The translations under genes were made by a program, and so were the position numbers. From a virus, in IMG/VR virus record IMGVR_UViG_3300046477_000550: 64,000 nucleotides of DNA. The stretch is one strand, 5' to 3'. Below, piece after piece: positions 1 through 64,000 of the stretch (positions are counted from its first letter, which is position 1; the number at the start of each line of letters is the position of its first letter). Below the pieces are notes generated by a model. It did not search any database. It was not told where the DNA came from and saw only the letters and a program-made list of their open reading frames with translations.

Positions 1-210
1 GACCTTCCAGGCGACGATCAGACCGGCCAGGAGTTTGTAGCTGGCCGCCAGGCCGTCCTTCGGGTTGAGGGGCTCACCCTTGTCGTTGAGCGGGACGTCC
101 TCAGGGGAGAGCATGTCGGGGGGCAGGAGCTGCGGGTTCTTGATGAGGACGCTGACGTCGTCGCCGAGTTCGGGGAATGTCAGCAGCCTGTAGGGCTCGG
201 TGTAGCTCAC
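1..210 (-). CDS. tail assembly chaperone-like protein (3' end beyond window)
   Basis: GTG at 210 with AAGGAG 7 nt upstream. Reads VSYTEPYRLLTFPELGDDVSVLIKNPQ. Lies directly downstream of the tail tube gene, the usual chaperone position. Open to the window edge. Confidence 0.45.
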   Translation of the reverse strand, partial: MSYTEPYRLLTFPELGDDVSVLIKNPQLLPPDMLSPEDVPLNDKGEPLNPKDGLAASYKLLAGLIVAWKV

Positions 211-302
211 GGTGGTTCTCCTTGCGGGTGAGGACGTTGAGGGCGTAGACCCTGGCCGTGCCGCGACGCCCTCATGCGCGGGCACGGCCAGGGAGTTACT
301 GA

Positions 303-1466
303 TCAGTAAGCAGCGGCGGTGTAGTTCTTCAGCACGGCCTGCACCGAACCCGAGTCGGTGGCGTTGTAGATGCCGTTGATCGAGAAGTCGGCCGCCACAT
401 AGGTGCCACTGATGTCCGGCTTGCCCTTCGACCAGCCGCCCTGTGTCGTCGTCAGCGTCAGCGACGACCCGTTCGCATCGACACCGGCGCCGACCGGGGC
501 GGTGAGCGCCATCGTCGTCGGGTTGCCCTGCAGGGCCTGCAGGTAGAGGTTGTAGTCGACGTCGGACTCGTAGATCGCCTTGTAGGTGATGTCCGCGTCG
601 AGGACGCCGGAGAACACCTCACGCGGCTGCTGCGTGCCGTTACTCGCATGGATGGCCTCGATGGGCCGCTTCAGCGCCAGCTCGTAGGACAGGCCGCGCG
701 TCGAGGTGGCGCCCGCATTGGTCATGGCGAACTGCCAGCCCAGCAGCGGCGCAGGCTGCGAGAACGCGGGCGTGAACGGGCCCGCCTGGATGGCAGGGAT
801 CCACCCCATGTACTTGGCGCTGCAGGTGACGATGCCCTTCGGGTCCACCTTGAGGCTGACGTCGGAGAGCATGCAGCCGGTGTAGCCCCACGCCTCCAGC
901 ACGTTCGACTCGGTGATCGAGTACGTCGGCTTCGCGACGGTCGCCGACTGCTTGAACGTGTGCGTCGTCTGCGAGACGACCGCCACGGCCGAGGTGTGGG
1001 CATACGTCAGGCCGGTGGCGGGGGTGGCGATGGGGATCGTGTACGGGCCGGACCCGGTGGGGGTGCCGGTGGTGGCGTACTCGATCTTCGTACCGGTGTC
1101 GATCATGATGGTGGAGCCGAGAGGAATCGACGCCGCCACACTGATCGATGTGGCCCCGGCGATCGTCGAGGCGGACAGGGTCGTCGAGATGCCCGCCGAC
1201 ACGGTGTCCGGCCCGATGATCCGCAGGGCGTAGCCGAGCGCGTCCGGGTAGCCGTTGAACTCAAGGTCGACCGTCGAGTCCCCGGCGCCCTGGTAGAGGC
1301 CCTGCAGGTTGGAGTCGTTGCTGCGGTACGACGTGTCCTGCAACTGGTCGTAGTTGATCTCGGGGTCGATTTTCGTGCAGGCCAGGAAGTACGAGGGCGT
1401 CACCCACGTGCCCTGCACAGTCTCCTTCGCGAGGCCCACATATCCGAGCCGTCCCAGCAGCGTCAC
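303..1466 (-). CDS. major tail (tube) protein
   Basis: 387-aa beta-rich ORF with GTG start and GAAGGTGAG RBS. Last large gene in the capsid-neck-tail order. The call is positional, with no diagnostic motif. Confidence 0.6.
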   Translation of the reverse strand: MTLLGRLGYVGLAKETVQGTWVTPSYFLACTKIDPEINYDQLQDTSYRSNDSNLQGLYQGAGDSTVDLEFNGYPDALGYALRIIGPDTVSAGISTTLSASTIAGATSISVAASIPLGSTIMIDTGTKIEYATTGTPTGSGPYTIPIATPATGLTYAHTSAVAVVSQTTHTFKQSATVAKPTYSITESNVLEAWGYTGCMLSDVSLKVDPKGIVTCSAKYMGWIPAIQAGPFTPAFSQPAPLLGWQFAMTNAGATSTRGLSYELALKRPIEAIHASNGTQQPREVFSGVLDADITYKAIYESDVDYNLYLQALQGNPTTMALTAPVGAGVDANGSSLTLTTTQGGWSKGKPDISGTYVAADFSINGIYNATDSGSVQAVLKNYTAAAY

Positions 1467-1723
1467 CGCGACTCACCTTCGTCCTTCGTGTCGGTGTCCG
1501 CGGTGGTGGTGCGCTTCCTGGTGGGCTTCGGCGTCTCGTCGGCCTTCGCCTCGGCCTTCGGCGCCTCGACTGCCGTCCAGCCGTCGAGGAGCGCCGGGAA
1601 GGTGGCCTCGTCGCCCGGCAGGACGGCGTAGGCCGGGTGGCCTTCGGTCTCGGCGACGTTGTAGATGTAGGGGGTGGTGTTGCGCTGCCGCACCGGAGGC
1701 GGCGTCTCTTCGGACTCGGGCAC
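1463..1723 (-). CDS. hypothetical protein (neck/tail module)
   Basis: 86-aa ORF with a GTGA overlap onto the tail tube start. Confidence 0.5.
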   Translation of the reverse strand: MPESEETPPPVRQRNTTPYIYNVAETEGHPAYAVLPGDEATFPALLDGWTAVEAPKAEAKADETPKPTRKRTTTADTDTKDEGESR

Positions 1724-1798
1724 GGGGGCTCCTCGCGGACATCTGCGGGCATGAAAAAGGGCCCCCGCGAGGCGAGAGCCAGAAGGAAGGGCGCCGGG

Positions 1799-2290
1799 TC
1801 AGGACGTGTAGTCCTGGTCGTCCGCCTGGTAGGTGATCGAGCACGTCAGGTCGGCGTTCGCCTGGATGGTCTGTTCCGGGTCCGCGAAGACGACGTTGAT
1901 CGTCGTCGGATCCTCGGCGACGGACAGGAATCGCGCCCCGTGGGTCTTGTCCTGGAACAGGCCCGACACGCGCTGGATGACCAACTCAACGGCGACATCC
2001 AGGTCGGCCTGAACGGACTCGGCCTGCCCGGACGACGAGGTTTGCGGCCAGACGATCTGCAGCTCGAACCCGTAATGGTTGATCTTCCGGTTGAAGCCGA
2101 AACGCTCCGCTACGATCGATCGCCGCAGCACGTACAGGGACCGGCGCCGCTTGGCCGGAGTGCGCGGGCGACGCGCCTGCACCACATCGAACGGGCCGCC
2201 GTATGCCGCCAGCAGCCCAGGCAGACCGTCGGCAGCGTCGTAGGCGGCCAGCCATGCTGCCTCGCGGTCCACGGCATCCGCTGAACTCAC
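1799..2290 (-). CDS. neck / tail terminator-like protein
   Basis: 163-aa ORF between the capsid and tail tube genes. Assignment rests on size and position only. Confidence 0.45.
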   Translation of the reverse strand: MSSADAVDREAAWLAAYDAADGLPGLLAAYGGPFDVVQARRPRTPAKRRRSLYVLRRSIVAERFGFNRKINHYGFELQIVWPQTSSSGQAESVQADLDVAVELVIQRVSGLFQDKTHGARFLSVAEDPTTINVVFADPEQTIQANADLTCSITYQADDQDYTS

Positions 2291-2303
2291 CAGGCACCCC
2301 CGC

Positions 2304-2972
2304 TCACGTGCGCTGGTAGTTGCAAAGGATCTTTTCCGCCTGCGCGGCTAGCGCCCCCTGGTCGTGAGAGAACTGCGTCCCGGCCGGGTCGATCTCACCG
2401 AGCGCGAGGACGGCGGCCTGCAACTTGCCGGCCCGCCCCAGATCCGCCGGGACGGTGGTGTAGCCGCCGTCGTAAACGGTTCGGATCAGGGAGCCGAGCG
2501 GGAGGAACGTGCCGAGCGTGAACCAGATGTGCCCGGAGTCCGGCTCGGCGCCGATCAGCGACGCGGCATTCATGATCTGCGAGCCGCCGTATGACCGCAG
2601 AATGGTGACCTGCAGGCCGGAGTAGGTCCACATGTCCGGGTAGCGGCCGGCGAACTCGTTGAGCCACACGTGCCGGACCTGGTCGCCAGCACCGAGCGCA
2701 TTGGAGTACGACCTGCCGAGAGTCCCCTGAAGGTCCATGGGGAGGTTCGCGGCATCGGTGTACTCATCCGGGTCGATGCCCGTCGCCCTGTGAGTCTCCG
2801 GCAGGCCCGTGAAAGGCGCCAGGCGGCGTCCGCACATGCCCTCACACTGCCGGGTGGACTCGATCATCAACTGATCGAGGGCGTCCGCACTGTAGTCGCG
2901 GACCAGGTCGGCGAACTGCCCGGTCTGCATGTCCGCCGAGGTCGCAAGCGGGACCGGAGAGTCCGCGGCCAT
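2304..2972 (-). CDS. head-tail connector/adaptor-like protein
   Basis: 222-aa ORF in the neck gene position. Assignment is positional. Confidence 0.45.
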   Translation of the reverse strand: MAADSPVPLATSADMQTGQFADLVRDYSADALDQLMIESTRQCEGMCGRRLAPFTGLPETHRATGIDPDEYTDAANLPMDLQGTLGRSYSNALGAGDQVRHVWLNEFAGRYPDMWTYSGLQVTILRSYGGSQIMNAASLIGAEPDSGHIWFTLGTFLPLGSLIRTVYDGGYTTVPADLGRAGKLQAAVLALGEIDPAGTQFSHDQGALAAQAEKILCNYQRT

Positions 2973-2975
2973 CGG

Positions 2976-3329
2976 CTACTCCTCGACAGAGGCAGGCTTG
3001 CGGGCGGCCGTCTTCTTCGCCGCGGTCTTCTTCGCTGCAGGCTTCGCCTCGGGCTCGGCGGGCGGCGCGTCCGGGTCGATCTCAGAGATCTCCGGGTTCA
3101 TGTCCGGCTCGACCGGCGATTCCGGGTCGTCGTCGACCGGCGGTTCCGGGTCGGTGTCGTCGGGCGCCGAATCGTCCTCAGCGTCCGGCAGTACGAGGGT
3201 GAACCCGCCGTCGGGGATGGCGAGGAGTTCCTCAGCCTCCTCGTGCGGCATGTCGACGACTGCGCCGTCTTCGTCCCAGGCGTGACCGAACGAGTCGCTG
3301 CCCGCCCGGTCCTTGCGGATGAGCGGCAT
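2976..3329 (-). CDS. acidic hypothetical protein
   Basis: 117-aa ORF just downstream of the capsid gene. Asp/Glu/Pro-rich centre with a Lys/Ala-rich tail (AAKKTAAKKTAARK). Confidence 0.5.
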   Translation of the reverse strand: MPLIRKDRAGSDSFGHAWDEDGAVVDMPHEEAEELLAIPDGGFTLVLPDAEDDSAPDDTDPEPPVDDDPESPVEPDMNPEISEIDPDAPPAEPEAKPAAKKTAAKKTAARKPASVEE

Positions 3330-3393
3330 GAGCGCGCTCCTTTCGGCGTTGGGACGGTGGCGCGCAGCCGTGTGCCGCGCGCCACCGTGGGAG

Positions 3394-4770
3394 TCAGCTC
3401 GTCAGCGACGAGGAGACGCGGCTGATCCGGCCCGTGTACTTCGGCGCCCGCACCGCGAGCGCGCAGTCCGAGACGATCGCGTAGGGCATCTGGTCCGGGG
3501 CGGACGTCGTCGGATACACATCCAAGGGCTCCAGCTCTCGGACGTAGGGCCGCAGCAGGAACTGGGGGTCGCGGGCGATGAGGTAGATGTTCTCCGACCC
3601 CGCCGCCTGCGGCTTCATGGCCGCATTGGTGCCCACGTAGGCGGCCGGGATGTTGGCGGGAACGGTGGAGCCGTTCTTCGGGGTGAGCTTCGCGCCGTCG
3701 TCGAGGATCGACGTCGTGAGGATCGGCGTGACACCGTCCGCAGCGATACCGACGGTGGCGTCGACGTAGCCGAGGAACGTCTCCGCAGTCGTCGCCGTGG
3801 ACCGGAACACCTTGTACAGGTTCGGCTGCGCGCCGTCGTAGCCGCCCGGCGTCGAGAACGACAGGGTGACCGTCGACGTGGCGCCCGTGGTGGTCTGGGA
3901 GACCTCGACGGACGGCAGGATCTCGCCCTGGCGGGCGATGACCGGCGCGATCTGGTAGTAGTACGTGGCCGCGGCCAGAGTGCCGCCGGTGGTGGCGGTC
4001 GCCGTGGTGACCGCACCCATCTGGTAGGACCGCGCCGACAGGAACGAGCTGGTCACCATCGGGATACCCCGGTAGGCCTGCACGTTGAGACCCGCGGCGA
4101 CCTCGGTGGGGCTGAGGTAGCGCTGGTTGGCGATGGCGAGCTGCGCGATGCGCGACTCGGCGGTGGAGGACATGACGAACATCCAGCCCGGACCGTTGAT
4201 CTTCATGGCGGCCTGCTGCTCCACCATGTCGATGAGCTTGTCGAGCCAGCCCAGCGACAGCGAGGCGTTCGCGGCGTCGGCCGCGTTCTGGGTGCCGCCG
4301 GAGAACGTGGACACGAGGCTGTCGAGGCCGTCGAACTGCGGGTAGCCGCCCAGCGACGTGGACCCGGAGTTGCCCCACAGGACGGCGTTCTCGATGTCCC
4401 AGTACAGGCCCTGGATGGAGCCCTCGATCTCCTGCGCCCGCAGGTCCCCGGCAAGTCCGCGGGTGACGGCCTGCGCGTAGCCGGTGACGGCGCCGACGGA
4501 CTGCAGGTTGCGGATCGTGAACTGGTTCTGCACGTAGGTCGAGTTGGTGACCGGGCGGGCCCCGCCGTCGGACACGAAGCCGCCTGCCGCGCGGGCGGTG
4601 CGCTGGTTGAAGTAGTAGACGTTGGAGTCCCACTTGCGGGTGGGGATGGCCCGCACGAGGGGGGCGTAGCGCCGCTGGTACTCCAGCAGCATCGGGTCGA
4701 CGATGGTCGGGGTGAGGGCGGCTGCGCCTGCGGCGGTCAGCGCCTCGCGGAGTTCGGCCTGGCTGGGCAT
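3394..4770 (-). CDS. major capsid protein (HK97-fold type)
   Basis: ATG at 4770 with GGAAGG RBS, so the 4842 start of the ORF track is an upstream extension. 458 aa, directly after the protease-scaffold gene. Carries an Ig/FN3-like insertion (TYYYQIAPV...NLYKVFRS). Confidence 0.75.
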   Translation of the reverse strand: MPSQAELREALTAAGAAALTPTIVDPMLLEYQRRYAPLVRAIPTRKWDSNVYYFNQRTARAAGGFVSDGGARPVTNSTYVQNQFTIRNLQSVGAVTGYAQAVTRGLAGDLRAQEIEGSIQGLYWDIENAVLWGNSGSTSLGGYPQFDGLDSLVSTFSGGTQNAADAANASLSLGWLDKLIDMVEQQAAMKINGPGWMFVMSSTAESRIAQLAIANQRYLSPTEVAAGLNVQAYRGIPMVTSSFLSARSYQMGAVTTATATTGGTLAAATYYYQIAPVIARQGEILPSVEVSQTTTGATSTVTLSFSTPGGYDGAQPNLYKVFRSTATTAETFLGYVDATVGIAADGVTPILTTSILDDGAKLTPKNGSTVPANIPAAYVGTNAAMKPQAAGSENIYLIARDPQFLLRPYVRELEPLDVYPTTSAPDQMPYAIVSDCALAVRAPKYTGRISRVSSSLTS

Positions 4771-4897
4771 GGTGTTGCCTTCCGGCAGTGGTGGGTATGG
4801 CGAAGCCCCGCGCACGGGGTGCGGGCGGGGCGGCGTGACCATCTCTGCCGAGCGGCACCAGCAGACGGCTGGCGGTCAGGTGGGGCGGGGCTGCGCG

Positions 4898-6715
4898 TCA
4901 GGCACGGTCTCCGAGAATGGCGCTCACGGTCGCCGGGGAGACGTGCGTGCGGAACTCCTCGTCGGTGTACTCGTGGAGCGGCTTCGCGGGCCAGCCCTCA
5001 GGGAGGCCCGCACCGGCGACCGGCGCAGTGTGCTCGGTGACCGGGGCGACGAGACCCTTGCGGGCCGGCCCGCCGGTCGCTTCGACGTGCTCCTGCACGG
5101 CCTTCGGCAGGGCGGCGGCGAGACCTTCGGAGACGAGGCGGCTGATGCGCTGCTCTTCGGTCTCGGCCACCTCCGCCGCAGCCGGGGCCGCGGCCTCGAC
5201 GACGGTGTCGGCCGCCGGAGCGGACTCGGTGGTGGGTGCCGGAACGGCGGCCGGGGTGACGGCGGCGAGGAGCTGCTTGAACTGGTCGTCGGTCAGGTGG
5301 ACCCCACCAGCGGCGGGGGCGGCGGCCGTGTCGGCTGCCGGGGTGGTGGACTCCGCCATGGCGGGCTCCTCTTCCTGGGTGGGGGTTTCGGCGACCGGTG
5401 AATCCGGCGCCGGAGTCTGGGTGCCGCCGTCGGCCAATCCAGCGGCAACAGCCGAACCGCTCTCGGCGAGTTGCACAGTCGGCGACTCAACGGCGGTCTC
5501 CATCGCGTCGTCGTCCTCGCCCATGCAGTGCACGCACTGGCCCTCGGCGCACTCGCACGGGCAGGCGCCAGGCGTCTCGGGGATCGCGCAGCCGCAGTCG
5601 CACGGGCACGGGGCGCCCGCGGCGGTCGCCGGTTCGTCGCCGTCCGGCGAACCCGGGGTGTCGACGTCGCCGTCCATGTCCGGGTCGATGTTCGCCAGGG
5701 TCTGGGCGGCACCGGCCATCGCAGCGCGGCCGACGGCGTCGAGGTCGTGGGGGTCGAGCGAGTACGAGGAGACGGTGACCGTGGTCGGCCCGTTCGTCAG
5801 CGACACGTACAGGTTTCCGGCATCACCGGAGTCCATGCCCCAGCACTCGGCGAGAGCCTCGGTCACCTGGATGGCGGGCTCGATCAGCCAGCCCTCTTGG
5901 GTGTCGACCGTGACGCCGAACTTCTTCAGGGCCTTGACGATGCGCTGCTTGATCCGCTTGAGCTGGGCGGAAGTGTAGTCGCGGGCGTTATCGGCCTGCC
6001 CGATGTACGCCCATGCGGCTTTCGCCTTGGCCTTACTGGAGATGTCGTAGCGCTGCTTCTTGTCGGACTGGTAGCCCGGGTCGGCGTAGGCGGTGCTGTC
6101 TCCGGATAGGCCTGAGCCGCGCTTCGACACGGCCGGAGTGTCGGCCTCGGTCGTGGTGGTCACCAGCGCCTCCTGTACTGACTCATGGATCAGCACCCGT
6201 CCGTCGGATGCCGTCTCCGCCGGGGCGCTGGCGGCCTCCGCGGGGGTGAATGTGTCGACCTGAGCGCCGGGCACGCCGGGCTTCCTCGTGAAATCAAGCC
6301 CATCGAGTTCCAAGTCGTCACTGGTCTCAACGGGCGAGCCGTCTGGTCCCGGCTCCCGCCGCACCTTTCCCACCCACGCCCCGCGGATCGACACTCCGCG
6401 CAGGAACGGCGGCCCGTCGGTGTCGTCGACGAGAGCGGCGATCGTCTGGCCCGCCACCGTATTCACCAGGTCCGCGGTGTACTTCGCCGATCCGTCCTCC
6501 GCGAGGGTGACCGACGTGAGTCGACCGGCGATCTGCGTGGAATCGTCGTCGGCTGCATGGTGGGTGAGCATCGCCAGGGGCATCGAGCCCTCGTCGATGC
6601 GCTCTCGGGCCCGCTGTACGGCCTTCGCGATGTTCTCGACGGTGTAGAGGCGCCGGTTGCGGCTGATGCCGGGTACGAGCGCGGTCCCGGAGATGGTGCC
6701 GATCCGGCGCCCCAT
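4898..6715 (-). CDS. capsid maturation protease (S78-like) fused to scaffolding domain
   Basis: The N-terminus shows the prohead-protease pattern (MLTHHAADD...IAGRL...LRGVSIRGAW). The centre has a YADPGYQSDKKQRYDI...AAWAY scaffold-type motif. The C-terminus is Ala/Pro/Glu-rich. ATG at 6715, with an alternative GTG at 6739 overlapping the upstream stop. Confidence 0.7.
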   Translation of the reverse strand: MGRRIGTISGTALVPGISRNRRLYTVENIAKAVQRARERIDEGSMPLAMLTHHAADDDSTQIAGRLTSVTLAEDGSAKYTADLVNTVAGQTIAALVDDTDGPPFLRGVSIRGAWVGKVRREPGPDGSPVETSDDLELDGLDFTRKPGVPGAQVDTFTPAEAASAPAETASDGRVLIHESVQEALVTTTTEADTPAVSKRGSGLSGDSTAYADPGYQSDKKQRYDISSKAKAKAAWAYIGQADNARDYTSAQLKRIKQRIVKALKKFGVTVDTQEGWLIEPAIQVTEALAECWGMDSGDAGNLYVSLTNGPTTVTVSSYSLDPHDLDAVGRAAMAGAAQTLANIDPDMDGDVDTPGSPDGDEPATAAGAPCPCDCGCAIPETPGACPCECAEGQCVHCMGEDDDAMETAVESPTVQLAESGSAVAAGLADGGTQTPAPDSPVAETPTQEEEPAMAESTTPAADTAAAPAAGGVHLTDDQFKQLLAAVTPAAVPAPTTESAPAADTVVEAAAPAAAEVAETEEQRISRLVSEGLAAALPKAVQEHVEATGGPARKGLVAPVTEHTAPVAGAGLPEGWPAKPLHEYTDEEFRTHVSPATVSAILGDRA

Positions 6716-6735
6716 GATGCGTGCGGCCACTGCGG

Positions 6736-7131
6736 TCACCTTCCGATCAGCGCGATGGATGCCTGCGGGTAGACCGGGTTGGTGCCGCCGAGGGTCCAGG
6801 TGACGCGGCCCAGGTTCGGGAGGACCATGGCCGCCGTGCTGGGCATGTGGAGTCCGGCGAACGCGGAGGCACGCCCGGCCGATGTGGTCATCTGTGTGAT
6901 CTTCGCGATGGCCGGATACCAGTTGCCGTCGGGGTCCTGCACGTCGAGTCCGACGTCGAGCGTGGGGGTCGTGCCGGTCGGCGTACCGACAACTGCGACG
7001 GCGAGCCACACATCGCTGATGTCGGTCAGGCTGATGACCGGGCCGTTCGTTGTGGCGGCGCCGGACAGGGTGGGCGGCGTGCCGGATGGGGTCAGGTTCC
7101 ACAAGACCCGGGCCGGGCGGTAGATGCTCAT
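6736..7131 (-). CDS. hypothetical protein (head module)
   Basis: 131-aa Thr/Gly/Pro-rich beta-type ORF between the MuF and protease genes. Confidence 0.55.
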   Translation of the reverse strand: MSIYRPARVLWNLTPSGTPPTLSGAATTNGPVISLTDISDVWLAVAVVGTPTGTTPTLDVGLDVQDPDGNWYPAIAKITQMTTSAGRASAFAGLHMPSTAAMVLPNLGRVTWTLGGTNPVYPQASIALIGR

Positions 7132-7144
7132 CGGGGTCTCCAGG

Positions 7145-8611
7145 TCATGTGAACCAGGCGGCGAAGTGGCCGAGGTCGACGGATGCGGATACGAAGCACC
7201 GGCATCGCGGGTGCGCGGGCCACTCCGGCAGGTCGCCGGGCGCCCACGGATTTCCGGCTTCGTTGGCCTCGCAAGCCGGACAGACGCGGCCGTCGCCGAC
7301 TGACAGCCAGTCGCAGGTCAGTACGCCTTCGGACTGGTACAGGGCGAGCGCTCCCCCGGCGGCTGCGCTGGTGATGGCCCAGTCGGTGATGAAGCCGACG
7401 TCGTCGTCCGGATCGTCTTCGTCGGGGGTGAGAGCGTCTTCGGCGGCGTCGGTCATGGTGTCGCGGTCGTCGCCACGGTCGGCGCTCTGCTGAAGGATCC
7501 GGGCGAGCGAGGCTTCTGCTCGCCGGATGAGGCGGGTGAGCCATGTGTCCACGGCTGCGCCTGCGTCGTCGAGGCGTTGCACGTCCTGGTAGGCGTCGGC
7601 GAAGGCGGCGTTCCAGTCGAGGCCTGCGCGTCCTGCCTGCTCGGCGGCGACGGCCACAGCGTTGACCATGCCCTCGGCGTGGCCTGCATTGAGGGCGTCC
7701 CGGAGTGCGGCGCGGAGGGTGTGCCATGCGGGGAGGTTGGGGAGCGCGGCGAGCATGGCGGTTGCGGCCAGGGCTGCGGCGGTCTTCTGATCGTCGCTGT
7801 TGGCTTCGGTGAGTCCGACGCTGCGGCGGAAACTGTCGACGGTGGCGGTGATCGCGTCGCGGTCGACGAGTTGCCGCCAGGCGTCGGCGACGATCCGGGT
7901 GTGCTCGCGCAGTTTCTCCTCGCGGCGCCGGAAGAGGAGCGCCCACATCCCTTCGAGCTTGCCGAGGTCAACGGCGACTTCGAGGATGCGCGGATCGTCG
8001 GCATACTCGATCGCGGTCTGGACGGCGGCGGTGCTCGCGGCCTTCACTCGTTCCGTGAGCGGGCCTCCCGAGGCGGCCCACCCGGCAGCGAACGCCTCCC
8101 GCGCCGGGGCCGCGATGGGATGTTCCAGTGGGCTGTCGGTGCGGTCGGCGCCGTGGACTGCGGCCAGCGCGGCGAATTCCACCGGGGTAGCTTCGAGGCG
8201 GTCGAGAGGTGACGGCTCGTCGGCGGCGATGTAGGTCACGGTCATGTGGGCGCAATAGCCGTGGTCTCGCGGGATCTGGATGCCTCGTTCGGCGAGTGCG
8301 TCCAGGGTGTCGCGCCGCAGGTCTTCGAGGTCGGACGAGTCGATGAGAGCGACGATGACGTCCTTGTCACCGCCGGTGAAGCGAGCCAGTCCGGAGATCT
8401 GCGCCTTGACCGGCTTGCGGGCCGCCAGCTCTGCGACGACCTCGCGGAACTCGTCGCCATCAATGTCGTCCGCATCACCGAGGTAGACGACCGTGACGTG
8501 CATTTCGTCGGGCGGGAGGCCGCCTTCGACTGCCAGCTTCTCGGCGACTTCGGGCGGCGGATAGAGGGCGATCATGCAGCCGTCGGAGTAGTCCGGGGAT
8601 GTCACGGCCAC
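7145..8611 (-). CDS. 2H phosphoesterase (LigT-like) / MuF-like minor head protein fusion
   Basis: The N-terminal ~165 aa has two H-x-T-x motifs (HVTV at aa 38, HMTV at aa 122). The C-terminus ends in VCPACEAN...WPAHPRCRCF, as in the SPP1 gp7/Mu F family. The gene follows the portal gene. Confidence 0.75.
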   Translation of the reverse strand: MAVTSPDYSDGCMIALYPPPEVAEKLAVEGGLPPDEMHVTVVYLGDADDIDGDEFREVVAELAARKPVKAQISGLARFTGGDKDVIVALIDSSDLEDLRRDTLDALAERGIQIPRDHGYCAHMTVTYIAADEPSPLDRLEATPVEFAALAAVHGADRTDSPLEHPIAAPAREAFAAGWAASGGPLTERVKAASTAAVQTAIEYADDPRILEVAVDLGKLEGMWALLFRRREEKLREHTRIVADAWRQLVDRDAITATVDSFRRSVGLTEANSDDQKTAAALAATAMLAALPNLPAWHTLRAALRDALNAGHAEGMVNAVAVAAEQAGRAGLDWNAAFADAYQDVQRLDDAGAAVDTWLTRLIRRAEASLARILQQSADRGDDRDTMTDAAEDALTPDEDDPDDDVGFITDWAITSAAAGGALALYQSEGVLTCDWLSVGDGRVCPACEANEAGNPWAPGDLPEWPAHPRCRCFVSASVDLGHFAAWFT

Positions 8612-8620
8612 CCCCTACCG

Positions 8621-8710
8621 TCAGCCGACTCGCTTCTTGATGAGCGGGAGGACGTCCTTTGCCCGCAGCGGGTGCGGGGGTTCCGGTGGCGGTTCAGGCG
8701 GCGTGCTCAT
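8621..8710 (-). CDS. 29-aa ORF between portal and MuF genes
   Basis: ATG at 8710 preceded by GGGAGGTGG. Reads MSTPPEPPPEPPHPLRAKDVLPLIKKRVG. Overlaps the portal 3' end by 17 nt. Confidence 0.3.
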   Translation of the reverse strand: MSTPPEPPPEPPHPLRAKDVLPLIKKRVG

Positions 8711-10238
8711 CGACACCACCTCCCGGCAGTGATTCGAGCGCCTCACACAGGCGGCGCCGGTACAGGTCGCGGGCGGACTCGCGGGGTGGGTCGGCGCCCG
8801 GCGGCGGCTGACCTGCGGCCACCGCCTGCAACTGGGGCGGAACTGGGACCGGTTCCGGCTTCTGGACCGTTACCGGTTCGCCGTGTGCCGGGTCGGCCGG
8901 TTCCAAGGCGGTGCCACGCAGCTTGTTGGCGATGTTCGCCTTGCTCGCAGCGTCCATGTCCGCCCACTTGACCAGGTTTTCCCGGTCCACGAGCACGGCC
9001 TGGTCGCCACCGTCGACGGCAGGTTCGCCAATGTCGGCGCGGTAGCGGTCGAGCGTCCAGGAGCCGTTACGGAGCCGTGTGTCGCGGATCTTCTCGACGG
9101 TCTCACTGTCGCGCATGTCGACATCACGGAACTTCAGCTTCCAGCCCTCGACGCCGAACCCGTTCTTCGCCAGGTGGAAGTTGAGGGCTTCCAGGACCAG
9201 TTCGGCGAGCGGCTGGCAGGTGTTGAGCATGAAGGTGCGGTCCTGCGCCTCACCCGTTCCGCCACCCAAGTTGCCGCTTTCGATGATGCCGACCTTCGAC
9301 GGGGGCACACCGTAGGAGGCGATGATCTCGTCGCGCTTCTGGTTGAGGAACGCCAGGTAGTCCATGGTGCGGGACTGCGACAGCTCATCGACTGTCGCGC
9401 CGCCCTTGGTGTTGATCGGGTTGCCGATGTTGCGGGGTCCGATGTTGCGCTGTTGATACTGCGCGTTCCACCGGTTGATGTCCCCCGGCGAGGCCCCGGC
9501 CGGGTGGTCCACGTGCAGGACCGGCGGGCAGCCCTTCCGGAAGATCTCCTTCGACGTAGCAGCCGAGAAAAGCCACGACACGATCGGCAGCATCGCGGCC
9601 TGCGTCGGGCTGACACCGAACACCCCGGAGCGCGGCGAATCCAGCGAGATGTGGATGACGTCGCGCGGCTCGAACGTGGCCCGCTGGCCCAGCTCGGTCA
9701 CCTGCACATAGCTGGTGATCGTGCCGTGCTCGTCGGCGATCGGCAGCATCGACGGGCAGTCCAGCGAATACAGGGCCACCGGCTGCTTACCGACCCACAC
9801 CACCTCAATGAACGCGTCACCGAAGACGAGGAGGTCGGTGATGACGCCGCGGAGGATCTGCCGGATGTTCTCCCGCGGATTGCAGTAGCCGATCATCCGC
9901 TCCAGCAGCAGCACCTGCTGCGGCTTGTCCGGCTGCTCGTCGTCGCCTTCACCGTCATCGGTATCCCAGTCGGTGACGAGACCGCCCGCGGTGATGGTGC
10001 GGGAGATGGCGTTGACGGACGCCCACGACCAGGGGCAGGCGAGATAGGCCTCGTAGAGCTGGTTGAGCGTCGAGCGGCGGTCGGACTGGGTGGCCGCGCC
10101 GATGCCCTGGTTGGATTCGGTGAGGCCGCCGGGGCTGATGCCGTACTCGTAGCCCGCACGTTCCGGAAGCTTCGCCGGGGCGGTCTCCAGTACTTCGTCG
10201 CTGGAGCGCAGGCCGTTCCACCAGGTGCGCAGACTCAT
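8694..10238 (-). CDS. portal protein
   Basis: 514 aa with an ATGA overlap onto the terminase stop. Size and position are typical of a portal. Central conserved-looking core (FGDAFIEVVW, SPRSGVFGVSP). Confidence 0.85.
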   Translation of the reverse strand: MSLRTWWNGLRSSDEVLETAPAKLPERAGYEYGISPGGLTESNQGIGAATQSDRRSTLNQLYEAYLACPWSWASVNAISRTITAGGLVTDWDTDDGEGDDEQPDKPQQVLLLERMIGYCNPRENIRQILRGVITDLLVFGDAFIEVVWVGKQPVALYSLDCPSMLPIADEHGTITSYVQVTELGQRATFEPRDVIHISLDSPRSGVFGVSPTQAAMLPIVSWLFSAATSKEIFRKGCPPVLHVDHPAGASPGDINRWNAQYQQRNIGPRNIGNPINTKGGATVDELSQSRTMDYLAFLNQKRDEIIASYGVPPSKVGIIESGNLGGGTGEAQDRTFMLNTCQPLAELVLEALNFHLAKNGFGVEGWKLKFRDVDMRDSETVEKIRDTRLRNGSWTLDRYRADIGEPAVDGGDQAVLVDRENLVKWADMDAASKANIANKLRGTALEPADPAHGEPVTVQKPEPVPVPPQLQAVAAGQPPPGADPPRESARDLYRRRLCEALESLPGGGVDEHAA

Positions 10239-11563
10239 GGGGCTTCCACCGTCCCCCCGGCGCGCGGCGCGTCATCGTCGTCGAACCACCAGGCGTCATC
10301 GTTCGGTGCGGTCTCCGCGGGGCGGACGGCCATCGTCGGGCCAAGCGGCTGCAGCACCTCGCCGATGGGCGCGGTCGGAACGTCGTCGAGGATGACGAAT
10401 TCCGGGCCGGTGCCGAGGTTGGACAAGAGATAGCGAACAGCGTCGCTCGCATGATCATCTGCTGTGGTGTCGGCGTCCTCGGGGTCGCCCTTGGTGGCGT
10501 GCGGCAGGTTCGACAGCTCCCGGTACAGCTCGGTGACCGTCGAGAACATGTGCAGCTTCGGGCAGGTCGTCCAGCCGTGAGCCCGGTGGTGCGCACAGGC
10601 GGGCGCCTCGCCGAGGTAGGAGTGGACTCGCTGCCAGCCGTTGACGCGGCTCCCGGCGCCCTTGCCGGCCGGGGAGAGGTGTACGCCGTTGTCGGCGTAC
10701 ACCGAGGAGATCGGTTTGGCGTCGCCGCGGGTGGCCCACATGGCGTCGTCGGCGTACCGCACGGCGACATGTTCGCCGTCGGCTTCCGCTGCGAGGATCT
10801 GCTTGGCCTGCTCGTTTTCGCCGATGCCCCGCTGGTATATCTCCCGGTAGACCCAGACACGGCCGTCTTCGTCAACGGCTGCCCACAGGACAGCCCAGGG
10901 GGCGCTGAAGCCCCAGTCGATGCCGTTGTACCGCCGCCACGAGGCGGGCAGTGCGATCGGCTCGATGACGTGCCGGTCGCGCTTCAGCTCGGGGAACATC
11001 ATTCCGGCGAACACGTCCCAGTCACCGTCCAGGAAGGCGGAGCGGAGTTTGCCGTCGAGGGCTTGGAGGTCTTGGGCGTACTCGGGGTTGACGTGCGGGT
11101 TGTCGGACAGCTTGGACGGGATGAAGCGCACGGTGCGGTTGCGGATGTCGGTGACGACGTTCGCCCCGTAGTTCGTGGGCTCGATATAGCGGGCCTTGAC
11201 CGCGCCGTGGCCGGGGCCTCCCGGGTTGGTTCCGGAGCGGATCCCGAGGACGGGGATGTCGCGGCGGCCGGAGCGGAGGCGGGACTCCAGGAAGGAGCAC
11301 ACGTCGGGCGGGGTCAGGGTCCGCTCGTCGAAGATGAGCAGCTGGTACTGGCCGCCCTGACGCCGGGTGGCGTCCTGGACAGTCTCGGCATACCGGAACA
11401 TGATCAGGCTGCCGTTCGGGAACCGCAGCTCGTACTCGGTACCGTTCCAGCGAGCCCCAAGATCCTTCGCGAAGTTGAGGTTGACCAACTCGGCGATGAG
11501 CGACTCTTTCAGCTCGCCGTAGGTGCGGCGGAAGGCGCCGACGCGCAGCCCCGGGTACTGCAT
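10235..11563 (-). CDS. terL: terminase large subunit, main part (frame-disrupted gene, part 2)
   Basis: Walker B-like YQLLIFDE. Nuclease-domain motifs GIDWGFSAPW and DDHASDAVRY. The same frame continues upstream as GKSRALTAHAIREC, up to the break at about 11600. Confidence 0.85.
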   Translation of the reverse strand: MQYPGLRVGAFRRTYGELKESLIAELVNLNFAKDLGARWNGTEYELRFPNGSLIMFRYAETVQDATRRQGGQYQLLIFDERTLTPPDVCSFLESRLRSGRRDIPVLGIRSGTNPGGPGHGAVKARYIEPTNYGANVVTDIRNRTVRFIPSKLSDNPHVNPEYAQDLQALDGKLRSAFLDGDWDVFAGMMFPELKRDRHVIEPIALPASWRRYNGIDWGFSAPWAVLWAAVDEDGRVWVYREIYQRGIGENEQAKQILAAEADGEHVAVRYADDAMWATRGDAKPISSVYADNGVHLSPAGKGAGSRVNGWQRVHSYLGEAPACAHHRAHGWTTCPKLHMFSTVTELYRELSNLPHATKGDPEDADTTADDHASDAVRYLLSNLGTGPEFVILDDVPTAPIGEVLQPLGPTMAVRPAETAPNDDAWWFDDDDAPRAGGTVEAP

Positions 11564-11586
11564 ACACTCCCGGATCGCGTGCGCGG

Positions 11587-11757
11587 TCAGCGCCCTACTT
11601 TTCCCCCACCAGCCGCCCCACCGAACAGCACATCGAACTCGGTCGCGGCGTGGAACTCGTGCTGCTTCGGTGTCGGTATGTAGCCGAGCTGCCCGAATAC
11701 GTCCTTCGGCTCGAAGGCCTGGGCTGCGAACTCAGCCCATTCGAGGGTGGCGGACAT
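11587..11757 (-). CDS. terL: terminase large subunit, N-terminal fragment with Walker A (part 1)
   Basis: ATG at 11757 with AAGGAGG RBS. Reads MSATLEW...PKQHEFHAATEFDVLFGGAAGGGK, then stops 3 codons after the frame break. Confidence 0.7.
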   Translation of the reverse strand: MSATLEWAEFAAQAFEPKDVFGQLGYIPTPKQHEFHAATEFDVLFGGAAGGGKVGR

Positions 11758-11773
11758 CCGCAGCCTCCTTGCT

Positions 11774-12445
11774 TCAGGCCGAGGCGAGCGCCCGCAGATG
11801 CCTGGGGACAATCTCGGGAACGCGGGCTTGCTGCTCCGTTGTCAGCTGGAGGTCGCCGAGGATCGCTCGGATGGCCTGCGCGATCAGGGCGCCCTGCGAC
11901 TCCGCCAGCCGGATCCGCCGCTCTTCGATGCCGGCCTTGATGGCTTGGGAGCACACCGTGACGAGGTGCGAGCGTTCCTGCTGGTAGAGCTTCAGCCACA
12001 CGTTGGGGACGGCTTCCGAGGTGGTTCCGTAGTCCTCCCCGCCCGACTTCTCCTTGGTGATGCCCCAGACGAGGGGATGCCCAGTGTCCGTTCCGGCAAC
12101 GACTGTGGCGGATTCGATCTCTTGCACGCGTTCGCGGAGCCATGCGACATGGCCGGCGGTCCACTGCACTTCGTCCAGCAAGGCTTCGCTGGCCGTGGTT
12201 TCGATCTTGCGGCCGTAGGTTTCCACGAGCACCCGGGCCTTCTCCTCGGTGAGCCGTTCCTCGGCCTTGGCGAGGTTCTGAGGCGCCATTCCGCCATGGT
12301 TTTTACACACGTTCTGGCCGCGCATCGCGATCTGCCCGCACTGGTCGCCAGTGTTTTTGCGTCCCCAGCAGCGGCGTTGCCCGCTGGGGCGGAGTTCTTC
12401 GAAGCCTTCCGGTAGCTGGCGGCCCCACCCTCTGTCGGTGGCCAT
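11774..12445 (-). CDS. terminase small subunit-like DNA-binding protein
   Basis: ATG at 12445 (TGATG overlap). Zinc-ribbon-like RCWGRKNTGDQCGQIAMRGQNVCKNHGG. Lies immediately upstream of terL. Confidence 0.5.
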   Translation of the reverse strand: MATDRGWGRQLPEGFEELRPSGQRRCWGRKNTGDQCGQIAMRGQNVCKNHGGMAPQNLAKAEERLTEEKARVLVETYGRKIETTASEALLDEVQWTAGHVAWLRERVQEIESATVVAGTDTGHPLVWGITKEKSGGEDYGTTSEAVPNVWLKLYQQERSHLVTVCSQAIKAGIEERRIRLAESQGALIAQAIRAILGDLQLTTEQQARVPEIVPRHLRALASA

Positions 12446-12897
12446 CACGCGCCGCCGGTCTGCCAGTGCGCGGGCAGGGAGGAGGCAGGCTCGGGCTCGG
12501 CGACGGGCTCGGGCGGCGCTTCGGCGGTGCAGTCGCAGCCGTGCATGCCGTCCCCATTGGGGGCGGTGCAGCGGGCCTCGTGGACGAGCGCGGCATCGTC
12601 CATGGTGATCGCATGCTCCGCGCAGGCGTACACAGTGCGGGTGTCGTCGGAGCCGTCGGGTAGCGGCGGGAAGACGGGCGGCGGGAGCTGCTTGTCGGCC
12701 AGCAGTAGCGCCTGCTCGCGGCGCTCCCGCTCCAGGCGGACATGCTCGGCGAGTTCGTCGTCGGTCAGACGGCGCCGCCAGTTGACGACCGCAGTGTCGC
12801 CGCATGCACCACAGACGGGCCCGGTCGGCGCGGCCGGGGCTACCGCTTCAAGGGCTGGGGCCGGTGCAGGATCGGGCTTCGGGTTGAGGGCGTCCAT
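12445..12897 (-). CDS. Cys-containing hypothetical protein
   Basis: 150-aa ORF with CGACGD and CDC motifs. Translationally coupled to the next gene. Confidence 0.5.
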   Translation of the reverse strand: MDALNPKPDPAPAPALEAVAPAAPTGPVCGACGDTAVVNWRRRLTDDELAEHVRLERERREQALLLADKQLPPPVFPPLPDGSDDTRTVYACAEHAITMDDAALVHEARCTAPNGDGMHGCDCTAEAPPEPVAEPEPASSLPAHWQTGGA

Positions 12898-12907
12898 GCC
12901 GGCCTCC

Positions 12908-13228
12908 TTACGTGACGGTGAGCTGCCCGATCGGGATGACGGGCTGCTCTGGGTTGTCGGTGATGCGGATGAAGATCGCGTACATGCCAGGGGTCAGTGT
13001 CGGGCCGGTACTGCCAGGGCCGATCAGAACTTGCGCCCGGTAGGCGGTGCTGCCCGAGATCGGGCCGGTGCCGTCCCAGCCGCCCGGATACCAGGTCACG
13101 GGGCGTCCGGACACTTCGGTGAACGCGAACTCGACGGTGTCGCCGGTCGGGTTGTACGGCTCGCCCTGCATGCTGGCCTTGACTGCGGCCTCAACGAATT
13201 CGCGGGAGGAGCGGTCGATTCGCTGCAC
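12908..13228 (-). CDS. hypothetical protein (Ig-like, beta-rich)
   Basis: 106-aa ORF reading ...TVEFAFTEVSGRPVTWYPGGWDG...MYAIFIRITD. Confidence 0.55.
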   Translation of the reverse strand: MQRIDRSSREFVEAAVKASMQGEPYNPTGDTVEFAFTEVSGRPVTWYPGGWDGTGPISGSTAYRAQVLIGPGSTGPTLTPGMYAIFIRITDNPEQPVIPIGQLTVT

Positions 13229-13247
13229 CCGGCTCCCCCTCTCCTGT

Positions 13248-14498
13248 TCAGTTGTCGGCGTCCCAGCGGGTCCCCGTCAGCTGTGGTTGCCACCGGCCGG
13301 GCCGATCCGAGGCGGCCCAGCCCGGGCCGATGAGTTCGGCCTGCCACCGGGCGGGCCCGTCCTCGGCATCCCACCGGAGGTGAGGGCCGGTGACGTGGAA
13401 CAGCGGGGCGGCCTGCCCCCCGGCCTGCCCCCCGGTCGGTACGGCGCCGGTGAATGCCCCGCCGCGGATGGGCAGCAGGCGCCGCCGATGCGACCGGACA
13501 AACGGCACGGGCCACGCCGCCGCCTGTGCCTGCTGAAGCACGGGGGCGGCTATCCGGCCCCGTCGTGCCGCCGCCACGCGGGTTGCCCGCCGCGACAGCC
13601 ACGCGGGCACCCATGCGGGTGCGGTAGGCGCTACGCCGGCGGGCGCGATCCTGGTGAACATGCCGCGGCGTGCCGGGGCCACGCGTCGTGCAGGCTGCCT
13701 GTACGGGGCCTGTACGGGCGGTACGGGACCGGTCGGAGCGGGTGTGGGGGTGAAGTAGTCGCTGCGTCGCCCGCACAGGGGGCGTGGGCGACGCGCGGAC
13801 AGGTATCCGGGCGGCGCGGGCTGCTGTGCGGGAGCGGCTGCGGGCTGGGGCGTCCAGGTGAACCGGCCGCGGCGAAGGAACGCCAGCCGGATGCGCGGGC
13901 GGACCGGCTGCGGTGCGGCAGCCGGGGCAGTGCCGGCGGGCGGCACGGGTAGAAAGATGCCGCGGCGCCCACCTGTGGAACGCAGACGGCTCCGGGAGAC
14001 CGTACCGGGCGCCCAGGCCGGGGTGGCGGGTGCTGCTACTTGGGGCGGGGTCCAGGTGAACTCGCCCCGGCGTGCGAACAGGGCCCGCAGGCGCGGGCGC
14101 GACATCTGCGGCACCGTCGACGGCTGGGTGGGCGCTGCTGTCGGGGGTGTCCAGGTGTAGTGGCCCCGCTGGGCGGGGAGTGAGCGGCGGCGCGCGGAGG
14201 GCGCCCGGACTGGCGGTGCCGGGGTGAGCCATGGCGGGTCGAAGTAGTCCCGGCGCCGGACTTGGACCAGCCGGACCGTTACGCGCCGGATGAAGCCGGG
14301 GACGGCGGCCGGCGCAGCCGGGGCGGACGGCGGGGGCGGTGCGGTGAAGGAGCGGCCTCGCCGGAGCCACAGAGCCCGGGGGCGCCGCCCCTCGACGAAA
14401 GCCGGAGCCCAGGGCGGCACCTGGGCCGTCTGCTGGGCTGGAGGAACGTATTGGAATCTGCCGCGGCGGACATAAGGGCCGCGCCACCGCCGCGACAT
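13248..14498 (-). CDS. Arg/Pro-rich tandem-repeat protein
   Basis: ATG at 14498 with GAGGAG 10 nt upstream. 416 aa containing about ten units of ~32 aa (R-rich...RRG-x-F-x-W-T-P-P...AP-rich). Other frames of this region are also open, so the frame is chosen on the RBS and operon context. Confidence 0.55.
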   Translation of the reverse strand: MSRRWRGPYVRRGRFQYVPPAQQTAQVPPWAPAFVEGRRPRALWLRRGRSFTAPPPPSAPAAPAAVPGFIRRVTVRLVQVRRRDYFDPPWLTPAPPVRAPSARRRSLPAQRGHYTWTPPTAAPTQPSTVPQMSRPRLRALFARRGEFTWTPPQVAAPATPAWAPGTVSRSRLRSTGGRRGIFLPVPPAGTAPAAAPQPVRPRIRLAFLRRGRFTWTPQPAAAPAQQPAPPGYLSARRPRPLCGRRSDYFTPTPAPTGPVPPVQAPYRQPARRVAPARRGMFTRIAPAGVAPTAPAWVPAWLSRRATRVAAARRGRIAAPVLQQAQAAAWPVPFVRSHRRRLLPIRGGAFTGAVPTGGQAGGQAAPLFHVTGPHLRWDAEDGPARWQAELIGPGWAASDRPGRWQPQLTGTRWDADN

Positions 14499-14505
14499 GG
14501 GCTAT

Positions 14506-14973
14506 CTACTCCTCGTACTCGACGGCCAGGACCAGGGAGTGGTTCGCGGGCAGCGCGGTGACCCGGTTGACGAAGACGAGCGGGTTGGCGGTGCCGACGT
14601 CGGAGAGGAACTCCTCCATCAGTTCCCACGGCAGGTCGACGCCGCTCTGGGAGTTGAACGCGACCCGGAAGGCGTCCGCGGCGGCGAGCGTGGGGGCGAC
14701 GGACCAGACCGTGTCCAGGCCGGTGATGCCGGACGCCCCGGAGCGGGGATCGAGCCGCTGCCCGGTGACGGTAGTGCTGGCGGTGCCGCGTGCGGTGCCG
14801 CGGTTGATGGCCACCACGACTTGCTGCGAGGTGATCGAGCCGGACGCGACGGCGATACCGAGGGTGACTCGCCGCAGCTTGCAGGCGACGGCCGCGGCGG
14901 GCACGAGTGCGGCGAAGGCCGTGTCGACGGCGAGCGCCGCCGCGGACGTCACCTGCGCGTTGTAGCGGGCCAT
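14506..14973 (-). CDS. hypothetical beta-rich protein
   Basis: ATG at 14973 with GAAGGGA RBS. 155 aa reading MARYNAQVTSAAAL...LVLAVEYEE. Confidence 0.55.
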   Translation of the reverse strand: MARYNAQVTSAAALAVDTAFAALVPAAAVACKLRRVTLGIAVASGSITSQQVVVAINRGTARGTASTTVTGQRLDPRSGASGITGLDTVWSVAPTLAAADAFRVAFNSQSGVDLPWELMEEFLSDVGTANPLVFVNRVTALPANHSLVLAVEYEE

Positions 14974-14984
14974 TGCGGTCCCTT

Positions 14985-15554
14985 CTAGAAGTAGCTGCCG
15001 TATTGGCTGAGCGTGCTGGGGGTTTTGGTGGCGCTGCCGGCGGACACGTCCGCGCCGGTGAAGTCGTCGAACTTCAACAGGGGCGACGATTCGGCGCGGA
15101 GGCCGGTGCTGGTTCCGGTCGTAACAGCCGTGTTGGTGACGGTGACGCGGGCGACGTTGTTGACGTAGCCGGTGATCGTCGAGCCGACGGCCTGGACCTT
15201 GGCGATGTCGCCTGCGACGGCCGCCCCGGCGAAGGAGCCGATGCTGGTGAAGCTGCCGCCGACGTTCGAGAAGAGCACCCACGAGGTGCCGTCATTTCTC
15301 CACAAGTAGCCCTGCGTGAAGCCGGTGTTGCCGCGACACCACACGCCGTGGGAGACGGCGCCGGTGGCGGCGATCGTGGTCTGTGCCGAGTTGTCGTTGG
15401 TGGCCATCGCGGTGGCGGCACGGATGACGATCGTGCCGCCTGCGCTGCCCGGGGAGAGCTGATTGGAGACGATCGTCCAGAGGCCGGTCCCGTCAACCCA
15501 GCCCGCTCCGGGTGCGCCGTTGGCCCGGTTGAAGTCGTCGGTGAAGGTGGTCAC
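14985..15554 (-). CDS. LamG/concanavalin-like domain protein
   Basis: GTG at 15554 with GAGGAGG RBS. The FTDDFNRANGAPGAGW...W start and the beta-sandwich pattern are typical of LamG-like jelly-roll proteins. Confidence 0.55.
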   Translation of the reverse strand: MTTFTDDFNRANGAPGAGWVDGTGLWTIVSNQLSPGSAGGTIVIRAATAMATNDNSAQTTIAATGAVSHGVWCRGNTGFTQGYLWRNDGTSWVLFSNVGGSFTSIGSFAGAAVAGDIAKVQAVGSTITGYVNNVARVTVTNTAVTTGTSTGLRAESSPLLKFDDFTGADVSAGSATKTPSTLSQYGSYF

Positions 15555-15588
15555 GACGGCCTCCTCGGGTGGGGCGCCGCGTGGCGGG

Positions 15589-15741
15589 TCAGTGGTGTTG
15601 CAGCGTGTGCACGGTCGTCGGCAGCAGCCAGAAGGCGAGCCCCGCGTAGGCCATGCGGTCGCGGTGCGGAACGCTCGCCGGGAGCAGCGCGGCGAGGACC
15701 AGGAGGACGAAGCCGAAGCTGTAGCAGACGATTTCGAGCAC
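15589..15741 (-). CDS. small membrane protein
   Basis: GTG at 15741 with GGAGA RBS. 50 aa with two hydrophobic segments. Confidence 0.4.
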   Translation of the reverse strand: MLEIVCYSFGFVLLVLAALLPASVPHRDRMAYAGLAFWLLPTTVHTLQHH

Positions 15742-15755
15742 GGCATCTCCAGGTG

Positions 15756-15923
15756 TCAGCGGCGCCGGATGCTGCGCCAGGCGTGCGGAACGTCGACGAC
15801 GAGCAGGCAGCCGACCGCGCACAGTCCGAGCGGCAGCACGACGACGCCGACGGGGACGACTTCGAGCAGCAGGAAGACGAACAGGCAGGCGGCGGTGAAG
15901 GCGAGGCGGGAGCGGGGGCGCAT
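15756..15923 (-). CDS. small membrane protein
   Basis: ATG at 15923. 55 aa, hydrophobic (AACLFVFLLLEVVPVGVVVLPLGLCAVGCLLVV). The longer track ORF would overlap the tRNA-like element. Confidence 0.4.
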   Translation of the reverse strand: MRPRSRLAFTAACLFVFLLLEVVPVGVVVLPLGLCAVGCLLVVDVPHAWRSIRRR

Positions 15924-15938
15924 GGTCACCGCCCGTCG

Positions 15939-16010
15939 TTGGCCCGGCAGGACTTGAACCTGCAACTCGCGGCTGGGGGCCGCTGCTCTGCCGTTTGAGC
16001 TATCGGGCCA
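15939..16010 (-). tRNA. tRNA-like sequence with aberrant anticodon arm (possible pseudo-tRNA, Gly-CCC if a 4-bp stem is allowed)
   Basis: Same acceptor stem as the Ile tRNA (UGGCCCG/CGGGCCA). Good D arm (GCUC/GAGC) and T arm (GCAGG-UUCAAGU-CCUGC). However, there is an extra A after the acceptor stem, and the GCGGC/GCCGC stem encloses only CCCCA. Confidence 0.4.
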
Positions 16011-16063
16011 AAGCGACCGCCGGTTCGCGGGGCGAAGATCCGCGACTAACCGGCGACCACCCG

Positions 16064-16094
16064 AGGACGCTCTAGGCCACTGAGCTACCAGCAG
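16064..16094 (-). pseudogene. tRNA 5' fragment (acceptor strand plus D arm only)
   Basis: CUGCUGG-UA-GCUC-AGUGGCCUA-GAGC, with no matching anticodon or T arm downstream. Confidence 0.35.
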
Positions 16095-16113
16095 GCCGCG
16101 CGCGGCCCTTTCT

Positions 16114-16150
16114 GTGGCTGGACGGGATTTGAACCCGCGCCTTCCCCTAC
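16114..16150 (-). pseudogene. tRNA 3' fragment (T arm plus acceptor 3' strand only)
   Basis: GGGGA-AGGCG-CGGG-UUCAAAU-CCCG-U-CCAGCCA. It starts 2 nt after the tRNA-Ile 3' end, so there is no room for a 5' half. Confidence 0.4.
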
Positions 16151-16151
16151 G

Positions 16152-16225
16152 TTGGCCCGCCAGGTCTCGAACCTGGCGCCTCCGCCTTATCAGGACGGCG
16201 CTCTAACCAGATGAGCTACGGGCCA
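16152..16225 (-). tRNA. tRNA-Ile (anticodon GAU)
   Basis: Full cloverleaf drawn by hand. Acceptor UGGCCCG/CGGGCCA, D arm GCUC-AUCUGGUUA-GAGC, anticodon arm CCGUC-CUGAUAA-GGCGG, T arm CCAGG-UUCGAGA-CCUGG, discriminator A. CCA is not encoded. Confidence 0.85.
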
Positions 16226-16290
16226 CCACTGTCTATCGGCTTCGTCCAGGCTAGCTGTTGCCCGACCCTGGGCTGATCGGTTTCCTGGTT

Positions 16291-16328
16291 CCGCCGTCGG
16301 CCGCGACCCTCGACGCGGCGGACGGCGG
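16291..16328 (-). terminator. stem-loop downstream of the 16333 gene
   Basis: CCGCCGTC..CCGCG-loop-CGCGG..GACGGCGG, 13 paired positions, immediately after the stop. No clear U tract. Confidence 0.45.
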
Positions 16329-16332
16329 ACGA

Positions 16333-16683
16333 CTATGCGCGGCCTTGGCCGTAGCGCCGCATCGACTTCTCGACGGAGTCCCGCAGCGTGCCCTCGTCGA
16401 TGACGCGGCCCTCAACGTGCACGGTCACGGTGGCGTCCGGGTGGGGCGGGAGGTCGCGCGCTGCCCGGTAGGCGTTGATGCTCTTCTCGCCGGAGACGAC
16501 CTGCTCGAAGGTGACGGAAGCCTCGCGCGCCTGCCGGTTGTGCTGCACCAACTCACAGACCGGGCAGTGTTCGACGCCGACGTGCAGGACGAAGGCGTGA
16601 CCGCACTCCTGGCACGCCCCTTTGAGGATCTCCCCCGGGAGCGGCTGGTACGTACAGAGTGCGGGCTGCTCAGCGTCGGCCAT
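16333..16683 (-). CDS. zinc-ribbon hypothetical protein
   Basis: ATG at 16683 with GAGGAG RBS. Contains CQECGH...HCPVCE. Confidence 0.55.
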   Translation of the reverse strand: MADAEQPALCTYQPLPGEILKGACQECGHAFVLHVGVEHCPVCELVQHNRQAREASVTFEQVVSGEKSINAYRAARDLPPHPDATVTVHVEGRVIDEGTLRDSVEKSMRRYGQGRA

Positions 16684-16700
16684 CACGGGCTCCTCGCTGC

Positions 16701-16922
16701 TCATGCGACGGCGTGTACGCGGCCAGCGCGTTCCCGGGTGGCCTTCTCGGCCTGGAGGACGTCCATGGCCCGATAGCGGGGCCAGCCGCGCCGGTTGACC
16801 GGCTTGATCTTGCCGCGCCGCTTCCACTGGTAGATGACGTCGGTGGTGACGCCCGCCGCTTCGGCGGCCTCGGCAGTGGTCCAGATGGCGTGTTCCAGGT
16901 CGCAGTCGAGGAGCATGGCCAC
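16701..16922 (-). CDS. excisionase/MerR-type HTH DNA-binding protein
   Basis: 73 aa with IWTTAEAAEAAGVTTDVIYQWKRRGKI, the HTH_17/Xis-like pattern. GTG start. Confidence 0.65.
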   Translation of the reverse strand: MAMLLDCDLEHAIWTTAEAAEAAGVTTDVIYQWKRRGKIKPVNRRGWPRYRAMDVLQAEKATRERAGRVHAVA

Positions 16923-16940
16923 CTCCTCAGGGAACGCGAA

Positions 16941-16970
16941 CAGGCCCCGAGCTGGGGGCTACGGGGCCTG
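16941..16970 (-). terminator. 9-bp perfect stem-loop between operons
   Basis: CAGGCCCCG-12 nt-CGGGGCCTG, between the stop at 17023 and the start at 16922. Confidence 0.5.
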
Positions 16971-17022
16971 CTTTAGAGCATGATCGGCGTGGCCCAAATC
17001 TGACACAGATTGGCCTATTAGG

Positions 17023-17736
17023 TCAAGCGGCTGCCACCGACTTGTACTGCTGGGCCAACTTGCCGGTGTGTTCCAGATACTCCCCAGGCGTGAGCAGTGT
17101 CTGACAGTTGATGTTCCGGCACTCGATGTAGTCGTCGCCGTCGGTGCGGAAAAGGGTGAGCAACTCGCAGCGCGGGCACGGGATTCGGTGGTGTTCCAGG
17201 CGCGCGTCCCGGCGGGTGAAGCGCTGCGCTGCGCGGTGCCAACTGCCGATCTGCGCGGCCGGATTGCCGGACAGCCGGTCGTGGACTTCGGCGGCGAGCG
17301 GGTGCTCGACGAGCGCCCACGTGAGCTGCGCGGTCAGGAACCGTGTGACACCGGTGACGTCGCCGCCCTCCGTGCCGCGCCCAGGCCGAACGCGGAAGCG
17401 TCGCAGCTCGCGGATGTCGTCCTCCAACTCCAGCAAGCCGCCCACGATGTGGTCGATGAGGATCCGTGAGGCTTGTCCGGGCCACGCCGGGATTGAGGTG
17501 CGGCCGATCATGCCGGTCGTCTTCGCGGCCGTGCCGTACACGGCTTCCAGGCTGACGGCGACGACGAGTTCGGGGAGTTCGGCGAGCTGGCTGTGGGCGC
17601 GGTTCGTGCAGCGGTCGCAGTGGACGGGCTGGCCCCAGGTGACGGGGACGTCGTGTTCGGCGCCGGTGGCGGCGAGTTGGGCTTCGGCCTTACGCCAGCC
17701 GTTGTTGCACGACCCCGGGCACGGCGCTGGGGTCAC
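17023..17736 (-). CDS. hypothetical protein with C-terminal zinc ribbon
   Basis: GTG at 17736 (GTGA overlap, GGAGAG RBS). The C-terminus reads CPRCELLTLFRTDGDDYIECRNINC. Confidence 0.55.
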   Translation of the reverse strand: MTPAPCPGSCNNGWRKAEAQLAATGAEHDVPVTWGQPVHCDRCTNRAHSQLAELPELVVAVSLEAVYGTAAKTTGMIGRTSIPAWPGQASRILIDHIVGGLLELEDDIRELRRFRVRPGRGTEGGDVTGVTRFLTAQLTWALVEHPLAAEVHDRLSGNPAAQIGSWHRAAQRFTRRDARLEHHRIPCPRCELLTLFRTDGDDYIECRNINCQTLLTPGEYLEHTGKLAQQYKSVAAA

Positions 17737-17888
17737 CGTCCACTCTCCATGCCTGCGGCAAGAACGGCTATGACGATCTGCATGGCCTGCGCCTCGCTGA
17801 ATCCGGCGCCGACGTAGGAGAGGAACACTTCGTGGAGTTGGGCGGCGCCTGCGGCGAGTTCGGTGAGCGGGTCCTGGGGATCGGGCAT
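17733..17888 (-). CDS. hypothetical protein
   Basis: ATG at 17888 with GGGAGA RBS. 51 aa. Confidence 0.45.
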   Translation of the reverse strand: MPDPQDPLTELAAGAAQLHEVFLSYVGAGFSEAQAMQIVIAVLAAGMESGR

Positions 17889-17965
17889 GACGCGTCTCCC
17901 GGTGTGCGTGAGGGTTCTGCACCCCATTGTGCACACTCAGCGTGACAACGGCGGGGTTCCGTGAC

Positions 17966-18310
17966 TCACAGCACCGGCGCGTAGCGCCCGGCCCTGAGTT
18001 CCTCGCGCAGCATGAACTCCCGCAGCCACGCCGGGTTCCGGCGGCTCTCGACCTGAAGTACCCGGGAGACCTGCGCGCGGTTGCATGGGTCGGTGAGGGC
18101 GCGGGCGATCTCCTCGTCGGCCAGTGCGGGTTCGGGCCGGCTGATCCATCCCCAGGCTGTGGGTTCGGTTTCGGTGTGGGTGTCGGCGTTGTCCAGCCAC
18201 CAGTCGAGGCAGTCATGGCAGACGTGCAGGGTGGTTGCGGCCGGGCTGGTGGTCAGCCATGCGACGGCCGGACCGCAGGCGCCGAGCTGCATGTAGCAAC
18301 GGGCGGTCAT
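17966..18310 (-). CDS. hypothetical protein
   Basis: 114-aa ORF with Cys/His motifs (HVCHDC). Confidence 0.55.
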   Translation of the reverse strand: MTARCYMQLGACGPAVAWLTTSPAATTLHVCHDCLDWWLDNADTHTETEPTAWGWISRPEPALADEEIARALTDPCNRAQVSRVLQVESRRNPAWLREFMLREELRAGRYAPVL

Positions 18311-18642
18311 CGCGTCTCCCCCTCGGTCGGGAGGTGCCGTCCGCTCGGGTCCGAGTAGAGGATCTCAACGCGCCCGTCTGGCGTGACGTGGGTGAACGAG
18401 TTCGCGGCGGCGTGTTCGTAGGTGGCACACCACATGTCGATCTCGCTGCGGCGCATGCTGTGGGGGAAGTCGACGACTCCGGCCCGCTCGCCGTTGCTTG
18501 GCCCGAAAAATCGCCGCAGGCCGATGGCGAGTTCGGCGGCCGTGCCGGGCTTCGGCTCGATGCCGAACAGCTCATACTCCAGGACGGCGATCGCGAGCCG
18601 GTCCGCGCGGCGCGGGGGCGGCTTCCGCCACGGCCACTTCAC
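18307..18642 (-). CDS. hypothetical protein
   Basis: GTG at 18642 (GTGA overlap, GGGGAG RBS). 111 aa. Confidence 0.5.
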   Translation of the reverse strand: MKWPWRKPPPRRADRLAIAVLEYELFGIEPKPGTAAELAIGLRRFFGPSNGERAGVVDFPHSMRRSEIDMWCATYEHAAANSFTHVTPDGRVEILYSDPSGRHLPTEGETR

Positions 18643-19094
18643 GTCGTCTCCCCGGCCTGGGTGTTGCTCTCGGCGGGCGCCTGTCCGCCTCCGGAGCAGG
18701 CGATGAGGAGCGGCGTGCTGTAGGGCCACATGTGCGGCGGGATCATGCCGTCCGTCAAGCGGATGGATTCGCCGCATCCCGTACAGCGGCCGAAGGCTTC
18801 AGGAGGCCTCTCAGCGGTACCAGTGGCGGCCTCCCGAGCCTCGGTGCGCACCAGCCACGGGGCCATCGGGGTCGCGGCGATCTCGGTGATGTAGACGGCT
18901 CGCGCCGGGCAGTCGGGGCAGGCGACGTCGAGCACCGGCCTGCCGGGCACGGCGAACGTCCGCAGTACCCAGCGTCGGGGCCCGGTCTTCCGCCGTTCAC
19001 GGACGCGCCGGGACGGGGACTGGCGGCGCGCGCTGGTCTGGCTCGGGTGCAGGCAGAGGGCGACGCCGTCGCCGAGCGGGGTGTACGTGGTCAT
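18639..19094 (-). CDS. hypothetical Cys-rich protein
   Basis: 151-aa ORF with CPDCP and CTGCG motifs. Confidence 0.55.
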   Translation of the reverse strand: MTTYTPLGDGVALCLHPSQTSARRQSPSRRVRERRKTGPRRWVLRTFAVPGRPVLDVACPDCPARAVYITEIAATPMAPWLVRTEAREAATGTAERPPEAFGRCTGCGESIRLTDGMIPPHMWPYSTPLLIACSGGGQAPAESNTQAGETT

Positions 19095-19309
19095 CGGGGC
19101 ACTTCCGGGTCGATGAGGTCGGCAGCGTAGTCCGCGCCGTCCGTGGCGTGTGCCGGGTAGTCGGCGTTCCGAATCTGCTCGGCAAGCTCGCGGGCCACGG
19201 CGTCGTAAACACGCTGAGCCGTACCGTCACCGCGCTGCCAATACTCTCCGGCAAGGTCTTCGATCTGATCCAGTGCGGTGGTCGTATCGCGGGGATCTCG
19301 GTAGACCAT
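19091..19309 (-). CDS. hypothetical protein
   Basis: ATG at 19309 (TGATG overlap). 72 aa. Confidence 0.5.
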   Translation of the reverse strand: MVYRDPRDTTTALDQIEDLAGEYWQRGDGTAQRVYDAVARELAEQIRNADYPAHATDGADYAADLIDPEVPR

Positions 19310-19740
19310 CAGCTCGTCGCCTCCCCGGTCCAGCCCCAGCCCTCGGCGAGGTTGCTGACGTGGCGTTCGACACGCTCGTCTCGTCCGCAGGTGCAGTCCT
19401 GGTTGCCGTCGCGGTCTCCGTTGTCGGCGGCGGCGAGACAGCTGTACCAGGAGTCTTCGCACACGTCGTGCTTCTCGGCGAGCAGGTCGCCGAGCATCTT
19501 TCGGTCGGCGGCGATCCGGCGCAGGACGGCAGCCGGGGAGTTGGCGACCACGAAGGCGCCGATCTCCGGGTGGTAGATGGTCGCAAGCGTGTTGCCGTTG
19601 TTCAGGTCGCGGATCTCGTGGACCAGCTCGTCGTACTCCCAGTGCGGCGACCAGGCGCGTTCTGCTGCCGCTTCCGCGTCGCGCTGGGCCGCGTCCATGG
19701 CCTCCCGCAGCCGCACCACCATGCGGTCTGTGTCCGTCAT
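19309..19740 (-). CDS. hypothetical protein (resembles DUF6221-type actinophage proteins)
   Basis: 143 aa with the pattern AAVLRRIAADRKMLGDLL...H..C...C. Confidence 0.55.
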   Translation of the reverse strand: MTDTDRMVVRLREAMDAAQRDAEAAAERAWSPHWEYDELVHEIRDLNNGNTLATIYHPEIGAFVVANSPAAVLRRIAADRKMLGDLLAEKHDVCEDSWYSCLAAADNGDRDGNQDCTCGRDERVERHVSNLAEGWGWTGEATS

Positions 19741-19747
19741 CGTCGCT

Positions 19748-19852
19748 TCACCGCCAAGACAAAGGACGGCGCGTCAGAAGCCAGATCGTGCTGCAGATGA
19801 GGCCACACACGCAGAACCCGGTCAGAGCCCCGAACCACCAGTCCGTCGTCAC
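19748..19852 (-). CDS. 34-aa membrane peptide
   Basis: GTG at 19852 with GGGGAGG RBS. Reads VTTDWWFGALTGFCVCGLICSTIWLL. Confidence 0.3.
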   Translation of the reverse strand: MTTDWWFGALTGFCVCGLICSTIWLLTRRPLSWR

Positions 19853-19854
19853 CG

Positions 19855-20142
19855 CTACCTCCCCAGCGTGCACAGGACGTGCAGCGCGGCGCGGAAGTCG
19901 TCGTCGGTTGGCGTGCCGCCCGCACGGTCGCCCTGCACCTCGTGCACGGCCTCGATGGCGCGCTCACGGCCGATACCGACGGCAGCCGCGCGCACAAGGT
20001 AGGAGTCCGCTGCCACTGCGAGCTTCAACGTCTCCGTGACGGCTGACGCAAGCGGGGCCAGCATCAGACCCGCGCTCGCGGCGGCAAGGCGCGGAAGGTC
20101 GTCGATCACATGCGGACGCTGGTCCGCTGGCAACTTGCTCAC
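19855..20142 (-). CDS. hypothetical protein
   Basis: GTG at 20142 with GGAGG RBS. 95 aa. Confidence 0.45.
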   Translation of the reverse strand: MSKLPADQRPHVIDDLPRLAAASAGLMLAPLASAVTETLKLAVAADSYLVRAAAVGIGRERAIEAVHEVQGDRAGGTPTDDDFRAALHVLCTLGR

Positions 20143-20315
20143 CGTTCCGCCTCCAGAATCGTGCCGTCCTCGGCGATGACGCACGCCTTGCGGAACAGCC
20201 GCGTGTGCTTGTGCCGCACGACGGCATGCGCGCACCCGGTATTCGGGCACCACGGGTCGGGAGGATTCCCGGCCCCGTACATCAGCGCGTCGTCGACAGC
20301 ATCCCAGCCGCTCAT
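20139..20315 (-). CDS. hypothetical protein
   Basis: ATG at 20315. 58 aa. Coupled to neighbouring genes. Confidence 0.45.
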   Translation of the reverse strand: MSGWDAVDDALMYGAGNPPDPWCPNTGCAHAVVRHKHTRLFRKACVIAEDGTILEAER

Positions 20316-20509
20316 CCCTGCTCCGCCCACTCGAACCGGATTCCGGCCGCGCGCATCTCCGGCGGCAGCAGCCCCGTCAACTCGTCGGCCATCGCCGGAA
20401 GCGCCTCGTCGAGCCACGCCCGGTACGCGGCCTCACGGGCGCGACCCTCCCGGCACGCCTCGTCGAGGGTGGCGAGGGAGTCGTTCAGCGAGTCGGGGTA
20501 GGCGGTCAC
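20312..20509 (-). CDS. hypothetical protein
   Basis: GTG at 20509 (GTGA overlap). 65 aa. Confidence 0.4.
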   Translation of the reverse strand: MTAYPDSLNDSLATLDEACREGRAREAAYRAWLDEALPAMADELTGLLPPEMRAAGIRFEWAEQG

Positions 20510-20850
20510 GTCTGCTCCCGAGGCGGGACATCCCCGTACTTCCGCTGCCATTCGTCGTCTTGGACGCCGAGCCCGTACTCGTGCATGGTGCGGTCGCAGA
20601 CGACATCGGTGTACGCCTTGTCGATCTGCTCAATGGTGCGCCCCATGGTGCGGGCGATCCTTTCCGGGTCGCTGGGCCACTCCGTGTGCTGCGCCAGGTA
20701 GTCGAAGTCCTTCAGGCGCCGCTCGTAGTGGTACTGAAAGTCGGCGCACTGCCTGGCGAGTGCCTGGACGAGCTGGGCGAAGTGGTGCGCAGGATCGCCC
20801 TCCCTGTAGAGGCGGCCGGATGCTGGGTGGGAGTAGCCGGAATCGCTCAT
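20506..20850 (-). CDS. hypothetical protein
   Basis: 114-aa ORF with normal amino-acid composition. Confidence 0.6.
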   Translation of the reverse strand: MSDSGYSHPASGRLYREGDPAHHFAQLVQALARQCADFQYHYERRLKDFDYLAQHTEWPSDPERIARTMGRTIEQIDKAYTDVVCDRTMHEYGLGVQDDEWQRKYGDVPPREQT

Positions 20851-20874
20851 GCCGTCAGTATGCAGCGCGGCCGG

Positions 20875-21381
20875 TCACGCCCCGTTGGGATTCCTCGGTG
20901 GGCAGCACATCGGCCACGGGCAGTCGGCTGCGATGTGGTAGTCGCCACGGCACAGGCAGTCCGTACAGCCGCCGAGCAGGCCACGCCGCCCGAGTCGCCG
21001 CGCCTTCGCCAGGAACAGGCGCTCCGGCAGCAGGCCCACCTCTACTTCGAGGGCCTCCTGCACCTTCCACCGGAGCCGCCACACAGACCCGTTCGTCGAC
21101 CCGTCGTAGCCAGGCGTCCGCCGAACCGCGTCCAAGAACACGTCATCGGCGATGTCCTTGCACTGCATGCGACGGCCGTCGACCATGCGGATCGACGGCG
21201 GCTCCGGCTGCGGCTCGGGCGCAGGAACATCCGGACGCGGAAGCCACAACGCGCCCGACCGCCAGAAGACCGACATCGGCACCGGGTCCACGACGACAGG
21301 GTCCATGACCGCCAGTATGCGACCGCCCCGCGACGCCCCGCTCAGCAAAACGGCCCCACCCGAATCGGGCAGGGCCGTCAC
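20875..21381 (-). CDS. hypothetical Cys-rich protein
   Basis: 168-aa ORF with GTG start. The C-terminus reads CTDCLCRGDYHIAADCPWPMCC. Confidence 0.5.
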   Translation of the reverse strand: MTALPDSGGAVLLSGASRGGRILAVMDPVVVDPVPMSVFWRSGALWLPRPDVPAPEPQPEPPSIRMVDGRRMQCKDIADDVFLDAVRRTPGYDGSTNGSVWRLRWKVQEALEVEVGLLPERLFLAKARRLGRRGLLGGCTDCLCRGDYHIAADCPWPMCCPPRNPNGA

Positions 21382-21391
21382 ATCGCCGTCG

Positions 21392-21982
21392 CTACTCCCA
21401 GCCGCCGGTGAAGTTGGAACTCAGCTGGGCGTCGCAGATGTTGTAGCCACCCGACGCGTGCCCCGTCTTCGTCTTCCCGCCGATCGTGATCGAGCAGTGG
21501 ATGTCGCCCGACCCTTGCAACTGGGCGTTGACGTTGAAGTACATCGCACCCTTGGCCAACGGCAGCGTCGCAGTGAACTTGCCGTCCTTGAACGCGCCCT
21601 TGCGGGTGTCCGAGTCGGAGCCGTAGCCGATGTCGAGCGGCCCGAGCGCGCCGGCCGGGGCGGTACCCCACACCTTGAAGGTGACGACATCGGCCGGCTT
21701 GCTGGTCTTCGCGCCGCCGACCTTCGCCTTGCCGCTGCCGCTGCCGCTGGCGCTGTGGGTTGCGGTGGTGGTACTCGGGCTGCTGCTGGTCTTGTTGCTG
21801 CTGCCGCCGCTGTTGACGGCTGCGGCGATGACGCCGATGGCGACGAGCAGTCCGACGATGCCGAGGCATCCGAACCCGATGATTTTCCCGGCGCTGCGGC
21901 CTTTCGGCGGCGGGGGCGGGGCGCCCCATGCGGGTTGTTGCGGTCCGCCCCATTGCGGCTGCTGCGGATGCTGCTGGCTCAT
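21392..21982 (-). CDS. MmpS-like membrane-anchored protein
   Basis: ATG at 21982. Gln/Pro-rich N-terminus, one TM helix, then VTFKVWG...IHCSITIGGKTK...GGYNICDAQL, the MmpS-type pattern with two conserved Cys. Confidence 0.6.
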   Translation of the reverse strand: MSQQHPQQPQWGGPQQPAWGAPPPPPKGRSAGKIIGFGCLGIVGLLVAIGVIAAAVNSGGSSNKTSSSPSTTTATHSASGSGSGKAKVGGAKTSKPADVVTFKVWGTAPAGALGPLDIGYGSDSDTRKGAFKDGKFTATLPLAKGAMYFNVNAQLQGSGDIHCSITIGGKTKTGHASGGYNICDAQLSSNFTGGWE

Positions 21983-22119
21983 GCCGTCCCCCGTTGATGC
22001 TGTCCGTCCGAGGTGGGCGAATGTAGTGGATGTGAGCGCGGCGTAAAGGTGATGCGAGCGACCTGTGACACGAACGGGACGAACGGATGTGGGGCGCACT
22101 GACGGCCAGCGCTAGCCGA

Positions 22120-22326
22120 CTACAGCTCCGGCGTCTCCACGTGCGCGGCTTGGATCTCGATTTCGACCCCGAGCCGCTGAAGCTTGCTGCCCCAGGAGAC
22201 GGAGACCGTGACGGGCTCGCTGCCGTTGGCGCCGGACCGCATGGCGTCCTGGACGAACGCGGCCAGCTCGTCGAGGGTCATGACCTGCCCCTTGGGGGCC
22301 TTGTGCTCGATCTTTTTGAGGGACAT
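22120..22326 (-). CDS. hypothetical protein
   Basis: ATG at 22326, 9 nt after AGGAGG. 68 aa. Confidence 0.5.
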   Translation of the reverse strand: MSLKKIEHKAPKGQVMTLDELAAFVQDAMRSGANGSEPVTVSVSWGSKLQRLGVEIEIQAAHVETPEL

Positions 22327-22331
22327 GCGGC

Positions 22332-22583
22332 TCATCCTCCTGCACGTAGGGCGCCAACTGGCGCTTCCGATGATGCGACAGCCCGCGCGCATCCCCGGCA
22401 TTCGCCGACCGCCCCGACGACGTACCCGCCGGCAAGCAGCCCGCTCTTCCCGCAGGCGGCGTGCAGCACCCGCCACCACTCCTGCTCCTCGGGCCGGCGG
22501 ACGTGGTGCCCGGTGCGGCCGTTCTCGAACCGGACGCCCGGGATCGGGAACTCGTCGGCCAGCGTCGGAGCGGGGGCAGTCAC
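22332..22583 (-). CDS. hypothetical protein
   Basis: GTG at 22583 (GTGA overlap). 83 aa. Confidence 0.4.
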   Translation of the reverse strand: MTAPAPTLADEFPIPGVRFENGRTGHHVRRPEEQEWWRVLHAACGKSGLLAGGYVVGAVGECRGCARAVASSEAPVGALRAGG

Positions 22584-22936
22584 CACTGACCTCCCATGTG
22601 GGAGAGACCGCTGGTCGCGCGGTCGAGGGCGACCCCGGCTTTCGCGAGGAGTTGGCGGGCTTCGTTCAACTCCTGCCGGGCCTTCTCCGCCTCTTCGCGC
22701 ACGTCGCTGCCGTTGTCCATGCGGATGGTGTCGGCGTCCCGCATGGCGCGGAGTTCGCCCCAGATCTGTTCGATGGCTTGCGGCATGCCCCACACGGCCT
22801 GCTTGATCTCATTGATGGTGCTGTAGATCTGGGAGGGCTCCTCGAAGGCGCCGCCGCCGATGGTGCGGTGGTTGAGGGCCCGGGTCTCCTCGGCCACGCT
22901 TCGGGCGATGGCGGCGGGTTCGCGGTTCAGGTCCAT
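22580..22936 (-). CDS. hypothetical helical protein
   Basis: 118-aa ORF with GAGGAA RBS. Confidence 0.6.
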   Translation of the reverse strand: MDLNREPAAIARSVAEETRALNHRTIGGGAFEEPSQIYSTINEIKQAVWGMPQAIEQIWGELRAMRDADTIRMDNGSDVREEAEKARQELNEARQLLAKAGVALDRATSGLSHMGGQW

Positions 22937-22943
22937 GAGTTCC

Positions 22944-23117
22944 TCAGCAGTAGTAGTGATCGGTCGGGTCGTCGGGCTCGTCGTCCCAGTCGCGGTCGGC
23001 CCAGTGCGCGTCGTCGTACCGGGCGGCTTCGGCCGGGGTTTCGTCCCAGTCCCGCGCCTCGGGTTCGGTCGGCGGCTCCGGGACGGGCGCCGGGGCGGGC
23101 TCGGGCGGGGCGGTCAC
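22944..23117 (-). CDS. acidic 57-aa protein
   Basis: GTG at 23117 (GTGA overlap). Reads VTAPPEPAPAPVPEPPTEPEARDWDE...DHYYC. Not in the ORF track because it has no ATG and is under 60 aa. Confidence 0.4.
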   Translation of the reverse strand: MTAPPEPAPAPVPEPPTEPEARDWDETPAEAARYDDAHWADRDWDDEPDDPTDHYYC

Positions 23118-23656
23118 TGAACGTCCTCTGCTTCGGCGGGGTTGGTGACGGTGACGCCGTCGCGGGTGCGGGACAGAACGCGGTCGTAGGTGCGCTTGGG
23201 GTCGTCCCGGCCGCCTCCGCCGCCGTCGAGGGTGAGCGTCTTCTTGTTGACGCGCTTCACGCGGTAGGTGTCGGCGTGAGTCTCAAAGGTGCGGACGGTG
23301 ACGATGTCGCCGACCTGGAAGTCGGCGGGTTCCCATGGGCGGGACCGGGTGGCGACGGTGTCGGCTATCGCGGCCCGCGCGTCGGCGTCCGCCTTCGCCC
23401 ACTTCGCTTTCGCCTGGGCGCGTTCGGCGGCCTTGTAGGCGTCGATGGCACGCTCGGAGGCGGCGTCGGCACGGTCCTTGTCGCGCCGGGCGCTGCGGTA
23501 GGAGTGGTGACCGCGAAGGAGGGGCTGACCACCAGCGAACCGGCCGTACATGCCGCGCGCGCGCTCACTCCGCTGTTGCGCTTCGACTGAGAGTCGGTCG
23601 GCCTGCTGCTGGAGTTGTTCTGCTTTGAGCTGCTTGGGCGTCTTCTCTTCGGCCAT
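23114..23656 (-). CDS. DUF3560-like protein
   Basis: ATG at 23656 with AGGAGA RBS. GQPLLRGHHSYRSARRD and the helical N-terminus resemble DUF3560 proteins of actinomycete mobile elements. Confidence 0.55.
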   Translation of the reverse strand: MAEEKTPKQLKAEQLQQQADRLSVEAQQRSERARGMYGRFAGGQPLLRGHHSYRSARRDKDRADAASERAIDAYKAAERAQAKAKWAKADADARAAIADTVATRSRPWEPADFQVGDIVTVRTFETHADTYRVKRVNKKTLTLDGGGGGRDDPKRTYDRVLSRTRDGVTVTNPAEAEDVQ

Positions 23657-23667
23657 CAGCGGTTCTC

Positions 23668-23943
23668 CTATCGGTTGAGGCCGGGCAGGTCGCCCCAGCC
23701 GTGTACGAGGCCGGGGTTGCAGGCGGCCAAGGTCTTGTTCGCGGTACAGAGTCGGGCGTGCAGCCGTATCGCCGCTTCGGCGCGCACCTCGGCGGTGCAG
23801 GCGGCCAGCGTCCGCCCGGTGAGCAGCCTGCCGCAGAGCCCGGCCTCGTCGACGGCTTCGAGCACGTGGGCGGGGAGTTGCCGGGCGGCGAGGTCGGCGA
23901 CCGCATCCGGGACGGGGATGGTGCGCGGCGGGCGGGCGATCAC
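23668..23943 (-). CDS. hypothetical protein
   Basis: 91-aa ORF. Confidence 0.5.
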   Translation of the reverse strand: MIARPPRTIPVPDAVADLAARQLPAHVLEAVDEAGLCGRLLTGRTLAACTAEVRAEAAIRLHARLCTANKTLAACNPGLVHGWGDLPGLNR

Positions 23944-24386
23944 GGCTTGGTCTCCGCTCGCTCCAGCCAGAAACCGTCACTGTGCTCGTCGCGGTAGCGG
24001 CGGCCAATCTCCCAGCCGTTCAGGCGGGCCAGGTCCTGCCACGTCCACCGCAGCCCAAGGGATGCCCAGCCGTCCTCGGGCCGGTTCATCAGGTACAGCC
24101 GACCGTCATGCGGGTGGACGCGGACCAGGATGCGGTTGTCGAGTGACTGCAAGTCCAGCGGTGCCGCCTGGAAGATCGGGCACGTTTCGCACTTTCCGTC
24201 GGCGATGCACGGCCCGTATCCGCCGTACCCGGCCCGTCGGGTGTCCTGCGACTCGACGAGGTGGCTGTAGTCGCGGGGACGCAGCGCGCACTGGTCGCCC
24301 GCGAGAGATCCGAGCGCGATGCGGTTCCAGCCCTGCCCGTCGGGGCCGCCGTTGCGGTGGCTGGGCGCCGGAAGGTAGATCGGCAT
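23940..24386 (-). CDS. hypothetical protein
   Basis: 148-aa ORF, coupled to the preceding gene. Confidence 0.55.
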   Translation of the reverse strand: MPIYLPAPSHRNGGPDGQGWNRIALGSLAGDQCALRPRDYSHLVESQDTRRAGYGGYGPCIADGKCETCPIFQAAPLDLQSLDNRILVRVHPHDGRLYLMNRPEDGWASLGLRWTWQDLARLNGWEIGRRYRDEHSDGFWLERAETKP

Positions 24387-24550
24387 CAGGGGGTTCCGCC
24401 CTCGTCGAGGAGTTGGTCGATAAGGGCGCGGGCGAGTTCGGCGTTTCCGTCGTAGTAGATGGTCAGAGCGTGCTCAATGACGGGGCGGACGCTCGGGGCG
24501 ACATCGGGGCGGCTCTGCTCGCGGTGCTTGTTGTCGATGGTGTCGGCCAT
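24386..24550 (-). CDS. hypothetical protein
   Basis: ATG at 24550 with GAGGAG RBS. 54 aa. Confidence 0.5.
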   Translation of the reverse strand: MADTIDNKHREQSRPDVAPSVRPVIEHALTIYYDGNAELARALIDQLLDEGGTP

Positions 24551-24588
24551 GGCGATCTCCTCGGCGTCGGCGGCAATTCGGTGGTGGG

Positions 24589-24610
24589 GCCCGGCCTCGA
24601 AAGGCCGGGC
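24589..24610 (-). terminator. 9-bp stem-loop after the 24619 gene
   Basis: GCCCGGCCT-CGAA-AGGCCGGGC. Confidence 0.45.
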
Positions 24611-24618
24611 GGGGCGGG

Positions 24619-24939
24619 TCAGAAGTTCGGGTCCCGCCGGGGGCACTTGGCGTGGTGCTCGTCGGTGACCCACTTGACCGACGTGACGGGGGCGCCACAG
24701 TCGGTGCACTCGGCGGGGAAGATGGCGATGGTGTCGAGGAACTCGGGGTCGGCGATCCGGACGATCCGCATGAGGAGTCCGCTGCGGTCGGTGGCGTGCC
24801 ACTCGTCGATGTCTTGACCGGTGATCTGGGCCTGCTCGATGCCGATCTCGGCGTCTTCGACGGTGTCGTATCCCCAGAAGCTGCCGTAGTTGTCGAAGTT
24901 GACGACGTTCGTCCAGTCGATGCGGGCCTTGGTCTTCAT
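24619..24939 (-). CDS. hypothetical protein, first gene of a leftward operon
   Basis: 106-aa ORF. ATG at 24939 with GGGGAG RBS. Confidence 0.6.
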   Translation of the reverse strand: MKTKARIDWTNVVNFDNYGSFWGYDTVEDAEIGIEQAQITGQDIDEWHATDRSGLLMRIVRIADPEFLDTIAIFPAECTDCGAPVTSVKWVTDEHHAKCPRRDPNF

Positions 24940-24981
24940 GTGAATCTCCCCTGGCTTGCCGTCCTTGGCGATGACTCCATA

Positions 24982-25080
24982 GTTGCATCCTCATGTTGCA
25001 TCGTCAAGAGGTCTCGCAAGGTGACAACTGGAAGATGCATCGCTAGGGTGCCTAGTGAAGATGCGACAGGACGTGGCATC
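24982..25080. promoter_or_regulatory. divergent promoter/operator region with repeated (G/T)TGCATC half-sites
   Basis: GTTGCATC at 24982 and 24995. Palindromic GATGCATC at 25034. GATGCGAC at 25060. GTGGCATC at 25073. A candidate rightward promoter (GTGACA at 25021, 17-nt spacer, TAGGGT at 25044) has the palindrome inside its spacer. Confidence 0.45.
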
Positions 25081-25083
25081 CTT

Positions 25084-25377
25084 ATGGGCATGACCGCGAC
25101 CGAGAAGAAGCAGCAGGCAGCGCGCGAAAGGCTCGACGAGCTCGCCTCGGCGTTCGTCAAGGCCGAGGAGCAGCTGGAGACCGCGCGTACCGCCCTGAAC
25201 GAGGGCATCGTCGACGTCCTCAAGGCCCGGACCCTGGGCCCATCGGAGGTCACGCGCCACGTCCCCTACGAGCGCCAGCACGTCGGACGCATCTCCAAGG
25301 CGGCAGGCATCCCACCCCTGCGCGAACGGACCGTCGTCAGCGCCAAAAGGGCTGCGCCAGAGCCGCCCCCCGAGTAG
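25084..25377 (+). CDS. putative regulator (helical, C-terminal HTH-like segment)
   Basis: ATG at 25084 or 25090. Reads MGMTATEKKQQAARERLDEL...ERQHVGRISKAAGIP. One of the few plus-strand genes, facing the operator array. Confidence 0.5.
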   Translation: MGMTATEKKQQAARERLDELASAFVKAEEQLETARTALNEGIVDVLKARTLGPSEVTRHVPYERQHVGRISKAAGIPPLRERTVVSAKRAAPEPPPE

Positions 25378-25430
25378 CCCGCTTCCCGATTCCCGCCCCG
25401 CTCCCCCACCGCCCGCGCCACACTGCCGAC

Positions 25431-25595
25431 ATGACGCTCAGGTTCACGGTCCAGGGCGACGACGAGGCGGAGACGGCCGAGGGCTACCAGCTGCTGCTGT
25501 CGCTGGGCCTCACGCCCCACATGCCGCCGAAATGCCTCACCGACGGGCGATGGATGGCGCGCCGTACCCGATACGACGAAAGCCCCGGCCGATGA
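25431..25595 (+). CDS. possible 54-aa ORF
   Basis: ATG at 25431 with no recognisable RBS. Confidence 0.25.
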   Translation: MTLRFTVQGDDEAETAEGYQLLLSLGLTPHMPPKCLTDGRWMARRTRYDESPGR

Positions 25596-25620
25596 TGGTC
25601 GGGGCCCTGCCGTTGTCTGA

Positions 25621-25866
25621 TCAGGCGCCCGCCGCTCCCTTCGCTGCGACCGCGTCGGCCCGCCAGTTGGCGAGGGACTCGGCGCCGTAGGTGAGGGCGA
25701 GAATCCCGGCGAGGGCGGTGAGCGCCGCCGGGACCGCGGCGACAATCTCCGGCACGCCAACCGCCATCAGGGCGACGGTCACGGCGTATCCGGCCGACAG
25801 CGACGGGGCGAACACGGCGACCGCGATGAACAGTCGGGCGATCGGGCCTAGCTCGGGATGGAACAT
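25621..25866 (-). CDS. small membrane protein
   Basis: ATG at 25866 with AGGAG RBS. 81 aa with 2-3 hydrophobic helices. Confidence 0.55.
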   Translation of the reverse strand: MFHPELGPIARLFIAVAVFAPSLSAGYAVTVALMAVGVPEIVAAVPAALTALAGILALTYGAESLANWRADAVAAKGAAGA

Positions 25867-25882
25867 GGCGGGGCTCCTAGGG

Positions 25883-26335
25883 CTAGTTGTTGACGTTGGT
25901 CTTGCCGAACCACTTCTGGTGGACGTGGACTTCCTTGCGGACGGAGGCCGGCCCGCGGGAGCCGAGGTTGGCGGCGAGGAGGACCAAGCCGAGGAGGATG
26001 GCGAATCCGCTGGTGCCCATGAGGGCGATACCGGCGAACATCTGGCCGGCGCCGAAGCCGACTCCAGCGCCGGCGGCACCGATGCCGAAGCCGGTGGCGA
26101 GGATCTTTTGGGCCTGCGGGTCGACGAGCGGAATAGGCGTGAGGTCCCGAACCGGCTGCGGCTGCATGGCGGCCGGGACCTGCGATTTCCGCATGGGCAC
26201 CATCTGGCCGTAGGCGTCCGGCACGTAGACGACGGGGTCACGGTCGTCGTACAGCTCGATTTCGGCGGACTGGTACTGCCGCTGCCCGTCGGGGGCGGCG
26301 TAGCGCTGGTACCGCTCAGGCAGCGGACTGGGCAT
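25883..26335 (-). CDS. membrane protein (Spd-like position)
   Basis: 150 aa with a Gly-rich TM pair (GFGIGAAGAGVGFGAGQMFAGIALMGTSGFAILLGLVLLAA). Lies downstream of the translocase. Confidence 0.6.
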   Translation of the reverse strand: MPSPLPERYQRYAAPDGQRQYQSAEIELYDDRDPVVYVPDAYGQMVPMRKSQVPAAMQPQPVRDLTPIPLVDPQAQKILATGFGIGAAGAGVGFGAGQMFAGIALMGTSGFAILLGLVLLAANLGSRGPASVRKEVHVHQKWFGKTNVNN

Positions 26336-26366
26336 CAGGTCGGGTCTCCTTCGGGCCGGGGTGGGT

Positions 26367-26984
26367 TCAGTTCCAGGGGGCGGCGTTGCGCTGGCCGCGA
26401 ATCCAGGCGGTGAGGCGGGTGTCGTCGACGGTGGTTATGCCGACGCGTTCGGCGAACTCGCGGGCGTCTTTGGTGAAGTGGGAGGTGGTGACGACGGCCG
26501 CCCTCTGGCAGCGGTGGATGTCGCGGTAGGTGCCGTTGACGCACTGCACGTCTCCGGATTTGACGTTGTTGCCGATGGCGTACCGCTTGGCCTGAATGAG
26601 GATCCGGTGCTGTGACCTGCTCCAGGGCTGCCACCAGATCGCGTCGGGGGTGGTGGCGAGGACGTCGGCGGCAAGGTCTCCGGCGCCGCCGACGACCTGC
26701 ACGTCGGTGCATCCGTCGCGGCGGCACAGGTCGGCGATGTAGTGCTCGAACTGGCCGGCCGACAGACGGTGGGGGTCGGTGGCGCCGGATAGGCGTGGCC
26801 GTCGTCGCAGTAGAGATCGCAGCCGCTTTCGGAATGCGACCGCGGGGACGAGCACGAGCGCGCCGACCGTGAGGGTGATGACGAGGTGGTCGGCGACCCA
26901 CTGTGCGGCGACGATCGCGAGCACGACGAAGACGACGACGGGCCACAGGCTGGTGCGGGTCGCGTGGCGGTTGGCTGCGGACAT
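26367..26984 (-). CDS. membrane-anchored Mrr-like restriction endonuclease domain protein
   Basis: Two N-terminal TM helices, then FEHYIADLCRR...VVGGAGDLAADVLA...RILIQAKRY, the Mrr_cat D...(Q/E)xK core pattern. Confidence 0.7.
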   Translation of the reverse strand: MSAANRHATRTSLWPVVVFVVLAIVAAQWVADHLVITLTVGALVLVPAVAFRKRLRSLLRRRPRLSGATDPHRLSAGQFEHYIADLCRRDGCTDVQVVGGAGDLAADVLATTPDAIWWQPWSRSQHRILIQAKRYAIGNNVKSGDVQCVNGTYRDIHRCQRAAVVTTSHFTKDAREFAERVGITTVDDTRLTAWIRGQRNAAPWN

Positions 26985-26995
26985 GGTGGGCCCCT

Positions 26996-29230
26996 TCAGT
27001 GGTTGACGAGCTGGTAGGTGCCGCGACTGCCGGCGGGTTCGACGTGTCCGGCCTGGTGGAGGTCACCCATGACGTTGTTGATGCTGCCGGGGGCGACGTC
27101 GGGCATCCGCTTGCGGACGTCCCTGAGGGCCATGGGTCCGTCGGCGAGGAGGTCGAGGATGCGGTCCTTGATGCTGCCGGCGGAGGGCTCGTCGTCGTCG
27201 TCGAGGAAGTCGCGGTAGGCCGCGTCGCCGTCCTCAGCCCCGGAGTCGAGGTCCCCGGCGAGGAGCGCTTCGGCGTGGGGTAGCCAGCGGGCGTAGGCAT
27301 CCCGGAAGACGCGGTCCTCTTCCGGGGTGAGGGTGGGCGTGGGCGCCGATTCCATGAGGGCGATGAGACCCGGGTAGGTCTTGTCCACCTTGCGGGCCTT
27401 GAAGACCCGGGAGAGGAAGAGGACGCCGCCCTGGATGATGTTGGCCATGCCTGCGGTGATCGGACCGTTCTTTGCCTCCTCGCCGCTGAAGGCGGCGTCG
27501 ATGTCGCTGCCGGTTTTGAAGTAGCGCTGGATCGGGTCGAGGGTGACGCCGGGCGGGAGTACTCCGTCGGTGGCCATGTGCTGGGTTGTGCTGCTGTTTG
27601 TCCTGCCCAGCCAGACCGTGCCGTTTTTCGCGTTGGCGCGGATCTTGTCCTTGTCGCCGAGTTCAGCCAAGTGGATGTTCTGGGCGGCGAAGCGGATGCC
27701 CTTGCCGAGCTTGCGGCCGGTTGCCTGGGCATCGCTGACGAGGCCGGACACCCAGTTGCGGAAGGCGCGGGGGACGTCTGCATCGGAGGACAGGATCCGG
27801 TTGAGCTCGTCGAAGGTGCCGTTGACCAGGGCCCACGGTTTGCCGATCTCGAAGGAGCCCCAGCCGTTGGCGGCGGAGATCTTCTCCCGGTAGGCGCCGA
27901 GTTCGTTGAAGGCGGCGAGGGTCGCGCCGGTGGCTGCGATGCCTTTGCCGAAGTGGCAGACGCGGCCGTCGGCCTCAGGCAGGGACATGCCGTTCTGGGC
28001 GTCGGCGACGATGGATACGACGCCGGAGAGCCGTTCGGCGACGAGCACGGTGAGCAGGGCTACCGACTTGCCGGCTCCCATGGCGCCGACGAAAAGGTCG
28101 GTGACCGCACCCATCTCGGGGTCGTACAGCGCCATGCGGGCGGGGCGGCCGTCGTGACGGACGCCGATCTGAATGGTGCCGTCGGTACGCATGGTGAGGT
28201 CTTCGGCGGTGGCTTCGCGGACCTCCATCAGCGGATGGTTCTTGTAGATGGAGATGATGCCGTCGCCGAGGCCATCGGTTTCGACCATGACCAGCGACTT
28301 GTCCTTGTAGCCGATGGCGCGGGTGATCTGCGTCTGGTTCAGCTGGATCATCTGACCGTCGGGAGCGGTGACGCGCAGAGCGGTGCGGTTGAGTTCGGTC
28401 TTGTAGCCGGTGAGGTGCATGCCAGCGGCGCCCCCGTTGGGGCGGGCCAGCCGCTCGTAGAAGAGGCGCTCGGCCGGGTTCTGCTGCGCCTGCTCGACGG
28501 CGTCGAGGGTGGGCCGGGCGGTGAGCAGCTTGCGTCCGGGGCCGGAGCCTTTGATGAGGCTCAATGTGACGGTGCCGGGCGGCAGGTCGAAGACGGCGGC
28601 CAGCGCGGTCGCGTTGAGGTCGGGGACGGCTTCACCGGCTGGGGCGACGACGATGCCCCAGAAGTCGGGGTGCCGGGCGTCGTACTGGGTGACGGTGGTC
28701 AGCAGCGTGCTGCTGGTGGACCGGGCGTCGGCCCACTGCCGCGTCCGGTGCGCGCCGTAGGTGGCGAGCGGTGCGGCCTCCAGGGCGGGGATTTCCGCCG
28801 AAGCGTTCGGGAGTGCATCGGGCATCAGGTTGGTGGAGTGGGTGAGCGGCACGGTGGCCGCCATGAGCGCGCCCCATCCGGCGGGCAGCACGTACTCCCA
28901 CCAGGGGGCGCCGGGGTGGAGCAGGTCGGCGAGGTAGACGAGGGCGCCGGTCAGCGGCGGCACGACACGCTGGGCGGCGCGCAGGAACCCTGAGTGGCCT
29001 TCCGGGTGCTCCCACTTGCCGTACAGCCAGGCGAACGAGCCGATGGCGACACCGGCGGCGCCGAGGTGGGCGGGCCACCAGCCGTCATGCTGGGGGGTGA
29101 CGGTGATGCCGAGGGTGGCCGCACCGTAGAGGAGGCGCTCGAAGCGGGCACGGCGCCGGATGCTGCGGGCGGGAACGAGCCGCGGGCCGTCGTGTACGGC
29201 CAGGTCGGGCGTCTTGTCGGTGACGGCCAC
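26996..29230 (-). CDS. TraB/FtsK-SpoIIIE family DNA translocase
   Basis: 744 aa with GTG start and AAGGAGGA RBS. N-terminal TM helices, Walker A GAMGAGKS, Walker B-like LVNGTFDELN, C-terminal wHTH-like tail (LRDVRKRM...INNVMGDLHQAGHV). Confidence 0.85.
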   Translation of the reverse strand: MAVTDKTPDLAVHDGPRLVPARSIRRRARFERLLYGAATLGITVTPQHDGWWPAHLGAAGVAIGSFAWLYGKWEHPEGHSGFLRAAQRVVPPLTGALVYLADLLHPGAPWWEYVLPAGWGALMAATVPLTHSTNLMPDALPNASAEIPALEAAPLATYGAHRTRQWADARSTSSTLLTTVTQYDARHPDFWGIVVAPAGEAVPDLNATALAAVFDLPPGTVTLSLIKGSGPGRKLLTARPTLDAVEQAQQNPAERLFYERLARPNGGAAGMHLTGYKTELNRTALRVTAPDGQMIQLNQTQITRAIGYKDKSLVMVETDGLGDGIISIYKNHPLMEVREATAEDLTMRTDGTIQIGVRHDGRPARMALYDPEMGAVTDLFVGAMGAGKSVALLTVLVAERLSGVVSIVADAQNGMSLPEADGRVCHFGKGIAATGATLAAFNELGAYREKISAANGWGSFEIGKPWALVNGTFDELNRILSSDADVPRAFRNWVSGLVSDAQATGRKLGKGIRFAAQNIHLAELGDKDKIRANAKNGTVWLGRTNSSTTQHMATDGVLPPGVTLDPIQRYFKTGSDIDAAFSGEEAKNGPITAGMANIIQGGVLFLSRVFKARKVDKTYPGLIALMESAPTPTLTPEEDRVFRDAYARWLPHAEALLAGDLDSGAEDGDAAYRDFLDDDDEPSAGSIKDRILDLLADGPMALRDVRKRMPDVAPGSINNVMGDLHQAGHVEPAGSRGTYQLVNH

Positions 29231-29271
29231 GGTGGTGTCCTCCTTCAGGTCAGGTCAGGTCAGGGTGCGGG

Positions 29272-29784
29272 TCAGTAGACTTCGTTGAACTGGGCTTTCG
29301 GCTGCTTTACGCCGCCGGGCAGGGCCTTGACGGTTTCGTGGATGCCGCCGTACTCGGACTGGTGGGCGTCACGGACGCCGTTGGCGTTGGCTTCCATGCC
29401 GTCGGCGGCGTTGGCAACTTCGCCGGAGGCTTCGGCAACCCGGTCGAAGGCGGCGGCGACCTCAAGAGCCTGGGCCTGGAAGCGGGCGTCGACGCCGGCC
29501 TGGGCGAGGTGTCCGGCGAGGCGTCGGGCACGCTGCGCGTCGTGGTGCATGCGCGCCTTGAGGAGGTGCAGCTGCTCCTTGAGGATGGCGGCCGCGGCGG
29601 CGAGGGCCATGATGCGCAGGGCGAGGGTGACGAAGTTGAGGATGCCGCTGATGGCGCCTCCCCAGCTCATCCGCTGGGGCTGGTTGTTTCCAGTGGCGGC
29701 CGGGAGGTTGTCGCTGTCTGCGGCGGCAGCTTCGGCGCCGGTCTGGACGGAAGTGGGTTCGATCGCGTTACTGTCGTCGCTCAT
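29272..29784 (-). CDS. membrane/coiled-coil protein
   Basis: ATG at 29784. 170 aa with one TM helix (ISGILNFVTLALRIMALAAAAAIL), then a helical region. Confidence 0.6.
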   Translation of the reverse strand: MSDDSNAIEPTSVQTGAEAAAADSDNLPAATGNNQPQRMSWGGAISGILNFVTLALRIMALAAAAAILKEQLHLLKARMHHDAQRARRLAGHLAQAGVDARFQAQALEVAAAFDRVAEASGEVANAADGMEANANGVRDAHQSEYGGIHETVKALPGGVKQPKAQFNEVY

Positions 29785-29795
29785 CGTCGTCTGCC

Positions 29796-32015
29796 TCAGG
29801 TCTGGTTGTGGATCGGCGCGGAGGGGGTGGTGAGGCCGGCGTCGGCGGTGGCCTGGGTGATGGGCCGGTAGGTGTCGTTGAGGTCGTTGTCTGCGGTCTC
29901 GGACTGTTCTGCTGCTTCGAGGGAGGAGACCTGCATTTCGTCGGACATGCGGGCGACCAGGTCCATGGACTCGGCCATGCGGGCCATCGCGCCGGAGAAC
30001 AGCGGGCCGATGAGGTTGTGGTTGACGGCGAGGTCTTCGGCGAACAGGGCGAGGATGTCGCGGAGTTTGCGGCCGCGGTCGGCGAGCTTGGCGGCCTGGT
30101 CGTGGGTTTTGAATCCGTCGTCCTTGAAGTCGCCGTATTCGTCGAGGGCGTCGTCGAGGTTGATTTCGGTGGCGTGTTGGGCGTCCATGTGGCGGGCGGC
30201 GGTGATGATGCCGTGGCCGGTGCGGGCGGCCTGGTTGCGGGCCTTCGCGATGCGGCGGTCGGGCTTGGCGGGGGGCATGGCGATGGGCTCCTTGGGGCGG
30301 GTGGTGCCGGGGCGGGGCGGGTTCACGGTCGGTGCGGTGTCGAGGGCGGCCGGACCGTTCTTGGGCAGCGCCGGAGTGCCGGTGCCGAGCGCGTCGGGTT
30401 CCCACCGTTTGGCCTGCGCGCCCGGATAGTCGTCGCGTTCGACGGTGATGGTGGCGGCTGCCTGGCCGGCGGCCTGGCCTGCGTTCTGGAAGGGGCTGCG
30501 GCGCGTCCGGCCCGCCGATCCGCCAGGGGCTCCGGCGCTGCCGGTGCCGGTGTTGGTGCCGGTCGGGCCCGTGGTGCCGCCGAAGCAGCCGCCGTTCTTC
30601 CGGGTGCGGGCGCGGGCGTTCGCCCACCACGCGCCGGCCTTCCGTCCGGCATTCCTGAACCGTTTGTTCTTCCGCCGACTGCCGCTTCCCGTCGCGCCGG
30701 GGGCCGCGCCTGGCTTCTTCGGCTTGTTCAGGTTGACCTTCGGCGTACCGCCGTTGCCCGTCTTCGACTTTCCGTTCTTCGGGGCGGACCAGATGGGCGG
30801 GGTGACCGTTTGACGGCGGCGCTTCAGCCGTTTGCGGGCGGCCCGGTGTGCAGCCTTCCGCAGCGCCTGGGCCAGCGTGGTGCGTCCGGCGGCCTGCGTG
30901 TTGCTCTTCCCTGCGGCGGCCCCCGGAGTGGCGCTGCCGGGCCGGCCCGGAGCCTTCGTCAGGTTGACCTTGGCGGGCTGCCCGGGGGCGCCCGTCGGGT
31001 TCTTCGGCGCGTTCTTCTGGCTCTTCTGGCCGCTGCCCCACAGGGCGGGGGTGGCTCCGCCCTGCTTCTGCCGCTTCTTCCAGCGGCGCGCCGCGGCCTT
31101 CTGGGTGTCCTTCTTCAGTGCGGCGCCCAGCCCGGTCCTGCCCGAGCCGCTGTCGCTGCCGCCGTCAAGCTGCTTGCGGCGCTGCTTGTCCAGGCCGGCC
31201 TTCGATCCGGCCTGCGAGTTATGGAGCGGACTCTTCTTCGGCTTCGGCCCGACGGTGGTGTCGGGCTTCTTCGGCTTCGGGCCTGCACCCGGTCCGGTGT
31301 TCTTCCTGCCGGGGCCAAGCCCGTTGGTGCGGGACGACGAACCGCCGCCACGCCCGGACGGGCCCTTACCGGGCGGCTTCTTCCCGCCGCCGCCCGCTCC
31401 CCCACCGCGGCCCGACGAACCGCCGGAACCCCCACGGCCGAGCGCCTTCCCGCCGAACTCGGGACCGGACTGCACACGCTTCGCACGCTGCTGGACGCCC
31501 TTGTCCCGCAGACCCTGCATCGCCATGACGTGCTTGCCGCGCGCCTCCTCCGTCGCCAGCCGCATCTTCATCCGTGCCTCGCGAAGCTGCGCATTCTCGG
31601 CCTCGCGGGCAAGACGGCGCTGGCGCCGGTCCTGAAGGAACGCGTGCGTGCCACGCAGCGCGGCCACAGCAACGGCCAGGCAGGCGGCCAGCGACAGGGC
31701 GCCCAGTCGGGGAACCGCCGAACCGCCGAACCCGCCGTCACTGCGGAAGGTCGCCGGAACATGTCCGGGCTGCGGCCGGGCAGCCGGGGGCGGTACGACG
31801 GGGGCCTGCGCACTCAGGTCGGGAAGCGCGGCCAGCGCGGCAAGGGGACTGCGGCGCGCCCGACGGGCCGGCCGGCCGTCATCCGGAGCCGGCGCCGAGG
31901 GCGGAAAGCTGGGAGCGGGCGGGGCGGTGGGAGTCGTGGTGGGCGGCAGGCGGAAGCCGAGCCGGGGGAAGTTGTAGACGCGCGCATCGCTCTGATCGCC
32001 GGTCGAATCGGTCAT
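29796..32015 (-). CDS. large Lys/Gly/Pro-rich membrane-anchored protein
   Basis: ATG at 32015 with GGAAGGGGG RBS. 739 aa. One TM helix, a coiled coil, about 400 aa of low-complexity basic sequence with many AAG Lys codons (which argues for the true frame), and a helical acidic C-terminal domain. Confidence 0.65.
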   Translation of the reverse strand: MTDSTGDQSDARVYNFPRLGFRLPPTTTPTAPPAPSFPPSAPAPDDGRPARRARRSPLAALAALPDLSAQAPVVPPPAARPQPGHVPATFRSDGGFGGSAVPRLGALSLAACLAVAVAALRGTHAFLQDRRQRRLAREAENAQLREARMKMRLATEEARGKHVMAMQGLRDKGVQQRAKRVQSGPEFGGKALGRGGSGGSSGRGGGAGGGGKKPPGKGPSGRGGGSSSRTNGLGPGRKNTGPGAGPKPKKPDTTVGPKPKKSPLHNSQAGSKAGLDKQRRKQLDGGSDSGSGRTGLGAALKKDTQKAAARRWKKRQKQGGATPALWGSGQKSQKNAPKNPTGAPGQPAKVNLTKAPGRPGSATPGAAAGKSNTQAAGRTTLAQALRKAAHRAARKRLKRRRQTVTPPIWSAPKNGKSKTGNGGTPKVNLNKPKKPGAAPGATGSGSRRKNKRFRNAGRKAGAWWANARARTRKNGGCFGGTTGPTGTNTGTGSAGAPGGSAGRTRRSPFQNAGQAAGQAAATITVERDDYPGAQAKRWEPDALGTGTPALPKNGPAALDTAPTVNPPRPGTTRPKEPIAMPPAKPDRRIAKARNQAARTGHGIITAARHMDAQHATEINLDDALDEYGDFKDDGFKTHDQAAKLADRGRKLRDILALFAEDLAVNHNLIGPLFSGAMARMAESMDLVARMSDEMQVSSLEAAEQSETADNDLNDTYRPITQATADAGLTTPSAPIHNQT

Positions 32016-32136
32016 GACGCCCCCTTCCGGGGTTGACAGGCTGTAGTCGGATCGGGGACCCTCGCGCGCGCGCATCGCGCGCGCGCCTCTGGCCGGTCAT
32101 CACCTCGTTTCCCGGGGGTGATGATGATGAATACGG

Positions 32137-32358
32137 TCACTGCGTGTGACGCTGGTAGAAGTCGTGGAGGTGGGAGGCGAGCTGGTTCGCGACGGCCGGG
32201 TCGCCGTTCTCCAGCGCGTCCTTGGCTAGCTTGCGGGTGACCTCGTACCAGAACCCGACCAAGTGCATCGGGCCCTTCTCGGCCGCCTTCGCCTGCCGGC
32301 CGTTGTAGTGCTCGGTCTGATTCACGAGCGTCTTCCGCGCCTGCCGCGGCGTCGTCAC
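32137..32358 (-). CDS. hypothetical protein
   Basis: GTG at 32358 (GTGA overlap, GGAGG RBS). 73 aa. Confidence 0.45.
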   Translation of the reverse strand: MTTPRQARKTLVNQTEHYNGRQAKAAEKGPMHLVGFWYEVTRKLAKDALENGDPAVANQLASHLHDFYQRHTQ

Positions 32359-32909
32359 AGCGCCTCCGGAAAGTCCACGAAGAGGTCGGCCATGTCCGGA
32401 AGGGACTGCTGCGAGCCGGCCGGCTGTGCGAACTGGTGCGGGTACGGGCTGACGTACTGCGGCTGCGGCGCTGCGTTGACCTGCGGGTTTCCGACCGGCT
32501 GGCCGCCGTTGAAGGCCCGCGCCGATGCGTCCAGAGACTTGGCGACCGTCTCGTGCGCGCCCCCGGCCAGGCCGCGCCGGCTGCGACGCGTCTCGGAGCG
32601 CTCCAGTTCCCGGCGCCGCCGCTCGGGCAGTTCGAGGACTTCCCGCACGTAGACCGCGTTGCAGGCCTCCATCTCGGCGGCGGCGCGCTCCAGGTGGCGG
32701 ATCGCCCTGTTCAGCCGCCGCACCACCTTGGCGGCCCTGCGGCGGGCGTGACCTGCGTTTTTGTCGCCGTCGACATGGGTGTTCTCCAGGCGGGCCTTGA
32801 TGACGTTGGCCATCTGGCGCAGCTCGGAGCCGTCGTTGTTGTACTTGTCGCGCTCGTCCTCGGTCCACGTCCGCATTCCCTGCTGCTTCATCAGGGCGTC
32901 CATGTCCAC
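32355..32909 (-). CDS. hypothetical protein
   Basis: 184-aa ORF with GTG start. Helical, basic centre. Confidence 0.55.
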   Translation of the reverse strand: MDMDALMKQQGMRTWTEDERDKYNNDGSELRQMANVIKARLENTHVDGDKNAGHARRRAAKVVRRLNRAIRHLERAAAEMEACNAVYVREVLELPERRRRELERSETRRSRRGLAGGAHETVAKSLDASARAFNGGQPVGNPQVNAAPQPQYVSPYPHQFAQPAGSQQSLPDMADLFVDFPEAL

Positions 32910-33211
32910 TGCCGGTTCTCCTGTACGTCACTGGTTCCTGGGCTGGTGAGGGCCTTGCGGGTCCGGCAGGTGGGGGCTTCTTCGGCCCCCGCAGCCCGGT
33001 ACTGATGTCCGGGCTGCAGGGGCTGTCGAGGCCTCCTGTCGTTCGGTGTTCGCCTGTCGGATGTGCGCCGGGCCTGCTTGCCGGGTCTGCGAACGTTCCG
33101 CTCACCGGGTCACTCACCGGGGTTGATCTGCTGTTTTGCTGTGTCGACTGCTTCCGGCAGTCTCGGCGAGGACCAGAACCGTGGGGTGCTGGGCCTCACC
33201 GGGGGCGCCGG

Positions 33212-34312
33212 CTAGCTGGTGGTGACGCCGCTCTCGCGGGCTTCGATCGCCTTCCAGGCATGGCGGACGCGCTCCTCGCGGGCCTTGAAGCCGTGCTTGC
33301 GGAACTCTTCCTGCGCCTGCCGGTAGGAGCGCGGGGGCTCCATGCCGTAGCGCAGCCACCGCAGGACCAGGGAGAGCTGTTCGCCGGAGAGCTGCACGCC
33401 CGGCTGGGGAAGGTCCACGCCCGCGATTTCCGCGAGTTCCGGCAGGGTCATGCCGTCCTCGACGGGGGTCTGCTGACCGCCCGTGACCGTGTCCGTTTCG
33501 TCCGGAGTCACGGTCGGGATGGTCACGGCCTCGATTTCCGGCTTGGCCTGTGTGACCACGGTGTGACCATCCGTGCGCACCGGGGCGTCTCCCGCGGCCG
33601 TGACCGCAGGCCGCGCAATGACCACCCCGAGGTCTCGTTGGGTGAACGCCAGGGCCGCAGCGCCGTGCTTCTTGCCGGACTTCTCCAAGCGCCCCTCGGC
33701 CTTGGCGCGGGCCTTGTCGATGCGGGACTGCGCGACGGTCAAAACCCCGGCGCGGGCGATCTGCCGCTCCATCTCCGCGAGATGCGTGGCCGTCTCGACG
33801 AACGCGTCCGTCGTCGCCCCGGACCGCAGATGCCGGGCGTCGGCAGCGGCCAGGGCGCGCTCGTTGCGGTCGGCGGCCGACTGCTCGGCGATCCGGGCCG
33901 CCGTCGGCGCATCCGCCAGCACGTTCCCGGCGAACAGACGCAGCCCCATGAACAGGGCCGCGGCCACGGGCACGAACGCGAACACCTTGGCGTGGCCCAG
34001 CATGAGCAGGATCGTCGACGACAGGCCGACCGCGGCTGCGGACAGGCCCAGCATGACGGCCATGCCGACCGTCGAGCGCTGCCGGATCGCGATCTCCGAC
34101 ATGCGCAGCGAACCGATCCACAGCGCGTCGTACACGATGGCGATCGACCAGGCGACCGCGAGGCCGACCTTGCCGTGCAGGCCGATCATGTGGCCGAGCT
34201 GACCGCCCACCGTGATCGCCACCAGAGCGAGCGAGGCGAGTGTCAACAGCTTCTCAATGACCGCGAACACGTCGATGCGGTGGAGGGCTGTGAACCTGCT
34301 GGAAAAACTCAT
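33212..34312 (-). CDS. 4-TM membrane protein with C-terminal DNA-binding-like domain (DUF2637-like)
   Basis: ATG at 34312 with GAGGAGGG RBS. Four N-terminal TM helices, a helical linker, then a C-terminal MTLPELAEIAGV...LSLVLRWLRYG segment. This architecture is typical of proteins linked to TraB in actinomycete mobile elements. Confidence 0.6.
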   Translation of the reverse strand: MSFSSRFTALHRIDVFAVIEKLLTLASLALVAITVGGQLGHMIGLHGKVGLAVAWSIAIVYDALWIGSLRMSEIAIRQRSTVGMAVMLGLSAAAVGLSSTILLMLGHAKVFAFVPVAAALFMGLRLFAGNVLADAPTAARIAEQSAADRNERALAAADARHLRSGATTDAFVETATHLAEMERQIARAGVLTVAQSRIDKARAKAEGRLEKSGKKHGAAALAFTQRDLGVVIARPAVTAAGDAPVRTDGHTVVTQAKPEIEAVTIPTVTPDETDTVTGGQQTPVEDGMTLPELAEIAGVDLPQPGVQLSGEQLSLVLRWLRYGMEPPRSYRQAQEEFRKHGFKAREERVRHAWKAIEARESGVTTS

Positions 34313-34338
34313 GATCCCTCCTCTCAAGGGATAGACGG

Positions 34339-34593
34339 TCAGAGCTGATTGGGTTCGAGGGAGTAGAAGAGGACGTTGTGGTCGGCGGGCTGTCCAGCCC
34401 TGGCGAGCTGGTCGGAGATGTAGGTGCGGATGCTGTTGAAGGCGTCCCGCCGGGTGTCTCCCGGCTGGGGCGTGAAGGCGCCCTTGAAGGTGAACAGGCC
34501 GACGACGCCGGCCATCTTCTGGGCGGGCTGGACGGTGGCGATCCAAAACAGTTCGGTGGCCGCGGCCTGGGCGGGTGCGGTGGTGGCAGTCAT
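34339..34593 (-). CDS. hypothetical protein
   Basis: ATG at 34593 with GGAGA RBS. 84 aa. Confidence 0.55.
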   Translation of the reverse strand: MTATTAPAQAAATELFWIATVQPAQKMAGVVGLFTFKGAFTPQPGDTRRDAFNSIRTYISDQLARAGQPADHNVLFYSLEPNQL

Positions 34594-34883
34594 CGGGAAA
34601 TCTCCGTTTCCAACTCGGTGACGGTGTTCGTACTGGCAGGCAGCAGAGCGGCAGGCCCGTCGCCCGCAGGAACCGGCTCCGGTGCTCCGTAGAGGCGTCC
34701 AAGCAGCGGATCGGCGGCGAGGCTGGCGCACAGGGTGATCCCGACGACGAACACCCACCGCCAGACCGCACCCATCACGGCAGGCAGCACCTGATGGGTG
34801 CCGTAGCCGACGGATCCGATGAAGGCGAGGTGAAGCAGGGTGACGCCGATCCATCGGGCAGTCGGGCGGCGGGTGCGGGCCAT
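34590..34883 (-). CDS. membrane protein
   Basis: ATG at 34883 with GAGAGGA RBS. 97 aa with two TM helices. Confidence 0.5.
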   Translation of the reverse strand: MARTRRPTARWIGVTLLHLAFIGSVGYGTHQVLPAVMGAVWRWVFVVGITLCASLAADPLLGRLYGAPEPVPAGDGPAALLPASTNTVTELETEISR

Positions 34884-34981
34884 CGTGCGAGTCCTCTCGA
34901 TTCGGTGAATGGATGTGGTGGTGCTGGTCGTGCTGGGCGCCGCATCGTGGGGGCGATGCGGTCCCCGGCAGGGCCAGGGGG

Positions 34982-35338
34982 TCAGGCCATGTCGCGGTAC
35001 TCGTCGACCATGTCCGTGACGCTGTTCAGCAGGTCGCTGGCCCGCTCGATGAGCACGGCCTGCTCGGTGCCGGAGGCGTTGGCGGCGTCGTTGAGGTAGG
35101 TGGAGGCGGTGTCGAGGTCCTCGGCGTTGTTGATGCCGGCGTCCTCCATGCGGCTGCCGGCGGTGCCGACCTGGCTGGCGAAGGCCTCCAACGTGGTGGC
35201 GGGCCTGTCGGAGGCGACGAACGCGATGTCGTCGCCGTACCAGGAGATGAGCAGCTTGGCGGTGACGGCGCAGTGGCCGTCGCAGCCTTCGCCGTCGTGG
35301 ATGGTGCAGCTGTAGCGGTGGACGAGGTCGGTGGTCAC
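34982..35338 (-). CDS. hypothetical protein
   Basis: GTG at 35338 with GAGGG RBS. 118 aa. Confidence 0.5.
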   Translation of the reverse strand: MTTDLVHRYSCTIHDGEGCDGHCAVTAKLLISWYGDDIAFVASDRPATTLEAFASQVGTAGSRMEDAGINNAEDLDTASTYLNDAANASGTEQAVLIERASDLLNSVTDMVDEYRDMA

Positions 35339-35343
35339 GGCGG

Positions 35344-35508
35344 TCAGCCCTCCTCGACCTGGGTGAAGGTCCAGTTGCCGTTCGTGGTGCCCGCATTGGT
35401 CTCCCACTCGGAGCGGGCCTTCGCGAGGAACGGGCTGTCGAACGTGCCGACGGCGTCGCCGTTCTCGTCGCGGGCCTCGGTCGGCTGGTAGTCCTTCGAG
35501 TACTTCAT
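35344..35508 (-). CDS. 54-aa hypothetical protein
   Basis: ATG at 35508 with GAGAGGA RBS. Reads MKYSKDYQPTEARDENGDAV. Below the ORF-track length cutoff. Confidence 0.45.
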   Translation of the reverse strand: MKYSKDYQPTEARDENGDAVGTFDSPFLAKARSEWETNAGTTNGNWTFTQVEEG

Positions 35509-35643
35509 GTGCAGTCCTCTCGGTTCGAAGTTCGGGGTTGGGGTGGGGCACCGCGCTGGCGGAACGGAGGGGAGCCGTTGACGCCCGCCAGCGCGGCGAG
35601 CCGAACACGGGACGGGGGAGACCTGCGCCCGGCGATCAGGGGT

Positions 35644-35811
35644 TCAGCGCTCGTCGCCCAGCACCGCCCAGCGCCCGCCGAACTGGGCGCTCAGCTCGGC
35701 TTCGGCCGAGTCGGCGACGGCCGTGAAGTCGGTGTCGGGGCCTTCGGTCACGCCCGACGCGGACCGGTTTTGTCCGCCGAGCTCCATCGCGTCCCACTCA
35801 GTGCGTGCCAT
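35644..35811 (-). CDS. 55-aa acidic hypothetical protein
   Basis: ATG at 35811 with GAGGAG RBS. Reads MARTEWDAMELGGQNRS. Confidence 0.45.
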   Translation of the reverse strand: MARTEWDAMELGGQNRSASGVTEGPDTDFTAVADSAEAELSAQFGGRWAVLGDER

Positions 35812-35926
35812 GCGGTATCTCCTCGGATTGAAGGGGTGGTGCGGTGCGCGCCCCCACCCGCGGGTGGGGTGGATGGGCGTGCAAGCCGTGGCGCGGGCCG
35901 GGGGATGGTGACCCGCACCACGGCGT

Positions 35927-36193
35927 CTAGGTGGTGGTCAGGCCGCGGCGCCGGGCGGCTTCGTCCATGACGTCCTGGCCGTTGAAGCCGTGCGCCTCCG
36001 CGATCTCGCCGAGCCGGTGGCTTTCGACGACGGCCGCCGTGTGGGTCGGGTCGCCGTAGTGGTCGCGACCTTGGGCGTGCAGGCCGTCGGCGATGCTGCG
36101 GCACAGGTTGGACTGGTCGGCTGCGGCACCAAGGGCGTCGGCGGCGCTGGCGCGGTCGGCGAGCTGGCTCGGCAGCCAGGAAGGCTTGGACAT
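35927..36193 (-). CDS. hypothetical protein
   Basis: 88-aa ORF. Confidence 0.55.
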   Translation of the reverse strand: MSKPSWLPSQLADRASAADALGAAADQSNLCRSIADGLHAQGRDHYGDPTHTAAVVESHRLGEIAEAHGFNGQDVMDEAARRRGLTTT

Positions 36194-36203
36194 GGCGGGC
36201 TCC

Positions 36204-36401
36204 CTAGTCGATGCGGGTGATGTCGGTGGGTTCCGGGTCGAGGACGGTGCCGCCCCGGTTGATGCGGTGATGCAGGCGCCGGGCCTTGACTGCGGTCTTG
36301 GCGACCGCCTCGGCGGGGCTGTCGGCGCGGGTGCTGTACGTGTACTGGCCGCCCTCGCCGGGGCCGGATGCGCCGCGGCGGGTGACTGTGAAGCGAGACA
36401 T
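36204..36401 (-). CDS. hypothetical protein
   Basis: 65-aa ORF. Confidence 0.5.
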   Translation of the reverse strand: MSRFTVTRRGASGPGEGGQYTYSTRADSPAEAVAKTAVKARRLHHRINRGGTVLDPEPTDITRID

Positions 36402-36427
36402 GGCGTCCTCTCTCGGGGCGGGGTTGG

Positions 36428-36580
36428 CTACCAGTACTTGGCGTCGGCGGGGTCGATCTCCGGCAGCTCCCGGGCCGTCTCACGCAGGGCGTCCGCTTCA
36501 CGCCGGGCGCGGGCGACCGCGGCAGGGTCGGGCGACTGCAGGGGCTTCGGCGGCGCGTCGGCGCGCTTCCGGCCGGACAT
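36428..36580 (-). CDS. 50-aa hypothetical protein
   Basis: ATG at 36580 (TGATG overlap). Reads MSGRKRADAPPKPLQ. Confidence 0.4.
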   Translation of the reverse strand: MSGRKRADAPPKPLQSPDPAAVARARREADALRETARELPEIDPADAKYW

Positions 36581-36798
36581 CAGGCCGCTGCCGGGTAGTT
36601 GAAGCCGTCGAGGTCGTCGAGGACGGGCGGCTCGTCGGGGTGCTGCCGGTCGTAGTCGCCGGCGAGCTTCTTGATGCGCCGCATCCCGATGTCGTCGTCG
36701 GCGTCGAGGGCGATCTCGTAGCGGGCCTGCAAGTCGAGACGGGCACGCTGCGCGGCCTCGTAGGCGTCCAGAGCGTCGGCAATCAGGTAGAGCGGCAT
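36580..36798 (-). CDS. hypothetical protein
   Basis: 72-aa ORF. Confidence 0.55.
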   Translation of the reverse strand: MPLYLIADALDAYEAAQRARLDLQARYEIALDADDDIGMRRIKKLAGDYDRQHPDEPPVLDDLDGFNYPAAA

Positions 36799-36853
36799 GA
36801 GGGGGACCTTTCAGGTCGCAGAGAACGAGGGGGTGAGGCGGGGGTCAGGGGGG

Positions 36854-37288
36854 TCAGCGGTCGGTGTAGGGCTGGGCGCGGCACTTCTCGGCGTGCGCCT
36901 GCGCCCACTCGCGGGCGGCCTGGATCAGTGGCAGCACGGCCTCGGCGGGAAGGTCGGCGTCTTCCTCCAGCGGCCACGAGTCGGCGTTCTTGTCGGTGAA
37001 CTCCGGGTCGGTGCAGCCGTGACCGTGGCACTTCGCCTCCGCGCCGACCTCGACGTGGATGGCGGGGGGCGGCGAGTAGCCGACGATTCCGTAGCGCTCG
37101 CGGATGACGGTCGTGGCATGGACGGCGACCAGGGCACCACCAGCGGTGGTGTAGCGGCCCGCCTCGTTGCGGTAGGTGCCGTAGACGCCTCCATGGCGGG
37201 ACGTCCTGTCCGCGATCTGCTTGCGGTGGGCGCGGATCGTCTCGGCAACCTCGATCTTCAGGTCCGGGGCGGTCGGGATGTACGACAT
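36854..37288 (-). CDS. hypothetical protein
   Basis: ATG at 37288 with GGAGGG RBS. 144 aa. Contains a CHGHGC motif. Confidence 0.55.
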   Translation of the reverse strand: MSYIPTAPDLKIEVAETIRAHRKQIADRTSRHGGVYGTYRNEAGRYTTAGGALVAVHATTVIRERYGIVGYSPPPAIHVEVGAEAKCHGHGCTDPEFTDKNADSWPLEEDADLPAEAVLPLIQAAREWAQAHAEKCRAQPYTDR

Positions 37289-37459
37289 GGAAGCCCTCCA
37301 GGGCGATGACAGGTCAGGAAGGGGGTGGCCGCGGACGGTGGACGGGCGGGGACCTGCTTGACCGCCCGCGGCCGGAATGGGGGTGCTACTTGGGCCGGGA
37401 CTCGGACTCGCGGTTGGTCTTGGCGACCTTCCGGGAGAGCTCGGCACGCTGCTCGGCGG

Positions 37460-37630
37460 TCACGACCCGTCACCGCCGTCCGGGACGACGACCAGGAACG
37501 CGTCATCGGCCAGCGACATGACGACCTCGACGGAAAGGCCCTCCAGCCGGCGTTCGGCGGCGAACTCCTCCGCCGGCCAGTTACCGCGCGGGGCACCAGC
37601 GGCGAAACGCTCCAGGACGGTGCGGGCCAT
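37460..37630 (-). CDS. 56-aa hypothetical protein
   Basis: ATG at 37630 (TGATG overlap). Confidence 0.4.
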   Translation of the reverse strand: MARTVLERFAAGAPRGNWPAEEFAAERRLEGLSVEVVMSLADDAFLVVVPDGGDGS

Positions 37631-37914
37631 CAGGCGTCACCGCCGTCCGCGAGGAACGCCTCAACCTCGTCGCCGACGGCTGCGATGTCGGCGTCCGGGA
37701 CGGCCAGCCCGTTGGTCGGATTGCCCGCCCACAGCCGGTTCGTGGCCTTCTCGATGTCCGCCTCGGAGAGCGAGACGTCGTCGACGATCTGGCCCTTCGA
37801 ATTCAGGAAGATGATCCGGCCCGCAACCTGCTCGTCGGCGGAGAGTTCCTTGAACTGCTCGGCGAGGCCGTACAGGCTCATGTCGTCATCGGTGGAACCG
37901 CGGGAAGCCATCAC
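37630..37914 (-). CDS. hypothetical protein
   Basis: 94-aa acidic ORF. Confidence 0.55.
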   Translation of the reverse strand: MMASRGSTDDDMSLYGLAEQFKELSADEQVAGRIIFLNSKGQIVDDVSLSEADIEKATNRLWAGNPTNGLAVPDADIAAVGDEVEAFLADGGDA

Positions 37915-38153
37915 TGCACCTCGCCTTCGGCAACGATGCGCTGCGCCGTCTTGAACGCCACGAACCCGACACGGCCCGTACCGTCGGCGCCACGCTCCAG
38001 CCGGTCGTAGATGGCCAGCGGACTCGGCTCGACGGGCAGAACCACCCCGCCGGACTCCAGCAGGCGCATCGCCTCGGCGATTACGGCCTTACGGTCGACC
38101 GGCTTGCGGACGTAGCTCGCGGCCTCGTGCGCGGCCATGTCGGCGGGGCTCAT
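37911..38153 (-). CDS. hypothetical protein
   Basis: 80-aa ORF, coupled to neighbouring genes. Confidence 0.55.
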   Translation of the reverse strand: MSPADMAAHEAASYVRKPVDRKAVIAEAMRLLESGGVVLPVEPSPLAIYDRLERGADGTGRVGFVAFKTAQRIVAEGEVQ

Positions 38154-38365
38154 GCGGACACCTCGACGAGGTCGAGACGGCCGGCGCTGACCAGCGTCGC
38201 CTTGGCGGCGGCCAGCATGTCCTGCGCGTGGGCCAGGTAGTCGGACTCGCCCGGCGTCAGGTCGCGGGAATCCGTGACCGCCGACAGTTCCGCGGTACGG
38301 GCCGACGCGACCTTGTACACGTTCGCGGCGAGGGTGAGGGCCGGGGTGGGGATCGGGGTACTCAC
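38150..38365 (-). CDS. hypothetical protein
   Basis: GTG at 38365 (GTGA overlap). 71 aa. Confidence 0.45.
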   Translation of the reverse strand: MSTPIPTPALTLAANVYKVASARTAELSAVTDSRDLTPGESDYLAHAQDMLAAAKATLVSAGRLDLVEVSA

Positions 38366-38937
38366 GCCGTCACCGCCTGAAGCGACAGGATCTGTTCGGC
38401 GACCAGGGCCATGCCCCGGCCGTGCGCCCGGTTGTCGGTCCGGAAGAACTTGAGGTGCCCGGTCAGGGAGTACGGGGTGGTGATCTCGGACAGGCCTGTC
38501 AGGCGGCCGATCAGGTTCGTCGTCTGCGCGTCGTCCATACCGGCGAGCACCGTGAGGGCGCGGCCGATGATCCGGCGCCGTGCCCGCTTCTCTCCCACCG
38601 ACAGTTCGGGCAGCACGGCCAGCACCGGGGAGTCGCCCAGGTTGACGGTCTGCTCCGTCACGCTGTCGTGGTCGCGGATCGTGATCTGGTCGCCGTCGCG
38701 GGCAACCACAGTCCAGGCGATACCGGCCACCTGCAGGGAGAGGATGCCCTCGCCGGACACGGAACCGTTCGAGTGCGTCCAGTGCGCGGCACCCATTCCG
38801 GGCTTCACGAACGTGTCGCCGACAACCAGCTCGGATGCCGGGGTCAGCCACAGGTCATTCCATACGAACCCGTGGTCGGACGGGGTGTTGAGCACGCCGG
38901 TTCCGGCACTGGCGTCTCGCCAAGTACGATCTATCAT
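38362..38937 (-). CDS. hypothetical protein, first gene of the transfer-type operon
   Basis: ATG at 38937 with AGGAGGA RBS. 191 aa. Faces the 14-bp repeat region. Confidence 0.6.
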   Translation of the reverse strand: MIDRTWRDASAGTGVLNTPSDHGFVWNDLWLTPASELVVGDTFVKPGMGAAHWTHSNGSVSGEGILSLQVAGIAWTVVARDGDQITIRDHDSVTEQTVNLGDSPVLAVLPELSVGEKRARRRIIGRALTVLAGMDDAQTTNLIGRLTGLSEITTPYSLTGHLKFFRTDNRAHGRGMALVAEQILSLQAVTA

Positions 38938-38981
38938 GTCTGGTCCTCCTGATAGCGCAGGTGGTTCCGGATGTCCTGACA

Positions 38982-39071
38982 GGTGTGCAACCACCTGATC
39001 GGGCCGGCCCTTCTCGGTGTGCAACCACCGGGAAGGGCTGTCATGCAGCCCCGGTCTGGTGTGCAACCACC
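38982..39071. promoter_or_regulatory. three perfect copies of GGTGTGCAACCACC in a divergent intergenic region
   Basis: Copies at 38982-38995, 39016-39029 and 39058-39071. TTGACA at 39117 sits upstream of the plus-strand HTH gene. Confidence 0.55.
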
Positions 39072-39153
39072 AGTCGGGGCCTCGTTCGTTTTCGACAGTA
39101 GAGGACTTCTTGCGTCTTGACAAGTGACCGGCATCGAAGGGAAGAATGTACCC

Positions 39154-39456
39154 ATGAACACCGATGACGAGAGAGGAGGGATGCCCGACCTTGTCACCTT
39201 CACGGAGATCGCCAAGCGGCTCACCGAGCGCGGCATCATCGAAGGGTCGATCACCCGACAGGGCGTCCGCCACATCGCAGACACCGACCCGGACTGGCCC
39301 GTCCCGCCCGAGCACTGGATCAAAGCGGGGCGCGCCTTCCTGATGCACTGGGATCCCGTGGAGAAGTTCTTCCGTGAACGCGAAATGCCTCGCAGAAGAG
39401 GGCCCGGCAAGAAGGCCGAGTCGGCCGGCGCTGAATCCGAAAAGCCCGAGCAGTAA
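39154..39456 (+). CDS. Xis/MerR-like HTH DNA-binding protein
   Basis: LVTFTEIAKRLTERGIIEGSITRQGVRHI...DWPVPPEHW matches the HTH_17 pattern. ATG at 39154 is preferred (GGGAAGAA upstream). The ORF is open from GTG at 39124. Confidence 0.6.
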   Translation: MNTDDERGGMPDLVTFTEIAKRLTERGIIEGSITRQGVRHIADTDPDWPVPPEHWIKAGRAFLMHWDPVEKFFREREMPRRRGPGKKAESAGAESEKPEQ

Positions 39457-39588
39457 TTCCTCATGTATCCAGAGCACACCCGCACCGGATACCGCCTCTA
39501 GGGATTGCCTGTCGCCAACGCGGCGTCGAGCCAAGTGGCGACAGGCGGGCCCCTATTCCGACCCATCGATAGTCGGGAGACTCAAGGC

Positions 39589-40794
39589 ATGACCTTCGCC
39601 GCCGCCCTCCGAGAGCACCGATACGCCCGAGGCATGTCCCTCGCCGATCTCGCTGAACAAGTCCACTACCACCGCGGGTTCATCCACCGCGTTGAGACCG
39701 GCGAGCGGGCCCCGAACCGGCAGCTCGCCGAAGCGGCCGACATCGCGCTCGGGGCCGGCGGCAAGCTGGTCCAGGCGTTCGAGCAGGACGAGAGCGTGCG
39801 CCACGAAGAGGCCGCCACCCGCAAGGCGCTCGCCTCATCGCTCGCCACCACCCGCTCCCTGTGCGAGCTGGCGGACCTGGAGCTGGACGAGATCGGCAGC
39901 GGCGTGGAGGAAGCGGCGGTCGACTACCTCGGATGGCCGCCGGCCCCAATGCTCCAACGCGCGGACGTCCTGCGCACCGACGTGTTGCAGCGGCTGCGCG
40001 ACTACCGGCACGGCCCCCACGAGCGCGCGGACCTGTACGTCGCGGCCGGCCGCCTGTCCGGTGTCCTGGCCTACGCCGCGCTCGACCTCGGTGACGCGAA
40101 CGCAGCCTTAGAGCATGCTCGCGCGGCGGCCCGCTGCGCCCGGTACGCCGGAGACATGGAACTCCTGGTGTGGGTGCGCGGCACACAGTCCCTGATCGCC
40201 CGCTTCAACGGCGACTACGGCGTGGCCCTCGACTACGTCCGCGACGGCATGCAGCACGTCGCCGAAGGTGCCGGCACCGGCGAGGCCCGGCTGCTGTGCG
40301 GCGAAGCCCAATGCCTGGCCAACCTCGGCGACTCCCGAGCCGCGAACCAGATCCTCAACGCAGCCGAGCAGGCACGCGAGCGCGTCCACCAACCCGACTC
40401 GATCGCCGGCCTGTTCGAGTTCAGCGAGACGAAGCAGCGCTACTACGCAGGCTCGTCACTGATCTGGCTCGACGGCGGCGACGACGCCCGCCGCGCCGCG
40501 ACCGAAGCGCAGGCTGCGATCGACTCGTGGCAGCAGATGCCCGCCGAGCAGCGCTCGCTCGATGACGAACGCCTCGCCCACATCTACAAGGCCACCGCAC
40601 TCGTGCAGCTCGATGACATTGAGGGCGCCACGGATGCGATGGCGCCGATCCTCACGCTTCCGCGTGAGGCCCAAATCTCCTGGATCTCGAAGCGCGCCGG
40701 CCGCATCGGCTCGATGCTCAGCGCGCCGAGGTTCCAGGGCTCCCCCGCCGCTATCGACCTGAGGGAGGCAATCGCCGCACTGAAGACGGCGTGA
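39589..40794 (+). CDS. XRE-family HTH regulator with large helical-repeat C-terminal domain (WhiJ-like)
   Basis: ATG at 39589 with GGGAGA RBS. N-terminus reads RGMSLADLAEQVHYHRGFIHRVETGERAP. The ~320-aa C-terminal helical domain is TPR-like. Confidence 0.75.
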   Translation: MTFAAALREHRYARGMSLADLAEQVHYHRGFIHRVETGERAPNRQLAEAADIALGAGGKLVQAFEQDESVRHEEAATRKALASSLATTRSLCELADLELDEIGSGVEEAAVDYLGWPPAPMLQRADVLRTDVLQRLRDYRHGPHERADLYVAAGRLSGVLAYAALDLGDANAALEHARAAARCARYAGDMELLVWVRGTQSLIARFNGDYGVALDYVRDGMQHVAEGAGTGEARLLCGEAQCLANLGDSRAANQILNAAEQARERVHQPDSIAGLFEFSETKQRYYAGSSLIWLDGGDDARRAATEAQAAIDSWQQMPAEQRSLDDERLAHIYKATALVQLDDIEGATDAMAPILTLPREAQISWISKRAGRIGSMLSAPRFQGSPAAIDLREAIAALKTA

Positions 40795-40802
40795 CACGCA
40801 GA

Positions 40803-40854
40803 CGGCCGGGGTGTCGAGACCCCGGCCGTCGAAACCAGCGGTGTCTAGACCGCT
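40803..40854 (+). terminator. two tandem stem-loops after the XRE gene
   Basis: CGGCCGGGGT-GTCGAG-ACCCCGGCCG, then AGCGGT-GTCTAG-ACCGCT. Confidence 0.5.
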
Positions 40855-40889
40855 GATCAAACCGCTCCTAGCAGAGAAGAGGTTCACCC

Positions 40890-41297
40890 ATGACTGTAAT
40901 CGATAGCCGCCCCGCCGAGGCTGCGGCGTCGGTCACCACCCGCCTCGTTCCGGCCCTCGTGGACGGCAATGAGATCGCGATCCCTTGTCCGTCGTGGTGC
41001 TCGCTGGATCACACCGCCGAGGACCCGCGCAACATCGTCGACGTCTACCACTTCGGCGACTTCGCGGACCTGGAGATGCCGCGCATTGGCACGTCGCCGG
41101 TGCTGCTCGCGTTCGCCCGGCTGGGACTGGACCCGTTCTCGTCGAACCCGCGACACCGCGAGCCGTACCTGTACGTCGAGGACGGCGGCGGCGGAGCAGA
41201 CGGCTACCAGCGCCGCGGTGAGGCGCAGCAGTTCGCCCGGAACCTGATGACGTTCGCGGAGAAGGTGTTGACGCTGAGCGAGCAGCTGCCTGAGTAG
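40890..41297 (+). CDS. hypothetical protein (CPSWC...H motif, resembles DUF6907-type proteins)
   Basis: 135 aa with GAAGAGG RBS. Contains IPCPSWCSLDHT. Confidence 0.55.
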   Translation: MTVIDSRPAEAAASVTTRLVPALVDGNEIAIPCPSWCSLDHTAEDPRNIVDVYHFGDFADLEMPRIGTSPVLLAFARLGLDPFSSNPRHREPYLYVEDGGGGADGYQRRGEAQQFARNLMTFAEKVLTLSEQLPE

Positions 41298-41377
41298 CCG
41301 AACGCCGTCGAATAGGCGCTCGGAATAGGCCACTTGAGACACAGGCGCCACGTAGAATTAGCGCGGTAAAACGGCGA

Positions 41378-41417
41378 CGGCCGGAGGGGGCTGAATCCCT
41401 CCGGCCGTTTCGTTTTG
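41378..41417 (+). terminator. rho-independent terminator
   Basis: 11-bp stem CGGCCGGAGGG/CCCTCCGGCCG with an 8-nt loop, followed by TTTCGTTTTG. Confidence 0.75.
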
Positions 41418-41508
41418 AGCGGGTCATCACCCCGCTGCACCTACCGCCTGCCGTCCGACCATCTCCAGAAAGTCGAGCAACACCCATGACGATACCGATG
41501 ACGCCGCT

Positions 41509-41877
41509 ATGTCGCCACCAGGCGGTGACAGGGTGATCGAGGTAGTCCGCTTCAAGTTGAAGAAGGGGTTCTCTCAGCCGCCGAACGAGATGGTGTTCGA
41601 CGAGCGCCTCGGCATGATCTCGCGGATGGCCCTGGTCGAGATCCTGGCCCGGCCGCCGGGGTGGCAGACGAACGCTTCGCTGATGTGGGAGAACGCCTAC
41701 CGGAACCGCGGGAAGCGCGCGGAGAGCAAGCGCGCGTTCCGAATCGCCTTCGCCGAGCTGGAGGAGTACGGCTACCTCGAACGCGTGAAGGAGAAGATCC
41801 CTGCTGGGCGGCCAGGAGGTGGAGCGTTCAGGACAACTCTGCGCTTCTTCAACATCTCGCAGAAAAAGGACATTTAG
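41509..41877 (+). CDS. winged-helix DNA-binding protein (replication/regulatory type)
   Basis: 122 aa reading MISRMALVEILARPPGW...AFAELEEYGYLERVK. G+C drops towards the 3' end. Confidence 0.5.
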   Translation: MSPPGGDRVIEVVRFKLKKGFSQPPNEMVFDERLGMISRMALVEILARPPGWQTNASLMWENAYRNRGKRAESKRAFRIAFAELEEYGYLERVKEKIPAGRPGGGAFRTTLRFFNISQKKDI

Positions 41878-42087
41878 AGGTCGTCACTGGCGAGGCCTTC
41901 GCTGATGACGACCCCACCGAAGGCCTCATTCCCGAAGGCTTCGCCGATGTGGACCTAAAAGACCAACACGGGTCTACCTAAGACTGCTAGCCAGCCAATA
42001 CTTCGGCTCCCGCCTCCATCGTTAATACGCGGGGCCGCAGGCCCGGCCTTAGTGCGTGCGCGCGCGAGGCGAAAGCGGCAGGCGGGC

Positions 42088-42116
42088 AGGCCCCAACCCG
42101 CAATGGGTCGGGGCCT
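42088..42116 (-). terminator. stem-loop after the 42124 gene
   Basis: A 12-bp stem (one mismatch) around GCAAT, 8 nt after the stop. Confidence 0.5.
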
Positions 42117-42123
42117 GTCGCGT

Positions 42124-42840
42124 TCAGTCGTTCGGCTCCTCGTCCACCGTCTTGGCCCGGTCGTCGATGACGATGGCGACTTCGTTGGCTCCGTCGCCGC
42201 GGTGCGGATTGCTGATGATGGCCTGCACGGTTTCGGTGAGCCGGTCGTGGAGGTGGCCGGCGATGGCGCGGGTGACGGGGCTGTCGCTGGTGCGGCTGAC
42301 GTCGTGAAGGCTGGTGACGGCGGCCACGAGGCTGGGTCCGGAGACGTAGGCGGTTACAGCACCGTCGGTGTCCTGGACTTCGCCGGGGATGCGGAAGTGC
42401 CGGTCGTGGATGGCGTGTTCGACGAGGAACGCCCATGTGTCGCGGTGTGCTTGGAGTTTGGCGCGCGAGATGCCGGCTGCGGCGCGCAGGAGTGCGTCGC
42501 TGATGTCGGCCGGCGCCTGGTCGGCGGTCTCACGGTCCGGTTCGGCTGCGGTCTGGACGGTCGCCGGCCGTTCGCGGCCGAGGTCGTTGACGCCGTTGCG
42601 GATGGCTACCAGTTCGCCGCCGATCCGGTTGAGCGGGTCGCCGATCGTCTCCTGGTGGCGCTGGAGTCCGTCGCGGACGACGGCCCGGGTCTCGGCGAGG
42701 CCAGTGTTCAGTGCTGCGGTGGTGTCGCCGCGCATCTGCTCGATGGCCTGCTGCTGGCTGGTCACGCGCTCGCGGAGTTCGCCGAGTTCTCGCAGAATCT
42801 GGTGCAGGAGATCAGAGTTGTCCTTGCCGAAGATCGCCAT
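42124..42840 (-). CDS. hypothetical protein (N-terminal coiled coil)
   Basis: 238-aa ORF, last gene of the early leftward operon. Confidence 0.6.
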   Translation of the reverse strand: MAIFGKDNSDLLHQILRELGELRERVTSQQQAIEQMRGDTTAALNTGLAETRAVVRDGLQRHQETIGDPLNRIGGELVAIRNGVNDLGRERPATVQTAAEPDRETADQAPADISDALLRAAAGISRAKLQAHRDTWAFLVEHAIHDRHFRIPGEVQDTDGAVTAYVSGPSLVAAVTSLHDVSRTSDSPVTRAIAGHLHDRLTETVQAIISNPHRGDGANEVAIVIDDRAKTVDEEPND

Positions 42841-42918
42841 GAGCCCCCCAGTGGTCGTCAGCTGACCTGGTCAGGGTCGAGGCGGGACATGGTGGCGACA
42901 AGGGCGCGAACTGGACAG

Positions 42919-43437
42919 CTACGACGCGAGGTCGAGGACGGCCCATACTTGCCGGCCGTCGGGTGTGATTTCGGTGCCGCAGCTGACGGCCCCGAGTTCG
43001 TGGAGCCGCGGGAGGACTGCGTCGCCGAGGTTAGCGGGCTCGGGCTGGTGGCTGAGGGCGAGGATCAGCGCCTGGTGGTCTTGTTCGGCGAGGTGGACGC
43101 TGATGTGCCGGCCACCGTCGTCGACGACGGTGGCGACGAGGAGCAGCACGATGTCGTCGAGGGTTTTCGGGCCGCGGAGTCCCCATTTGGCGAGGCGTTC
43201 GGTGACGTTGCCGACTGCTTTGCGTCCCGCCCAGGGCTGCGCTTCGAGGGACCAGGTGGCGCCCTGACGGTTCGCCATCACCCGGCGTCCGCGGAAGGCG
43301 TCGAGGCGGACGGGTGCGGTGTCGTGCCGGGTTTGTGGCGGGGGCGGGGATGGCGGCTTCTTGGGTGGCGGCGGCGTTTTGGGCGGGTAGTCGGGGCGTG
43401 GCCTGATGGCTTCGGCTCCGTCGTCTGCTGATCCCAC
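42919..43437 (-). CDS. degenerate anti-sigma-factor-like (HATPase_c_2-type) ATP-binding protein
   Basis: The core AGRKAVGNVTERLAKWGL...DDIVLLLVATVVDDGGRHISVHL...GRQVWAVLDL follows the Streptomyces ATP-binding-protein pattern but lacks the N-box Asn and the GRGL motif. GTG at 43437 with GGGGAGGA RBS, or an upstream ATG at 43476. Confidence 0.5.
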   Translation of the reverse strand: MGSADDGAEAIRPRPDYPPKTPPPPKKPPSPPPPQTRHDTAPVRLDAFRGRRVMANRQGATWSLEAQPWAGRKAVGNVTERLAKWGLRGPKTLDDIVLLLVATVVDDGGRHISVHLAEQDHQALILALSHQPEPANLGDAVLPRLHELGAVSCGTEITPDGRQVWAVLDLAS

Positions 43438-43542
43438 AGATCCTCCCCGACGCTGCGCAACGATGCGGTCACCCATCGTAGGAGCGCGGGGCGGGGTCTG
43501 TCTCCGGTGCGGGGAAGCCGTTACGTGCGGGCTTCCTGTCGG

Positions 43543-43683
43543 TCAGAGGGTGTGCTGGAGGATCCAGAGCAGGACGGTGAGCGTCCAGTCGAGGAGCATC
43601 AGCCCCGCGAGCGCGATGCAGACCAGGGCGGCGCCTCGCGGGACGCGGATTTCCTCGGCCAGCCAGTGCGGGCGGTCACTCAC
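43543..43683 (-). CDS. 46-aa membrane peptide
   Basis: GTG at 43683 (GTGA overlap). Reads ...AALVCIALAGLMLLDWTLTVLLWIL. Confidence 0.3.
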   Translation of the reverse strand: MSDRPHWLAEEIRVPRGAALVCIALAGLMLLDWTLTVLLWILQHTL

Positions 43684-44522
43684 TGCTGCTCCTTGGGCGG
43701 GTCGACGGGCTCAACGATCGCGTGCCGCAGTTCGACGAGCCGCCGATCCCACCACCGGCTGACGGATGTGCCGAGGGGCGGCGGCCCGGCCTTGCACCAC
43801 TGCTCGTACAGGTCGATAACGCGGGACAGGTCGGCTTCGGCGTCACGGTGCATGTCGCCGAGGAACTTGCCGAGGGGGCGAATGACGGCGAGTACGGCGT
43901 CGGCGATGCGCGGCACTTCAGCGAACGGGCCCTTGCCGGAGTGCGTCTCGCTGCGAATGGCCGTGATCAACTGCTCCCGCAGCGCCGAGTTGTCCGCCGC
44001 ATCGCTCCTGGCGACGGAGTTGTCCGGGGTTGTTCGCGGACATTCTTCGCCGTTGTTCGCGGCCCCAGTCCAGGTGACGAGGTGCACTGGCGGTGCGGCT
44101 GGGTCGATGCCCACCCCGCCGGCCGCCATCTGCCGCCCGCACTGCGCGCCCTTCAGCCACGTCCGGACGTCAGCCACAGTGATCGTCCGGCCTGTCCGTT
44201 CGGCGATGACGCAGCACTCCTCCACGAAGTCGAGGGCGTCCTGGGCGCGGTAGAGCTGGTTGCTGAGGTCGTCGGCGAGATCTCGGGCCTCCTCGGCGGT
44301 CAGCTCGGGAGTGTCGGACTCGGTGTCGCGGTGGTGGAGTTCGTTCCACAGCGCGGTGTTCTCTCCGGCGAGGTCCGTCTCCCAGGCTGCAACGCCTTCC
44401 TCGTTCGGGTGGTCGATCTGCCGGACGAACTCGGTGCCGATGTCACTGCGTTCGGTGTCCGGCGGGTAGACGGCGAGCATGTCGCGTTCGGCTGCTTCCC
44501 GCCGCTCGTCGGGTGTGGGCAT
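43680..44522 (-). CDS. hypothetical protein
   Basis: ATG at 44522 with AAGGAGA RBS. 280 aa. Confidence 0.6.
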   Translation of the reverse strand: MPTPDERREAAERDMLAVYPPDTERSDIGTEFVRQIDHPNEEGVAAWETDLAGENTALWNELHHRDTESDTPELTAEEARDLADDLSNQLYRAQDALDFVEECCVIAERTGRTITVADVRTWLKGAQCGRQMAAGGVGIDPAAPPVHLVTWTGAANNGEECPRTTPDNSVARSDAADNSALREQLITAIRSETHSGKGPFAEVPRIADAVLAVIRPLGKFLGDMHRDAEADLSRVIDLYEQWCKAGPPPLGTSVSRWWDRRLVELRHAIVEPVDPPKEQQ

Positions 44523-44524
44523 TG

Positions 44525-44716
44525 TCAGCTCTCCTTGCGCTGGTCGAGGGCGGCGAGGATTTCGGACGGCCAGAGCGTGTCCGCGTCGCACGGTTCGCCG
44601 TTCGTGCCCTCTGCTTGCTTCTCGGCGGCCAGCTGGCGCACGCGAGCGATGGCGGCCTCGGCGCGCTGCCCGTCGGCGAGGTGCTTGTTGATGGCGTCGT
44701 CGAGTTGGTCGGTCAT
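44525..44716 (-). CDS. hypothetical protein
   Basis: 63-aa ORF. Confidence 0.5.
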   Translation of the reverse strand: MTDQLDDAINKHLADGQRAEAAIARVRQLAAEKQAEGTNGEPCDADTLWPSEILAALDQRKES

Positions 44717-44991
44717 CGGGCGTACTCCTCGTCGGGTGCGGCGGATGCGATGGCGTCGGCGAAGGGCCGGTCAAGGTCTTGTACGGCCGGGGTGAGCTGC
44801 TCGAAGGGAACGATCCACGGGTGGTCGGGCCGGGTCCGCGACCGCCACACAGCCCACGCGTCGTGAACATCCCGGAGTGTCACCTCCCCGCCTTTGACGA
44901 GGGCGAGGAGCAGGTACAGGTCGAGGATGGCGGGGTCCTGGCCGGGGCATCGGGCTTCGAGGGCGGTGCGGGCGGTGTCGATGTAGGTCAC
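44713..44991 (-). CDS. hypothetical protein
   Basis: GTG at 44991 (GTGA overlap, AGGAGA RBS). 92 aa. Confidence 0.45.
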   Translation of the reverse strand: MTYIDTARTALEARCPGQDPAILDLYLLLALVKGGEVTLRDVHDAWAVWRSRTRPDHPWIVPFEQLTPAVQDLDRPFADAIASAAPDEEYAR

Positions 44992-45356
44992 GGGGTCTCC
45001 TGAGATGCGGCGAGGGCGCCTTCGATCACGGCATACAGCTCTGCGGTGCTGAACGGCCGCTGCCGGTGGAGGGCTGCCGCGTCCTGCACCCGGCCGATGA
45101 CGGCCTCGGCGCGCTCCGCCCGCGCCCACGGCCCGTCGGGCCCGTACTCGCGGTCGGCGATCCGCGGCGTGCAGACGGCGACAGCGTCGTCCGACCAGTG
45201 AATGAACGTCCACCCGGGCTGGGGGTGGGCATCACCGTCGAGGGTGTGGATGACAAGCCGGTCGCCGTCCCAGTGGTGGTGCCGGTCGAGCCAGGCGGGG
45301 AGGGTTCGGGTGCCGTCCCACTGGTGGGTGTGGACGGGGACGGGCGGGAGGGTCAT
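44988..45356 (-). CDS. hypothetical protein
   Basis: ATG at 45356. 122 aa. Confidence 0.5.
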   Translation of the reverse strand: MTLPPVPVHTHQWDGTRTLPAWLDRHHHWDGDRLVIHTLDGDAHPQPGWTFIHWSDDAVAVCTPRIADREYGPDGPWARAERAEAVIGRVQDAAALHRQRPFSTAELYAVIEGALAASQETP

Positions 45357-45592
45357 GGCTGCTCCGTGCTGGCGCAGGCGGGGTGCTGTTCGGCGGGTGC
45401 AAGTCCGGCCTGGTCGGCGCGCGAGCAGGCCGGGCATGGGGTGGCTGCTTCGGTCGGGCCGTCGAGGAGTTCAATCACCCAGGTCGCGGACAGGCTGTCG
45501 AAGCCGCGGGCGATGAGACTGATGCAGGCGGCCCGGAGTGTGGCCAGCCGCTGCTCGACGGGCGGTGCTGTGGATGCGGGCTGGTCGGTCAC
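45353..45592 (-). CDS. hypothetical protein
   Basis: 79-aa ORF. Confidence 0.5.
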   Translation of the reverse strand: MTDQPASTAPPVEQRLATLRAACISLIARGFDSLSATWVIELLDGPTEAATPCPACSRADQAGLAPAEQHPACASTEQP

Positions 45593-45759
45593 TTCGTCCT
45601 CCGTGCTGCGCGTCGTGTCTCCCGGTTGGCGAGGGGTGGCGGGGCGAGTTCCTCGTCGTCGTCTTCGACCAGGGTTTCGCTGGGGCGGACGATGACGGTC
45701 TCCCAGTGGCGGCCTCGGGCGCCGGCGCGTTCACGGCGGGGGTTGGACGGGCCGGTCAT
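45589..45759 (-). CDS. 56-aa basic protein
   Basis: ATG at 45759 (ATGA overlap). Confidence 0.4.
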   Translation of the reverse strand: MTGPSNPRRERAGARGRHWETVIVRPSETLVEDDDEELAPPPLANRETRRAARRTK

Positions 45760-46118
45760 CGCTGCGCTTCCGAGTTCGTGTCCGCCATGAGCTTCAGCAG
45801 GTAGCGCCCCATGTCGGCCATGACGGTGTCCTGCGGGGTGTTGCCCCAGTCGTCGGTGGGTGCGAGCTTCGTCCACTCGGTGGCCTTGACGGCGACTGCC
45901 GCAATAGCTGCTTCGGCTCGGAGTGCCCGTGCCCGGATGTCGGCCACATCTTCGACGACGCCTCGGATCGGCCCGGTGACTTCGCCGACGGCCGCGGCGT
46001 GCATTTCGGCGACGGTCCCGCAGGCGGATTGTTGGGCGGCGTGCAGGTTGTCGATGTCGAAGTACAGCTCGTCGAGGTTCTGTTGGGTGAGCTTGTGGAG
46101 GGGCAGGCGGTCGGTCAT
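45756..46118 (-). CDS. hypothetical protein
   Basis: 120-aa ORF. Confidence 0.55.
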   Translation of the reverse strand: MTDRLPLHKLTQQNLDELYFDIDNLHAAQQSACGTVAEMHAAAVGEVTGPIRGVVEDVADIRARALRAEAAIAAVAVKATEWTKLAPTDDWGNTPQDTVMADMGRYLLKLMADTNSEAQR

Positions 46119-46167
46119 GTGCGTCTCCTGTGGTGTGTGGTCGTGCAGGCGGGCGGGAGGACGGCGG

Positions 46168-46500
46168 TCACGCTTCGGCCCCGCAGGTTCGGCATGCGAA
46201 CCCGGGTGGCGGCTTGTCCATGCAGATGAAGCAGGCGGGCGCGGTGAGGAGTTGCTCGGGACGGAGTCCGAACACGGTGGCGAGTGCGACGAGGTCGTCG
46301 ACGATGGCGGCGACGGCTGGCTGGCCTGGGTCGCGGCCGTTCTCGATGCGGCCGATGGTGGTGTAGCCGATCGGCTTGCCCGCGACTTGGGTTTGTCGCG
46401 CGACTTCGCGGAGGGACCAGCCGCGTGCGGTGCGGAGGGCGTGGATGTGGGCGCCGACGATGCGGGAGACGGGGAGGTCTTGGGCTAGGCGTGGCGGCAT
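46168..46500 (-). CDS. XRE-type HTH protein with C-terminal zinc ribbon
   Basis: ATG at 46500. Reads RTARGWSLREVARQTQVAGKPIGYTTIGRIENG, then CFICMD...CRTCG. Confidence 0.65.
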   Translation of the reverse strand: MPPRLAQDLPVSRIVGAHIHALRTARGWSLREVARQTQVAGKPIGYTTIGRIENGRDPGQPAVAAIVDDLVALATVFGLRPEQLLTAPACFICMDKPPPGFACRTCGAEA

Positions 46501-46982
46501 CAGGTAGTGATCCTCCGGACGGTGATGCCTGCCTGTTCGGCGAGGCGGATGCAGTTGTTGGTGCCGTAGTTGGGCTGGCCGGGTTCGGGGAAGGCGACCA
46601 TCCACTCGGCGCGCGGCTCCTTGCCGACCATGGCGGTGTTGCGGCGGGGTCCGGCGCCGGGGCAGTAGGTTTCGAGTAGGCCGGGATGTGCGGTGTCACC
46701 AGGCCTTTTCCGCCGTCGATGCGTGGGATCGGGCGGGCAGTTGGGGGCGCACAGGTCCCAGTCGGCGGGCATGGGGTCTTCGGTGACGCCGTGCCGGTGG
46801 CCGACCTCGTTGATCCAGTCGGATGCGGCTTGGTCGGCGGAGTGTTCGCCGGGGCAGGCGCCGTGCCGGACGATGATCGGCCCGTCGGCGATGTTGAAGG
46901 CGATGTCGGCGAGGGTGCCGGGCACGATGCCGGGTTCGGTGAGGTCGCGGCCTCCGGCGAGGAGGATGACGGTGGCGGTCAT
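46500..46982 (-). CDS. SLOG-fold / DUF2493-like protein
   Basis: ATG at 46982. VILLAGGRD...VRHGACPGEHSADQAASDW...PADW follows the DUF2493 pattern. Confidence 0.55.
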   Translation of the reverse strand: MTATVILLAGGRDLTEPGIVPGTLADIAFNIADGPIIVRHGACPGEHSADQAASDWINEVGHRHGVTEDPMPADWDLCAPNCPPDPTHRRRKRPGDTAHPGLLETYCPGAGPRRNTAMVGKEPRAEWMVAFPEPGQPNYGTNNCIRLAEQAGITVRRITT

Positions 46983-47467
46983 GCGCCACGCCCGAGCCGC
47001 GTGAAGGTGCTCTCGCGGGGAGGCGCCGGGCGGTGGTTCTCCGGGCCGTTGAGCTGCCGCCGTACCCATTCGGCATCCGATTCGGCGACGTGCGCACCAG
47101 CCGAGCGGGCGACGATGATCTGCATGGGCTGCCCGTCACCGTCGCGGACTTCGGCAACCCAGGCCGACCACGGCTGTGATCCGCCGGTGGGCAGCGTGTG
47201 GCCGTCGGGGCAGTGCGGGCAGGTCATGTCGACGGCGGGCGGCTCGGGGTCGTCCCAGACGATGCGGGTGTGGCCGCCGTGTCCGTGGACGTGTACGGCG
47301 TGGGCGAGTTCGTCCCAGAAGGCGGTGGACGGGCGTTCGCCGAGCCAGCGGACGGAGACGGTGCCGTCGGACCAGACGATGCCGTCGGCGACCCGGCCAG
47401 TACCGGATACGCCGGTGACGTCGTGGTCGCGCTGGAGGTGGAAGCGGCGGGGCTGAATGTCGGTCAT
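46979..47467 (-). CDS. hypothetical protein
   Basis: 162-aa ORF containing a CPHCPDGH motif. Confidence 0.55.
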   Translation of the reverse strand: MTDIQPRRFHLQRDHDVTGVSGTGRVADGIVWSDGTVSVRWLGERPSTAFWDELAHAVHVHGHGGHTRIVWDDPEPPAVDMTCPHCPDGHTLPTGGSQPWSAWVAEVRDGDGQPMQIIVARSAGAHVAESDAEWVRRQLNGPENHRPAPPRESTFTRLGRGA

Positions 47468-47697
47468 GTCGCGTCCTTGGGTTTGATCACGTAGTTGAGT
47501 CCGTCGTCGAGGTCGAGCCAGACGAGGAGGGTCACCAGCGCGTCGGCGTCAGGTCGTTTGTCGTCGGCGAGGCGGGAGAACGTGGACGGGGATACGTCGA
47601 CCTGGTCGGCGAGTTGCCGCCACGTCAGGCCTTGCTGCTGGCGTTGGTGGTCGAGGCGGCGACGAAGCTCGGGGACGTCGAGTCGGTAGGTGCTCAT
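47464..47697 (-). CDS. Cro/XRE-like HTH protein
   Basis: 77 aa reading QGLTWRQLADQVDVSPSTFSRLADDKRP. Confidence 0.65.
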   Translation of the reverse strand: MSTYRLDVPELRRRLDHQRQQQGLTWRQLADQVDVSPSTFSRLADDKRPDADALVTLLVWLDLDDGLNYVIKPKDAT

Positions 47698-47993
47698 GCC
47701 GCCTCGTCAAGGTCATCGGTGTCGCCGCGCGCCCAGCTCGGCGCACGCGGCCCTGTGGGCGTCTCTGCGGGCTCAGGAGCCGCCCGGAGGCCGCCCGGGA
47801 GCCCTGAACCCCCCTCAGGCCGCCCAGCGGGCGCCCAGGCGCCGCGAACGGCCCGCCACGTCCCCTTCGCGCCCTGAGCGATGACCGCGATCCCCGGGAA
47901 CAGGCAGACCGTGAGCACGAACGCGCCGGCGGCGATCCAGGCGAGGATGGCGCGGCAGACGATGAACAGGGTGTCGATGGCCTCGGCGATCAC
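47694..47993 (-). CDS. membrane protein
   Basis: GTG at 47993 (GTGA overlap). Two TM helices. Confidence 0.45.
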   Translation of the reverse strand: MIAEAIDTLFIVCRAILAWIAAGAFVLTVCLFPGIAVIAQGAKGTWRAVRGAWAPAGRPEGGSGLPGGLRAAPEPAETPTGPRAPSWARGDTDDLDEAA

Positions 47994-49471
47994 GGCGTGC
48001 TCTTCTCGTCGTAGCAGCCGCAGCGGAGGCCGCCGCCGTGTGTGCTGCCCACGGTGGGTACGACGGCGATGAGGGTCGGGCAGCCGTCGGGGAAGCCAGG
48101 GCACGGCACCTCGCCTGTCCCGGCCGGGACAGCGGCGGCCTGCAACTCCCGCAGCACCTCGGCCACGTCGTGCGGGCCAACCTCTCGCGAGGCGGGCCAG
48201 CTGTCCGGGCCCTGAAAGGCGATCCGCATCCGAGAGAACGGATTACCGAGCTCGGTGAACCTCTCCGTGAGAACGGCCTCAAGGCGGTAGGACAGGCCGT
48301 TGGCGGCATCGGGATTCGGGCAGTCCATCAGCGTGCACGTGAGGAGCCCGTCCTCGCCTACACGCAGCGTCGGGTGTCCACACGCGGGGCAGAAGCCTTC
48401 GACGTCGTTCGCGTGGATCGACGGGGGCGTCTCGGTTTGCTGCTGCGCCTCGACGGCCATGCGACGCTTGACGATCGCGGTCACCTCGGCGAGCGCGGCC
48501 CGAGACTCGTCGCTCATCTCCGCCGCACCATGCACGCGCACGATCTCCCCGCCAATGACGACAGGACGGCAGACATCCTCGACGAGCTGGTCGAGGTGGA
48601 CTTGAGCTTCCCGCTCGTCGCGTTCCTCGTTGGCGAGGCGGCGCAGCTCCCGGATACCGGCGTCAAGGCCTGCGCGCCAACGGCCTTCAGGCATGGTCAT
48701 GTCCGCTGCTGCGGTCTCCTGCGTGAGTCCGTCGAGAGCGTCGGCCGCCTCGTTGAGCACGGTGGCCCGGTGCTCGGCCACCAGTCCCAGCCGTCGGGCA
48801 ACGGGGTCCTGTCCGAGCGGCGGGAGTGCCAGCTCCGTGACCCGGTCGCGGATCGCATCCCACGGCGCGCCCGTGCCCAGCCCCAACGCGTCGGACAGGG
48901 CCAGCCGGTGCTCCTCGACGGTGGCCCGGTCGACGGGCGCGGCGGCCTCCAACTGCCGGACGCGGGCTTCGGTCAGTTCCGCGACCTCGGCCGTCAGGTC
49001 TTCGGCCCGGTCGCGGATCGCCTCCCAGGTCGCCCCCGTGCCGAGGCGGAGCGCAGCCGAGACGGCGAGACGGTACGCCTCCTCGGCGGGCCGGTCGGCT
49101 GGCGGCGGCAGCACGGCGGCAAGCAGCACGTCCGCGATCTCGTAGCCGCGCGCCTTCGCGATGACCTTCGGGAGCGTGTCCAGCAGTAGCGGGATCACAG
49201 CCTCGGCGATCCGGTCGCGTAGTGCGGTCTCTGTGGGTGCGGACGGCTCGACAGCGGACGAGGCGGCCATGAAGGCGTGCGCCCACTCCTGCGTGTACTC
49301 GCACCTCGGGTCCGGGCACACCCATCCGGCGGACGTCGCCGCGAGGACGGGACTTTGCCCGCTTTCGTGCAAGGCCCCGCAAGTGAACGGGTGCATGGCG
49401 CCTGCCCGCTGGAAGGCGTTGAGCGCGGCAACCTGCTCGTCGGTCCACGGGGTGTGGATGGTCTCGGTCAT
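47990..49471 (-). CDS. multidomain hypothetical protein with Cys-rich termini
   Basis: 493 aa. Internal duplication (YRLAVSAALRLGTGATWEAIRDR and HRLALSDALGLGTGAPWDAIRDR). The C-terminus reads GFCPACGHPTL...CTLMDCP. Confidence 0.65.
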   Translation of the reverse strand: MTETIHTPWTDEQVAALNAFQRAGAMHPFTCGALHESGQSPVLAATSAGWVCPDPRCEYTQEWAHAFMAASSAVEPSAPTETALRDRIAEAVIPLLLDTLPKVIAKARGYEIADVLLAAVLPPPADRPAEEAYRLAVSAALRLGTGATWEAIRDRAEDLTAEVAELTEARVRQLEAAAPVDRATVEEHRLALSDALGLGTGAPWDAIRDRVTELALPPLGQDPVARRLGLVAEHRATVLNEAADALDGLTQETAAADMTMPEGRWRAGLDAGIRELRRLANEERDEREAQVHLDQLVEDVCRPVVIGGEIVRVHGAAEMSDESRAALAEVTAIVKRRMAVEAQQQTETPPSIHANDVEGFCPACGHPTLRVGEDGLLTCTLMDCPNPDAANGLSYRLEAVLTERFTELGNPFSRMRIAFQGPDSWPASREVGPHDVAEVLRELQAAAVPAGTGEVPCPGFPDGCPTLIAVVPTVGSTHGGGLRCGCYDEKSTP

Positions 49472-49528
49472 GCGGTGCTCCTTCGGGTGGGGCCGGCCGC
49501 CGCCGGGAAGACGACGGTTGGGGTGGGG

Positions 49529-49966
49529 TTACGGGGTGGCGGCAGCGGCGGTCGTGCGGCTTCCCGCTGCGGCCTCCAGCTCCTCGGCCAGCGGCCTGTG
49601 CGGGCGGGCGGCACGCTCGGCCTTCTCTGCAGCAGCGAGGGCGTCCTGCTGCTTGACCTCCCGCTCGGTCGACGGGCGGTACACGGAGGTTGTCGAGACC
49701 TGGACGAGGGTTCCCTTGCCGTGGTCGAGGAGATGCCACGAGCCGTGCTCGAACATCCAGGTGAACTCGGGGCGACTGCGGGGCTCGTCGTCCTCAGCCT
49801 CGGCCTCGTCGTCCCAGTGGCCGTACTCCTCGCCCTCGTAGTCGAAGGCGGCGTGGACCTTGGCGGTGTCGAGGTCGAGGTAGAGGGCGTTGCCGTCCCA
49901 CATGTCGTGGTCTTCCCACCAGGCATGGAAGACGGTGAGGGCTTGAGTGAGTCGCGGATAGCTCAT
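49529..49966 (-). CDS. hypothetical acidic protein
   Basis: 145-aa ORF. Confidence 0.55.
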   Translation of the reverse strand: MSYPRLTQALTVFHAWWEDHDMWDGNALYLDLDTAKVHAAFDYEGEEYGHWDDEAEAEDDEPRSRPEFTWMFEHGSWHLLDHGKGTLVQVSTTSVYRPSTEREVKQQDALAAAEKAERAARPHRPLAEELEAAAGSRTTAAAATP

Positions 49967-50023
49967 GGCGGGTGCTCCTTGGTGGTGTGGGTGTGGGGTG
50001 GGCGCGGCGGCAGATCAGGCGGG

Positions 50024-50167
50024 CTACGGCTTGCTGACGTGCAGCCGTCGCCGCCGGCCGTCCTGGACGACGCGGTAGCCGGGGTCCCAATCGCCGTCGA
50101 CGAACTCGGACGGCGGGTAGTGGGCCGGCAGCGCGTCGACGTCGGTGGCGCGGATGTGGCGCGGCAT
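50024..50167 (-). CDS. 47-aa hypothetical protein
   Basis: ATG at 50167 (TGATG overlap). Confidence 0.35.
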   Translation of the reverse strand: MPRHIRATDVDALPAHYPPSEFVDGDWDPGYRVVQDGRRRRLHVSKP

Positions 50168-50463
50168 CAGGCGGCCTCGGCCTTCGCTGCGGTACGGCGG
50201 TCGATGATCTCGACGTGGTTGACCGCGACGGCGGCCACCTGAATCAGCTCTTCGCGCAGGTGGCTGTAGTCGCCGGGGGTCTTGCCCGACTTGAAGTTGG
50301 CCTCGTTCGCGGCCTTGGCGGCTTCGCCGACTTCTTCGGTGAGGACCGAGATGCCTTCGAAGTCGTGCCAGTTCCGCTCACCCCAGAGGCCGTCCTGCCG
50401 GATGCGCTCGGCGAGGACTTCCTGGAGGACTCGGTCGGTGGTGATGCTCGGGTTGGCGGTCAT
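50167..50463 (-). CDS. MazG-like nucleotide pyrophosphohydrolase
   Basis: ATG at 50463 with AGGAGA RBS. LAERIRQDGLWGE...LTEEVGEAAKA...LREELIQVAAVAV shows the all-alpha NTP-PPase pattern. Confidence 0.55.
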   Translation of the reverse strand: MTANPSITTDRVLQEVLAERIRQDGLWGERNWHDFEGISVLTEEVGEAAKAANEANFKSGKTPGDYSHLREELIQVAAVAVNHVEIIDRRTAAKAEAA

Positions 50464-50525
50464 TGGGCTCTCCTGTCGGTGAGTTGATCGCGGTTTCAGA
50501 TCGAGCCGGAAGCTCACAGACGGCC

Positions 50526-50819
50526 CTAGGAGCCGTCAGGAGCGTTCGGGAGGACGCGGGGGGCCTCGACGGGCCCTGAGGCCGCCAGAGGCGAACTGTG
50601 AGCGTCGGACGGGACCTTCGTAGCCGCCCGACGCCGGCCCGTCTTCGCCGTCAGCAGCCCGTCCCGCACCGCCATCAGGCGCACCGCCCGCTCGATGACG
50701 GCCGCCAGCACCTGGCCGGGGTAGCAGTCGGCGATGATCCGCTCGGCGTCGGCGGTGAGGTACTTGCGGGTCGACGGGCGGCGGCGGGGAGGCGGGGTAC
50801 GAGTGGTGCGGTCAGGCAT
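50526..50819 (-). CDS. hypothetical protein
   Basis: 97-aa ORF with a basic N-terminus. Confidence 0.45.
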   Translation of the reverse strand: MPDRTTRTPPPRRRPSTRKYLTADAERIIADCYPGQVLAAVIERAVRLMAVRDGLLTAKTGRRRAATKVPSDAHSSPLAASGPVEAPRVLPNAPDGS

Positions 50820-50892
50820 CAGGTGCTCCCTTTGCGGCTGGATAGGGTTCCAGGCAGACCCAGGCGGCTATCACCCGCCTGGGTCGCTGCGT

Positions 50893-51303
50893 TCACGGGG
50901 TCGGGGCGGAGGCGTCCTCGGCCGCCCACTGCTCCTCGCGCTCACGCAGCCGGCACTCGACGTCGAACTTGCCCTCGGGATCGCGGTCCTGCTCGGCCTG
51001 CGCAATCAGCGCTGTGTAGCTGCTGCGGACCTCGTTGCGCTTCGCCTCGACCATCGGGCGCTCCAACCACCAGATGCGGGCCCTCAGCCGGCGGATCTCC
51101 ATGTCGGAGCTGGCAACGGACTGGGCCCAGTTGTCGGCGAGCGCCTTCAACTCGGCGTCCGCAACGGCCATGTAGGCGCGCAGGGCGTTGCGGTCGACCT
51201 CGCGGCCAGCAGCGAGCGCGGCGGCCTCCCAGCGGGCGATGCGAACCTCGGGCGGCTCGAACTGGTCGAAGGTGTCGGGCTGTTGGGTGGCGGGGCTGGT
51301 CAT
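50893..51303 (-). CDS. hypothetical protein
   Basis: ATG at 51303 with GGAGGGA RBS. 136 aa. Confidence 0.55.
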   Translation of the reverse strand: MTSPATQQPDTFDQFEPPEVRIARWEAAALAAGREVDRNALRAYMAVADAELKALADNWAQSVASSDMEIRRLRARIWWLERPMVEAKRNEVRSSYTALIAQAEQDRDPEGKFDVECRLREREEQWAAEDASAPTP

Positions 51304-51509
51304 CGGTTCCCTCCGGAATCCAGGCAGTTGCTGAAGAACGCGGCCATGTCGTCGGCGCCGATCTGCGCGGCGTAGTCCCGCAGCCGTTCCATGGCGGTCC
51401 GGTCGAGGCGGACGTCGGGGCGGCCGAACGTGTCGGTGGCGACCTCGATGTCGGCACCGGCCGCCGCACACACGGCCTTCCACTCGGCGACGGAGAACTC
51501 GGCGGTCAT
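51300..51509 (-). CDS. hypothetical protein
   Basis: ATG at 51509 (ATGA overlap). 69 aa. Confidence 0.5.
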   Translation of the reverse strand: MTAEFSVAEWKAVCAAAGADIEVATDTFGRPDVRLDRTAMERLRDYAAQIGADDMAAFFSNCLDSGGNR

Positions 51510-52246
51510 CCCTGCACCCCCGACTCCTCGGCCGCGACCCGGGCCCGGTTGCTGTACGGCGGCACCGACGACTGGTCCCACCAGGCGCCGTTGAACTCGT
51601 CGCGGTGCTTGCCGTCCAAGTGGCGGCCGTCCCGCAGCGAACAGGCCCAGTCGACGAGTTGGTCGCCGCAGACTCGCGGCTCCGACTGCGGGTTGATCAG
51701 CTCGACGATCGCGTCGACCGTCGGGACGTGGCAGCCGACCGTCTGGCCCGACCACTCGACGACCGCGTCGGCCAGTGCGGCGCGGGCCTCGACGGCCGGG
51801 CCCTCCAACTCGGCGATGCGGGCCTGTGCCTTCTCCGAGCGGTCGTACCACTGGCTCACCAGGGCGGCCAGGTCGTTCAGTCCGACCTCCAGCTCGGCGA
51901 CACGGGCGCGGAGGCGCCGGACTTCGACGAGCAGCGCGGGCAGTGCGGCCCGCGAATCCACAAGGTCGTTGACGTCCTGCCGCTGCTGGTCGTCGGTCTC
52001 GTCCTCGCCCGGATCCCACGTACTCAAGTCGAGTTCGATGATCTGGTCCGTGACCTTGTACGTCGACGGGAGCGAGTACATCTCGATCTCGCCCGCAGCA
52101 TCACGTCGGACGTGGGTGAGCGCCTTCTCGCGCCACACCTGCAAGCTGCCCTCGCAGTCGGAGACGTAGAACGGATCATCGGCGACGCGGGCCGCGATGC
52201 TCTCGATCTCGTCGAGCTGCTGATCGGTGAGCGGTTGGTCGGTCAT
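51506..52246 (-). CDS. hypothetical protein
   Basis: 246-aa ORF with a central coiled coil. Confidence 0.6.
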   Translation of the reverse strand: MTDQPLTDQQLDEIESIAARVADDPFYVSDCEGSLQVWREKALTHVRRDAAGEIEMYSLPSTYKVTDQIIELDLSTWDPGEDETDDQQRQDVNDLVDSRAALPALLVEVRRLRARVAELEVGLNDLAALVSQWYDRSEKAQARIAELEGPAVEARAALADAVVEWSGQTVGCHVPTVDAIVELINPQSEPRVCGDQLVDWACSLRDGRHLDGKHRDEFNGAWWDQSSVPPYSNRARVAAEESGVQG

Positions 52247-52270
52247 GCGGATCTCTCCTTCGGTGGGTGG

Positions 52271-52762
52271 TTAGGCGGCGGTGCTGTCGCGGTGCGAGGC
52301 GGGGGTGGCGGGCTGAACCCGCTGGATACGCACCGCCCGACGGTGCAGGCCCTCCGCGGTCACGGTGAGGGCGACGCCGACCGCCACAGCCGCCAGCAGC
52401 GCGGGGCGGCTCGGCTCCCCCAAGCCGGAGGCCGAACGGTCGGCGAGCACGGACGCGAGCGTCGCCAGAACGAGCACAGTCCAGATCACGTCCATGGCGA
52501 CCGCAGCGCGCACCCACGCCGGACGGGTCGTGATCGTGACTGTCTGGTTCAGCTCCTCCTTGACGCTGGCGACCATGGTCTGGCGGTGCACGAGCTGGTA
52601 GATGCCGACCGAGAAGAGGGCGCCGACCGCGAGCAGGCCGAGGATCCACGGGCTGTACGGGGCGACGGCGGCGACGGTGAGGAGCGCCCCTGCGGCGGCG
52701 ATCAGGTGGAGCGGGCGACACAAGGGGTGGGGGCAGCTTCGGGTCGGGCGATAGGTGGTCAT
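52271..52762 (-). CDS. membrane protein
   Basis: 163 aa with four hydrophobic helices. Confidence 0.55.
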   Translation of the reverse strand: MTTYRPTRSCPHPLCRPLHLIAAAGALLTVAAVAPYSPWILGLLAVGALFSVGIYQLVHRQTMVASVKEELNQTVTITTRPAWVRAAVAMDVIWTVLVLATLASVLADRSASGLGEPSRPALLAAVAVGVALTVTAEGLHRRAVRIQRVQPATPASHRDSTAA

Positions 52763-53055
52763 GCGGCGGTTCCTTCCTGGGGTCGGTGCTCAACGCGGCT
52801 GGCGGGGTTGCCGCCGCACTTGGCGCAGGTGCACCGATCGGCTGACGGGGCGAGCGGGCCGGAGGCGGCGGTGCCGAGGGGCCAGCCGCCGGTGTGGGTG
52901 ATCCGGTAGGCGGGGGCCGGGACCGCGGTGAGCCGGGCCGGCTCGGGTGCGACGACTGCGCGTCCGGAGATGTGGCGCAGGTAGTCGCGGAAGCTGGCCG
53001 GGTCTTTCCGGAGTTCGGCGATTTCCTCGACGCTGAGTTCGGTCATGTCGCCCAC
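52759..53055 (-). CDS. hypothetical protein
   Basis: 98-aa ORF containing CTCAKCGG. Confidence 0.5.
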   Translation of the reverse strand: MGDMTELSVEEIAELRKDPASFRDYLRHISGRAVVAPEPARLTAVPAPAYRITHTGGWPLGTAASGPLAPSADRCTCAKCGGNPASRVEHRPQEGTAA

Positions 53056-53315
53056 ATCCCTTCACCGGCCGGGAGGAGGCCGATGAGGTAGCTGATGACG
53101 GCGTGCCAGGCCTGCTCGGTCTCCAGGTGGGGGTGTGCGCCGGTGTCGCGTTCCCAGCCGACGAGCGGCCGGATGGCGGGGCGCAGGGTGTACGACCAGT
53201 AGATCGAGAACGACCACATCGGGTCGGCCTCCGCTTTCTCCGCTTCGGCGCGGACGGCCTGTTCGAGGTCGAGCAATCGGGGCTCGACGGCGGTGAGTTC
53301 GGGCCAGGTGATCAA
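53043..53315 (-). CDS. hypothetical protein
   Basis: TTG at 53315 (TTGA overlap, AGGGGGA RBS). 90 aa. Confidence 0.4.
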   Translation of the reverse strand: MITWPELTAVEPRLLDLEQAVRAEAEKAEADPMWSFSIYWSYTLRPAIRPLVGWERDTGAHPHLETEQAWHAVISYLIGLLPAGEGMWAT

Positions 53316-53761
53316 GATCCGATCCCCCTGAACTTGAGGTCCTGCGGGCGGATCGGGCGCAGCCCGGACACGGTGGCGTGGTGGGGGTTGACGGTGCGGT
53401 GGATGAACTCGGCCCAGTCGGTGGCGTCGAGCCAGCCCTTGTCCATGAGGTGGGCGGTCCAGTGCAGGAACGCCGGCCAGGTGTTGATGCGGTGGGCCGG
53501 GATGGCGTAGGCCCAGCTGGGCATCTTGGGCGCGCACTCGTTGTGGGTGGTGTGCCAGGCGACACCCGCTTCACCGACGGCGAGTGCGTCGACGGCGTTG
53601 GCGAGCGGGTCGTCGTCCATCCAGCTGACGTCTTCGCCGCGGCCCTTGCGGGCGGTCTTTTCGGCGATGTGACGGTCGGTCCAGACGTGGCCTTCGCCGT
53701 CGGCGATGACGGTGAGGCATCCGTCGCAGATGGCTTGCAGGTCGGACGCGGTGTCGGTCAT
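53312..53761 (-). CDS. hypothetical protein
   Basis: 149-aa ORF. Confidence 0.55.
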   Translation of the reverse strand: MTDTASDLQAICDGCLTVIADGEGHVWTDRHIAEKTARKGRGEDVSWMDDDPLANAVDALAVGEAGVAWHTTHNECAPKMPSWAYAIPAHRINTWPAFLHWTAHLMDKGWLDATDWAEFIHRTVNPHHATVSGLRPIRPQDLKFRGIGS

Positions 53762-53774
53762 GAGTTCTCCCTGG

Positions 53775-55124
53775 TCAGCCGTTGTGGTAGTTGGCGAGGC
53801 GGGCGTAGTGGCCCTGAAAAATGAGCGGGATGATGCGGCCGTTGGCGCCGTTGCGGTTCTTGGCGACGATCACGTCGATCTCGCCGGCGCGGGCCCCGGT
53901 GTCGGTGCCGTCTTCGGCGAGGGGCCGGTGCATGAGGAGGATCACGTTCGAGTCCTGCTCGATCGCCGACGAGTCCTTGAAGTCGGTGACGATGGGCTGC
54001 CGCCCAACTGCGCCGCGGTTGAACTGGGCGAGCGCGATGACGGGGATCTCGAACTCCATCGCCATGAGCTTCAGTCCGCGGGAGAGCAGGGCGACTTCCT
54101 GCGCCCGGTTCGCGTTGCTGCTGGAGCCCTCGGGCGTGAGGAGCTGGAGGTAGTCGGCGACGACCATCGCGGCAGGCTGGCCGTGGCCGGACATCCAGCG
54201 AAGGCGCGCCCGGATCTTCGACAGGGTGAGGTTCGGGGAGTCGTCGAGGATGAACTTCCCGGCGTTCTGCAGCCGGTCGGAGACCTTGATGACCTTCGCC
54301 CAGTCGTAGTCGGTGAGCTGACGGCGGATCAGCCGGTCCAGGTCGACGCTGGCTTCGGCTGCGGTGAGCCGGGCCATCAGCTCGGATCCGCCCATCTCCA
54401 TGGAGGCGACGAGGACAGGCCTTGCGCGGGTGAGGGCCACATGCGAGGCGAGGTTCATGCCGAACAGGGACTTGCCTTGGCCGGTGCCTGCGCCGACGGT
54501 GACGAGCTGGCCGGGCTTGAGTTCGATGACGGCATTGAGGTCGTGCCACGGGGTGTCGAGGGCGCGGGGGTCCTTGCCCGCTTCGAGTTCGTCGAGGAAC
54601 GCCGCCCACCGGTCGCCGACGGAAAGCTTGACTTCGAGCGGTGAGGCACCGGTGGCGGCGCCTTGGAACTCGGCCATGGCGTCGTCGAGGATTTCGACGG
54701 CCGTGTCCTGCTGGGCGTAGGCGCGGGCGGCGGCCCTGCCGGAGGTTTCGATGACGGCGCGCAGCATGGCCTTGTCGCGGACGATTTCGGCGTACCGGTC
54801 GGCGTTGGCGACGGAGGGAACGGCAGCAACGAGGCGGTGAAGGTAGGACTGGCCGCCGATCTTGGCGAGTTCGCCGAGGCGTTCGAGTTCGGTGCCGACC
54901 GTGATGGGGTCGATCTTCGGGTTACGGCTGCGGCCGTACAGATCGGTGATGGTCGTGAAGACCGTCTGGTGTGCGGGCCGGTAGAACGCGGCCGGCTCGA
55001 CGATGGCGATCATGCGGTCGATGACGTGCTGCGACAGCAGCATGCTGCCGAGCACGGCCATCTCGGCGTCGATGTCGCAGGGCGGCTGACGCTCGAAGTC
55101 GTCGGGCTGGTCAAAGTCGTTCAC
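53775..55124 (-). CDS. dnaB: replicative DNA helicase DnaB
   Basis: 449 aa. N-terminus DIDAEMAVLGSMLL, Walker A GAGTGQGKS, SMEMGGSELMARL, IALAQFNR. GTGA overlap with the initiator gene. Confidence 0.9.
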   Translation of the reverse strand: MNDFDQPDDFERQPPCDIDAEMAVLGSMLLSQHVIDRMIAIVEPAAFYRPAHQTVFTTITDLYGRSRNPKIDPITVGTELERLGELAKIGGQSYLHRLVAAVPSVANADRYAEIVRDKAMLRAVIETSGRAAARAYAQQDTAVEILDDAMAEFQGAATGASPLEVKLSVGDRWAAFLDELEAGKDPRALDTPWHDLNAVIELKPGQLVTVGAGTGQGKSLFGMNLASHVALTRARPVLVASMEMGGSELMARLTAAEASVDLDRLIRRQLTDYDWAKVIKVSDRLQNAGKFILDDSPNLTLSKIRARLRWMSGHGQPAAMVVADYLQLLTPEGSSSNANRAQEVALLSRGLKLMAMEFEIPVIALAQFNRGAVGRQPIVTDFKDSSAIEQDSNVILLMHRPLAEDGTDTGARAGEIDVIVAKNRNGANGRIIPLIFQGHYARLANYHNG

Positions 55125-56128
55125 GCTGCGGGTTCCTTACGGCTGGGGTGGCAATACGGGCACGGGTAGACGGAGCGGAGTCCGTTGTTGTCCTCGCGCT
55201 GGCGGAAGCGGCTGATCTCGTCGCAGTCCGGGTCGCCGCAGTACGGCGGCTTGGAGGCCGACGGATCCGAGGAGGTCTGCGGCTTGGTGCTCTTGGGTGG
55301 CAGGCCCTTCCAGCCGCCACGGAGGAAGAACGTGGCGTACCGGATTCGCTTCTTGCTGCTGGCCTTGGTGTCGAGCGCGAAGTCGACCATCGCCTTGACG
55401 CCGGCCCGCCGGAGGATCTGGGCGACGCTCTGGTACTCCTCGGCCTGCATCGCCCAGGAGACCGTGAGGCCCGCGTCGGTCATGGCCGTGACGAGCGGCT
55501 GGATGTAGGCGAAGGCGTCCGGGATGCGCTCGTTGCTGCTGCTGCCGCTTTCCTGTTCTCCGTCCGTGCGAGGGAGGACAGGAAGAAGAGGAGTAGTAGA
55601 AGAAAGAACTCTTGTGGTCGGGAGACGACCTAGCTTTTCTGGTGCGTTTCCGACTTCGTCCGGTTTGGGCTGGGTCGCCTCCCGACCTAGCCCTAGGTCG
55701 CCAGGCGACCTAGCCTCATCCGGACTTGTCCCGTTTTGGTTGGATCGGGCTAGGTCGTCTCCCGACCTAGCCCAAACCGAGTCATGTCCGACTTCACCTA
55801 GAAAAGCTAGGTCGTCTCCCGACCCAGCTTTTCCGTCAGGAATGTGGATCGAGTAGACATTCTGGGCGTGCTCCTTCTGGGCTTTGATCTTGTCCGGGGA
55901 CACGCACTTGACCCAGCCGTCATCGAGCAGCGTCTTGCGGTGGGTCAGGAACGACGACTTCGACATTCCGGTGGCCTCCAACAGGACGGACTGGGCGGGC
56001 TGGTTCTTGCGGGAGATGGAGCCGGTCTCGGCGTCGGCCCAGGTCGCGATCGTCAGCGCGATGAACCGCGCCAAGGGCGGCAGACCGCTGCGCCTGATCG
56101 CGCGCTCGAACTCGAACCGGCTTGGCAT
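55121..56128 (-). CDS. replication initiator / helicase-loading protein (N-terminal wHTH)
   Basis: 335 aa immediately upstream of dnaB. N-terminal wHTH-like segment (LARFIALTIATWAD...SVLLEATGMSKSSFLTHRKTLLDDGWV). The low-complexity linker is encoded by the iteron array. C-terminal Cys cluster CGDPDCD...CPYCH. Confidence 0.65.
   Translation of the reverse strand: MPSRFEFERAIRRSGLPPLARFIALTIATWADAETGSISRKNQPAQSVLLEATGMSKSSFLTHRKTLLDDGWVKCVSPDKIKAQKEHAQNVYSIHIPDGKAGSGDDLAFLGEVGHDSVWARSGDDLARSNQNGTSPDEARSPGDLGLGREATQPKPDEVGNAPEKLGRLPTTRVLSSTTPLLPVLPRTDGEQESGSSSNERIPDAFAYIQPLVTAMTDAGLTVSWAMQAEEYQSVAQILRRAGVKAMVDFALDTKASSKKRIRYATFFLRGGWKGLPPKSTKPQTSSDPSASKPPYCGDPDCDEISRFRQREDNNGLRSVYPCPYCHPSRKEPAA
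55612..55828. repeat. iteron array (candidate origin) inside the initiator gene
   Basis: Eight copies of CGACCTAGC or its complement, forming about five palindromic units GCTAGGTCG-N5-CGACCTAGC (55669, 55692, 55749, 55806, and a half unit at 55618). 55618-55639 is the exact reverse complement of 55802-55823. A purine-rich lower-GC tract lies at 55575-55612. Confidence 0.6.
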
Positions 56129-56366
56129 GGAGTGGATCTCTTCTCAGGAGGGGCGTCTCGGGGTCTGGTCAGTTGTTTCGAGGCAGCCCTCACGGAGGCT
56201 TCGGCGGGGCGGAGTTAATGCCCCGGATGCCCTTCGATCCTATCGCAGGGTGTGTAGGCACACGCAATACATCAGCAACACATGCAGTGGGTGTGACGTA
56301 GTCGCAACCGCGCCTGTCGCAGGTGGCGGGGTGCCTAGCCACTGCACGGTCAGCTACTCTGTCGAC

Positions 56367-56576
56367 ATGACCACGAGAGGAACGCCCGGCCGTATGGTCC
56401 GCATCGACGAGGAGATGTGGGCGGCATACGGCGAGCTGTGCGACGAGGAAGGCACGTCGCGTGCCGACGACATCCGCCGGCACGTCCACTCGCGCGTCAA
56501 CGCCTGGCGCAGGAAGCAGGCCATGCAGCGCCGGCTCAAGCACCTCGACGGCGATCAGGCCGACGACATCCTCTGA
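56367..56576 (+). CDS. ribbon-helix-helix (CopG/Arc-like) protein
   Basis: 69 aa. GRMVRIDEEMWAAYGELCDEEGTSRADDIRRHVHSRV fits a beta-strand plus two-helix RHH pattern. Lone plus-strand gene. Confidence 0.6.
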   Translation: MTTRGTPGRMVRIDEEMWAAYGELCDEEGTSRADDIRRHVHSRVNAWRRKQAMQRRLKHLDGDQADDIL

Positions 56577-56595
56577 CGTCACCTCGTCTCCTCCC

Positions 56596-56615
56596 AGCCC
56601 CGCTACGGCGGGGCT
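56596..56615. terminator. bidirectional stem-loop between convergent genes
   Basis: AGCCCCGC-TACG-GCGGGGCT, an 8-bp perfect stem. Confidence 0.6.
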
Positions 56616-56697
56616 TCGCTATGTCTGCCTTGGGGTGCATGTCCGGCTGGTGTGCGGGATGGGTGTCAGGGCCCGGCGCGCGGGCGGGGGTGGGCGG

Positions 56698-58122
56698 TCA
56701 TGCGGCGGCCCGCTGGTCGTTGCTGCCGGCCCGCTCGTGCAGGAGCCGGATGGCGGCGACGGCTTGCCTACGGACGACGCCGTTGCCGAGGGCGCGGAGC
56801 ATGGCGGAGCGGGTGAGTCCGGGGGTGTCGGTGACCCAGCCGTCGGGGAGGCCCATGAGCCATTCGGTGAAGACGGGGCTCAGGCGTCCCAGAGCGTCGG
56901 TTGGCCAGGGGGCTCGTCGTCCGAGGACTGTTTCCCACCGCTGGATGGCGGGTCCGTAATCGCCCCAGTCAAGGTCGGGTTGCCCCGGCCGTAGGTTGAG
57001 GACGTCCTCTCGCTGTCCGCCGCTGTCGGAGTCGGTAGCAGCACTTCGCCCTGCGGCCGGCTGCCGTCCGTTCGTTCCGCGCCCAGTTCGTACATCGTCT
57101 CCGTCGACGATCCGCCCCGGGACGCCCGCGGTGTGGGCAGGAGCTGCGCCACCGCGCTCGGCAGCATCAGGTCCCCCTGGCTGCCGCGCTGGTTCGGGCC
57201 GCCCTTCTCCCTGTCGGACGCCCGGGGCGTCGGAAGCAGCTGCCCGCTGAACACCACATCCGACAGAGTCCAGCCCATGTTCACGTTCGGGTTGTCCGTC
57301 GTGCGGGACGCCGTCGCGTTCCTCGTCCCGTTCGCGTCCCCAGCCATTGGGGTCGGCAGTAGCTTGATCGCATCGACGAGTCCGTCCCCACTGAGCGCCC
57401 GCCCCTTCCCGTCGCGCGCCCGGGGCGTCGGCAGCATCGCTACCGCCGTCCGCAGATCCATGCCGCCGTCCCCGTGCGTCCCCGCCCCGTTGGTGTCCGA
57501 GGTCCGCGGGGTCGGCATCAGCCGGCCAGGCGTAGACGAAGACGCGTTTGCGCTGGTGGGGAGCGCCGACCTCCGACGCTGCGACGCGCGCCCATTCCGC
57601 ATGGAACCCGAGGCCGGCCAGGTCGCCAAGTACGGCTCCGCATGCCCGCAGTAGAGGCCCAGGGTGTCGGTCTCCCACACAGTTCGGGCAGGGTTCCATG
57701 TCGCTGGCAGCCGGTGCTGAGAGGAGCCCTTCGACATTTTCGATGATCACCAATCGTGGTTGGAGGACTGCGATGGCGCGGGCCATGTGGTTCCACAGTC
57801 CGGAGCGGGAATCAGGTACGAGGCCGACTCGCTTACCTGCGGACGAAATGTCCTGACAAGGAAAACCACCGGTGAGAATGTCGACGGGCCCGTGCTCGTC
57901 GAGGACGGCCGGCCAGTCGACTTTGGTGATGTCGCCGAGGTTCGGGACGTTCGGCCAGTGGCGGGCGAGGATGCGAGCGGCGTACTGGTTGGTGTCTTCC
58001 TTGCCCTTCTTGTCGGGCGGCTCGTACTGGGAGTGCCAGAGGACATCGGCGTCGTAGGCGTCCATGACGGCCAGGTCGAGGGCGCCGGTGCCGGTGAACA
58101 GGGAGCCGATTCGGAGCGTCAC
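56698..58122 (-). CDS. DNA cytosine-5 methyltransferase (central part appears to be encoded in another frame)
   Basis: Motif I LFTGTGALD, IV GGFPCQDIS, VI IIENV, VIII QRKRVF, then C-terminal DWGDYGPAIQRWE...EWLMGLPDGWVT...LGNGVV. The target-recognition region reads properly only in the +1 frame (ORF 56880-57737, six LLPTPRASD-type repeats). Confidence 0.8.
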   Translation of the reverse strand: MTLRIGSLFTGTGALDLAVMDAYDADVLWHSQYEPPDKKGKEDTNQYAARILARHWPNVPNLGDITKVDWPAVLDEHGPVDILTGGFPCQDISSAGKRVGLVPDSRSGLWNHMARAIAVLQPRLVIIENVEGLLSAPAASDMEPCPNCVGDRHPGPLLRACGAVLGDLAGLGFHAEWARVAASEVGAPHQRKRVFVYAWPADADPADLGHQRGGDARGRRHGSADGGSDAADAPGARREGAGAQWGRTRRCDQATADPNGWGRERDEERDGVPHDGQPEREHGLDSVGCGVQRAAASDAPGVRQGEGRPEPARQPGGPDAAERGGAAPAHTAGVPGRIVDGDDVRTGRGTNGRQPAAGRSAATDSDSGGQREDVLNLRPGQPDLDWGDYGPAIQRWETVLGRRAPWPTDALGRLSPVFTEWLMGLPDGWVTDTPGLTRSAMLRALGNGVVRRQAVAAIRLLHERAGSNDQRAAA

Positions 58123-58961
58123 GCCGCAGCCCCCAGCCCGGCCTTGGCCGTCTTCTCCTTCTCGGCGCGCTTTGCCCGCCTGGCGATGACGACGTTGAGC
58201 TGGTCGCGGATGTACTTCTCGTTGCCGCCGAGCTGCTTGGCGATCTGCTGCGGGGATTCGTTGAGCAGGTAGAGGTGCTCGATTTCCCGGGTGCGGTCGG
58301 GGTCGCGCCCGTACTTGTCGGCCGGCTTGTACGGCTTTCCGGTCTCAGGCTTTGCGTTGGGGTCGTCGATGGCGGCCCCGTCCCAGGCGGCGGGCCCGTG
58401 CCAGCCTTTTTTGCGGGCGAGGATGCGGCCCCTGTTACTGGGGCCGGGTCGGCGGATGAGGTGCTGGTAGTGGAGGGCGACGGTGTCGGCGGTGGCGATG
58501 CGGACGTGGGCGAGTTCCCCGCGGGCGATGTTGCCGAGTGCGGTCGGGTAGATGCCGAGCTGTGGGGCGAGTTGGTCGATGGGCCAGCCGATGGCGACGA
58601 GGGCGCGGAGCCGTCGCATGGTGCCGGTGGCGTCGACGTCGCGGACGGGGGGCGGTCCGATGGGGACGTTGAGGATGGCGTGGGCGGTGGAGTTGGCGAC
58701 GATCTGCTGCCCTCGGCGGATGTCTCCGATGAGGTGGTGGGCGAGCCCTGCGGCGCGTGCGATCTGGGCTTGGGTCCAGTCGGCGGCGATGAGTCGTTCG
58801 ATGTGGTTGCGGGTCTGGGTGGCATCCATGCGGCGCCGGTGGCCGCGGTGGTGTTCGAGGCGGAGGCGGCTCATGTACCGGTAGTTGGCCCGGCTGCATT
58901 CCGGGAGCGAGCAGCCGCGCTGGTAGCAGCCTCGGCTCGGGATGTGGTCGGCGGCGGTCAC
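58119..58961 (-). CDS. HTH DNA-binding protein
   Basis: 280 aa. N-terminal GCYQRGCSLPECSRANYRY motif, two HTH-like segments (WTQAQIARAAGLAHHLI and IDQLAPQLGIYPTALGNI), and a C-terminal sigma-region-4-like SPQQIAKQLGGNEKYIRDQL. Confidence 0.6.
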   Translation of the reverse strand: MTAADHIPSRGCYQRGCSLPECSRANYRYMSRLRLEHHRGHRRRMDATQTRNHIERLIAADWTQAQIARAAGLAHHLIGDIRRGQQIVANSTAHAILNVPIGPPPVRDVDATGTMRRLRALVAIGWPIDQLAPQLGIYPTALGNIARGELAHVRIATADTVALHYQHLIRRPGPSNRGRILARKKGWHGPAAWDGAAIDDPNAKPETGKPYKPADKYGRDPDRTREIEHLYLLNESPQQIAKQLGGNEKYIRDQLNVVIARRAKRAEKEKTAKAGLGAAA

Positions 58962-59260
58962 GGCATGTCCTTCCGGTGCTGGTCGATGGCGTCGCGGAGT
59001 CGGTCGAGGTCTTCGCAGTCGCCGTAGATGGCGACGCAGTCGAGGTACAGCCCCGCGTCGGTGCCGGGCTGCCGCTGGTTGGCGAGGATGACGGTGACGC
59101 GTTCACTGGCGCCCCGGAGTTCCCGTCGCAGCGCCCACCAGGCGAATCCGGCGGCCACCACTGCGGCGCCGAGCCCGATCCAGTTCCTGCCGAGCCAAGC
59201 CCCGACGGGCTGGAGGTTGTTGCTGGCGGTGAGCCACGCCCCGTACAGGTCCGGGTTCAT
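58958..59260 (-). CDS. membrane protein
   Basis: ATG at 59260. 100 aa with one TM helix. Confidence 0.5.
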   Translation of the reverse strand: MNPDLYGAWLTASNNLQPVGAWLGRNWIGLGAAVVAAGFAWWALRRELRGASERVTVILANQRQPGTDAGLYLDCVAIYGDCEDLDRLRDAIDQHRKDMP

Positions 59261-59412
59261 CGCGGCCCCCCGTTGATGAGGACGCCGAGGCCGCACCAGG
59301 CGGCGATGAGCACGATGGCGGTGATGGCGAGGACGGGCCAGCCGTAGGTGGCGAGCTGGTTGATGTACCAGTCGGCGGGCGCGTTGAGGCCGGTGGCGCG
59401 TTCGGGGTTCAC
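59257..59412 (-). CDS. small membrane protein
   Basis: GTG at 59412 with GGGAGG RBS. 51 aa. Confidence 0.4.
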   Translation of the reverse strand: MNPERATGLNAPADWYINQLATYGWPVLAITAIVLIAAWCGLGVLINGGPR

Positions 59413-59540
59413 GTCCGCCTCCCGCGGTTGTGGCGGGTGGTGGCGCGCCGGTTGAGCACAGCGCCGACGATGACGCCGAGCGCACCGGCGAAGATCAGGG
59501 CGGGCCACACCCACCACAGGTTCGAGAAGACCGTGTGCAT
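59409..59540 (-). CDS. 43-aa membrane peptide
   Basis: ATG at 59540 (TGATG overlap). Reads MHTVFSNLWWVWPALIFAGALGVIVGAVL. Confidence 0.4.
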   Translation of the reverse strand: MHTVFSNLWWVWPALIFAGALGVIVGAVLNRRATTRHNRGRRT

Positions 59541-62089
59541 CACGCCGCACCTCCGAAGAGGTCGGTCATGTACGGCTTGCCGAGGCGGATCTTGCACAGT
59601 TCGGCGTGCGCCGGGTCCTTCTCGATGCCGATGGATTGGAAGCTCTCCAGTCGGCAGGCCTCCAACGTGGTGCCGGAGCCCGCGAACGGGTCGAGGACCG
59701 TGCCCCCCGGCGGGGTGATCAGGCGGACCAGCCACCGCATGAGGGTGAGCGGCTTGACCGTGGTGTGCGCGGTGCCGTCGGCGAGGCGGGGGCGTTCAAC
59801 CTTCGGGGCTTTCGCCTCATACCGGAAGATCGGGAAATACCGGGATGCGCCTCCAGTGTCGCCGTGACCACTGTTGCTGATCTTGCTTCCGGCCGCCTGC
59901 CCCATGATTCCGCCACTGCGCCGCTGCCCCTTCACGGAGCCGGTCGGGCTCGTGCTGACACCGCTCTGCGCGTCCATCTCGGCGACCGGGCACTCGGGCT
60001 GACAGTCCCCGCCGTCGATGCAGTCCGGCCCGTGGCAGAGGAGGATGTTTGTGGGCCAGCGTCCGGCCGCGTGTGCGGAGTCCTCGCGGGTCCCGGTCCA
60101 CTCGCCGAGCGTGTCGCCGTTGCGGGGCGAGGCGATGCCGACGACGGACGCGCACTTCTCGCGGTAGTCCTGGCCAGCCGCGGTCCGGCAGGCGTCCACG
60201 TGGAGTGCTCCGGTGCCGTGTTCGAGCACGTTGGCGACGGTGGTGTTGAAGCCGGTGGACTTGCGGGCGAGGACGATCGGCTCGTGTGCGGGACGGAGCT
60301 GGGTGTTCCAGCCGTGCCACTGCTTGGCGGCATCCGTCGCGGGGAGGGTGACCCGGTCGTCGCCGCTGTAGTCGCCGTAGAGGTGATCGCTCTTGCGGGT
60401 CGGGGCGTTGCGCGTGCCGATGACTTCCCGGAGTGCCCACGCTTCGCCAAGTTCGCCCTTGCGGCCGTTCAACTCTGCGACCAAGGGCCGGATGTCGGTG
60501 TCGTCGAAGCCGAGTTCGTCGCGGAGCCGGTCCCACTGTTCAGGCTGCGGAACAATCGCCGCTTTACCCGGGGTGGTCCACAGCCCGGCCATGCCGTTGA
60601 AACCCCACAGGGCATCGACCTGGGCATTCGTCCACCCGGCGGCGTCCCGGGCAGTAGCCAGCCATGCGGTCACCTGCAAGACCTGCGCCCGGTCGTCGCG
60701 GCGCTTGTCGATGGCCTTGCCGATGTTCTGGCCCTTGGGGAAACCCGAATTGCCAGTGACGAAGACCTTGCCGTTACGACGCGCTACAAAGGCGCCGGTC
60801 GGGACGGTTACGCACCATGCGATTCCGTCGTAGAACTCAGGCTCGATCCGGACCAGATCGGCAGAGGTGAACCGTGAGCCTCGTACAGTTTGTGCTCCCG
60901 GTTGGTCCTGAAGAGCGACAGGTTCGCGAGCGCATTGTTGGTCGGGTTGTGATCCTCGTGGTGCACGACTTCCTGCCGGGTCAGCAGCCTGCCCATCGCC
61001 TGGGCTACGAACAGGCGATGCTCCATCACATAGCCGTCCTTGCGGCTCATGCCCAGGTATGCCGCCGGGCACCGCACGTACTTGATCGCCTTGTAGTTCC
61101 CGCGTCTGCGGGAATAGGTGACCCCGCCGTTCCAACCCGGATTGCTCGGACCGCTCATCCTGGCGGCGTGAGCGGCAGTCGAGGCCTCCGTCCAGTTCGC
61201 CCTTCCGGACCCCGCGATCTCCCGGAGCCGGTCGGCGTCCCGGACGCCCCGGCACTGCCGCGAGCAGGCCGGATTCCGATCGCCTCGTCGCTTGGTCGGC
61301 GACCGCCGGAACGGCTTCTCGCACACCGGGCACGTCAGCAGCGGGCTGGCCTGCCTGTTCGGCTTTCCTCTGTTGGCCGCACTGACCAGCAGGTTCGCGC
61401 ACGCCTTCGAGCAGGTGGTGTTTCGAGTCGTCTGCTCCCTGGTCTGGCAGGGGTAGGGCGTTGAGCAGACTTTGCAGATCTTCCAGTACGGGTACACGCG
61501 CTTGGCGTTCCCGTGCGGCTTCTTGAGCTTCCTGGAAGACGTACTTTCCGCCTCGTTCAACGAGGCAGCGATGCTCTCGGGTGACGAGCTGGTCTGTGTG
61601 ATCGCCAACCAGTCGGTAAGCGGTATCGCTGTACGGGAAGACGACCACGCGCTGGATGGGCTGCCATGAGAACTCGTCATGTTCAGCATCATAGCCAAGT
61701 ACGTGACCTGATTCCTTGGCTTTATGGAATGGCTCCCACTGTCCGTCGATCAGGATTTCCGTCTGCTCGTCGAGGCATCCGTAGATCCAGTGCAGGCTGT
61801 CGCGGATCTCGAATCCAGCGTCCTCGATGGCGCACGTCATACGGTGATAGGTGCGGGTCCCGCCGAATGCGACCAGGTGCCCACCGGGCTTCAGGACGCG
61901 CCAGCAATGCCGCCAGACGTCGACGTTGTAGGCGATGCCGGAGGCGTCCCAGGCCTTGCCCATGAAGCCGAGCTCGTAGGGCGCGTCGGTCACCACGGCG
62001 TCGACGGACGCGTCGGCGAGGGTCGGCAGGATGTCGAGGCAGTCGCCGAGGTGCAGCTGGACGGTGTCGTCCTCGTAGAAGGCCTTCAT
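59540..62089 (-). CDS. N6/N4 DNA methyltransferase interrupted by an intein
   Basis: ATG at 62089 with GGAGGG RBS, so the track ORF up to 62806 is an upstream extension. Motif IV-like VVTDAPY. Motif I VLDPFAGSGTT near the C-terminus. The conserved HWIYG/SGFPKG junction is split by 343 codons. Confidence 0.8.
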   Translation of the reverse strand: MKAFYEDDTVQLHLGDCLDILPTLADASVDAVVTDAPYELGFMGKAWDASGIAYNVDVWRHCWRVLKPGGHLVAFGGTRTYHRMTCAIEDAGFEIRDSLHWIYGCLDEQTEILIDGQWEPFHKAKESGHVLGYDAEHDEFSWQPIQRVVVFPYSDTAYRLVGDHTDQLVTREHRCLVERGGKYVFQEAQEAARERQARVPVLEDLQSLLNALPLPDQGADDSKHHLLEGVREPAGQCGQQRKAEQAGQPAADVPGVREAVPAVADQATRRSESGLLAAVPGRPGRRPAPGDRGVRKGELDGGLDCRSRRQDERSEQSGLERRGHLFPQTRELQGDQVRAVPGGIPGHEPQGRLCDGASPVRSPGDGQAADPAGSRAPRGSQPDQQCAREPVALQDQPGAQTVRGSRFTSADLVRIEPEFYDGIAWCVTVPTGAFVARRNGKVFVTGNSGFPKGQNIGKAIDKRRDDRAQVLQVTAWLATARDAAGWTNAQVDALWGFNGMAGLWTTPGKAAIVPQPEQWDRLRDELGFDDTDIRPLVAELNGRKGELGEAWALREVIGTRNAPTRKSDHLYGDYSGDDRVTLPATDAAKQWHGWNTQLRPAHEPIVLARKSTGFNTTVANVLEHGTGALHVDACRTAAGQDYREKCASVVGIASPRNGDTLGEWTGTREDSAHAAGRWPTNILLCHGPDCIDGGDCQPECPVAEMDAQSGVSTSPTGSVKGQRRSGGIMGQAAGSKISNSGHGDTGGASRYFPIFRYEAKAPKVERPRLADGTAHTTVKPLTLMRWLVRLITPPGGTVLDPFAGSGTTLEACRLESFQSIGIEKDPAHAELCKIRLGKPYMTDLFGGAA
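60749..61777 (-). mobile_element. intein (Hint splicing blocks flanking an HNH module)
   Basis: Starts with CLDEQTEILIDG (block A). LVTREHRCLV is block B (TxxH). Ends with WCVTVPTGAFVARRNGKVFVTGN followed by Ser (+1). Length 1029 nt, or 343 codons. Confidence 0.7.
60808..61698 (-). CDS. HNH endonuclease ORF nested in the intein, +1 frame relative to it
   Basis: Cys4-type CKVCSTPYPC...CPVCEKPF, then the HNH core GYVMEHRLFVAQAMGRLLTRQEVVHHEDHNPTNNALANLSLFRTNREH. Only the part below about 61510 looks like real protein. The N-terminal 60-70 aa of the track ORF is out-of-frame intein sequence. Confidence 0.55.
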   Translation of the reverse strand: MAMMLNMTSSHGSPSSAWSSSRTAIPLTDWLAITQTSSSPESIAASLNEAESTSSRKLKKPHGNAKRVYPYWKICKVCSTPYPCQTREQTTRNTTCSKACANLLVSAANRGKPNRQASPLLTCPVCEKPFRRSPTKRRGDRNPACSRQCRGVRDADRLREIAGSGRANWTEASTAAHAARMSGPSNPGWNGGVTYSRRRGNYKAIKYVRCPAAYLGMSRKDGYVMEHRLFVAQAMGRLLTRQEVVHHEDHNPTNNALANLSLFRTNREHKLYEAHGSPLPIWSGSSLSSTTESHGA

Positions 62090-62445
62090 GCCGCCCTCCG
62101 CTGCTCGGCGCGGGCGTTGATGGCGTCGAGGCGTTCGGGCGACAGCTGGTACACCTTGATTTCCTTGCCGTGGGTGGACTCGGCCGTGGACGGTTCCTCG
62201 CCGACGACGACCACCTGCCGGGGGCTGCGACGCCGCACCAGCGAGTGGAAGAACAGGCCGGCCGTACCGTGGGCGAGTTCGGGCAGCACGGCCCGCAGGT
62301 CGTTGGCACTGAACGGCCTGCCGTCGCCGCCGATTGCGTCGATGGCCTGGTTGAGGAGTGCCTCGTCCCAGTCGGCGACGTTGGCGTAGAGGGCGGCGAG
62401 GGTGGCGTTCGCCTGCTCGCGGGCCTCGGCGGGGGTGATGGTCAT
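62086..62445 (-). CDS. hypothetical protein
   Basis: 119-aa ORF with an ATGA overlap onto the methyltransferase start. Confidence 0.55.
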   Translation of the reverse strand: MTITPAEAREQANATLAALYANVADWDEALLNQAIDAIGGDGRPFSANDLRAVLPELAHGTAGLFFHSLVRRRSPRQVVVVGEEPSTAESTHGKEIKVYQLSPERLDAINARAEQRRAA

Positions 62446-62936
62446 GAGTACGCTCCGATCCGCTCAAGGAGGGGCCCGGAGTCGAGCCGCCCGTCTTCGT
62501 CTTCGAGGGCGGAGAGGCTGTGGCAGCGGGCGCACAGCTGGATCTCCTTGAACTCCATCCACCCGTCCGGCATCCAGGAGAAGGACCACAGGGGGCGGGT
62601 CTGGGAGCAGCGCCCGCAGCGCCCTTCGGGCGGGGTGATGGGCGGCTTCGGCCCGCGCTCGTGCAGTGCGGCCACCGCGGCGGCCGTGTCGGCGAGAACC
62701 CCGACGAGGTGCGCGGCGTGGCCGATGCATGAGTTGCACCAGGACAGGCCCTCGGGCGGTTCGGCGGGGATCGGTTCGAGGATGACGGCCGGGGACTGGG
62801 TGACACCCCAGCCCGGGGTGCCGCACAAGCCCTGCTTGCCTGCGAACTTGCCGTCCTCGCGCATCACGTGCAGGCGGCGGACCTGCTTGGCGCGGCGGCC
62901 CGTGGCGGCGTTGTAGCCGCGGTAGAAGGCCCTCAC
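62442..62936 (-). CDS. Cys-rich hypothetical protein
   Basis: 164 aa with CNSCIGH, CGRC and CARCH motifs. Confidence 0.55.
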   Translation of the reverse strand: MRAFYRGYNAATGRRAKQVRRLHVMREDGKFAGKQGLCGTPGWGVTQSPAVILEPIPAEPPEGLSWCNSCIGHAAHLVGVLADTAAAVAALHERGPKPPITPPEGRCGRCSQTRPLWSFSWMPDGWMEFKEIQLCARCHSLSALEDEDGRLDSGPLLERIGAYS

Positions 62937-63208
62937 GTCGCCCTCTGATCTGCCTGTTCGAAGCAGTCGCAGTCGCCGATGACCTGGCCGGAGCAGACGT
63001 GCTCACCCAGCGGGGTCCCGGTGTCGGCGTGCAGCCGGTACGTGTCGAGGAGGCCGTCGATGATGTGCGCGGCGATCGGGTCGGCCTGCTCGCGCTGGTC
63101 GCACAGCCAGTGGTCGAATGCGTCGCCGCGGCGGGGTGGCGGGGTGAGGTCGTAGCCGGGGCCGGTGCGGGTGAGGCCCGCGAGGACGCGGCGCCAGAGG
63201 CTGGTCAT
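62933..63208 (-). CDS. hypothetical protein
   Basis: ATG at 63208 (ATGA overlap). 91 aa. Confidence 0.5.
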   Translation of the reverse strand: MTSLWRRVLAGLTRTGPGYDLTPPPRRGDAFDHWLCDQREQADPIAAHIIDGLLDTYRLHADTGTPLGEHVCSGQVIGDCDCFEQADQRAT

Positions 63209-63534
63209 CGGGCACCGCCGGCGAGTTCGATGGTGCGACCGGTGTGGCCGATGTCGGTGGCCCAGTGGTTGCGGTCGCCGCTGCATGCCGGGACGGGGCC
63301 GAGTGTCGGGCCGAGGGTGACGAAGCCGCGGTTGATTGCCTCGTCGAGGGTGGTTCGCTGGAACGTCCGCAGGTGGGCGTAGGGCCCTTCGGTGCCGTTG
63401 TGGAGCTCGGAGACGATCAGTGCGGCGTACTGGCTGTCGCGCTTGATGTAGCAGGGGCGCCCGAATGTAGAGCGGAAGCGGAGCAGGTCGATCAGCTCCT
63501 GGATGGCTGGGCGGATGTCGAACTTCCTTGCCAT
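63205..63534 (-). CDS. hypothetical protein
   Basis: ATG at 63534 with AAGGAGA RBS. 109 aa. Confidence 0.5.
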   Translation of the reverse strand: MARKFDIRPAIQELIDLLRFRSTFGRPCYIKRDSQYAALIVSELHNGTEGPYAHLRTFQRTTLDEAINRGFVTLGPTLGPVPACSGDRNHWATDIGHTGRTIELAGGAR

Positions 63535-63600
63535 GGCGTGGTCTCCTTGGTGACGCCGGGGCGCGCGCATTACGGGTGCGCACGCCCCGGACTGGGTGGG

Positions 63601-64000
63601 CTAGAAAGGCGGGTCGGACGGGTCGCGGCCGAGGGTGATGTCGCTGATCTGCTTCTCGATGTCGCCGGTGAGGTCGGCGCCCGCGTGCTTCAGGGCGAAG
63701 GTGATCGTCTGGCCCACGCCCTGGGCGTCCCCTTTGCTGAGGAGCGCGGCGGCCAGGTATTCGACGAGGACCCGGCGGACGGGCTCGGGGATCTGGCTGG
63801 TGACGTCGGGGGTGGCCGCCCACGGGTCACGCTCGGGGGCTGCACCGGCGCGGTCGTTGGCGTAGCCGATCCATCCACCGCTGCCCGCCGGGGCCTTGTA
63901 GGCGGAGCGGGGGTCCCAGCCGTTGTCTCCGAGCCAGCCGTCGACGAGGTCGTCCATGTTGCAGTGGGCTTCGTCGAGCGCCTTGGTGAGGTCGATGGCC
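63601..64000 (-). CDS. hypothetical protein (5' end probably beyond window)
   Basis: The track ORF starts at ATG 63957, but there is no RBS there. The same frame stays open to 64000 with G/C at 13 of 14 third positions, so the gene probably starts upstream of the window. Confidence 0.5.
   Translation of the reverse strand, partial: AIDLTKALDEAHCNMDDLVDGWLGDNGWDPRSAYKAPAGSGGWIGYANDRAGAAPERDPWAATPDVTSQIPEPVRRVLVEYLAAALLSKGDAQGVGQTITFALKHAGADLTGDIEKQISDITLGRDPSDPPF

Follow-up and report, generated by a model that had tools for sequence, protein, structure and literature searches.

The window, a stretch of 64,000 nucleotides of viral DNA, carries a head-gene module on its minus strand, in which the gene following the portal gene encodes a two-domain protein. 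The source is an uncultivated Streptomyces-type siphophage or prophage, and a megablast search with 9 kb of the window gave no match among deposited phages. The genes and features considered here are the following.

7145-8611, minus strand: 2H-MuF fusion gene, maximal open reading frame of 488 codons from GTG 8611
8123-8581, minus strand: 2H phosphoesterase domain, aa ~11-163 (PF13563, AlphaFold, Foldseek)
8489-8500, minus strand: first catalytic motif, H38-V-T40-V, conserved in homologue alignments
8237-8248, minus strand: second catalytic motif, H122-M-T124-V, conserved in homologue alignments
7148-8119, minus strand: MuF/SPP1-gp7-like minor head region, aa 165-488 (324 aa), from fold and profile matches
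7190-7501, minus strand: MuF core according to curated models, aa 371-474 (TIGR01641; PF04233 in relatives)
7196-7282, minus strand: Cys/His motif, C444-x2-C447 ... H467-x2-C470-x-C472, without variation in 21 and 35 sequences
8694-10238, minus strand: portal protein gene (PF04860, 100.7 bits; phrog_12, E = 2.7e-48)
6736-7131, minus strand: conserved 131-aa gene just downstream of the fusion gene, 97.7% identical in contig L007 and 78.5% in L006
4898-6715, minus strand: prohead protease/scaffold-like gene, 605 aa (phrog_207 head maturation protease, DUF6582)
3394-4842, minus strand: major capsid protein gene (phrog_752, E = 1.2e-48; PF17236 SU10_MCP)
10235-11811, minus strand: large terminase gene (phrog_2), split in two frames (11587-11811 and 10235-11563)

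The earlier note had placed the gene at 7145-8611, directly after the portal gene. The reading frame exists, with 488 codons from a GTG and its stop codon at 7145-7147, and the portal gene lies 82-88 nt upstream. The start, however, appears likelier at GTG 8605 than at GTG 8611, on the grounds of Shine-Dalgarno spacing and agreement with the N-termini of homologues: a G-rich Shine-Dalgarno run touches GTG 8611 directly and stands 5 nt upstream of GTG 8605, and from the latter the product (486 aa) would begin with M-T-S-P-D-Y-S-D-G, the same beginning as in the homologues. The gene order portal, MuF-type gene, protease/scaffold and capsid was also found in contigs L006 (where MuF lacks 2H), L007 and L009. 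For the protease gene, the length of 605 aa is that of the JGI gene call in the identical contig L009, and a 734-aa frame starting from 7102 was rejected as over-extended in comparison. The frameshift in the terminase gene occurs at G_GGA_AAA_G, inside the Walker A motif. The phage also carries two tRNA genes.

The two H-x-T-x motifs pointed out earlier were confirmed at a distance of 84 residues, with one H-x-T/S-x motif in each lobe, which is the 2H signature. H38 and T40 did not vary in 39 sequences, nor did the corresponding His and Thr in 75 distant representatives. H122 was likewise invariant, and the third position of the second motif was occupied by T or S in these 39 + 75 sequences. 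The same pattern, two invariant His and T or S in the third position, was seen in 18 of the 18 2H-bearing members of alignment A1. PF13563 matched the domain with 44.5 bits (E = 2.2e-11; gathering cut-off 27) and was found in all 18 2H-bearing family members as well. Together, motif conservation and profile score are far beyond chance. Across the family, the domain is 43-85% identical, and thus conserved rather than polymorphic.

An AlphaFold model of aa 1-170 (pLDDT 93) has the bilobed alpha+beta architecture of 2H enzymes, with both HxT motifs at the starts of strands. When this model was compared with the PDB by Foldseek, as the earlier note had suggested, 48 matches with E <= 1e-3 were obtained (TM 0.55-0.65), and 48 of 48 were 2H enzymes. 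Both domain assignments of the earlier note are right. The best superpositions were bacterial and archaeal CPDase/LigT proteins (5h7e, 1iuh and 5ldm; TM ~0.6, E down to 6e-8), and the best PDB sequence matches were PH0099 and TT0787. The PDB match of highest identity (24%) was phage PDE-9 (9q2g), which degrades cGAMP, and the Acb1 structure 7t27 superposed with TM 0.45-0.53. Among NCBIfam models the best match was TIGR02258 (36.8 bits over aa 32-135; equivalog cut-off 65.7, not reached). The Acb1 model PF23474 scored 21.3 bits, under its gathering cut-off of 27. It gave weak matches to 16 of 21 relatives (16 of 18 family members; best E = 3.3e-5) and 31.1 bits for a more distant portal-2H protein, P0146. 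By these comparisons, the domain lies at about the same distance from the LigT/CPDase-type RNA-end enzymes and from the Acb1-type enzymes. Strand 1 is preceded by some ten residues (TSPDYSDGC), which show conservation in the close family and were modelled at a lower pLDDT of 72. The active-site lid is C-terminal in Acb1 and N-terminal in PDE-9, and the free N-terminus of the protein studied here might act as a lid in the manner of PDE-9.

The remainder of the protein was modelled (pLDDT 92.5) as a mostly helical region with a small C-terminal beta element. In BFVD, structure searches gave 44 matches at or below E = 1e-3, the best of them with E = 4e-5 and a probability of 1.00; the alignments spanned 270-320 columns, with TM values of just 0.35-0.47. 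Wherever a match had a name, it was that of a MuF-type head morphogenesis or minor capsid protein, and fusions of MuF to ART and to zeta toxin were among them. A portal-MuF profile (phrog_2662) matched with its positions 440-711. TIGR01641 (phageSPP1_gp7) aligned over profile positions 3-105 of 109, and its score of 19.5 bits lay below the cut-off of 39.65. PF04233 gave no match to the protein at E <= 0.1 and recognised six of the 21 family members (best E = 3.6e-4). A more indirect link came from the family HMM, which matched residues 1154-1266 of protein P0142 (3e-20), the place where Pfam Phage_Mu_F was found above its threshold (1159-1263, 49.6 bits). The coordinates of family HMM and MuF domain coincided also in BayC gp11 and Chidiebere gp23.

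The Cys/His motif reads V443-C-P-A-C447 ... H467-P-R-C470-R-C472 and probably forms a metal-binding knuckle. The invariant residues of the region are D440, V443, C444, C447, P455, P462, P465, H467, C470, R471 and C472. Foldseek found no match to the region in the PDB, where no MuF structure is deposited (best E = 0.75), and hhalign of the family profile with SPP1 gp7, a single sequence compared with a low-diversity profile, gave a probability of 0.2. In a tblastn search of the MuF half against phages, the sole match was a 44-residue motif in Methanobacterium phage psiM2, so that this MuF subfamily has no close relative among isolated phages. The MuF nature of the C-terminus, as claimed in the earlier note, is supported by the fold, the synteny and transitive profile links, with the curated Pfam and NCBIfam cut-offs unreached. 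With SPP1 gp7 and Mu gpF the region has in common the MuF fold class, the Cys/His core and the post-portal position.

More than 200 full-length homologues (41-100% identity) were found, mostly in Streptomyces genomes. Their contigs are up to 863 kb long, indicating that they are prophages. An N-terminal 2H domain followed by the same type of MuF was present in ~35 of the best 150 clusters at 50% identity. The architecture is thus real and common, not rare. The view that an N-terminal cargo is the opposite of the usual order is true in comparison with MuF polymorphic toxins, in which, according to passages of PMC12226406, MuF is N-terminal and a variable toxin C-terminal, but within the 2H clade the order is not unusual.

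In 358 deposited actinophage genomes, the head module contains a related 2H domain, with MuF proteins, portals and prohead proteases as partners. Domains counted in fusions of the same clade were Peptidase_S78_2 (6), Portal_Mu (4), S78 (3), Phage_portal (3), Mu-like_Pro (1) and DUF2213 (1). Portal-2H-MuF triple fusions and portal-2H fusions exist too, and the reverse order, MuF and then 2H, is found in gp11 of the cultured Streptomyces phage BayC. That 2H is an accessory addition to MuF is shown by a relative whose portal is 80% identical and whose downstream gene is 78% identical, but whose MuF protein lacks 2H. In contig L004, a stand-alone 2H gene (208 aa) follows the portal gene and is itself followed by genes for a ClpP protease and the capsid, with no MuF gene; in Gordonia phage Chidiebere, a portal-MuF fusion is accompanied by 2H as a gene of its own. 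The assumption that every '2H-only' protein of ~200 aa is genuine was rejected: it holds for P0124 and P0126-P0130, whereas P0121-P0123 and P0125 derive from fusions by truncation or frameshift.

Fusions of 2H to MuF or portal proteins were already described by Iyer et al. in 2017 (PMC5512222) and 2022 (PMC9503650), in work that is purely computational. Passages of both papers predict that such proteins are packaged in the head, injected, and counter SMODS, cyclic-nucleotide and CRISPR signalling. The idea of a head-packaged 2H-MuF protein is therefore already in the literature, and the present gene adds a member of the predicted type. As in the polyvalent or early-effector proteins of these authors, an effector is fused to a virion-associated domain among late head genes, here in the interval between portal and protease. 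The two-domain polypeptide, the head-gene context and the logic of packaging and injection are shared, whereas the N-terminal place of 2H and the MuF subfamily without close isolated-phage relatives set the present protein apart.

Two cultured phages carry relatives of the protein. The 2H domain of Arthrobacter phage Kharcho gp87 shares 35% identity with the present one over a stretch that includes both motifs (E = 5e-21). Like the protein studied here, gp87 has its 2H domain at the N-terminus of a head-interior protein, encoded two genes after the portal and adjoining the MuF gene. There, however, the carrier belongs to the XkdF-type prohead proteases (48.9 bits with PF14550), and MuF is encoded separately as gp85. 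In Streptomyces phage BayC/TP1604, the gene directly after the portal encodes gp11, which is annotated as 'capsid maturation protease and MuF-like fusion protein'. Two domains were recognised in it: MuF, at 43.5 bits with PF04233, and a 2H homologue that is 34.5% identical and scores 67 bits with the family HMM. In contrast to our protein, MuF (aa 120-246) precedes 2H (aa ~273-440) in gp11, ~750 further residues follow, and the MuF part is not closely related.

Kharcho gp87 corresponds to the 2H protein PDE-16 of Doherty et al. (bioRxiv 10.1101/2025.08.21.671373) and was the sole relative of the 2H clade for which we found biochemical data. According to the available text of that preprint, the isolated 2H domain cleaved 3'3'-cGAMP in vitro, as seen from the products and a GpA>p intermediate; only the isolated domain was used, and virion association is nowhere mentioned in that text. 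The same source describes a substrate range that varies between 2H structural groups, two of which were inactive on all 18 messengers. Because of this variation, 35% identity to PDE-16 leaves the substrate of the present domain unfixed. Acb1 (PF23474), an anti-CBASS nuclease of phage T4/FBB1 whose substrates are 3'-5' cyclic di- and trinucleotide signals, and PDE-9 of Burkholderia phage BCSR5 share the 2H fold and its two HxT motifs, but they are small stand-alone proteins of ~150-165 aa, whereas the enzyme considered here is tethered to a head protein. The ThpR/LigT enzymes (E. coli LigT, Deinococcus CPDase, T. thermophilus TT0787) gave the best overall superposition (TM ~0.6); they are 15-19% identical to the domain and are cellular stand-alone enzymes acting on RNA ends.

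Proteins of the SPP1 gp7 type enter the procapsid via the portal, are present in few copies inside the head and leave it with the DNA. The two domains, their conservation, the position in the head module, the modularity of 2H and the lack of RNA-repair partners among the ~66 window genes scanned are shown by the analysis, and by analogy we infer packaging, ejection and a substrate for the protein. The reading we prefer, tentatively and at a little under an even chance, is that of a head-borne 2H enzyme which hydrolyses nucleotide immune messengers after delivery with the DNA. The C-terminal ~320 residues would form a MuF/SPP1-gp7-type carrier behaving like SPP1 gp7, and the N-terminal ~165 residues, predicted from their sequence to be an intact 2H phosphodiesterase, would ride on it. 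The host cell would then contain the enzyme as soon as infection begins, and a second time once late expression of the head genes sets in. Its most likely targets would be cyclic or 2'-5'-linked oligonucleotide messengers, such as 3'3'-cGAMP of the CBASS type, and possibly also the cyclic oligoadenylates of type III CRISPR systems, which would be hydrolysed before they activate their effectors. The earlier note had proposed a role in degrading messengers or acting on RNA ends; this is still the most reasonable reading, but as a proposal it had been published before. We counted the cleavage of 3'3'-cGAMP by Kharcho gp87 and the position of PDE-9 as the PDB match of closest identity in favour of a messenger substrate. 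A wider and somewhat doubtful view is that the inside of the capsid serves actinophages as a general compartment for delivering 2H, swapped among MuF, portal and prohead protease carriers; having come in along with the DNA, the enzyme would degrade messengers of CBASS or type III CRISPR type before phage genes are expressed.

An RNA-directed role, with 2H healing 2',3'-cyclic phosphate ends like LigT/ThpR or acting as a Usb1-like RNase on host RNA, is unlikely but draws on several observations. The best structure matches and the top PDB sequence matches are RNA-end enzymes or their relatives as named above, TIGR02258, the top NCBIfam match, stands for 'RNA 2',3'-cyclic phosphodiesterase', and for 2H fused to MuF or portal, passages of PMC5512222 offer two options, one of them the Usb1-like RNase. 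In either variant the domain would be delivered or expressed late; in the healing variant, the damage would come from host anticodon nucleases or toxin RNases. The two tRNA genes of the phage would fit a role on RNA. However, the TIGR02258 score is far under the equivalog cut-off, and RNA ligase, RtcB, polynucleotide kinase and KptA were not found among the ~66 genes scanned in the window, which covers part of the genome. Furthermore, according to passages of Iyer et al., no association with RNA ligases was ever seen for 2H domains, whether in polyvalent proteins or solo, and the domain of Kharcho gp87, from the same clade, cleaves 3'3'-cGAMP. Quite unlikely, in turn, is a late cytoplasmic role without delivery, in which 2H acts in the producing cell, for example by clearing cyclic-nucleotide alarms that assembly proteins set off, and fusion to MuF mainly secures co-expression and stoichiometry, packaging being incidental or absent. 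The stand-alone 2H in the post-portal slot of L004 and the separate 2H of Chidiebere are in line with this, as is the mapping of CBASS escape to virion assembly proteins announced in the title of a preprint (10.1101/2023.05.21.541620). Yet 2H has been covalently fused, independently, to three head-interior proteins (MuF, portal and prohead protease), which speaks for physical targeting and not just for co-expression, and a late role and delivery are compatible with each other.

Since MuF proteins are known to carry toxin domains (passages of PMC12226406 and PMC5512222) and most homologues reside in Streptomyces prophages, 2H could also be the toxic module of a prophage-borne interbacterial weapon. 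We consider this very improbable and rejected it: the domain order is reversed compared with MuF toxins (passages of PMC12226406), the 2H domain is conserved instead of polymorphic, and the C-terminal cargo of MuF toxins is accompanied by an immunity gene, which is missing here. The 131-aa downstream gene was ruled out as a 2H-specific immunity gene because it is kept in L006, whose MuF is without 2H. Still less credible is a non-enzymatic domain, in which the 2H fold was co-opted for assembly or docking and catalysis was lost. The inactivity of two phage 2H groups on 18 messengers, reported in the available text of Doherty et al. (10.1101/2025.08.21.671373), would agree with it, but the catalytic His and Thr/Ser are kept in all homologues examined, from 100% to ~35% identity and in all architectures. 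Such invariance is the mark of a maintained active site, and the inactive-domain reading was rejected on this basis.

If the protein of the preferred reading, the head-borne messenger hydrolase, is indeed packaged and active, phages would bring a ready-made anti-CBASS or anti-cOA enzyme into the cell, and signalling defences would have no time gap in which to fire ahead of early gene expression. It would be the first virion-delivered, pre-emptive eraser of nucleotide signals; such delivery has been predicted since 2017 and never demonstrated, and our search of the literature on packaging or ejection of 2H-MuF relatives found neither direct evidence nor virion proteomics. With this locus, the 2H-MuF type gains a Streptomyces prophage family that is large and well conserved. 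PDE-16, a biochemically validated cGAMP degrader, is itself a head-module fusion protein, and the available text of the biochemical paper does not connect its activity with the virion; the wider view given above joins this activity to the prediction of the Aravind laboratory. The cultured relatives Kharcho and BayC provide a better experimental entry than the metagenomic contig. In databases, the homologues go by the name of "2'-5' RNA ligase family protein" or "RNA ligase", a label that masks the MuF half as well as what the protein probably does.

The fusion gene lies in a head module on the minus strand, listed here in gene order together with two tRNA genes.

15938-16010, minus strand: tRNA-Gly(CCC), in the interval that separates the packaging genes from the early region
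16151-16225, minus strand: tRNA-Ile(GAT), in the same interval
10235-11811, minus strand: large terminase, first gene of the head module
8694-10238, minus strand: portal (PF04860, 100.7 bits; phrog_12, E = 2.7e-48)
7145-8611, minus strand: 2H-MuF fusion gene, after the portal
6736-7131, minus strand: 131-aa gene, after the fusion gene
4898-6715, minus strand: protease/scaffold-like gene, after the 131-aa gene
3394-4842, minus strand: major capsid protein, after the protease/scaffold-like gene and followed by the tail genes

The earlier note had described this fusion ORF directly after the portal gene, with two 2H motifs and a C-terminal Cys/His motif. Indeed, the ORF comprises 488 codons counted from a GTG, the portal gene is directly upstream, and H38-V-T-V, H122-M-T-V and V443-C-P-A-C447 ... 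H467-P-R-C470-R-C472 are all present, the first two at the positions that had been named. A small correction concerns the start. At GTG 8611 a G-rich ribosome-binding run abuts the codon with no spacing, whereas 5 nt separate the same run from the in-frame GTG 8605 farther downstream. Translation from the latter yields M-T-S-P-D-Y-S-D-G, and homologues begin M-A-S-P-D-Y-S-D-G. Because of this spacing and this match, the start is better placed at 8605. The JGI start call at M13 would remove the conserved N-terminal segment. Farther along, a 734-codon ORF at 4898-7102 (minus strand) is over-extended: in the identical contig the gene is called from about 6715 (605 aa), and the first ~128 codons are an Arg-rich out-of-frame read-through across the real 131-aa gene. 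The product of 4898-6715 contains DUF6582 besides a head-maturation-protease-like region (phrog_207), and its long acidic tail, rich in Ala and Pro, has a Cys-rich patch.

The N-terminal domain matched PF13563 with 44.5 bits (E = 2.2e-11; Pfam cut-off 27). Weaker Pfam matches were obtained with Acb1, LigT_PEase and 2H-SAK, and the PHROG 'RNA ligase' families 2659, 14859 and 755 matched as well. Both His residues are invariant, and T or S occupies the third motif position, in all 18 domain-bearing members of a 21-sequence family alignment, in 39 sequences, and in 75 distant representatives of quite different architectures. The structure comparison proposed in the earlier note bore out the 2H assignment: for the AlphaFold model of aa 1-170 (pLDDT 93), all 48 PDB matches at E <= 1e-3 were 2H enzymes. 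They include Deinococcus CPDase, T. thermophilus TT0787 and E. coli LigT (TM ~0.6), the rotavirus VP3 and MHV ns2 2',5'-phosphodiesterases, Usb1, AKAP18, and phage Acb1 (TM 0.45-0.53). The highest sequence identity among them was 24%, to the Burkholderia phage BCSR5 phosphodiesterase 9q2g. Since sequence-level similarity to solved proteins is marginal (LigT-like, E = 0.01-0.03; 9q2g, E = 0.085), the domain forms a distinct phage clade within the 2H superfamily. ThpR/LigT equivalog identity is ruled out by TIGR02258 (36.8 against an equivalog cut-off of 65.7), and Acb1 membership fails the curated cut-off (21.3 versus 27 bits).

For the C-terminal region, a PF04233 search of the fusion protein gave no match at E <= 0.1, and TIGR01641 'phageSPP1_gp7' scored 19.5 bits against a cut-off of 39.65, aligning profile positions 3-105 of 109 to aa 371-474. 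PF04233 was matched by 6 of 21 relatives, and phrog_2662, a portal-MuF fusion family, matches the protein through its MuF part. The family HMM aligned to residues 1154-1266 of the homologue P0142, where Pfam calls Phage_Mu_F with 49.6 bits, and in BayC gp11 and Chidiebere gp23 it likewise falls on MuF domains that score above threshold. A model of aa 165-488 (pLDDT 92.5) had 44 neighbours at E <= 1e-3 in a viral structure library. All named ones are head-morphogenesis/minor-capsid proteins or MuF-effector fusions (MuF-ART of Xp12, MuF-zeta toxin), over 270-320 columns; TM scores of 0.35-0.47 are modest, but no higher values would be expected of a protein that is long, flexible and helical. None of the solved structures compared resembles the region. 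Because of this, and because curated MuF cut-offs are not reached, we call it MuF-like on the combined indications of predicted fold, synteny and transitive homology. This half of the protein is without a close relative among isolated phages.

The full-length 2H-MuF architecture has more than 200 homologues (41-100% identity), mostly in Streptomyces genomes. These are presumably prophage genes, since the contigs carrying them reach 863 kb. Their source names read '2'-5' RNA ligase family protein', and one carries the name of the SPP1 gp7 family. When the 2H domain alone was used in an exhaustive search, 3,527 clusters of 50% identity passed E <= 1e-3 and 1,670 passed E <= 1e-10; the domain is N-terminal, internal or C-terminal in these, and their proteins reach 3,693 aa. 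About 35 of the best 150 clusters carry an N-terminal 2H domain followed by this MuF. Thus, the placement of the cargo ahead of MuF was described correctly, but it is not unusual, being common in this 2H clade. Pfam-recognised partners in the 75 other representatives are mostly head-interior proteins: XkdF-type (6) and S78 (3) prohead proteases, Mu-type (4) and HK97-type (3) portals, Mu-like protease, DUF2213 and DUF6582, besides zeta toxin (3). Both triple portal-2H-MuF and double portal-2H fusions occur. Among deposited phage genomes, 358 actinophages have 2H homologues (Mycobacterium 206, Gordonia 110, Streptomyces 17, Arthrobacter 16), annotated 'RNA ligase' or buried in genes labelled 'capsid maturation protease', 'portal' or 'MuF-like fusion'. 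In gp11 of Streptomyces phage BayC, MuF precedes 2H and ~750 more residues follow; Gordonia phage Chidiebere has a separate 2H gene flanked by a portal-MuF fusion and a VIP2 ADP-ribosyltransferase.

Some of the ~35 clusters with N-terminal 2H are longer. In three such 2H-MuF relatives of 820-885 aa (P0131, P0158, P0161), an intein (Hint / Intein_splicing domains) accounts for the added length; it lies toward the C-terminal end of the MuF region and adjoins the Cys/His motif. P0131, like the similar P0136 (no domain scan), has its insertion of ~380 aa directly ahead of the invariant C-x2-C ... H-x2-C-x-C motif. As inteins usually home into functionally critical sites, this hints that the motif is essential. 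Another relative, P0153, begins as 2H-MuF but is a giant polyvalent protein with a total of 3,693 aa, and P0180 (738 aa) has a weak, below-cut-off PI3/PI4-kinase-like match after MuF (25.2 bits).

SPP1 gp7 is carried into the procapsid and exits with the DNA. From this behaviour, and from the similar summary of MuF in PMC5512222 (Iyer et al., 2017), the most likely mechanism is that the MuF part would carry the 2H enzyme into the procapsid and let it leave the head with the DNA. The strongest argument for such physical targeting to the head interior is that one 2H clade has become joined, in independent events, to three distinct head-interior proteins. The earlier note's delivery proposal is not new, because it repeats a published prediction. 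PMC5512222 proposes MuF- or portal-fused 2H domains as RNases or degraders of nucleotides from nucleotide-activated defence systems, and PMC9503650 (2022) takes such fusions to suggest head packaging and injection, with signalling in SMODS, cyclic-mononucleotide and CRISPR systems as predicted targets. The window protein is a further case of this predicted type.

The one experimental pointer to a possible substrate comes from Doherty et al. (bioRxiv 10.1101/2025.08.21.671373), who purified 16 phage 2H enzymes. Their '2H PDE 16' is Arthrobacter phage Kharcho gp87 (Supplementary Table 1); it has an extra protease-fold domain, and the 2H domain alone was expressed (Table 2). In the legends to Supplementary Figs 6C and 7C, products of a 3'3'-cGAMP reaction are reported, with GpA>p as intermediate. 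Over aa 11-135, both motifs included, the window 2H domain shares 35% identity with Kharcho gp87 (E = 5e-21). Labelled 'RNA ligase' in GenBank, gp87 combines an N-terminal 2H with an XkdF-type prohead protease (4815-5954 of the Kharcho locus; neighbours at 1337-4652), lies two genes past the portal and adjoins a MuF gene. The preprint does not mention virions, portals, MuF or the head-module context of PDE 16. Transfer of a cGAMP-type substrate to the window protein is suggestive only, because substrate range follows structural group and some groups cleaved 0 of 18 messengers (same preprint).

Two other roles were weighed against nucleotide degradation. An RNA-repair role lacks its expected partners: RNA ligase, RtcB, polynucleotide kinase and KptA are all missing from the ~66 window genes scanned, and 2H versions of this kind were never observed associated with RNA ligases, according to Iyer et al. 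(PMC5512222). A polymorphic toxin had a candidate immunity gene in the 131-aa downstream gene. In the related contig L006, the portal is 80% and the downstream gene 78.5% identical to those of the window, and the MuF gene (323 aa) is without 2H and leaves no space for one. The downstream gene is therefore not a 2H-specific immunity gene, and with its loss the toxin reading falls. Contig L004 is the converse, with a portal, a genuine stand-alone 208-aa 2H, a ClpP-type protease and a capsid gene, and MuF absent. The 2H domain is, by these comparisons, an accessory module. Degradation of immune nucleotides is the preferred reading.

The window (GC ~69%) is identical to JGI metagenome contig Ga0495592_0000130 (66.6 kb) over 18.6 kb. 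Its genes lie almost all on one strand and include DnaB, several HTH regulators, a DNA methylase fragment and many ORFans. The fragment (~66 aa; 59540-59740, minus strand) matches N6/N4 DNA methylase and is probably a piece of a larger gene shortened by gene calling. A short plus-strand island at 39124-41877 in the otherwise minus-strand genome encodes a 429-aa HTH_31 (XRE-type) protein and may serve as a switch for immunity or lysogeny; the window showed no integrase. The large terminase is split into two frames inside the Walker A motif (11563-11811, minus strand; shift site ~11590-11600). Frame A reads ...FGGAAGGGK-VGR-stop, and moving the frame by -1 at the heptamer G_GGA_AAA brings back ...GGGKSRALTAHAIRECMQYPG...; contig L007, 89%-related, has precisely this reading in its intact 507-aa TerL, with the codons GGC-GGC-GGC-AAG-TCC at the site. 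Three causes could account for the split: a homopolymer error of one base, a genuine mutation that inactivates the gene, or programmed -1 frameshifting. The identical contig L009 is also split here, but it represents one and the same element and hence gives no independent evidence. Upstream of the terminase region, an unusual location for structural genes, 14506-15554 and 13248-14498 (minus strand) encode a 189-aa protein and a 416-aa ORFan, the former weakly matching the 'virion structural protein' family phrog_2804 (E = 7e-6).

Follow-up and report, generated by a model that had tools for sequence, protein, structure and literature searches.

[quoted passage not shown] SCP2, from Streptomyces coelicolor A3(2) (AL645771), is a theta plasmid of 31 kb without phage genes. 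pZL12, or phage ZL12 (GQ919031, 90.4 kb; Zhong et al., 2010, J Bacteriol), also from Streptomyces, has a complete virion module. The idea of a tra block inside a Streptomyces phage is not new, as this plasmid-phage has been known since 2010. In plasmids of the pSVH1/pIJ101 type, SpdB2 is a pore-former with four transmembrane (TM) segments that is needed for intramycelial spread; SpdB2 has already been noted on actinophages (PMC4447253). TraR of pSVH1 binds 14-bp repeats upstream of spdB3.

Here we describe a block of genes within a 64 000 nt stretch of viral DNA (referred to as the window). We consider it likely that this block is an SCP2-type conjugative tra/spd module which is integral to the genome of a temperate Streptomyces siphophage. 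The original prediction had proposed a TraB/Spd-type actinomycete conjugation block in a phage. This is in agreement with the homology to SCP2, the FtsK-like fold of protein g44 and the SpdB-type protein g49, and nearly all of the features that it listed were found where it had placed them.

Organization of the operon and its control region

The block consists of 24 genes on the minus strand (25621–38937), tightly packed with short gaps or 4 nt overlaps between neighbours (Table 1). The gene content was taken from independent JGI gene calls on L028, a contig that shares 99.97% identity with the window. Fifteen small open reading frames (ORFs), a number close to that predicted, are followed by genes for proteins of 366, 182, 73, 739, 170, 744, 205, 150 and 81 residues. 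An integrity check revealed no frameshifts in the block. The proposed 13 kb operon behind a repeat-bearing promoter could be confirmed: the start codon, ATG at 38937, has an AGGAGG ribosome-binding site, and three repeats are located upstream. The operon end abuts two convergent plus-strand genes. One flank carries Phage_tube_2, SU10_MCP, Phage_portal and a terminase together with tRNA-Gly and tRNA-Ile, the other the early genes for a DnaB helicase and a DNA methylase; these Pfam-type matches and tRNAs bear out the phage genes expected on both sides.

Table 1. Coordinates of the features in the block and its control region.
Feature	Position	Strand	Basis of assignment
Divergent regulator genes g62 + g63	39181..40794	+	Pfam HTH_31 match, relatives at same relative position
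Promoter/operator region	38975..39081	none	Between operon start and divergent regulator genes
Fifteen small ORFs opening the operon	34339..38937	-	JGI calls on L028 and GC3-based calls
g49, 366 aa, SpdB-type spread protein	33212..34312	-	TM prediction; HTH_SpdB_C in identical/related proteins
Conserved non-coding element, ~150 nt, directly 3' of g49	33034..33220	-	Conservation and predicted structure
g48, 182–184 aa, 'TraA-like' small protein	32355..32909	-	Homologue of SCP2.25c
g47, 73 aa	32137..32358	-	Homologue of SCP2.24c
g46, 739 aa, Gly/Lys/Pro-rich	29796..32015	-	Homologue of SCP2.23c 'glycine-rich protein'
g45, 170 aa, single TM segment	29272..29784	-	Homologue of SCP2 TraB
g44, 744 aa, main DNA translocase	26996..29230	-	tblastn, AlphaFold, Foldseek, motifs
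g43, 205 aa, membrane-anchored Mrr-type restriction-endonuclease-fold protein	26367..26984	-	Pfam Mrr_cat
g42 (150 aa) + g41 (81 aa), operon-closing membrane proteins	25621..26335	-	TM prediction

The promoter/operator region contains three exact copies of a 14-bp core, GGTGTGCAACCACC, each within its own imperfect palindrome, and no further copies are found elsewhere in the window. The repeats bound by TraR of pSVH1 offer an analogy. Related loci do not share this core but have other repeats in that place. The divergent genes g62 (39181–39456; 91 residues) and g63 (39589–40794; 401 residues) are possible repressors for this operon, perhaps with a Kor-like role. g63 is an XRE-type protein (Pfam HTH_31, 2.4e-11), 60% identical to the product of the correspondingly placed gene in the related loci L010 and L016; counterparts of g62 with 36–39% identity exist in L009 and L016. 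The GntR-type TraR/KorA repressor which is usual in such systems is absent here.

The small ORFs encode proteins of 50–191 residues, mostly acidic and without TM segments. The longest of these is the first gene of the operon (38362–38937). A Pfam search with all fifteen returned no matches, and few are common to related loci (g51 and g58).

The SCP2-type core and the spread protein g49

From g48 to g44, the gene order matches that of the SCP2 transfer region gene for gene. g48 shows 31% identity to SCP2.25c (E 4e-5) and 39–69% to its counterparts in ~90 kb elements; PF28214 (TraA-like) is recorded on equivalents of g48, and the hit to NCBIfam plasmid_TraA (1e-5) is under the cutoff. g47 matches phrog_33274 (2e-33) and is 29% identical to SCP2.24c (E 5e-8), with 37–70% in related loci. 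The prediction of a basic membrane protein holds for g46, which has a pI of 11.3 and one predicted TM segment. Its conserved part is the C-terminal 260 residues, with 41% identity to SCP2.23c (E 8e-44), 46% to an S. cynarae plasmid and 43–61% in IMG/VR loci. g45 is 43% identical to TraB of SCP2 (E 3e-22) and 68% identical to a protein of plasmid NZ_CP107756 which is named 'conjugal transfer protein TraB' by NCBI. By homology, it is an SCP2-type TraB, a small accessory transfer protein, and not a TraB translocase of the pSVH1 type.

In the translocase g44, four helices at the N-terminus precede an FtsK-like P-loop motor, and a winged helix forms the C-terminus. The motor carries a Walker A motif (GAMGAGKS at 382), TFDE at 472–475 and GRKLGKGI at 505, and all 30 homologues compared keep the ATPase motifs unchanged. 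The AlphaFold model (mean pLDDT 78) ends in a winged helix. Foldseek retrieved TcpA (6o1w, 2e-12), FtsK (6t8g, 2iut and 2ius, ~1e-11) and also EccC, the E-values against TcpA and FtsK motor domains ranging from 1e-10 to 1e-12. The motor shares its fold with FtsK, TcpA of pCW3 and EccC (Foldseek probability 1.0, target-normalised TM-score ~0.6), although sequence identity is 14–16% and the N- and C-terminal domains differ. The gamma domain of FtsK is absent from g44 but present in a more distant plasmid homologue. No sequence match for the motor was obtained in Pfam (including FtsK_SpoIIIE), NCBIfam or PDB sequences. The FtsK/TraB-type translocase of the original prediction is thus supported as to the GAMGAGKS motif, the fold and the winged helix, but not clearly as to a TM N-terminus, since the N-terminal helices are only weakly hydrophobic. 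A tblastn search with g44 matched 159 Streptomycetaceae plasmids, with 67% identity to NZ_CP107756. Relative to SCP2, identity is 33% to traX and 50% to traA, and as judged by these alignments g44 corresponds to a fusion of TraX and TraA. The annotation of SCP2 separates traX from traA, while a single ORF is found in the window and in all other homologues.

Directly behind the translocase gene, g43 encodes the expected membrane Mrr-like nuclease (Mrr_cat, E 2e-22; two N-terminal TM segments). Homologues (31–39%) are located just downstream of TraA in seven related loci, and none is found in SCP2. The last two proteins of the operon, g42 and g41, are hydrophobic as anticipated; neither matches a family in the profile libraries. 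Both are conserved in L021 (62% and 97%), and g42 also in L014 (48%).

g49 has four to five predicted N-terminal TM helices and a C-terminal HTH_SpdB_C domain (PF27079). This domain is precomputed on the identical L028 protein, on the 92%-identical L021 protein and on all 120 g49 homologues listed. g49 had been taken for a 4-TM DUF2637-like protein; its membrane helices are borne out by the TM prediction, but the profile search gave no match to DUF2637. The positional equivalents of g49 in SCP2 (SCP2.27c), L006 and L014 are DUF2637 proteins.

The non-coding element behind g49 comprises two stem-loops and arrays of the short direct repeats CCGGTGAG(T/C)G and GCAG(A/G)CCCGG. It is 86–98% identical in L029, L030, L031 and five IMG/VR contigs, and in each case it follows immediately on a g49-type gene. 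The predicted structure has 38 pairs (99.5% paired), four of them with compensatory changes, and the fold z-score is −2.2 for the sense and −0.4 for the antisense strand. The element is probably structured. A search of Rfam yielded no family. It is a candidate for a clt site or a cis-regulatory RNA. The single copy in the window has no counterpart in SCP2 or pZL12-like loci; the element accompanies g49, not a translocase type, and probably marks the junction of a cassette exchange.

Mosaic origin and genomic setting

Among the 120 top-listed TraA homologues, 33 are on contigs of 86–98 kb. Dozens of Streptomyces contigs and plasmids of this size carry a 60–74% identical TraA beside pZL12-like virion genes, which are 51–70% identical to those of pZL12 in the contigs examined. 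At the DNA level, the window matches ~90 kb plasmids only from 27.0 to 30.3 kb (3.3 kb, 77% identity). The window's own virion genes show 50–73% identity to pAmyja1 and 71–85% to four Streptomyces genomes. Relatives which share g49 at 75% identity carry a different cassette with a translocase of just 26% identity. These relationships show that the block is an evolutionary mosaic with two or more origins. g49, the element behind it and the virion genes belong to one phage lineage with a pAmyja1-like virion module, and g48–g44 (with g43) form an SCP2-type cassette which was exchanged with ~90 kb plasmid-phages of the pZL12 kind. To regard the block as one operon of exactly the kind carried by plasmids and AICEs is unsupported or overstated, given these mosaic origins and the XRE-type regulator in place of a GntR-type TraR.

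As to whether related phages carry the block, a tra block is found in the same slot, together with regulator and packaging genes, in pZL12, in the circular 87–94 kb plasmids NZ_CP107756 and NZ_CP032230, in IMG/VR contigs, in a 91.7 kb contig of a Streptomyces sp. and in chromosomal relatives. This arrangement occurs across at least three virion lineages.

Neither the ~100 called proteins nor tblastn searches with the proteins of pZL12 and pAmyja1 revealed an integrase, ParA/B or Rep. The absence of an integrase from the 64 kb, as initially reported, extends to 10 kb beyond, and no genes for replication, partition or integration were found in this total of ~74 kb. The proposed phage-plasmid status is thus unsupported or overstated, and the plasmid state is unproven. 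For both the virion module and g49, the nearest relatives are in large contigs and a 7.9 Mb chromosome, and the g49 lineage also occurs inside chromosomes. We found no att-like direct repeats bracketing the block. The block does not differ from the remainder of the genome in GC content, GC3 or codon usage, and independent contigs and assemblies show the same junctions between block and phage genes. That no att repeats, integrase or composition shift were found speaks against a separately integrated AICE.

Possible role and comparison with known systems

While the homology, fold, synteny and mosaic structure are seen in the data, we infer expression, transfer activity, the regulator assignment and the cis site. 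By analogy with plasmid systems, g63, maybe together with g62, would bind the three operator repeats and hold the operon off. Once expressed, g44 could form an FtsK-like ring at the membrane, its winged helix recognizing a cis site on circular double-stranded phage or episome DNA, and pump the unprocessed double-stranded DNA into a neighbouring hypha. g45 and g46 would represent the two adjacent genes required beside the main tra gene in SCP2-type systems, and g49 may aid spread across the septal cross-walls of the recipient mycelium, assisted by g47 and g48 as well as the small membrane proteins. If true, the element would spread by a capsid-independent route besides virions.

The module might instead act inside one mycelium only: its translocase and Spd proteins would carry replicating or episomal phage DNA through the septa or to the prespore compartments, and infection or lysogeny would reach all of the compartmentalized colony with no passage between separate mycelia. 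Such a role was proposed by Thoma et al. (2015) for the SpdB2 homologues of actinophages, which would distribute phage DNA within the mycelium, and FtsK-like genes are reported in lytic Streptomyces phages without a plasmid lifestyle; the chromosomal integration of lineage relatives and the lack of plasmid genes in the ~74 kb point the same way. We nevertheless regard it as unlikely, as the g48–g44 cassette is used by the bona fide conjugative SCP2 and by circular ~90 kb plasmids. In plasmid systems the same TraB mediates intermycelial transfer and spread, which makes the two roles hard to separate.

Repurposing for superinfection or entry exclusion, for defence (membrane Mrr plus DNA pump) or for segregation of a prophage or episome at sporulation would fit the finding that many phage-borne copies, but not SCP2, couple a membrane-anchored Mrr-type nuclease to the translocase, and that plasmid tra regions contain nothing equivalent to the 15 small upstream ORFs. 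However, every component known as necessary for SCP2-type transfer is kept and intact and there is no positive sign of a defence system, so that we consider this quite improbable. An independent mobile element (AICE or plasmid fragment), inserted in the phage and outside its biology, would fit the horizontal exchange of g48–g44, with 77% DNA identity over 3.3 kb only. This explanation is already largely refuted and deserves very little credence in view of the missing flanking integrase, Rep and repeats, the uniform composition, the shared slot in several virion lineages, the native g49 with its element, and the identical junctions.

Several described systems are close to this locus. pAmyja1 of Amycolatopsis japonica (NZ_CP008954), a 92.5 kb circular plasmid with phage genes, has a homologous virion module (terminase 73%, portal 59–60%, capsid 63% and tail tube 50% identity), but it belongs to a different host genus, has integrase and ParB-like genes and contains no tra/spd block anywhere. 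In pZL12, the tra locus (membrane protein 73c, 766-residue 72c, FtsK-like 71c) has a divergent regulator on one side and the packaging genes on the other. Its virion genes are unrelated to those of the window, and it has ParA/ParB, an integrase and a GntR regulator, the first two of which were not found in the window. 71c and 72c have no detectable homology to g44 and g46, 71c resembling g44 at the P-loop only. The experimental precedent thus covers the architecture, not the family of g44 in a phage. Most pZL12-like relatives carry the SCP2-type TraA as in the window.

[quoted passage not shown] However, the sequence families differ: g44 misses Pfam FtsK_SpoIIIE, and there is no GntR-type TraR. 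The closest correspondence is to SCP2 (SCP2.27c-25c-24c-23c-traB-traX-traA), with six consecutive genes in the same order with pairwise homology, each block being headed by a membrane protein. This head protein is a DUF2637 protein in SCP2 and of HTH_SpdB_C type in the window; SCP2 has a GntR regulator and no Mrr nuclease, whereas the window has an XRE-type regulator and g43, and its block sits in a phage genome. What is particular to this element, as far as sequence relationships tell, is its mosaicism, which combines a pAmyja1-like virion module, the g49 lineage and an SCP2-type cassette.

The transfer-type operon and its predicted translocase

The central part of the operon corresponds to the transfer region of SCP2 (AL645771), a conjugative plasmid of Streptomyces coelicolor, in which the genes equivalent to g44–g48 have the same order. 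The g44 protein aligns with SCP2 TraX (33% identity) and TraA (50% identity) with a joint E-value of 2e-139; traA is annotated as the major plasmid transfer protein. Matches to g44 were found on 159 Streptomycetaceae plasmids, the best identities (67% and 63%) being to two circular plasmids, 93.7 and 86.9 kb in size. By tblastn, g44 gave no match among 50,697 phage records, though pZL12 was included in this collection, and megablast of the whole block against the same records was equally negative.

Searches of Pfam, NCBIfam and PDB with the g44 sequence gave no match; the protein is below the Pfam FtsK_SpoIIIE level, and SCP2 TraA itself scores only 0.0087. Because these searches were empty, the assignment to the FtsK group is based on fold and transitive homology. 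The protein is about 28–30% identical to proteins named ‘DNA translocase FtsK’ by NCBI. Its AlphaFold model, computed with 30 homologues (mean pLDDT 78), matched the coupling protein TcpA of pCW3, the FtsK motor and EccC/EssC in Foldseek (E-values of 1e-9 to 1e-12, probability 1.0). Walker A (GAMGAGKS), TFDE and GRKLGKGI (GRKxGxGI) are invariant across the homologues. According to the model, g44 is predicted to be a P-loop motor of the FtsK/HerA fold that carries both Walker motifs, A and B. Its amino terminus, where a membrane-association domain would be expected, is modelled as four long helices (residues 21–126) with a mean hydropathy of only −0.2 to 0.75, and its carboxy terminus as a winged helix of three helices and a two-strand wing (residues 687–741, pLDDT about 90). 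Residues 684–729 match phrog_30549, and NCBI names homologues ‘winged helix-turn-helix’ proteins. The original prediction of an FtsK/TraB-type translocase with a GAMGAGKS motif and a winged helix-turn-helix at its carboxy terminus agrees with the Foldseek matches, the motifs and the model.

In SCP2, traX and traA (positions 8896–11207) are annotated as two adjacent genes. Together they align to one continuous protein of 740–770 aa in the window and in about 200 homologues, and their separation in SCP2 may reflect a frameshift or an artefact of annotation.

Among the partner genes, g45 is 43% identical to SCP2 TraB (E-value 3e-22), and the carboxy-terminal 260 residues of g46 are 41% identical to SCP2.23c (8e-44). 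The matches of g47 to SCP2.24c (5e-8) and of g48 to SCP2.25c (4e-5) are weak and in register. A published account names ‘two adjacent genes’ beside the main tra gene as needed for transfer (PMC3583192). The main tra gene and both adjacent genes (traB and SCP2.23c) have homologues in the window. The membrane Mrr-like nuclease originally noted in the operon is present as g43, a membrane-anchored protein with an Mrr_cat domain. A nuclease of this type follows TraA in seven related loci and is not found in SCP2.

The 4-TM protein of the operon, g49, had been proposed to be DUF2637-like. This was rejected at the sequence level, as no DUF2637 match was obtained even at E ≤ 1, and BLAST against SCP2.27c gave nothing; g49 is instead an HTH_SpdB_C-type protein with four to five hydrophobic segments within residues 15–132, encoded in the same operon as the translocase. 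The Pfam family PF27079 (HTH_SpdB_C) is recorded on the identical protein of a near-identical contig (L028) and on all 120 homologues listed; this assignment comes from precomputed records, the Pfam search with g49 itself not having returned the family. The positional equivalents of g49 in SCP2, in an S. cynarae plasmid and in one IMG/VR contig do match DUF2637.

The operon comprises 24 genes with short gaps or 4-nt overlaps. Fifteen small ORFs (50–191 aa) are followed by genes for 366, 182, 73, 739, 170, 744, 205, 150 and 81 aa. Genes were called by GC3 frame bias, in agreement with independent JGI calls on L028, which is 99.97% identical to positions 16996–39230 of the window. Both sets of calls support the predicted minus-strand operon with about 15 small ORFs, and the predicted repeats in its promoter region were recovered as three copies of GGTGTGCAACCACC, each within a palindrome of its own. 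This core has no further occurrence in the window and was found in none of the related loci searched. A scan for sigma-70 promoters and terminators was uninformative at the GC content of about 69% that prevails throughout the window (no promoters, terminators at chance level).

Phage genes flank the operon on both sides, also as predicted: genes for Phage_tube_2, SU10_MCP, Phage_portal and terminase, with the tRNA genes, on the virion side, and DnaB helicase and N6/N4 methylase genes on the early side. Beyond the right edge, a further 10 kb is covered by a Logan contig (L017), which encodes a RecE-like nuclease and contains another divergent gene of the HTH_31 type. A divergent GntR-family repressor (TraR/KorA) was not found, the divergent genes being g62 and the XRE-type g63, and tblastn with the SCP2 and pZL12 GntR proteins gave no match. 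Next to these regulators is g64, whose counterparts (32–38% identity) in two chromosomal relatives (L029 and L030) hold the same relative position and have GntR and NUDIX genes as neighbours; g64 may be part of the switch that regulates the tra operon.

Features of the transfer block and of its surroundings
Feature	Position	Strand	Remarks
LigT-type protein	7145–8611	minus	488 aa; between portal and head genes
Arg/Pro-rich ORF	13248–14498	minus	416 aa; between tRNA region and terminase
tRNA-Gly and tRNA-Ile	15.9–16.2 kb		virion-side flank
g34 (DUF3560 protein) and neighbours	23114–24484		outside tra block
Convergent gene pair	25084–25595	plus	two genes, at operon end
Operon	38937 to 25621	minus	24 genes
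Conserved non-coding element	33034–33220	minus (sense strand)	about 150 nt; directly 3' of g49
Operon start	38937	minus	ATG, preceded by AGGAGG
14-bp core GGTGTGCAACCACC	38975–39081		upstream of 38937; three copies, each in its own palindrome
g62			91 aa; divergent from operon
g63			401 aa; HTH_31/XRE-type; divergent from operon
g64 (DUF6907 protein)	40890–41297	plus	adjoins regulator genes
Palindrome array	55616–55828		five copies, 23 bp each

Three further loci were noted in the flanks. The LigT-type protein has a 2'-5' RNA ligase/LigT-type phosphoesterase domain (E-value 2e-11), whereas its match to the anti-CBASS protein Acb1 is below threshold (2.4e-4); the protein is kept in the Streptomyces relatives (58–62% identity) and may be an anti-defence nuclease carried by the virion module. 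The Arg/Pro-rich ORF, which escaped the GC3-based gene filter, contains about nine degenerate RRGRF(T/Q)WTPP-like repeats. The palindrome GCTAGGTCG-N5-CGACCTAGC recurs at spacings of 23 or 57 bp in a stretch of 910 bp devoid of genes that precedes the DnaB helicase operon; the array may be an origin of replication, a centromere-like site or an early operator.

The conserved element adjoining g49

The element following g49 was traced from a 52-nt match of 98%. It is 86–98% conserved in two chromosomal relatives, a 289 kb Streptomyces plasmid and five IMG/VR contigs of 48–65 kb; the related loci concerned are L021 and L028–L036. Its position is invariably right after a g49-type gene (69–77% protein identity). 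It contains two inverted repeats and short direct-repeat arrays, CCGGTGAG(T/C)G and GCAG(A/G)CCCGG, the direct repeats forming GACCCGGN-like arrays.

RNAalifold predicted two stem-loops with 38 pairs. Pairing is kept in 99.5% of the cells, compared with 24–46% when the partners are slid, and compensatory changes occur at four pairs, which was reached by 1 of 500 shuffles. A better fold than in shuffled sequences was obtained for the sense strand (z = −2.2) and not for the antisense strand (z = −0.4). Rfam contains no family matching the element, and a covariance model revealed no other copy in the window, SCP2 or the pZL12-like loci. Because just ten related sequences are involved, the structured nature of the element is only suggestive.

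Loci of the clt type are described as direct plus inverted repeats, and the element is a candidate clt. Because it travels with g49-type genes and not with the translocase type, it may equally be bound by the SpdB helix-turn-helix or act as an RNA leader that regulates the tra genes.

Three copies of CCCGGTGAG, considered as a stand-alone clt signal, had weak significance (12 of 100 shuffles window-wide, 53 of 2000 locally) and were superseded by the conservation analysis. The recognition motif of pSVH1 is GACCCGGA.

Nature and mosaic origin of the element carrying the block

The tra genes are joined to the same phage genes in three independent assemblies. Because these agree, because no att-like repeats bracket the block and because composition is uniform, the block is neither an assembly artefact nor a foreign insert in the phage genome. 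The search for bracketing direct repeats turned up nothing but short, imperfect matches within coding sequence, and neither GC and GC3 nor codon usage changes between the block and the rest of the window. A separate AICE with its own att sites and integrase, the scenario named as running against the original prediction, was rejected because the block has neither bracketing repeats nor a compositional boundary and because no integrase or Rep was found. No integrase, ParA/B or Rep was detected among about 100 proteins scanned, and tblastn with ParA, ParB, integrase and GntR of the plasmid-phage pZL12 and of pAmyja1, an Amycolatopsis japonica plasmid with phage genes, gave no matches; the integrase reported as absent was not recovered by either approach.

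The proposed phage-plasmid is upheld in its virion and packaging part (terminase, portal, capsid and tail tube, with tail genes beyond the left edge). Its replication and partition part was not recovered: no repA or parAB was present among the approximately 100 proteins of the window and the 10 kb of L017, which cover all but about 20 kb of a contig presumed to measure 96.7 kb. Relatives exist both as circular plasmids and inside chromosome-sized contigs, and the window itself is from a metagenome contig.

The virion proteins are 50–73% identical to those of pAmyja1, which is without a tra block anywhere. They are 66–85% identical (portal 71–80%) to mid-contig loci of four Streptomyces genomes (contigs of 173–394 kb). 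Homologues of g49 (about 75%) are found on the same S. xanthochromogenes contig as the virion relatives and in a 7.9 Mb chromosome. The genes downstream differ there (62, about 390 and 130 aa), with only 23–26% identity to g44 in the translocase-sized protein of about 845 aa. At the DNA level, the block matches the plasmids of about 90 kb only at 27.0–30.3 kb (77%). The simplest reading of these comparisons is that g49 and the virion genes would be native to the lineage, and that g48–g44, with g43, would have been acquired by cassette exchange with pZL12-like elements.

A second type of tra cassette occupies the same slot in S. xanthochromogenes (L022/L029), in the 7.15 Mb chromosome of Streptomyces sp. 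NBC_00893 (L030) and in L031 and L033–L036. It consists of the SpdB-type gene, the conserved element, the 62-, about 390- and 130-aa genes and the protein of about 845 aa (Walker A GTTGAGKT; 23–28% identical to g44 across these loci), followed by a pZL12.70c homologue and terminase. As this protein and pZL12.71c join the g44 type, phage-borne tra slots hold at least three translocase types. Outside the block, two short stretches around g34 match Streptomyces plasmids of 88–93 kb (76–84% DNA identity), another small module common to the plasmid family of about 90 kb.

In the literature, pZL12 (phage ZL12, GQ919031, 90.4 kb) is called a well-characterised Streptomyces plasmid-phage, and its conjugal transfer is cited as depending on one major tra gene and two genes adjacent to it. 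In addition to ParA/ParB, an integrase and a virion module, its record contains a tra locus that encodes the membrane protein 73c, the 766-aa 72c and the FtsK-like 71c. A divergent GntR gene lies on one side of this locus and the packaging genes on the other. Homology of g44 to pZL12.71c was rejected (hhalign probability 9%, P-loop only). Circular plasmids and IMG/VR contigs with a g44-type TraA (61–73%) have terminase and portal proteins 51–70% identical to those of pZL12. Among the best 120 g44/TraA homologues, 33 are on contigs of 86–98 kb, a narrow size class like pZL12. From this mismatch of TraA type and virion genes and from the size class we infer that pZL12-like elements form a large family, for the most part unannotated, in which the tra module behaves as an exchangeable cassette. 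Two circular members (NZ_CP107756 and NZ_CP032230) are typed as ‘non-mobilizable’ in PLSDB, with ‘hypothetical protein’ as the annotation of their translocase. The same holds for almost all of the SCP2-type translocase family and its partners, and because of these annotations many Streptomyces plasmids of about 90 kb and IMG/VR ‘viruses’ are probably conjugative plasmid-phages missed by current pipelines.

Proposed mechanism and comparison with known systems

By analogy, a plasmid-type mechanism is the best-supported one for the block. The operon would be repressed at the 14-bp operators, and the FtsK-like ring translocase would pump unprocessed double-stranded DNA, with the TraB and SCP2.23c-type proteins as putative accessory factors. 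SpdB-type and small membrane proteins would mediate spread across cross-walls. If active, the system would give the phage a capsid-independent route, by which its genome spreads without virions. It would then affect models of host range, superinfection and gene flow of Streptomyces in soil and blur the annotation categories ‘plasmid’, ‘AICE’ and ‘prophage’.

A more far-reaching joint reading, which we regard as tentative and rather doubtful, takes TraB/Spd cassettes as a standard exchangeable siphophage module and combines it with a clt or RNA-switch element at the junction, a cassette swap and an Mrr component. The module may be present in a large group of temperate Streptomyces siphophages, as integrated prophages and as episomal plasmid-phages of about 90 kb, and its slot may always be between lysogeny/early regulators and packaging genes. 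It would provide a conjugation-like route, independent of capsids, through and between mycelia. The previously undescribed element next to spdB would be a clt or an RNA switch of tra expression in one lineage, and the SCP2-type cassette would have replaced the lineage's own cassette exactly there. The membrane-anchored Mrr-type nuclease coupled to the translocase might further be the DNA-processing or exclusion component that relaxase-free conjugation of double-stranded DNA is missing.

For the plasmid-type mechanism itself, pZL12 (2010) is a published precedent, being a plasmid-phage of Streptomyces that has a locus for conjugal transfer, and the concept is not new. Because of this precedent, the gain is in breadth and detail and not in concept; what is added is the breadth of the family, the exchange of cassettes between virion lineages and, at the junction, a conserved element that is clt-like or an RNA.

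Compared with SCP2, the head position is occupied by the HTH_SpdB_C-type g49 and not by the DUF2637 protein SCP2.27c, and the XRE-type g63 stands in place of a divergent GntR regulator (TraR/KorA). As to the question whether related elements carry the same block, the tra locus of pZL12 is in the same slot as that of the window, but 71c and 72c show no detectable homology to g44 and g46, and the virion proteins are unrelated. TraB-type translocases are marked by a hexameric pore and ATPase activity and are essential for transfer and pock formation. A further hallmark of these systems is a cognate clt, a set of direct 8-bp repeats to which the winged helix-turn-helix binds, and for which the window offers the repeat-rich element as a candidate. 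SpdB2 is described as a 4-TM protein, and SpdB2 homologues on actinophages were suggested to spread phage DNA (Thoma et al., 2015; PMC4447253). Like SpdB2, g49 is a predicted integral membrane protein with about four TM segments that is encoded together with the translocase.
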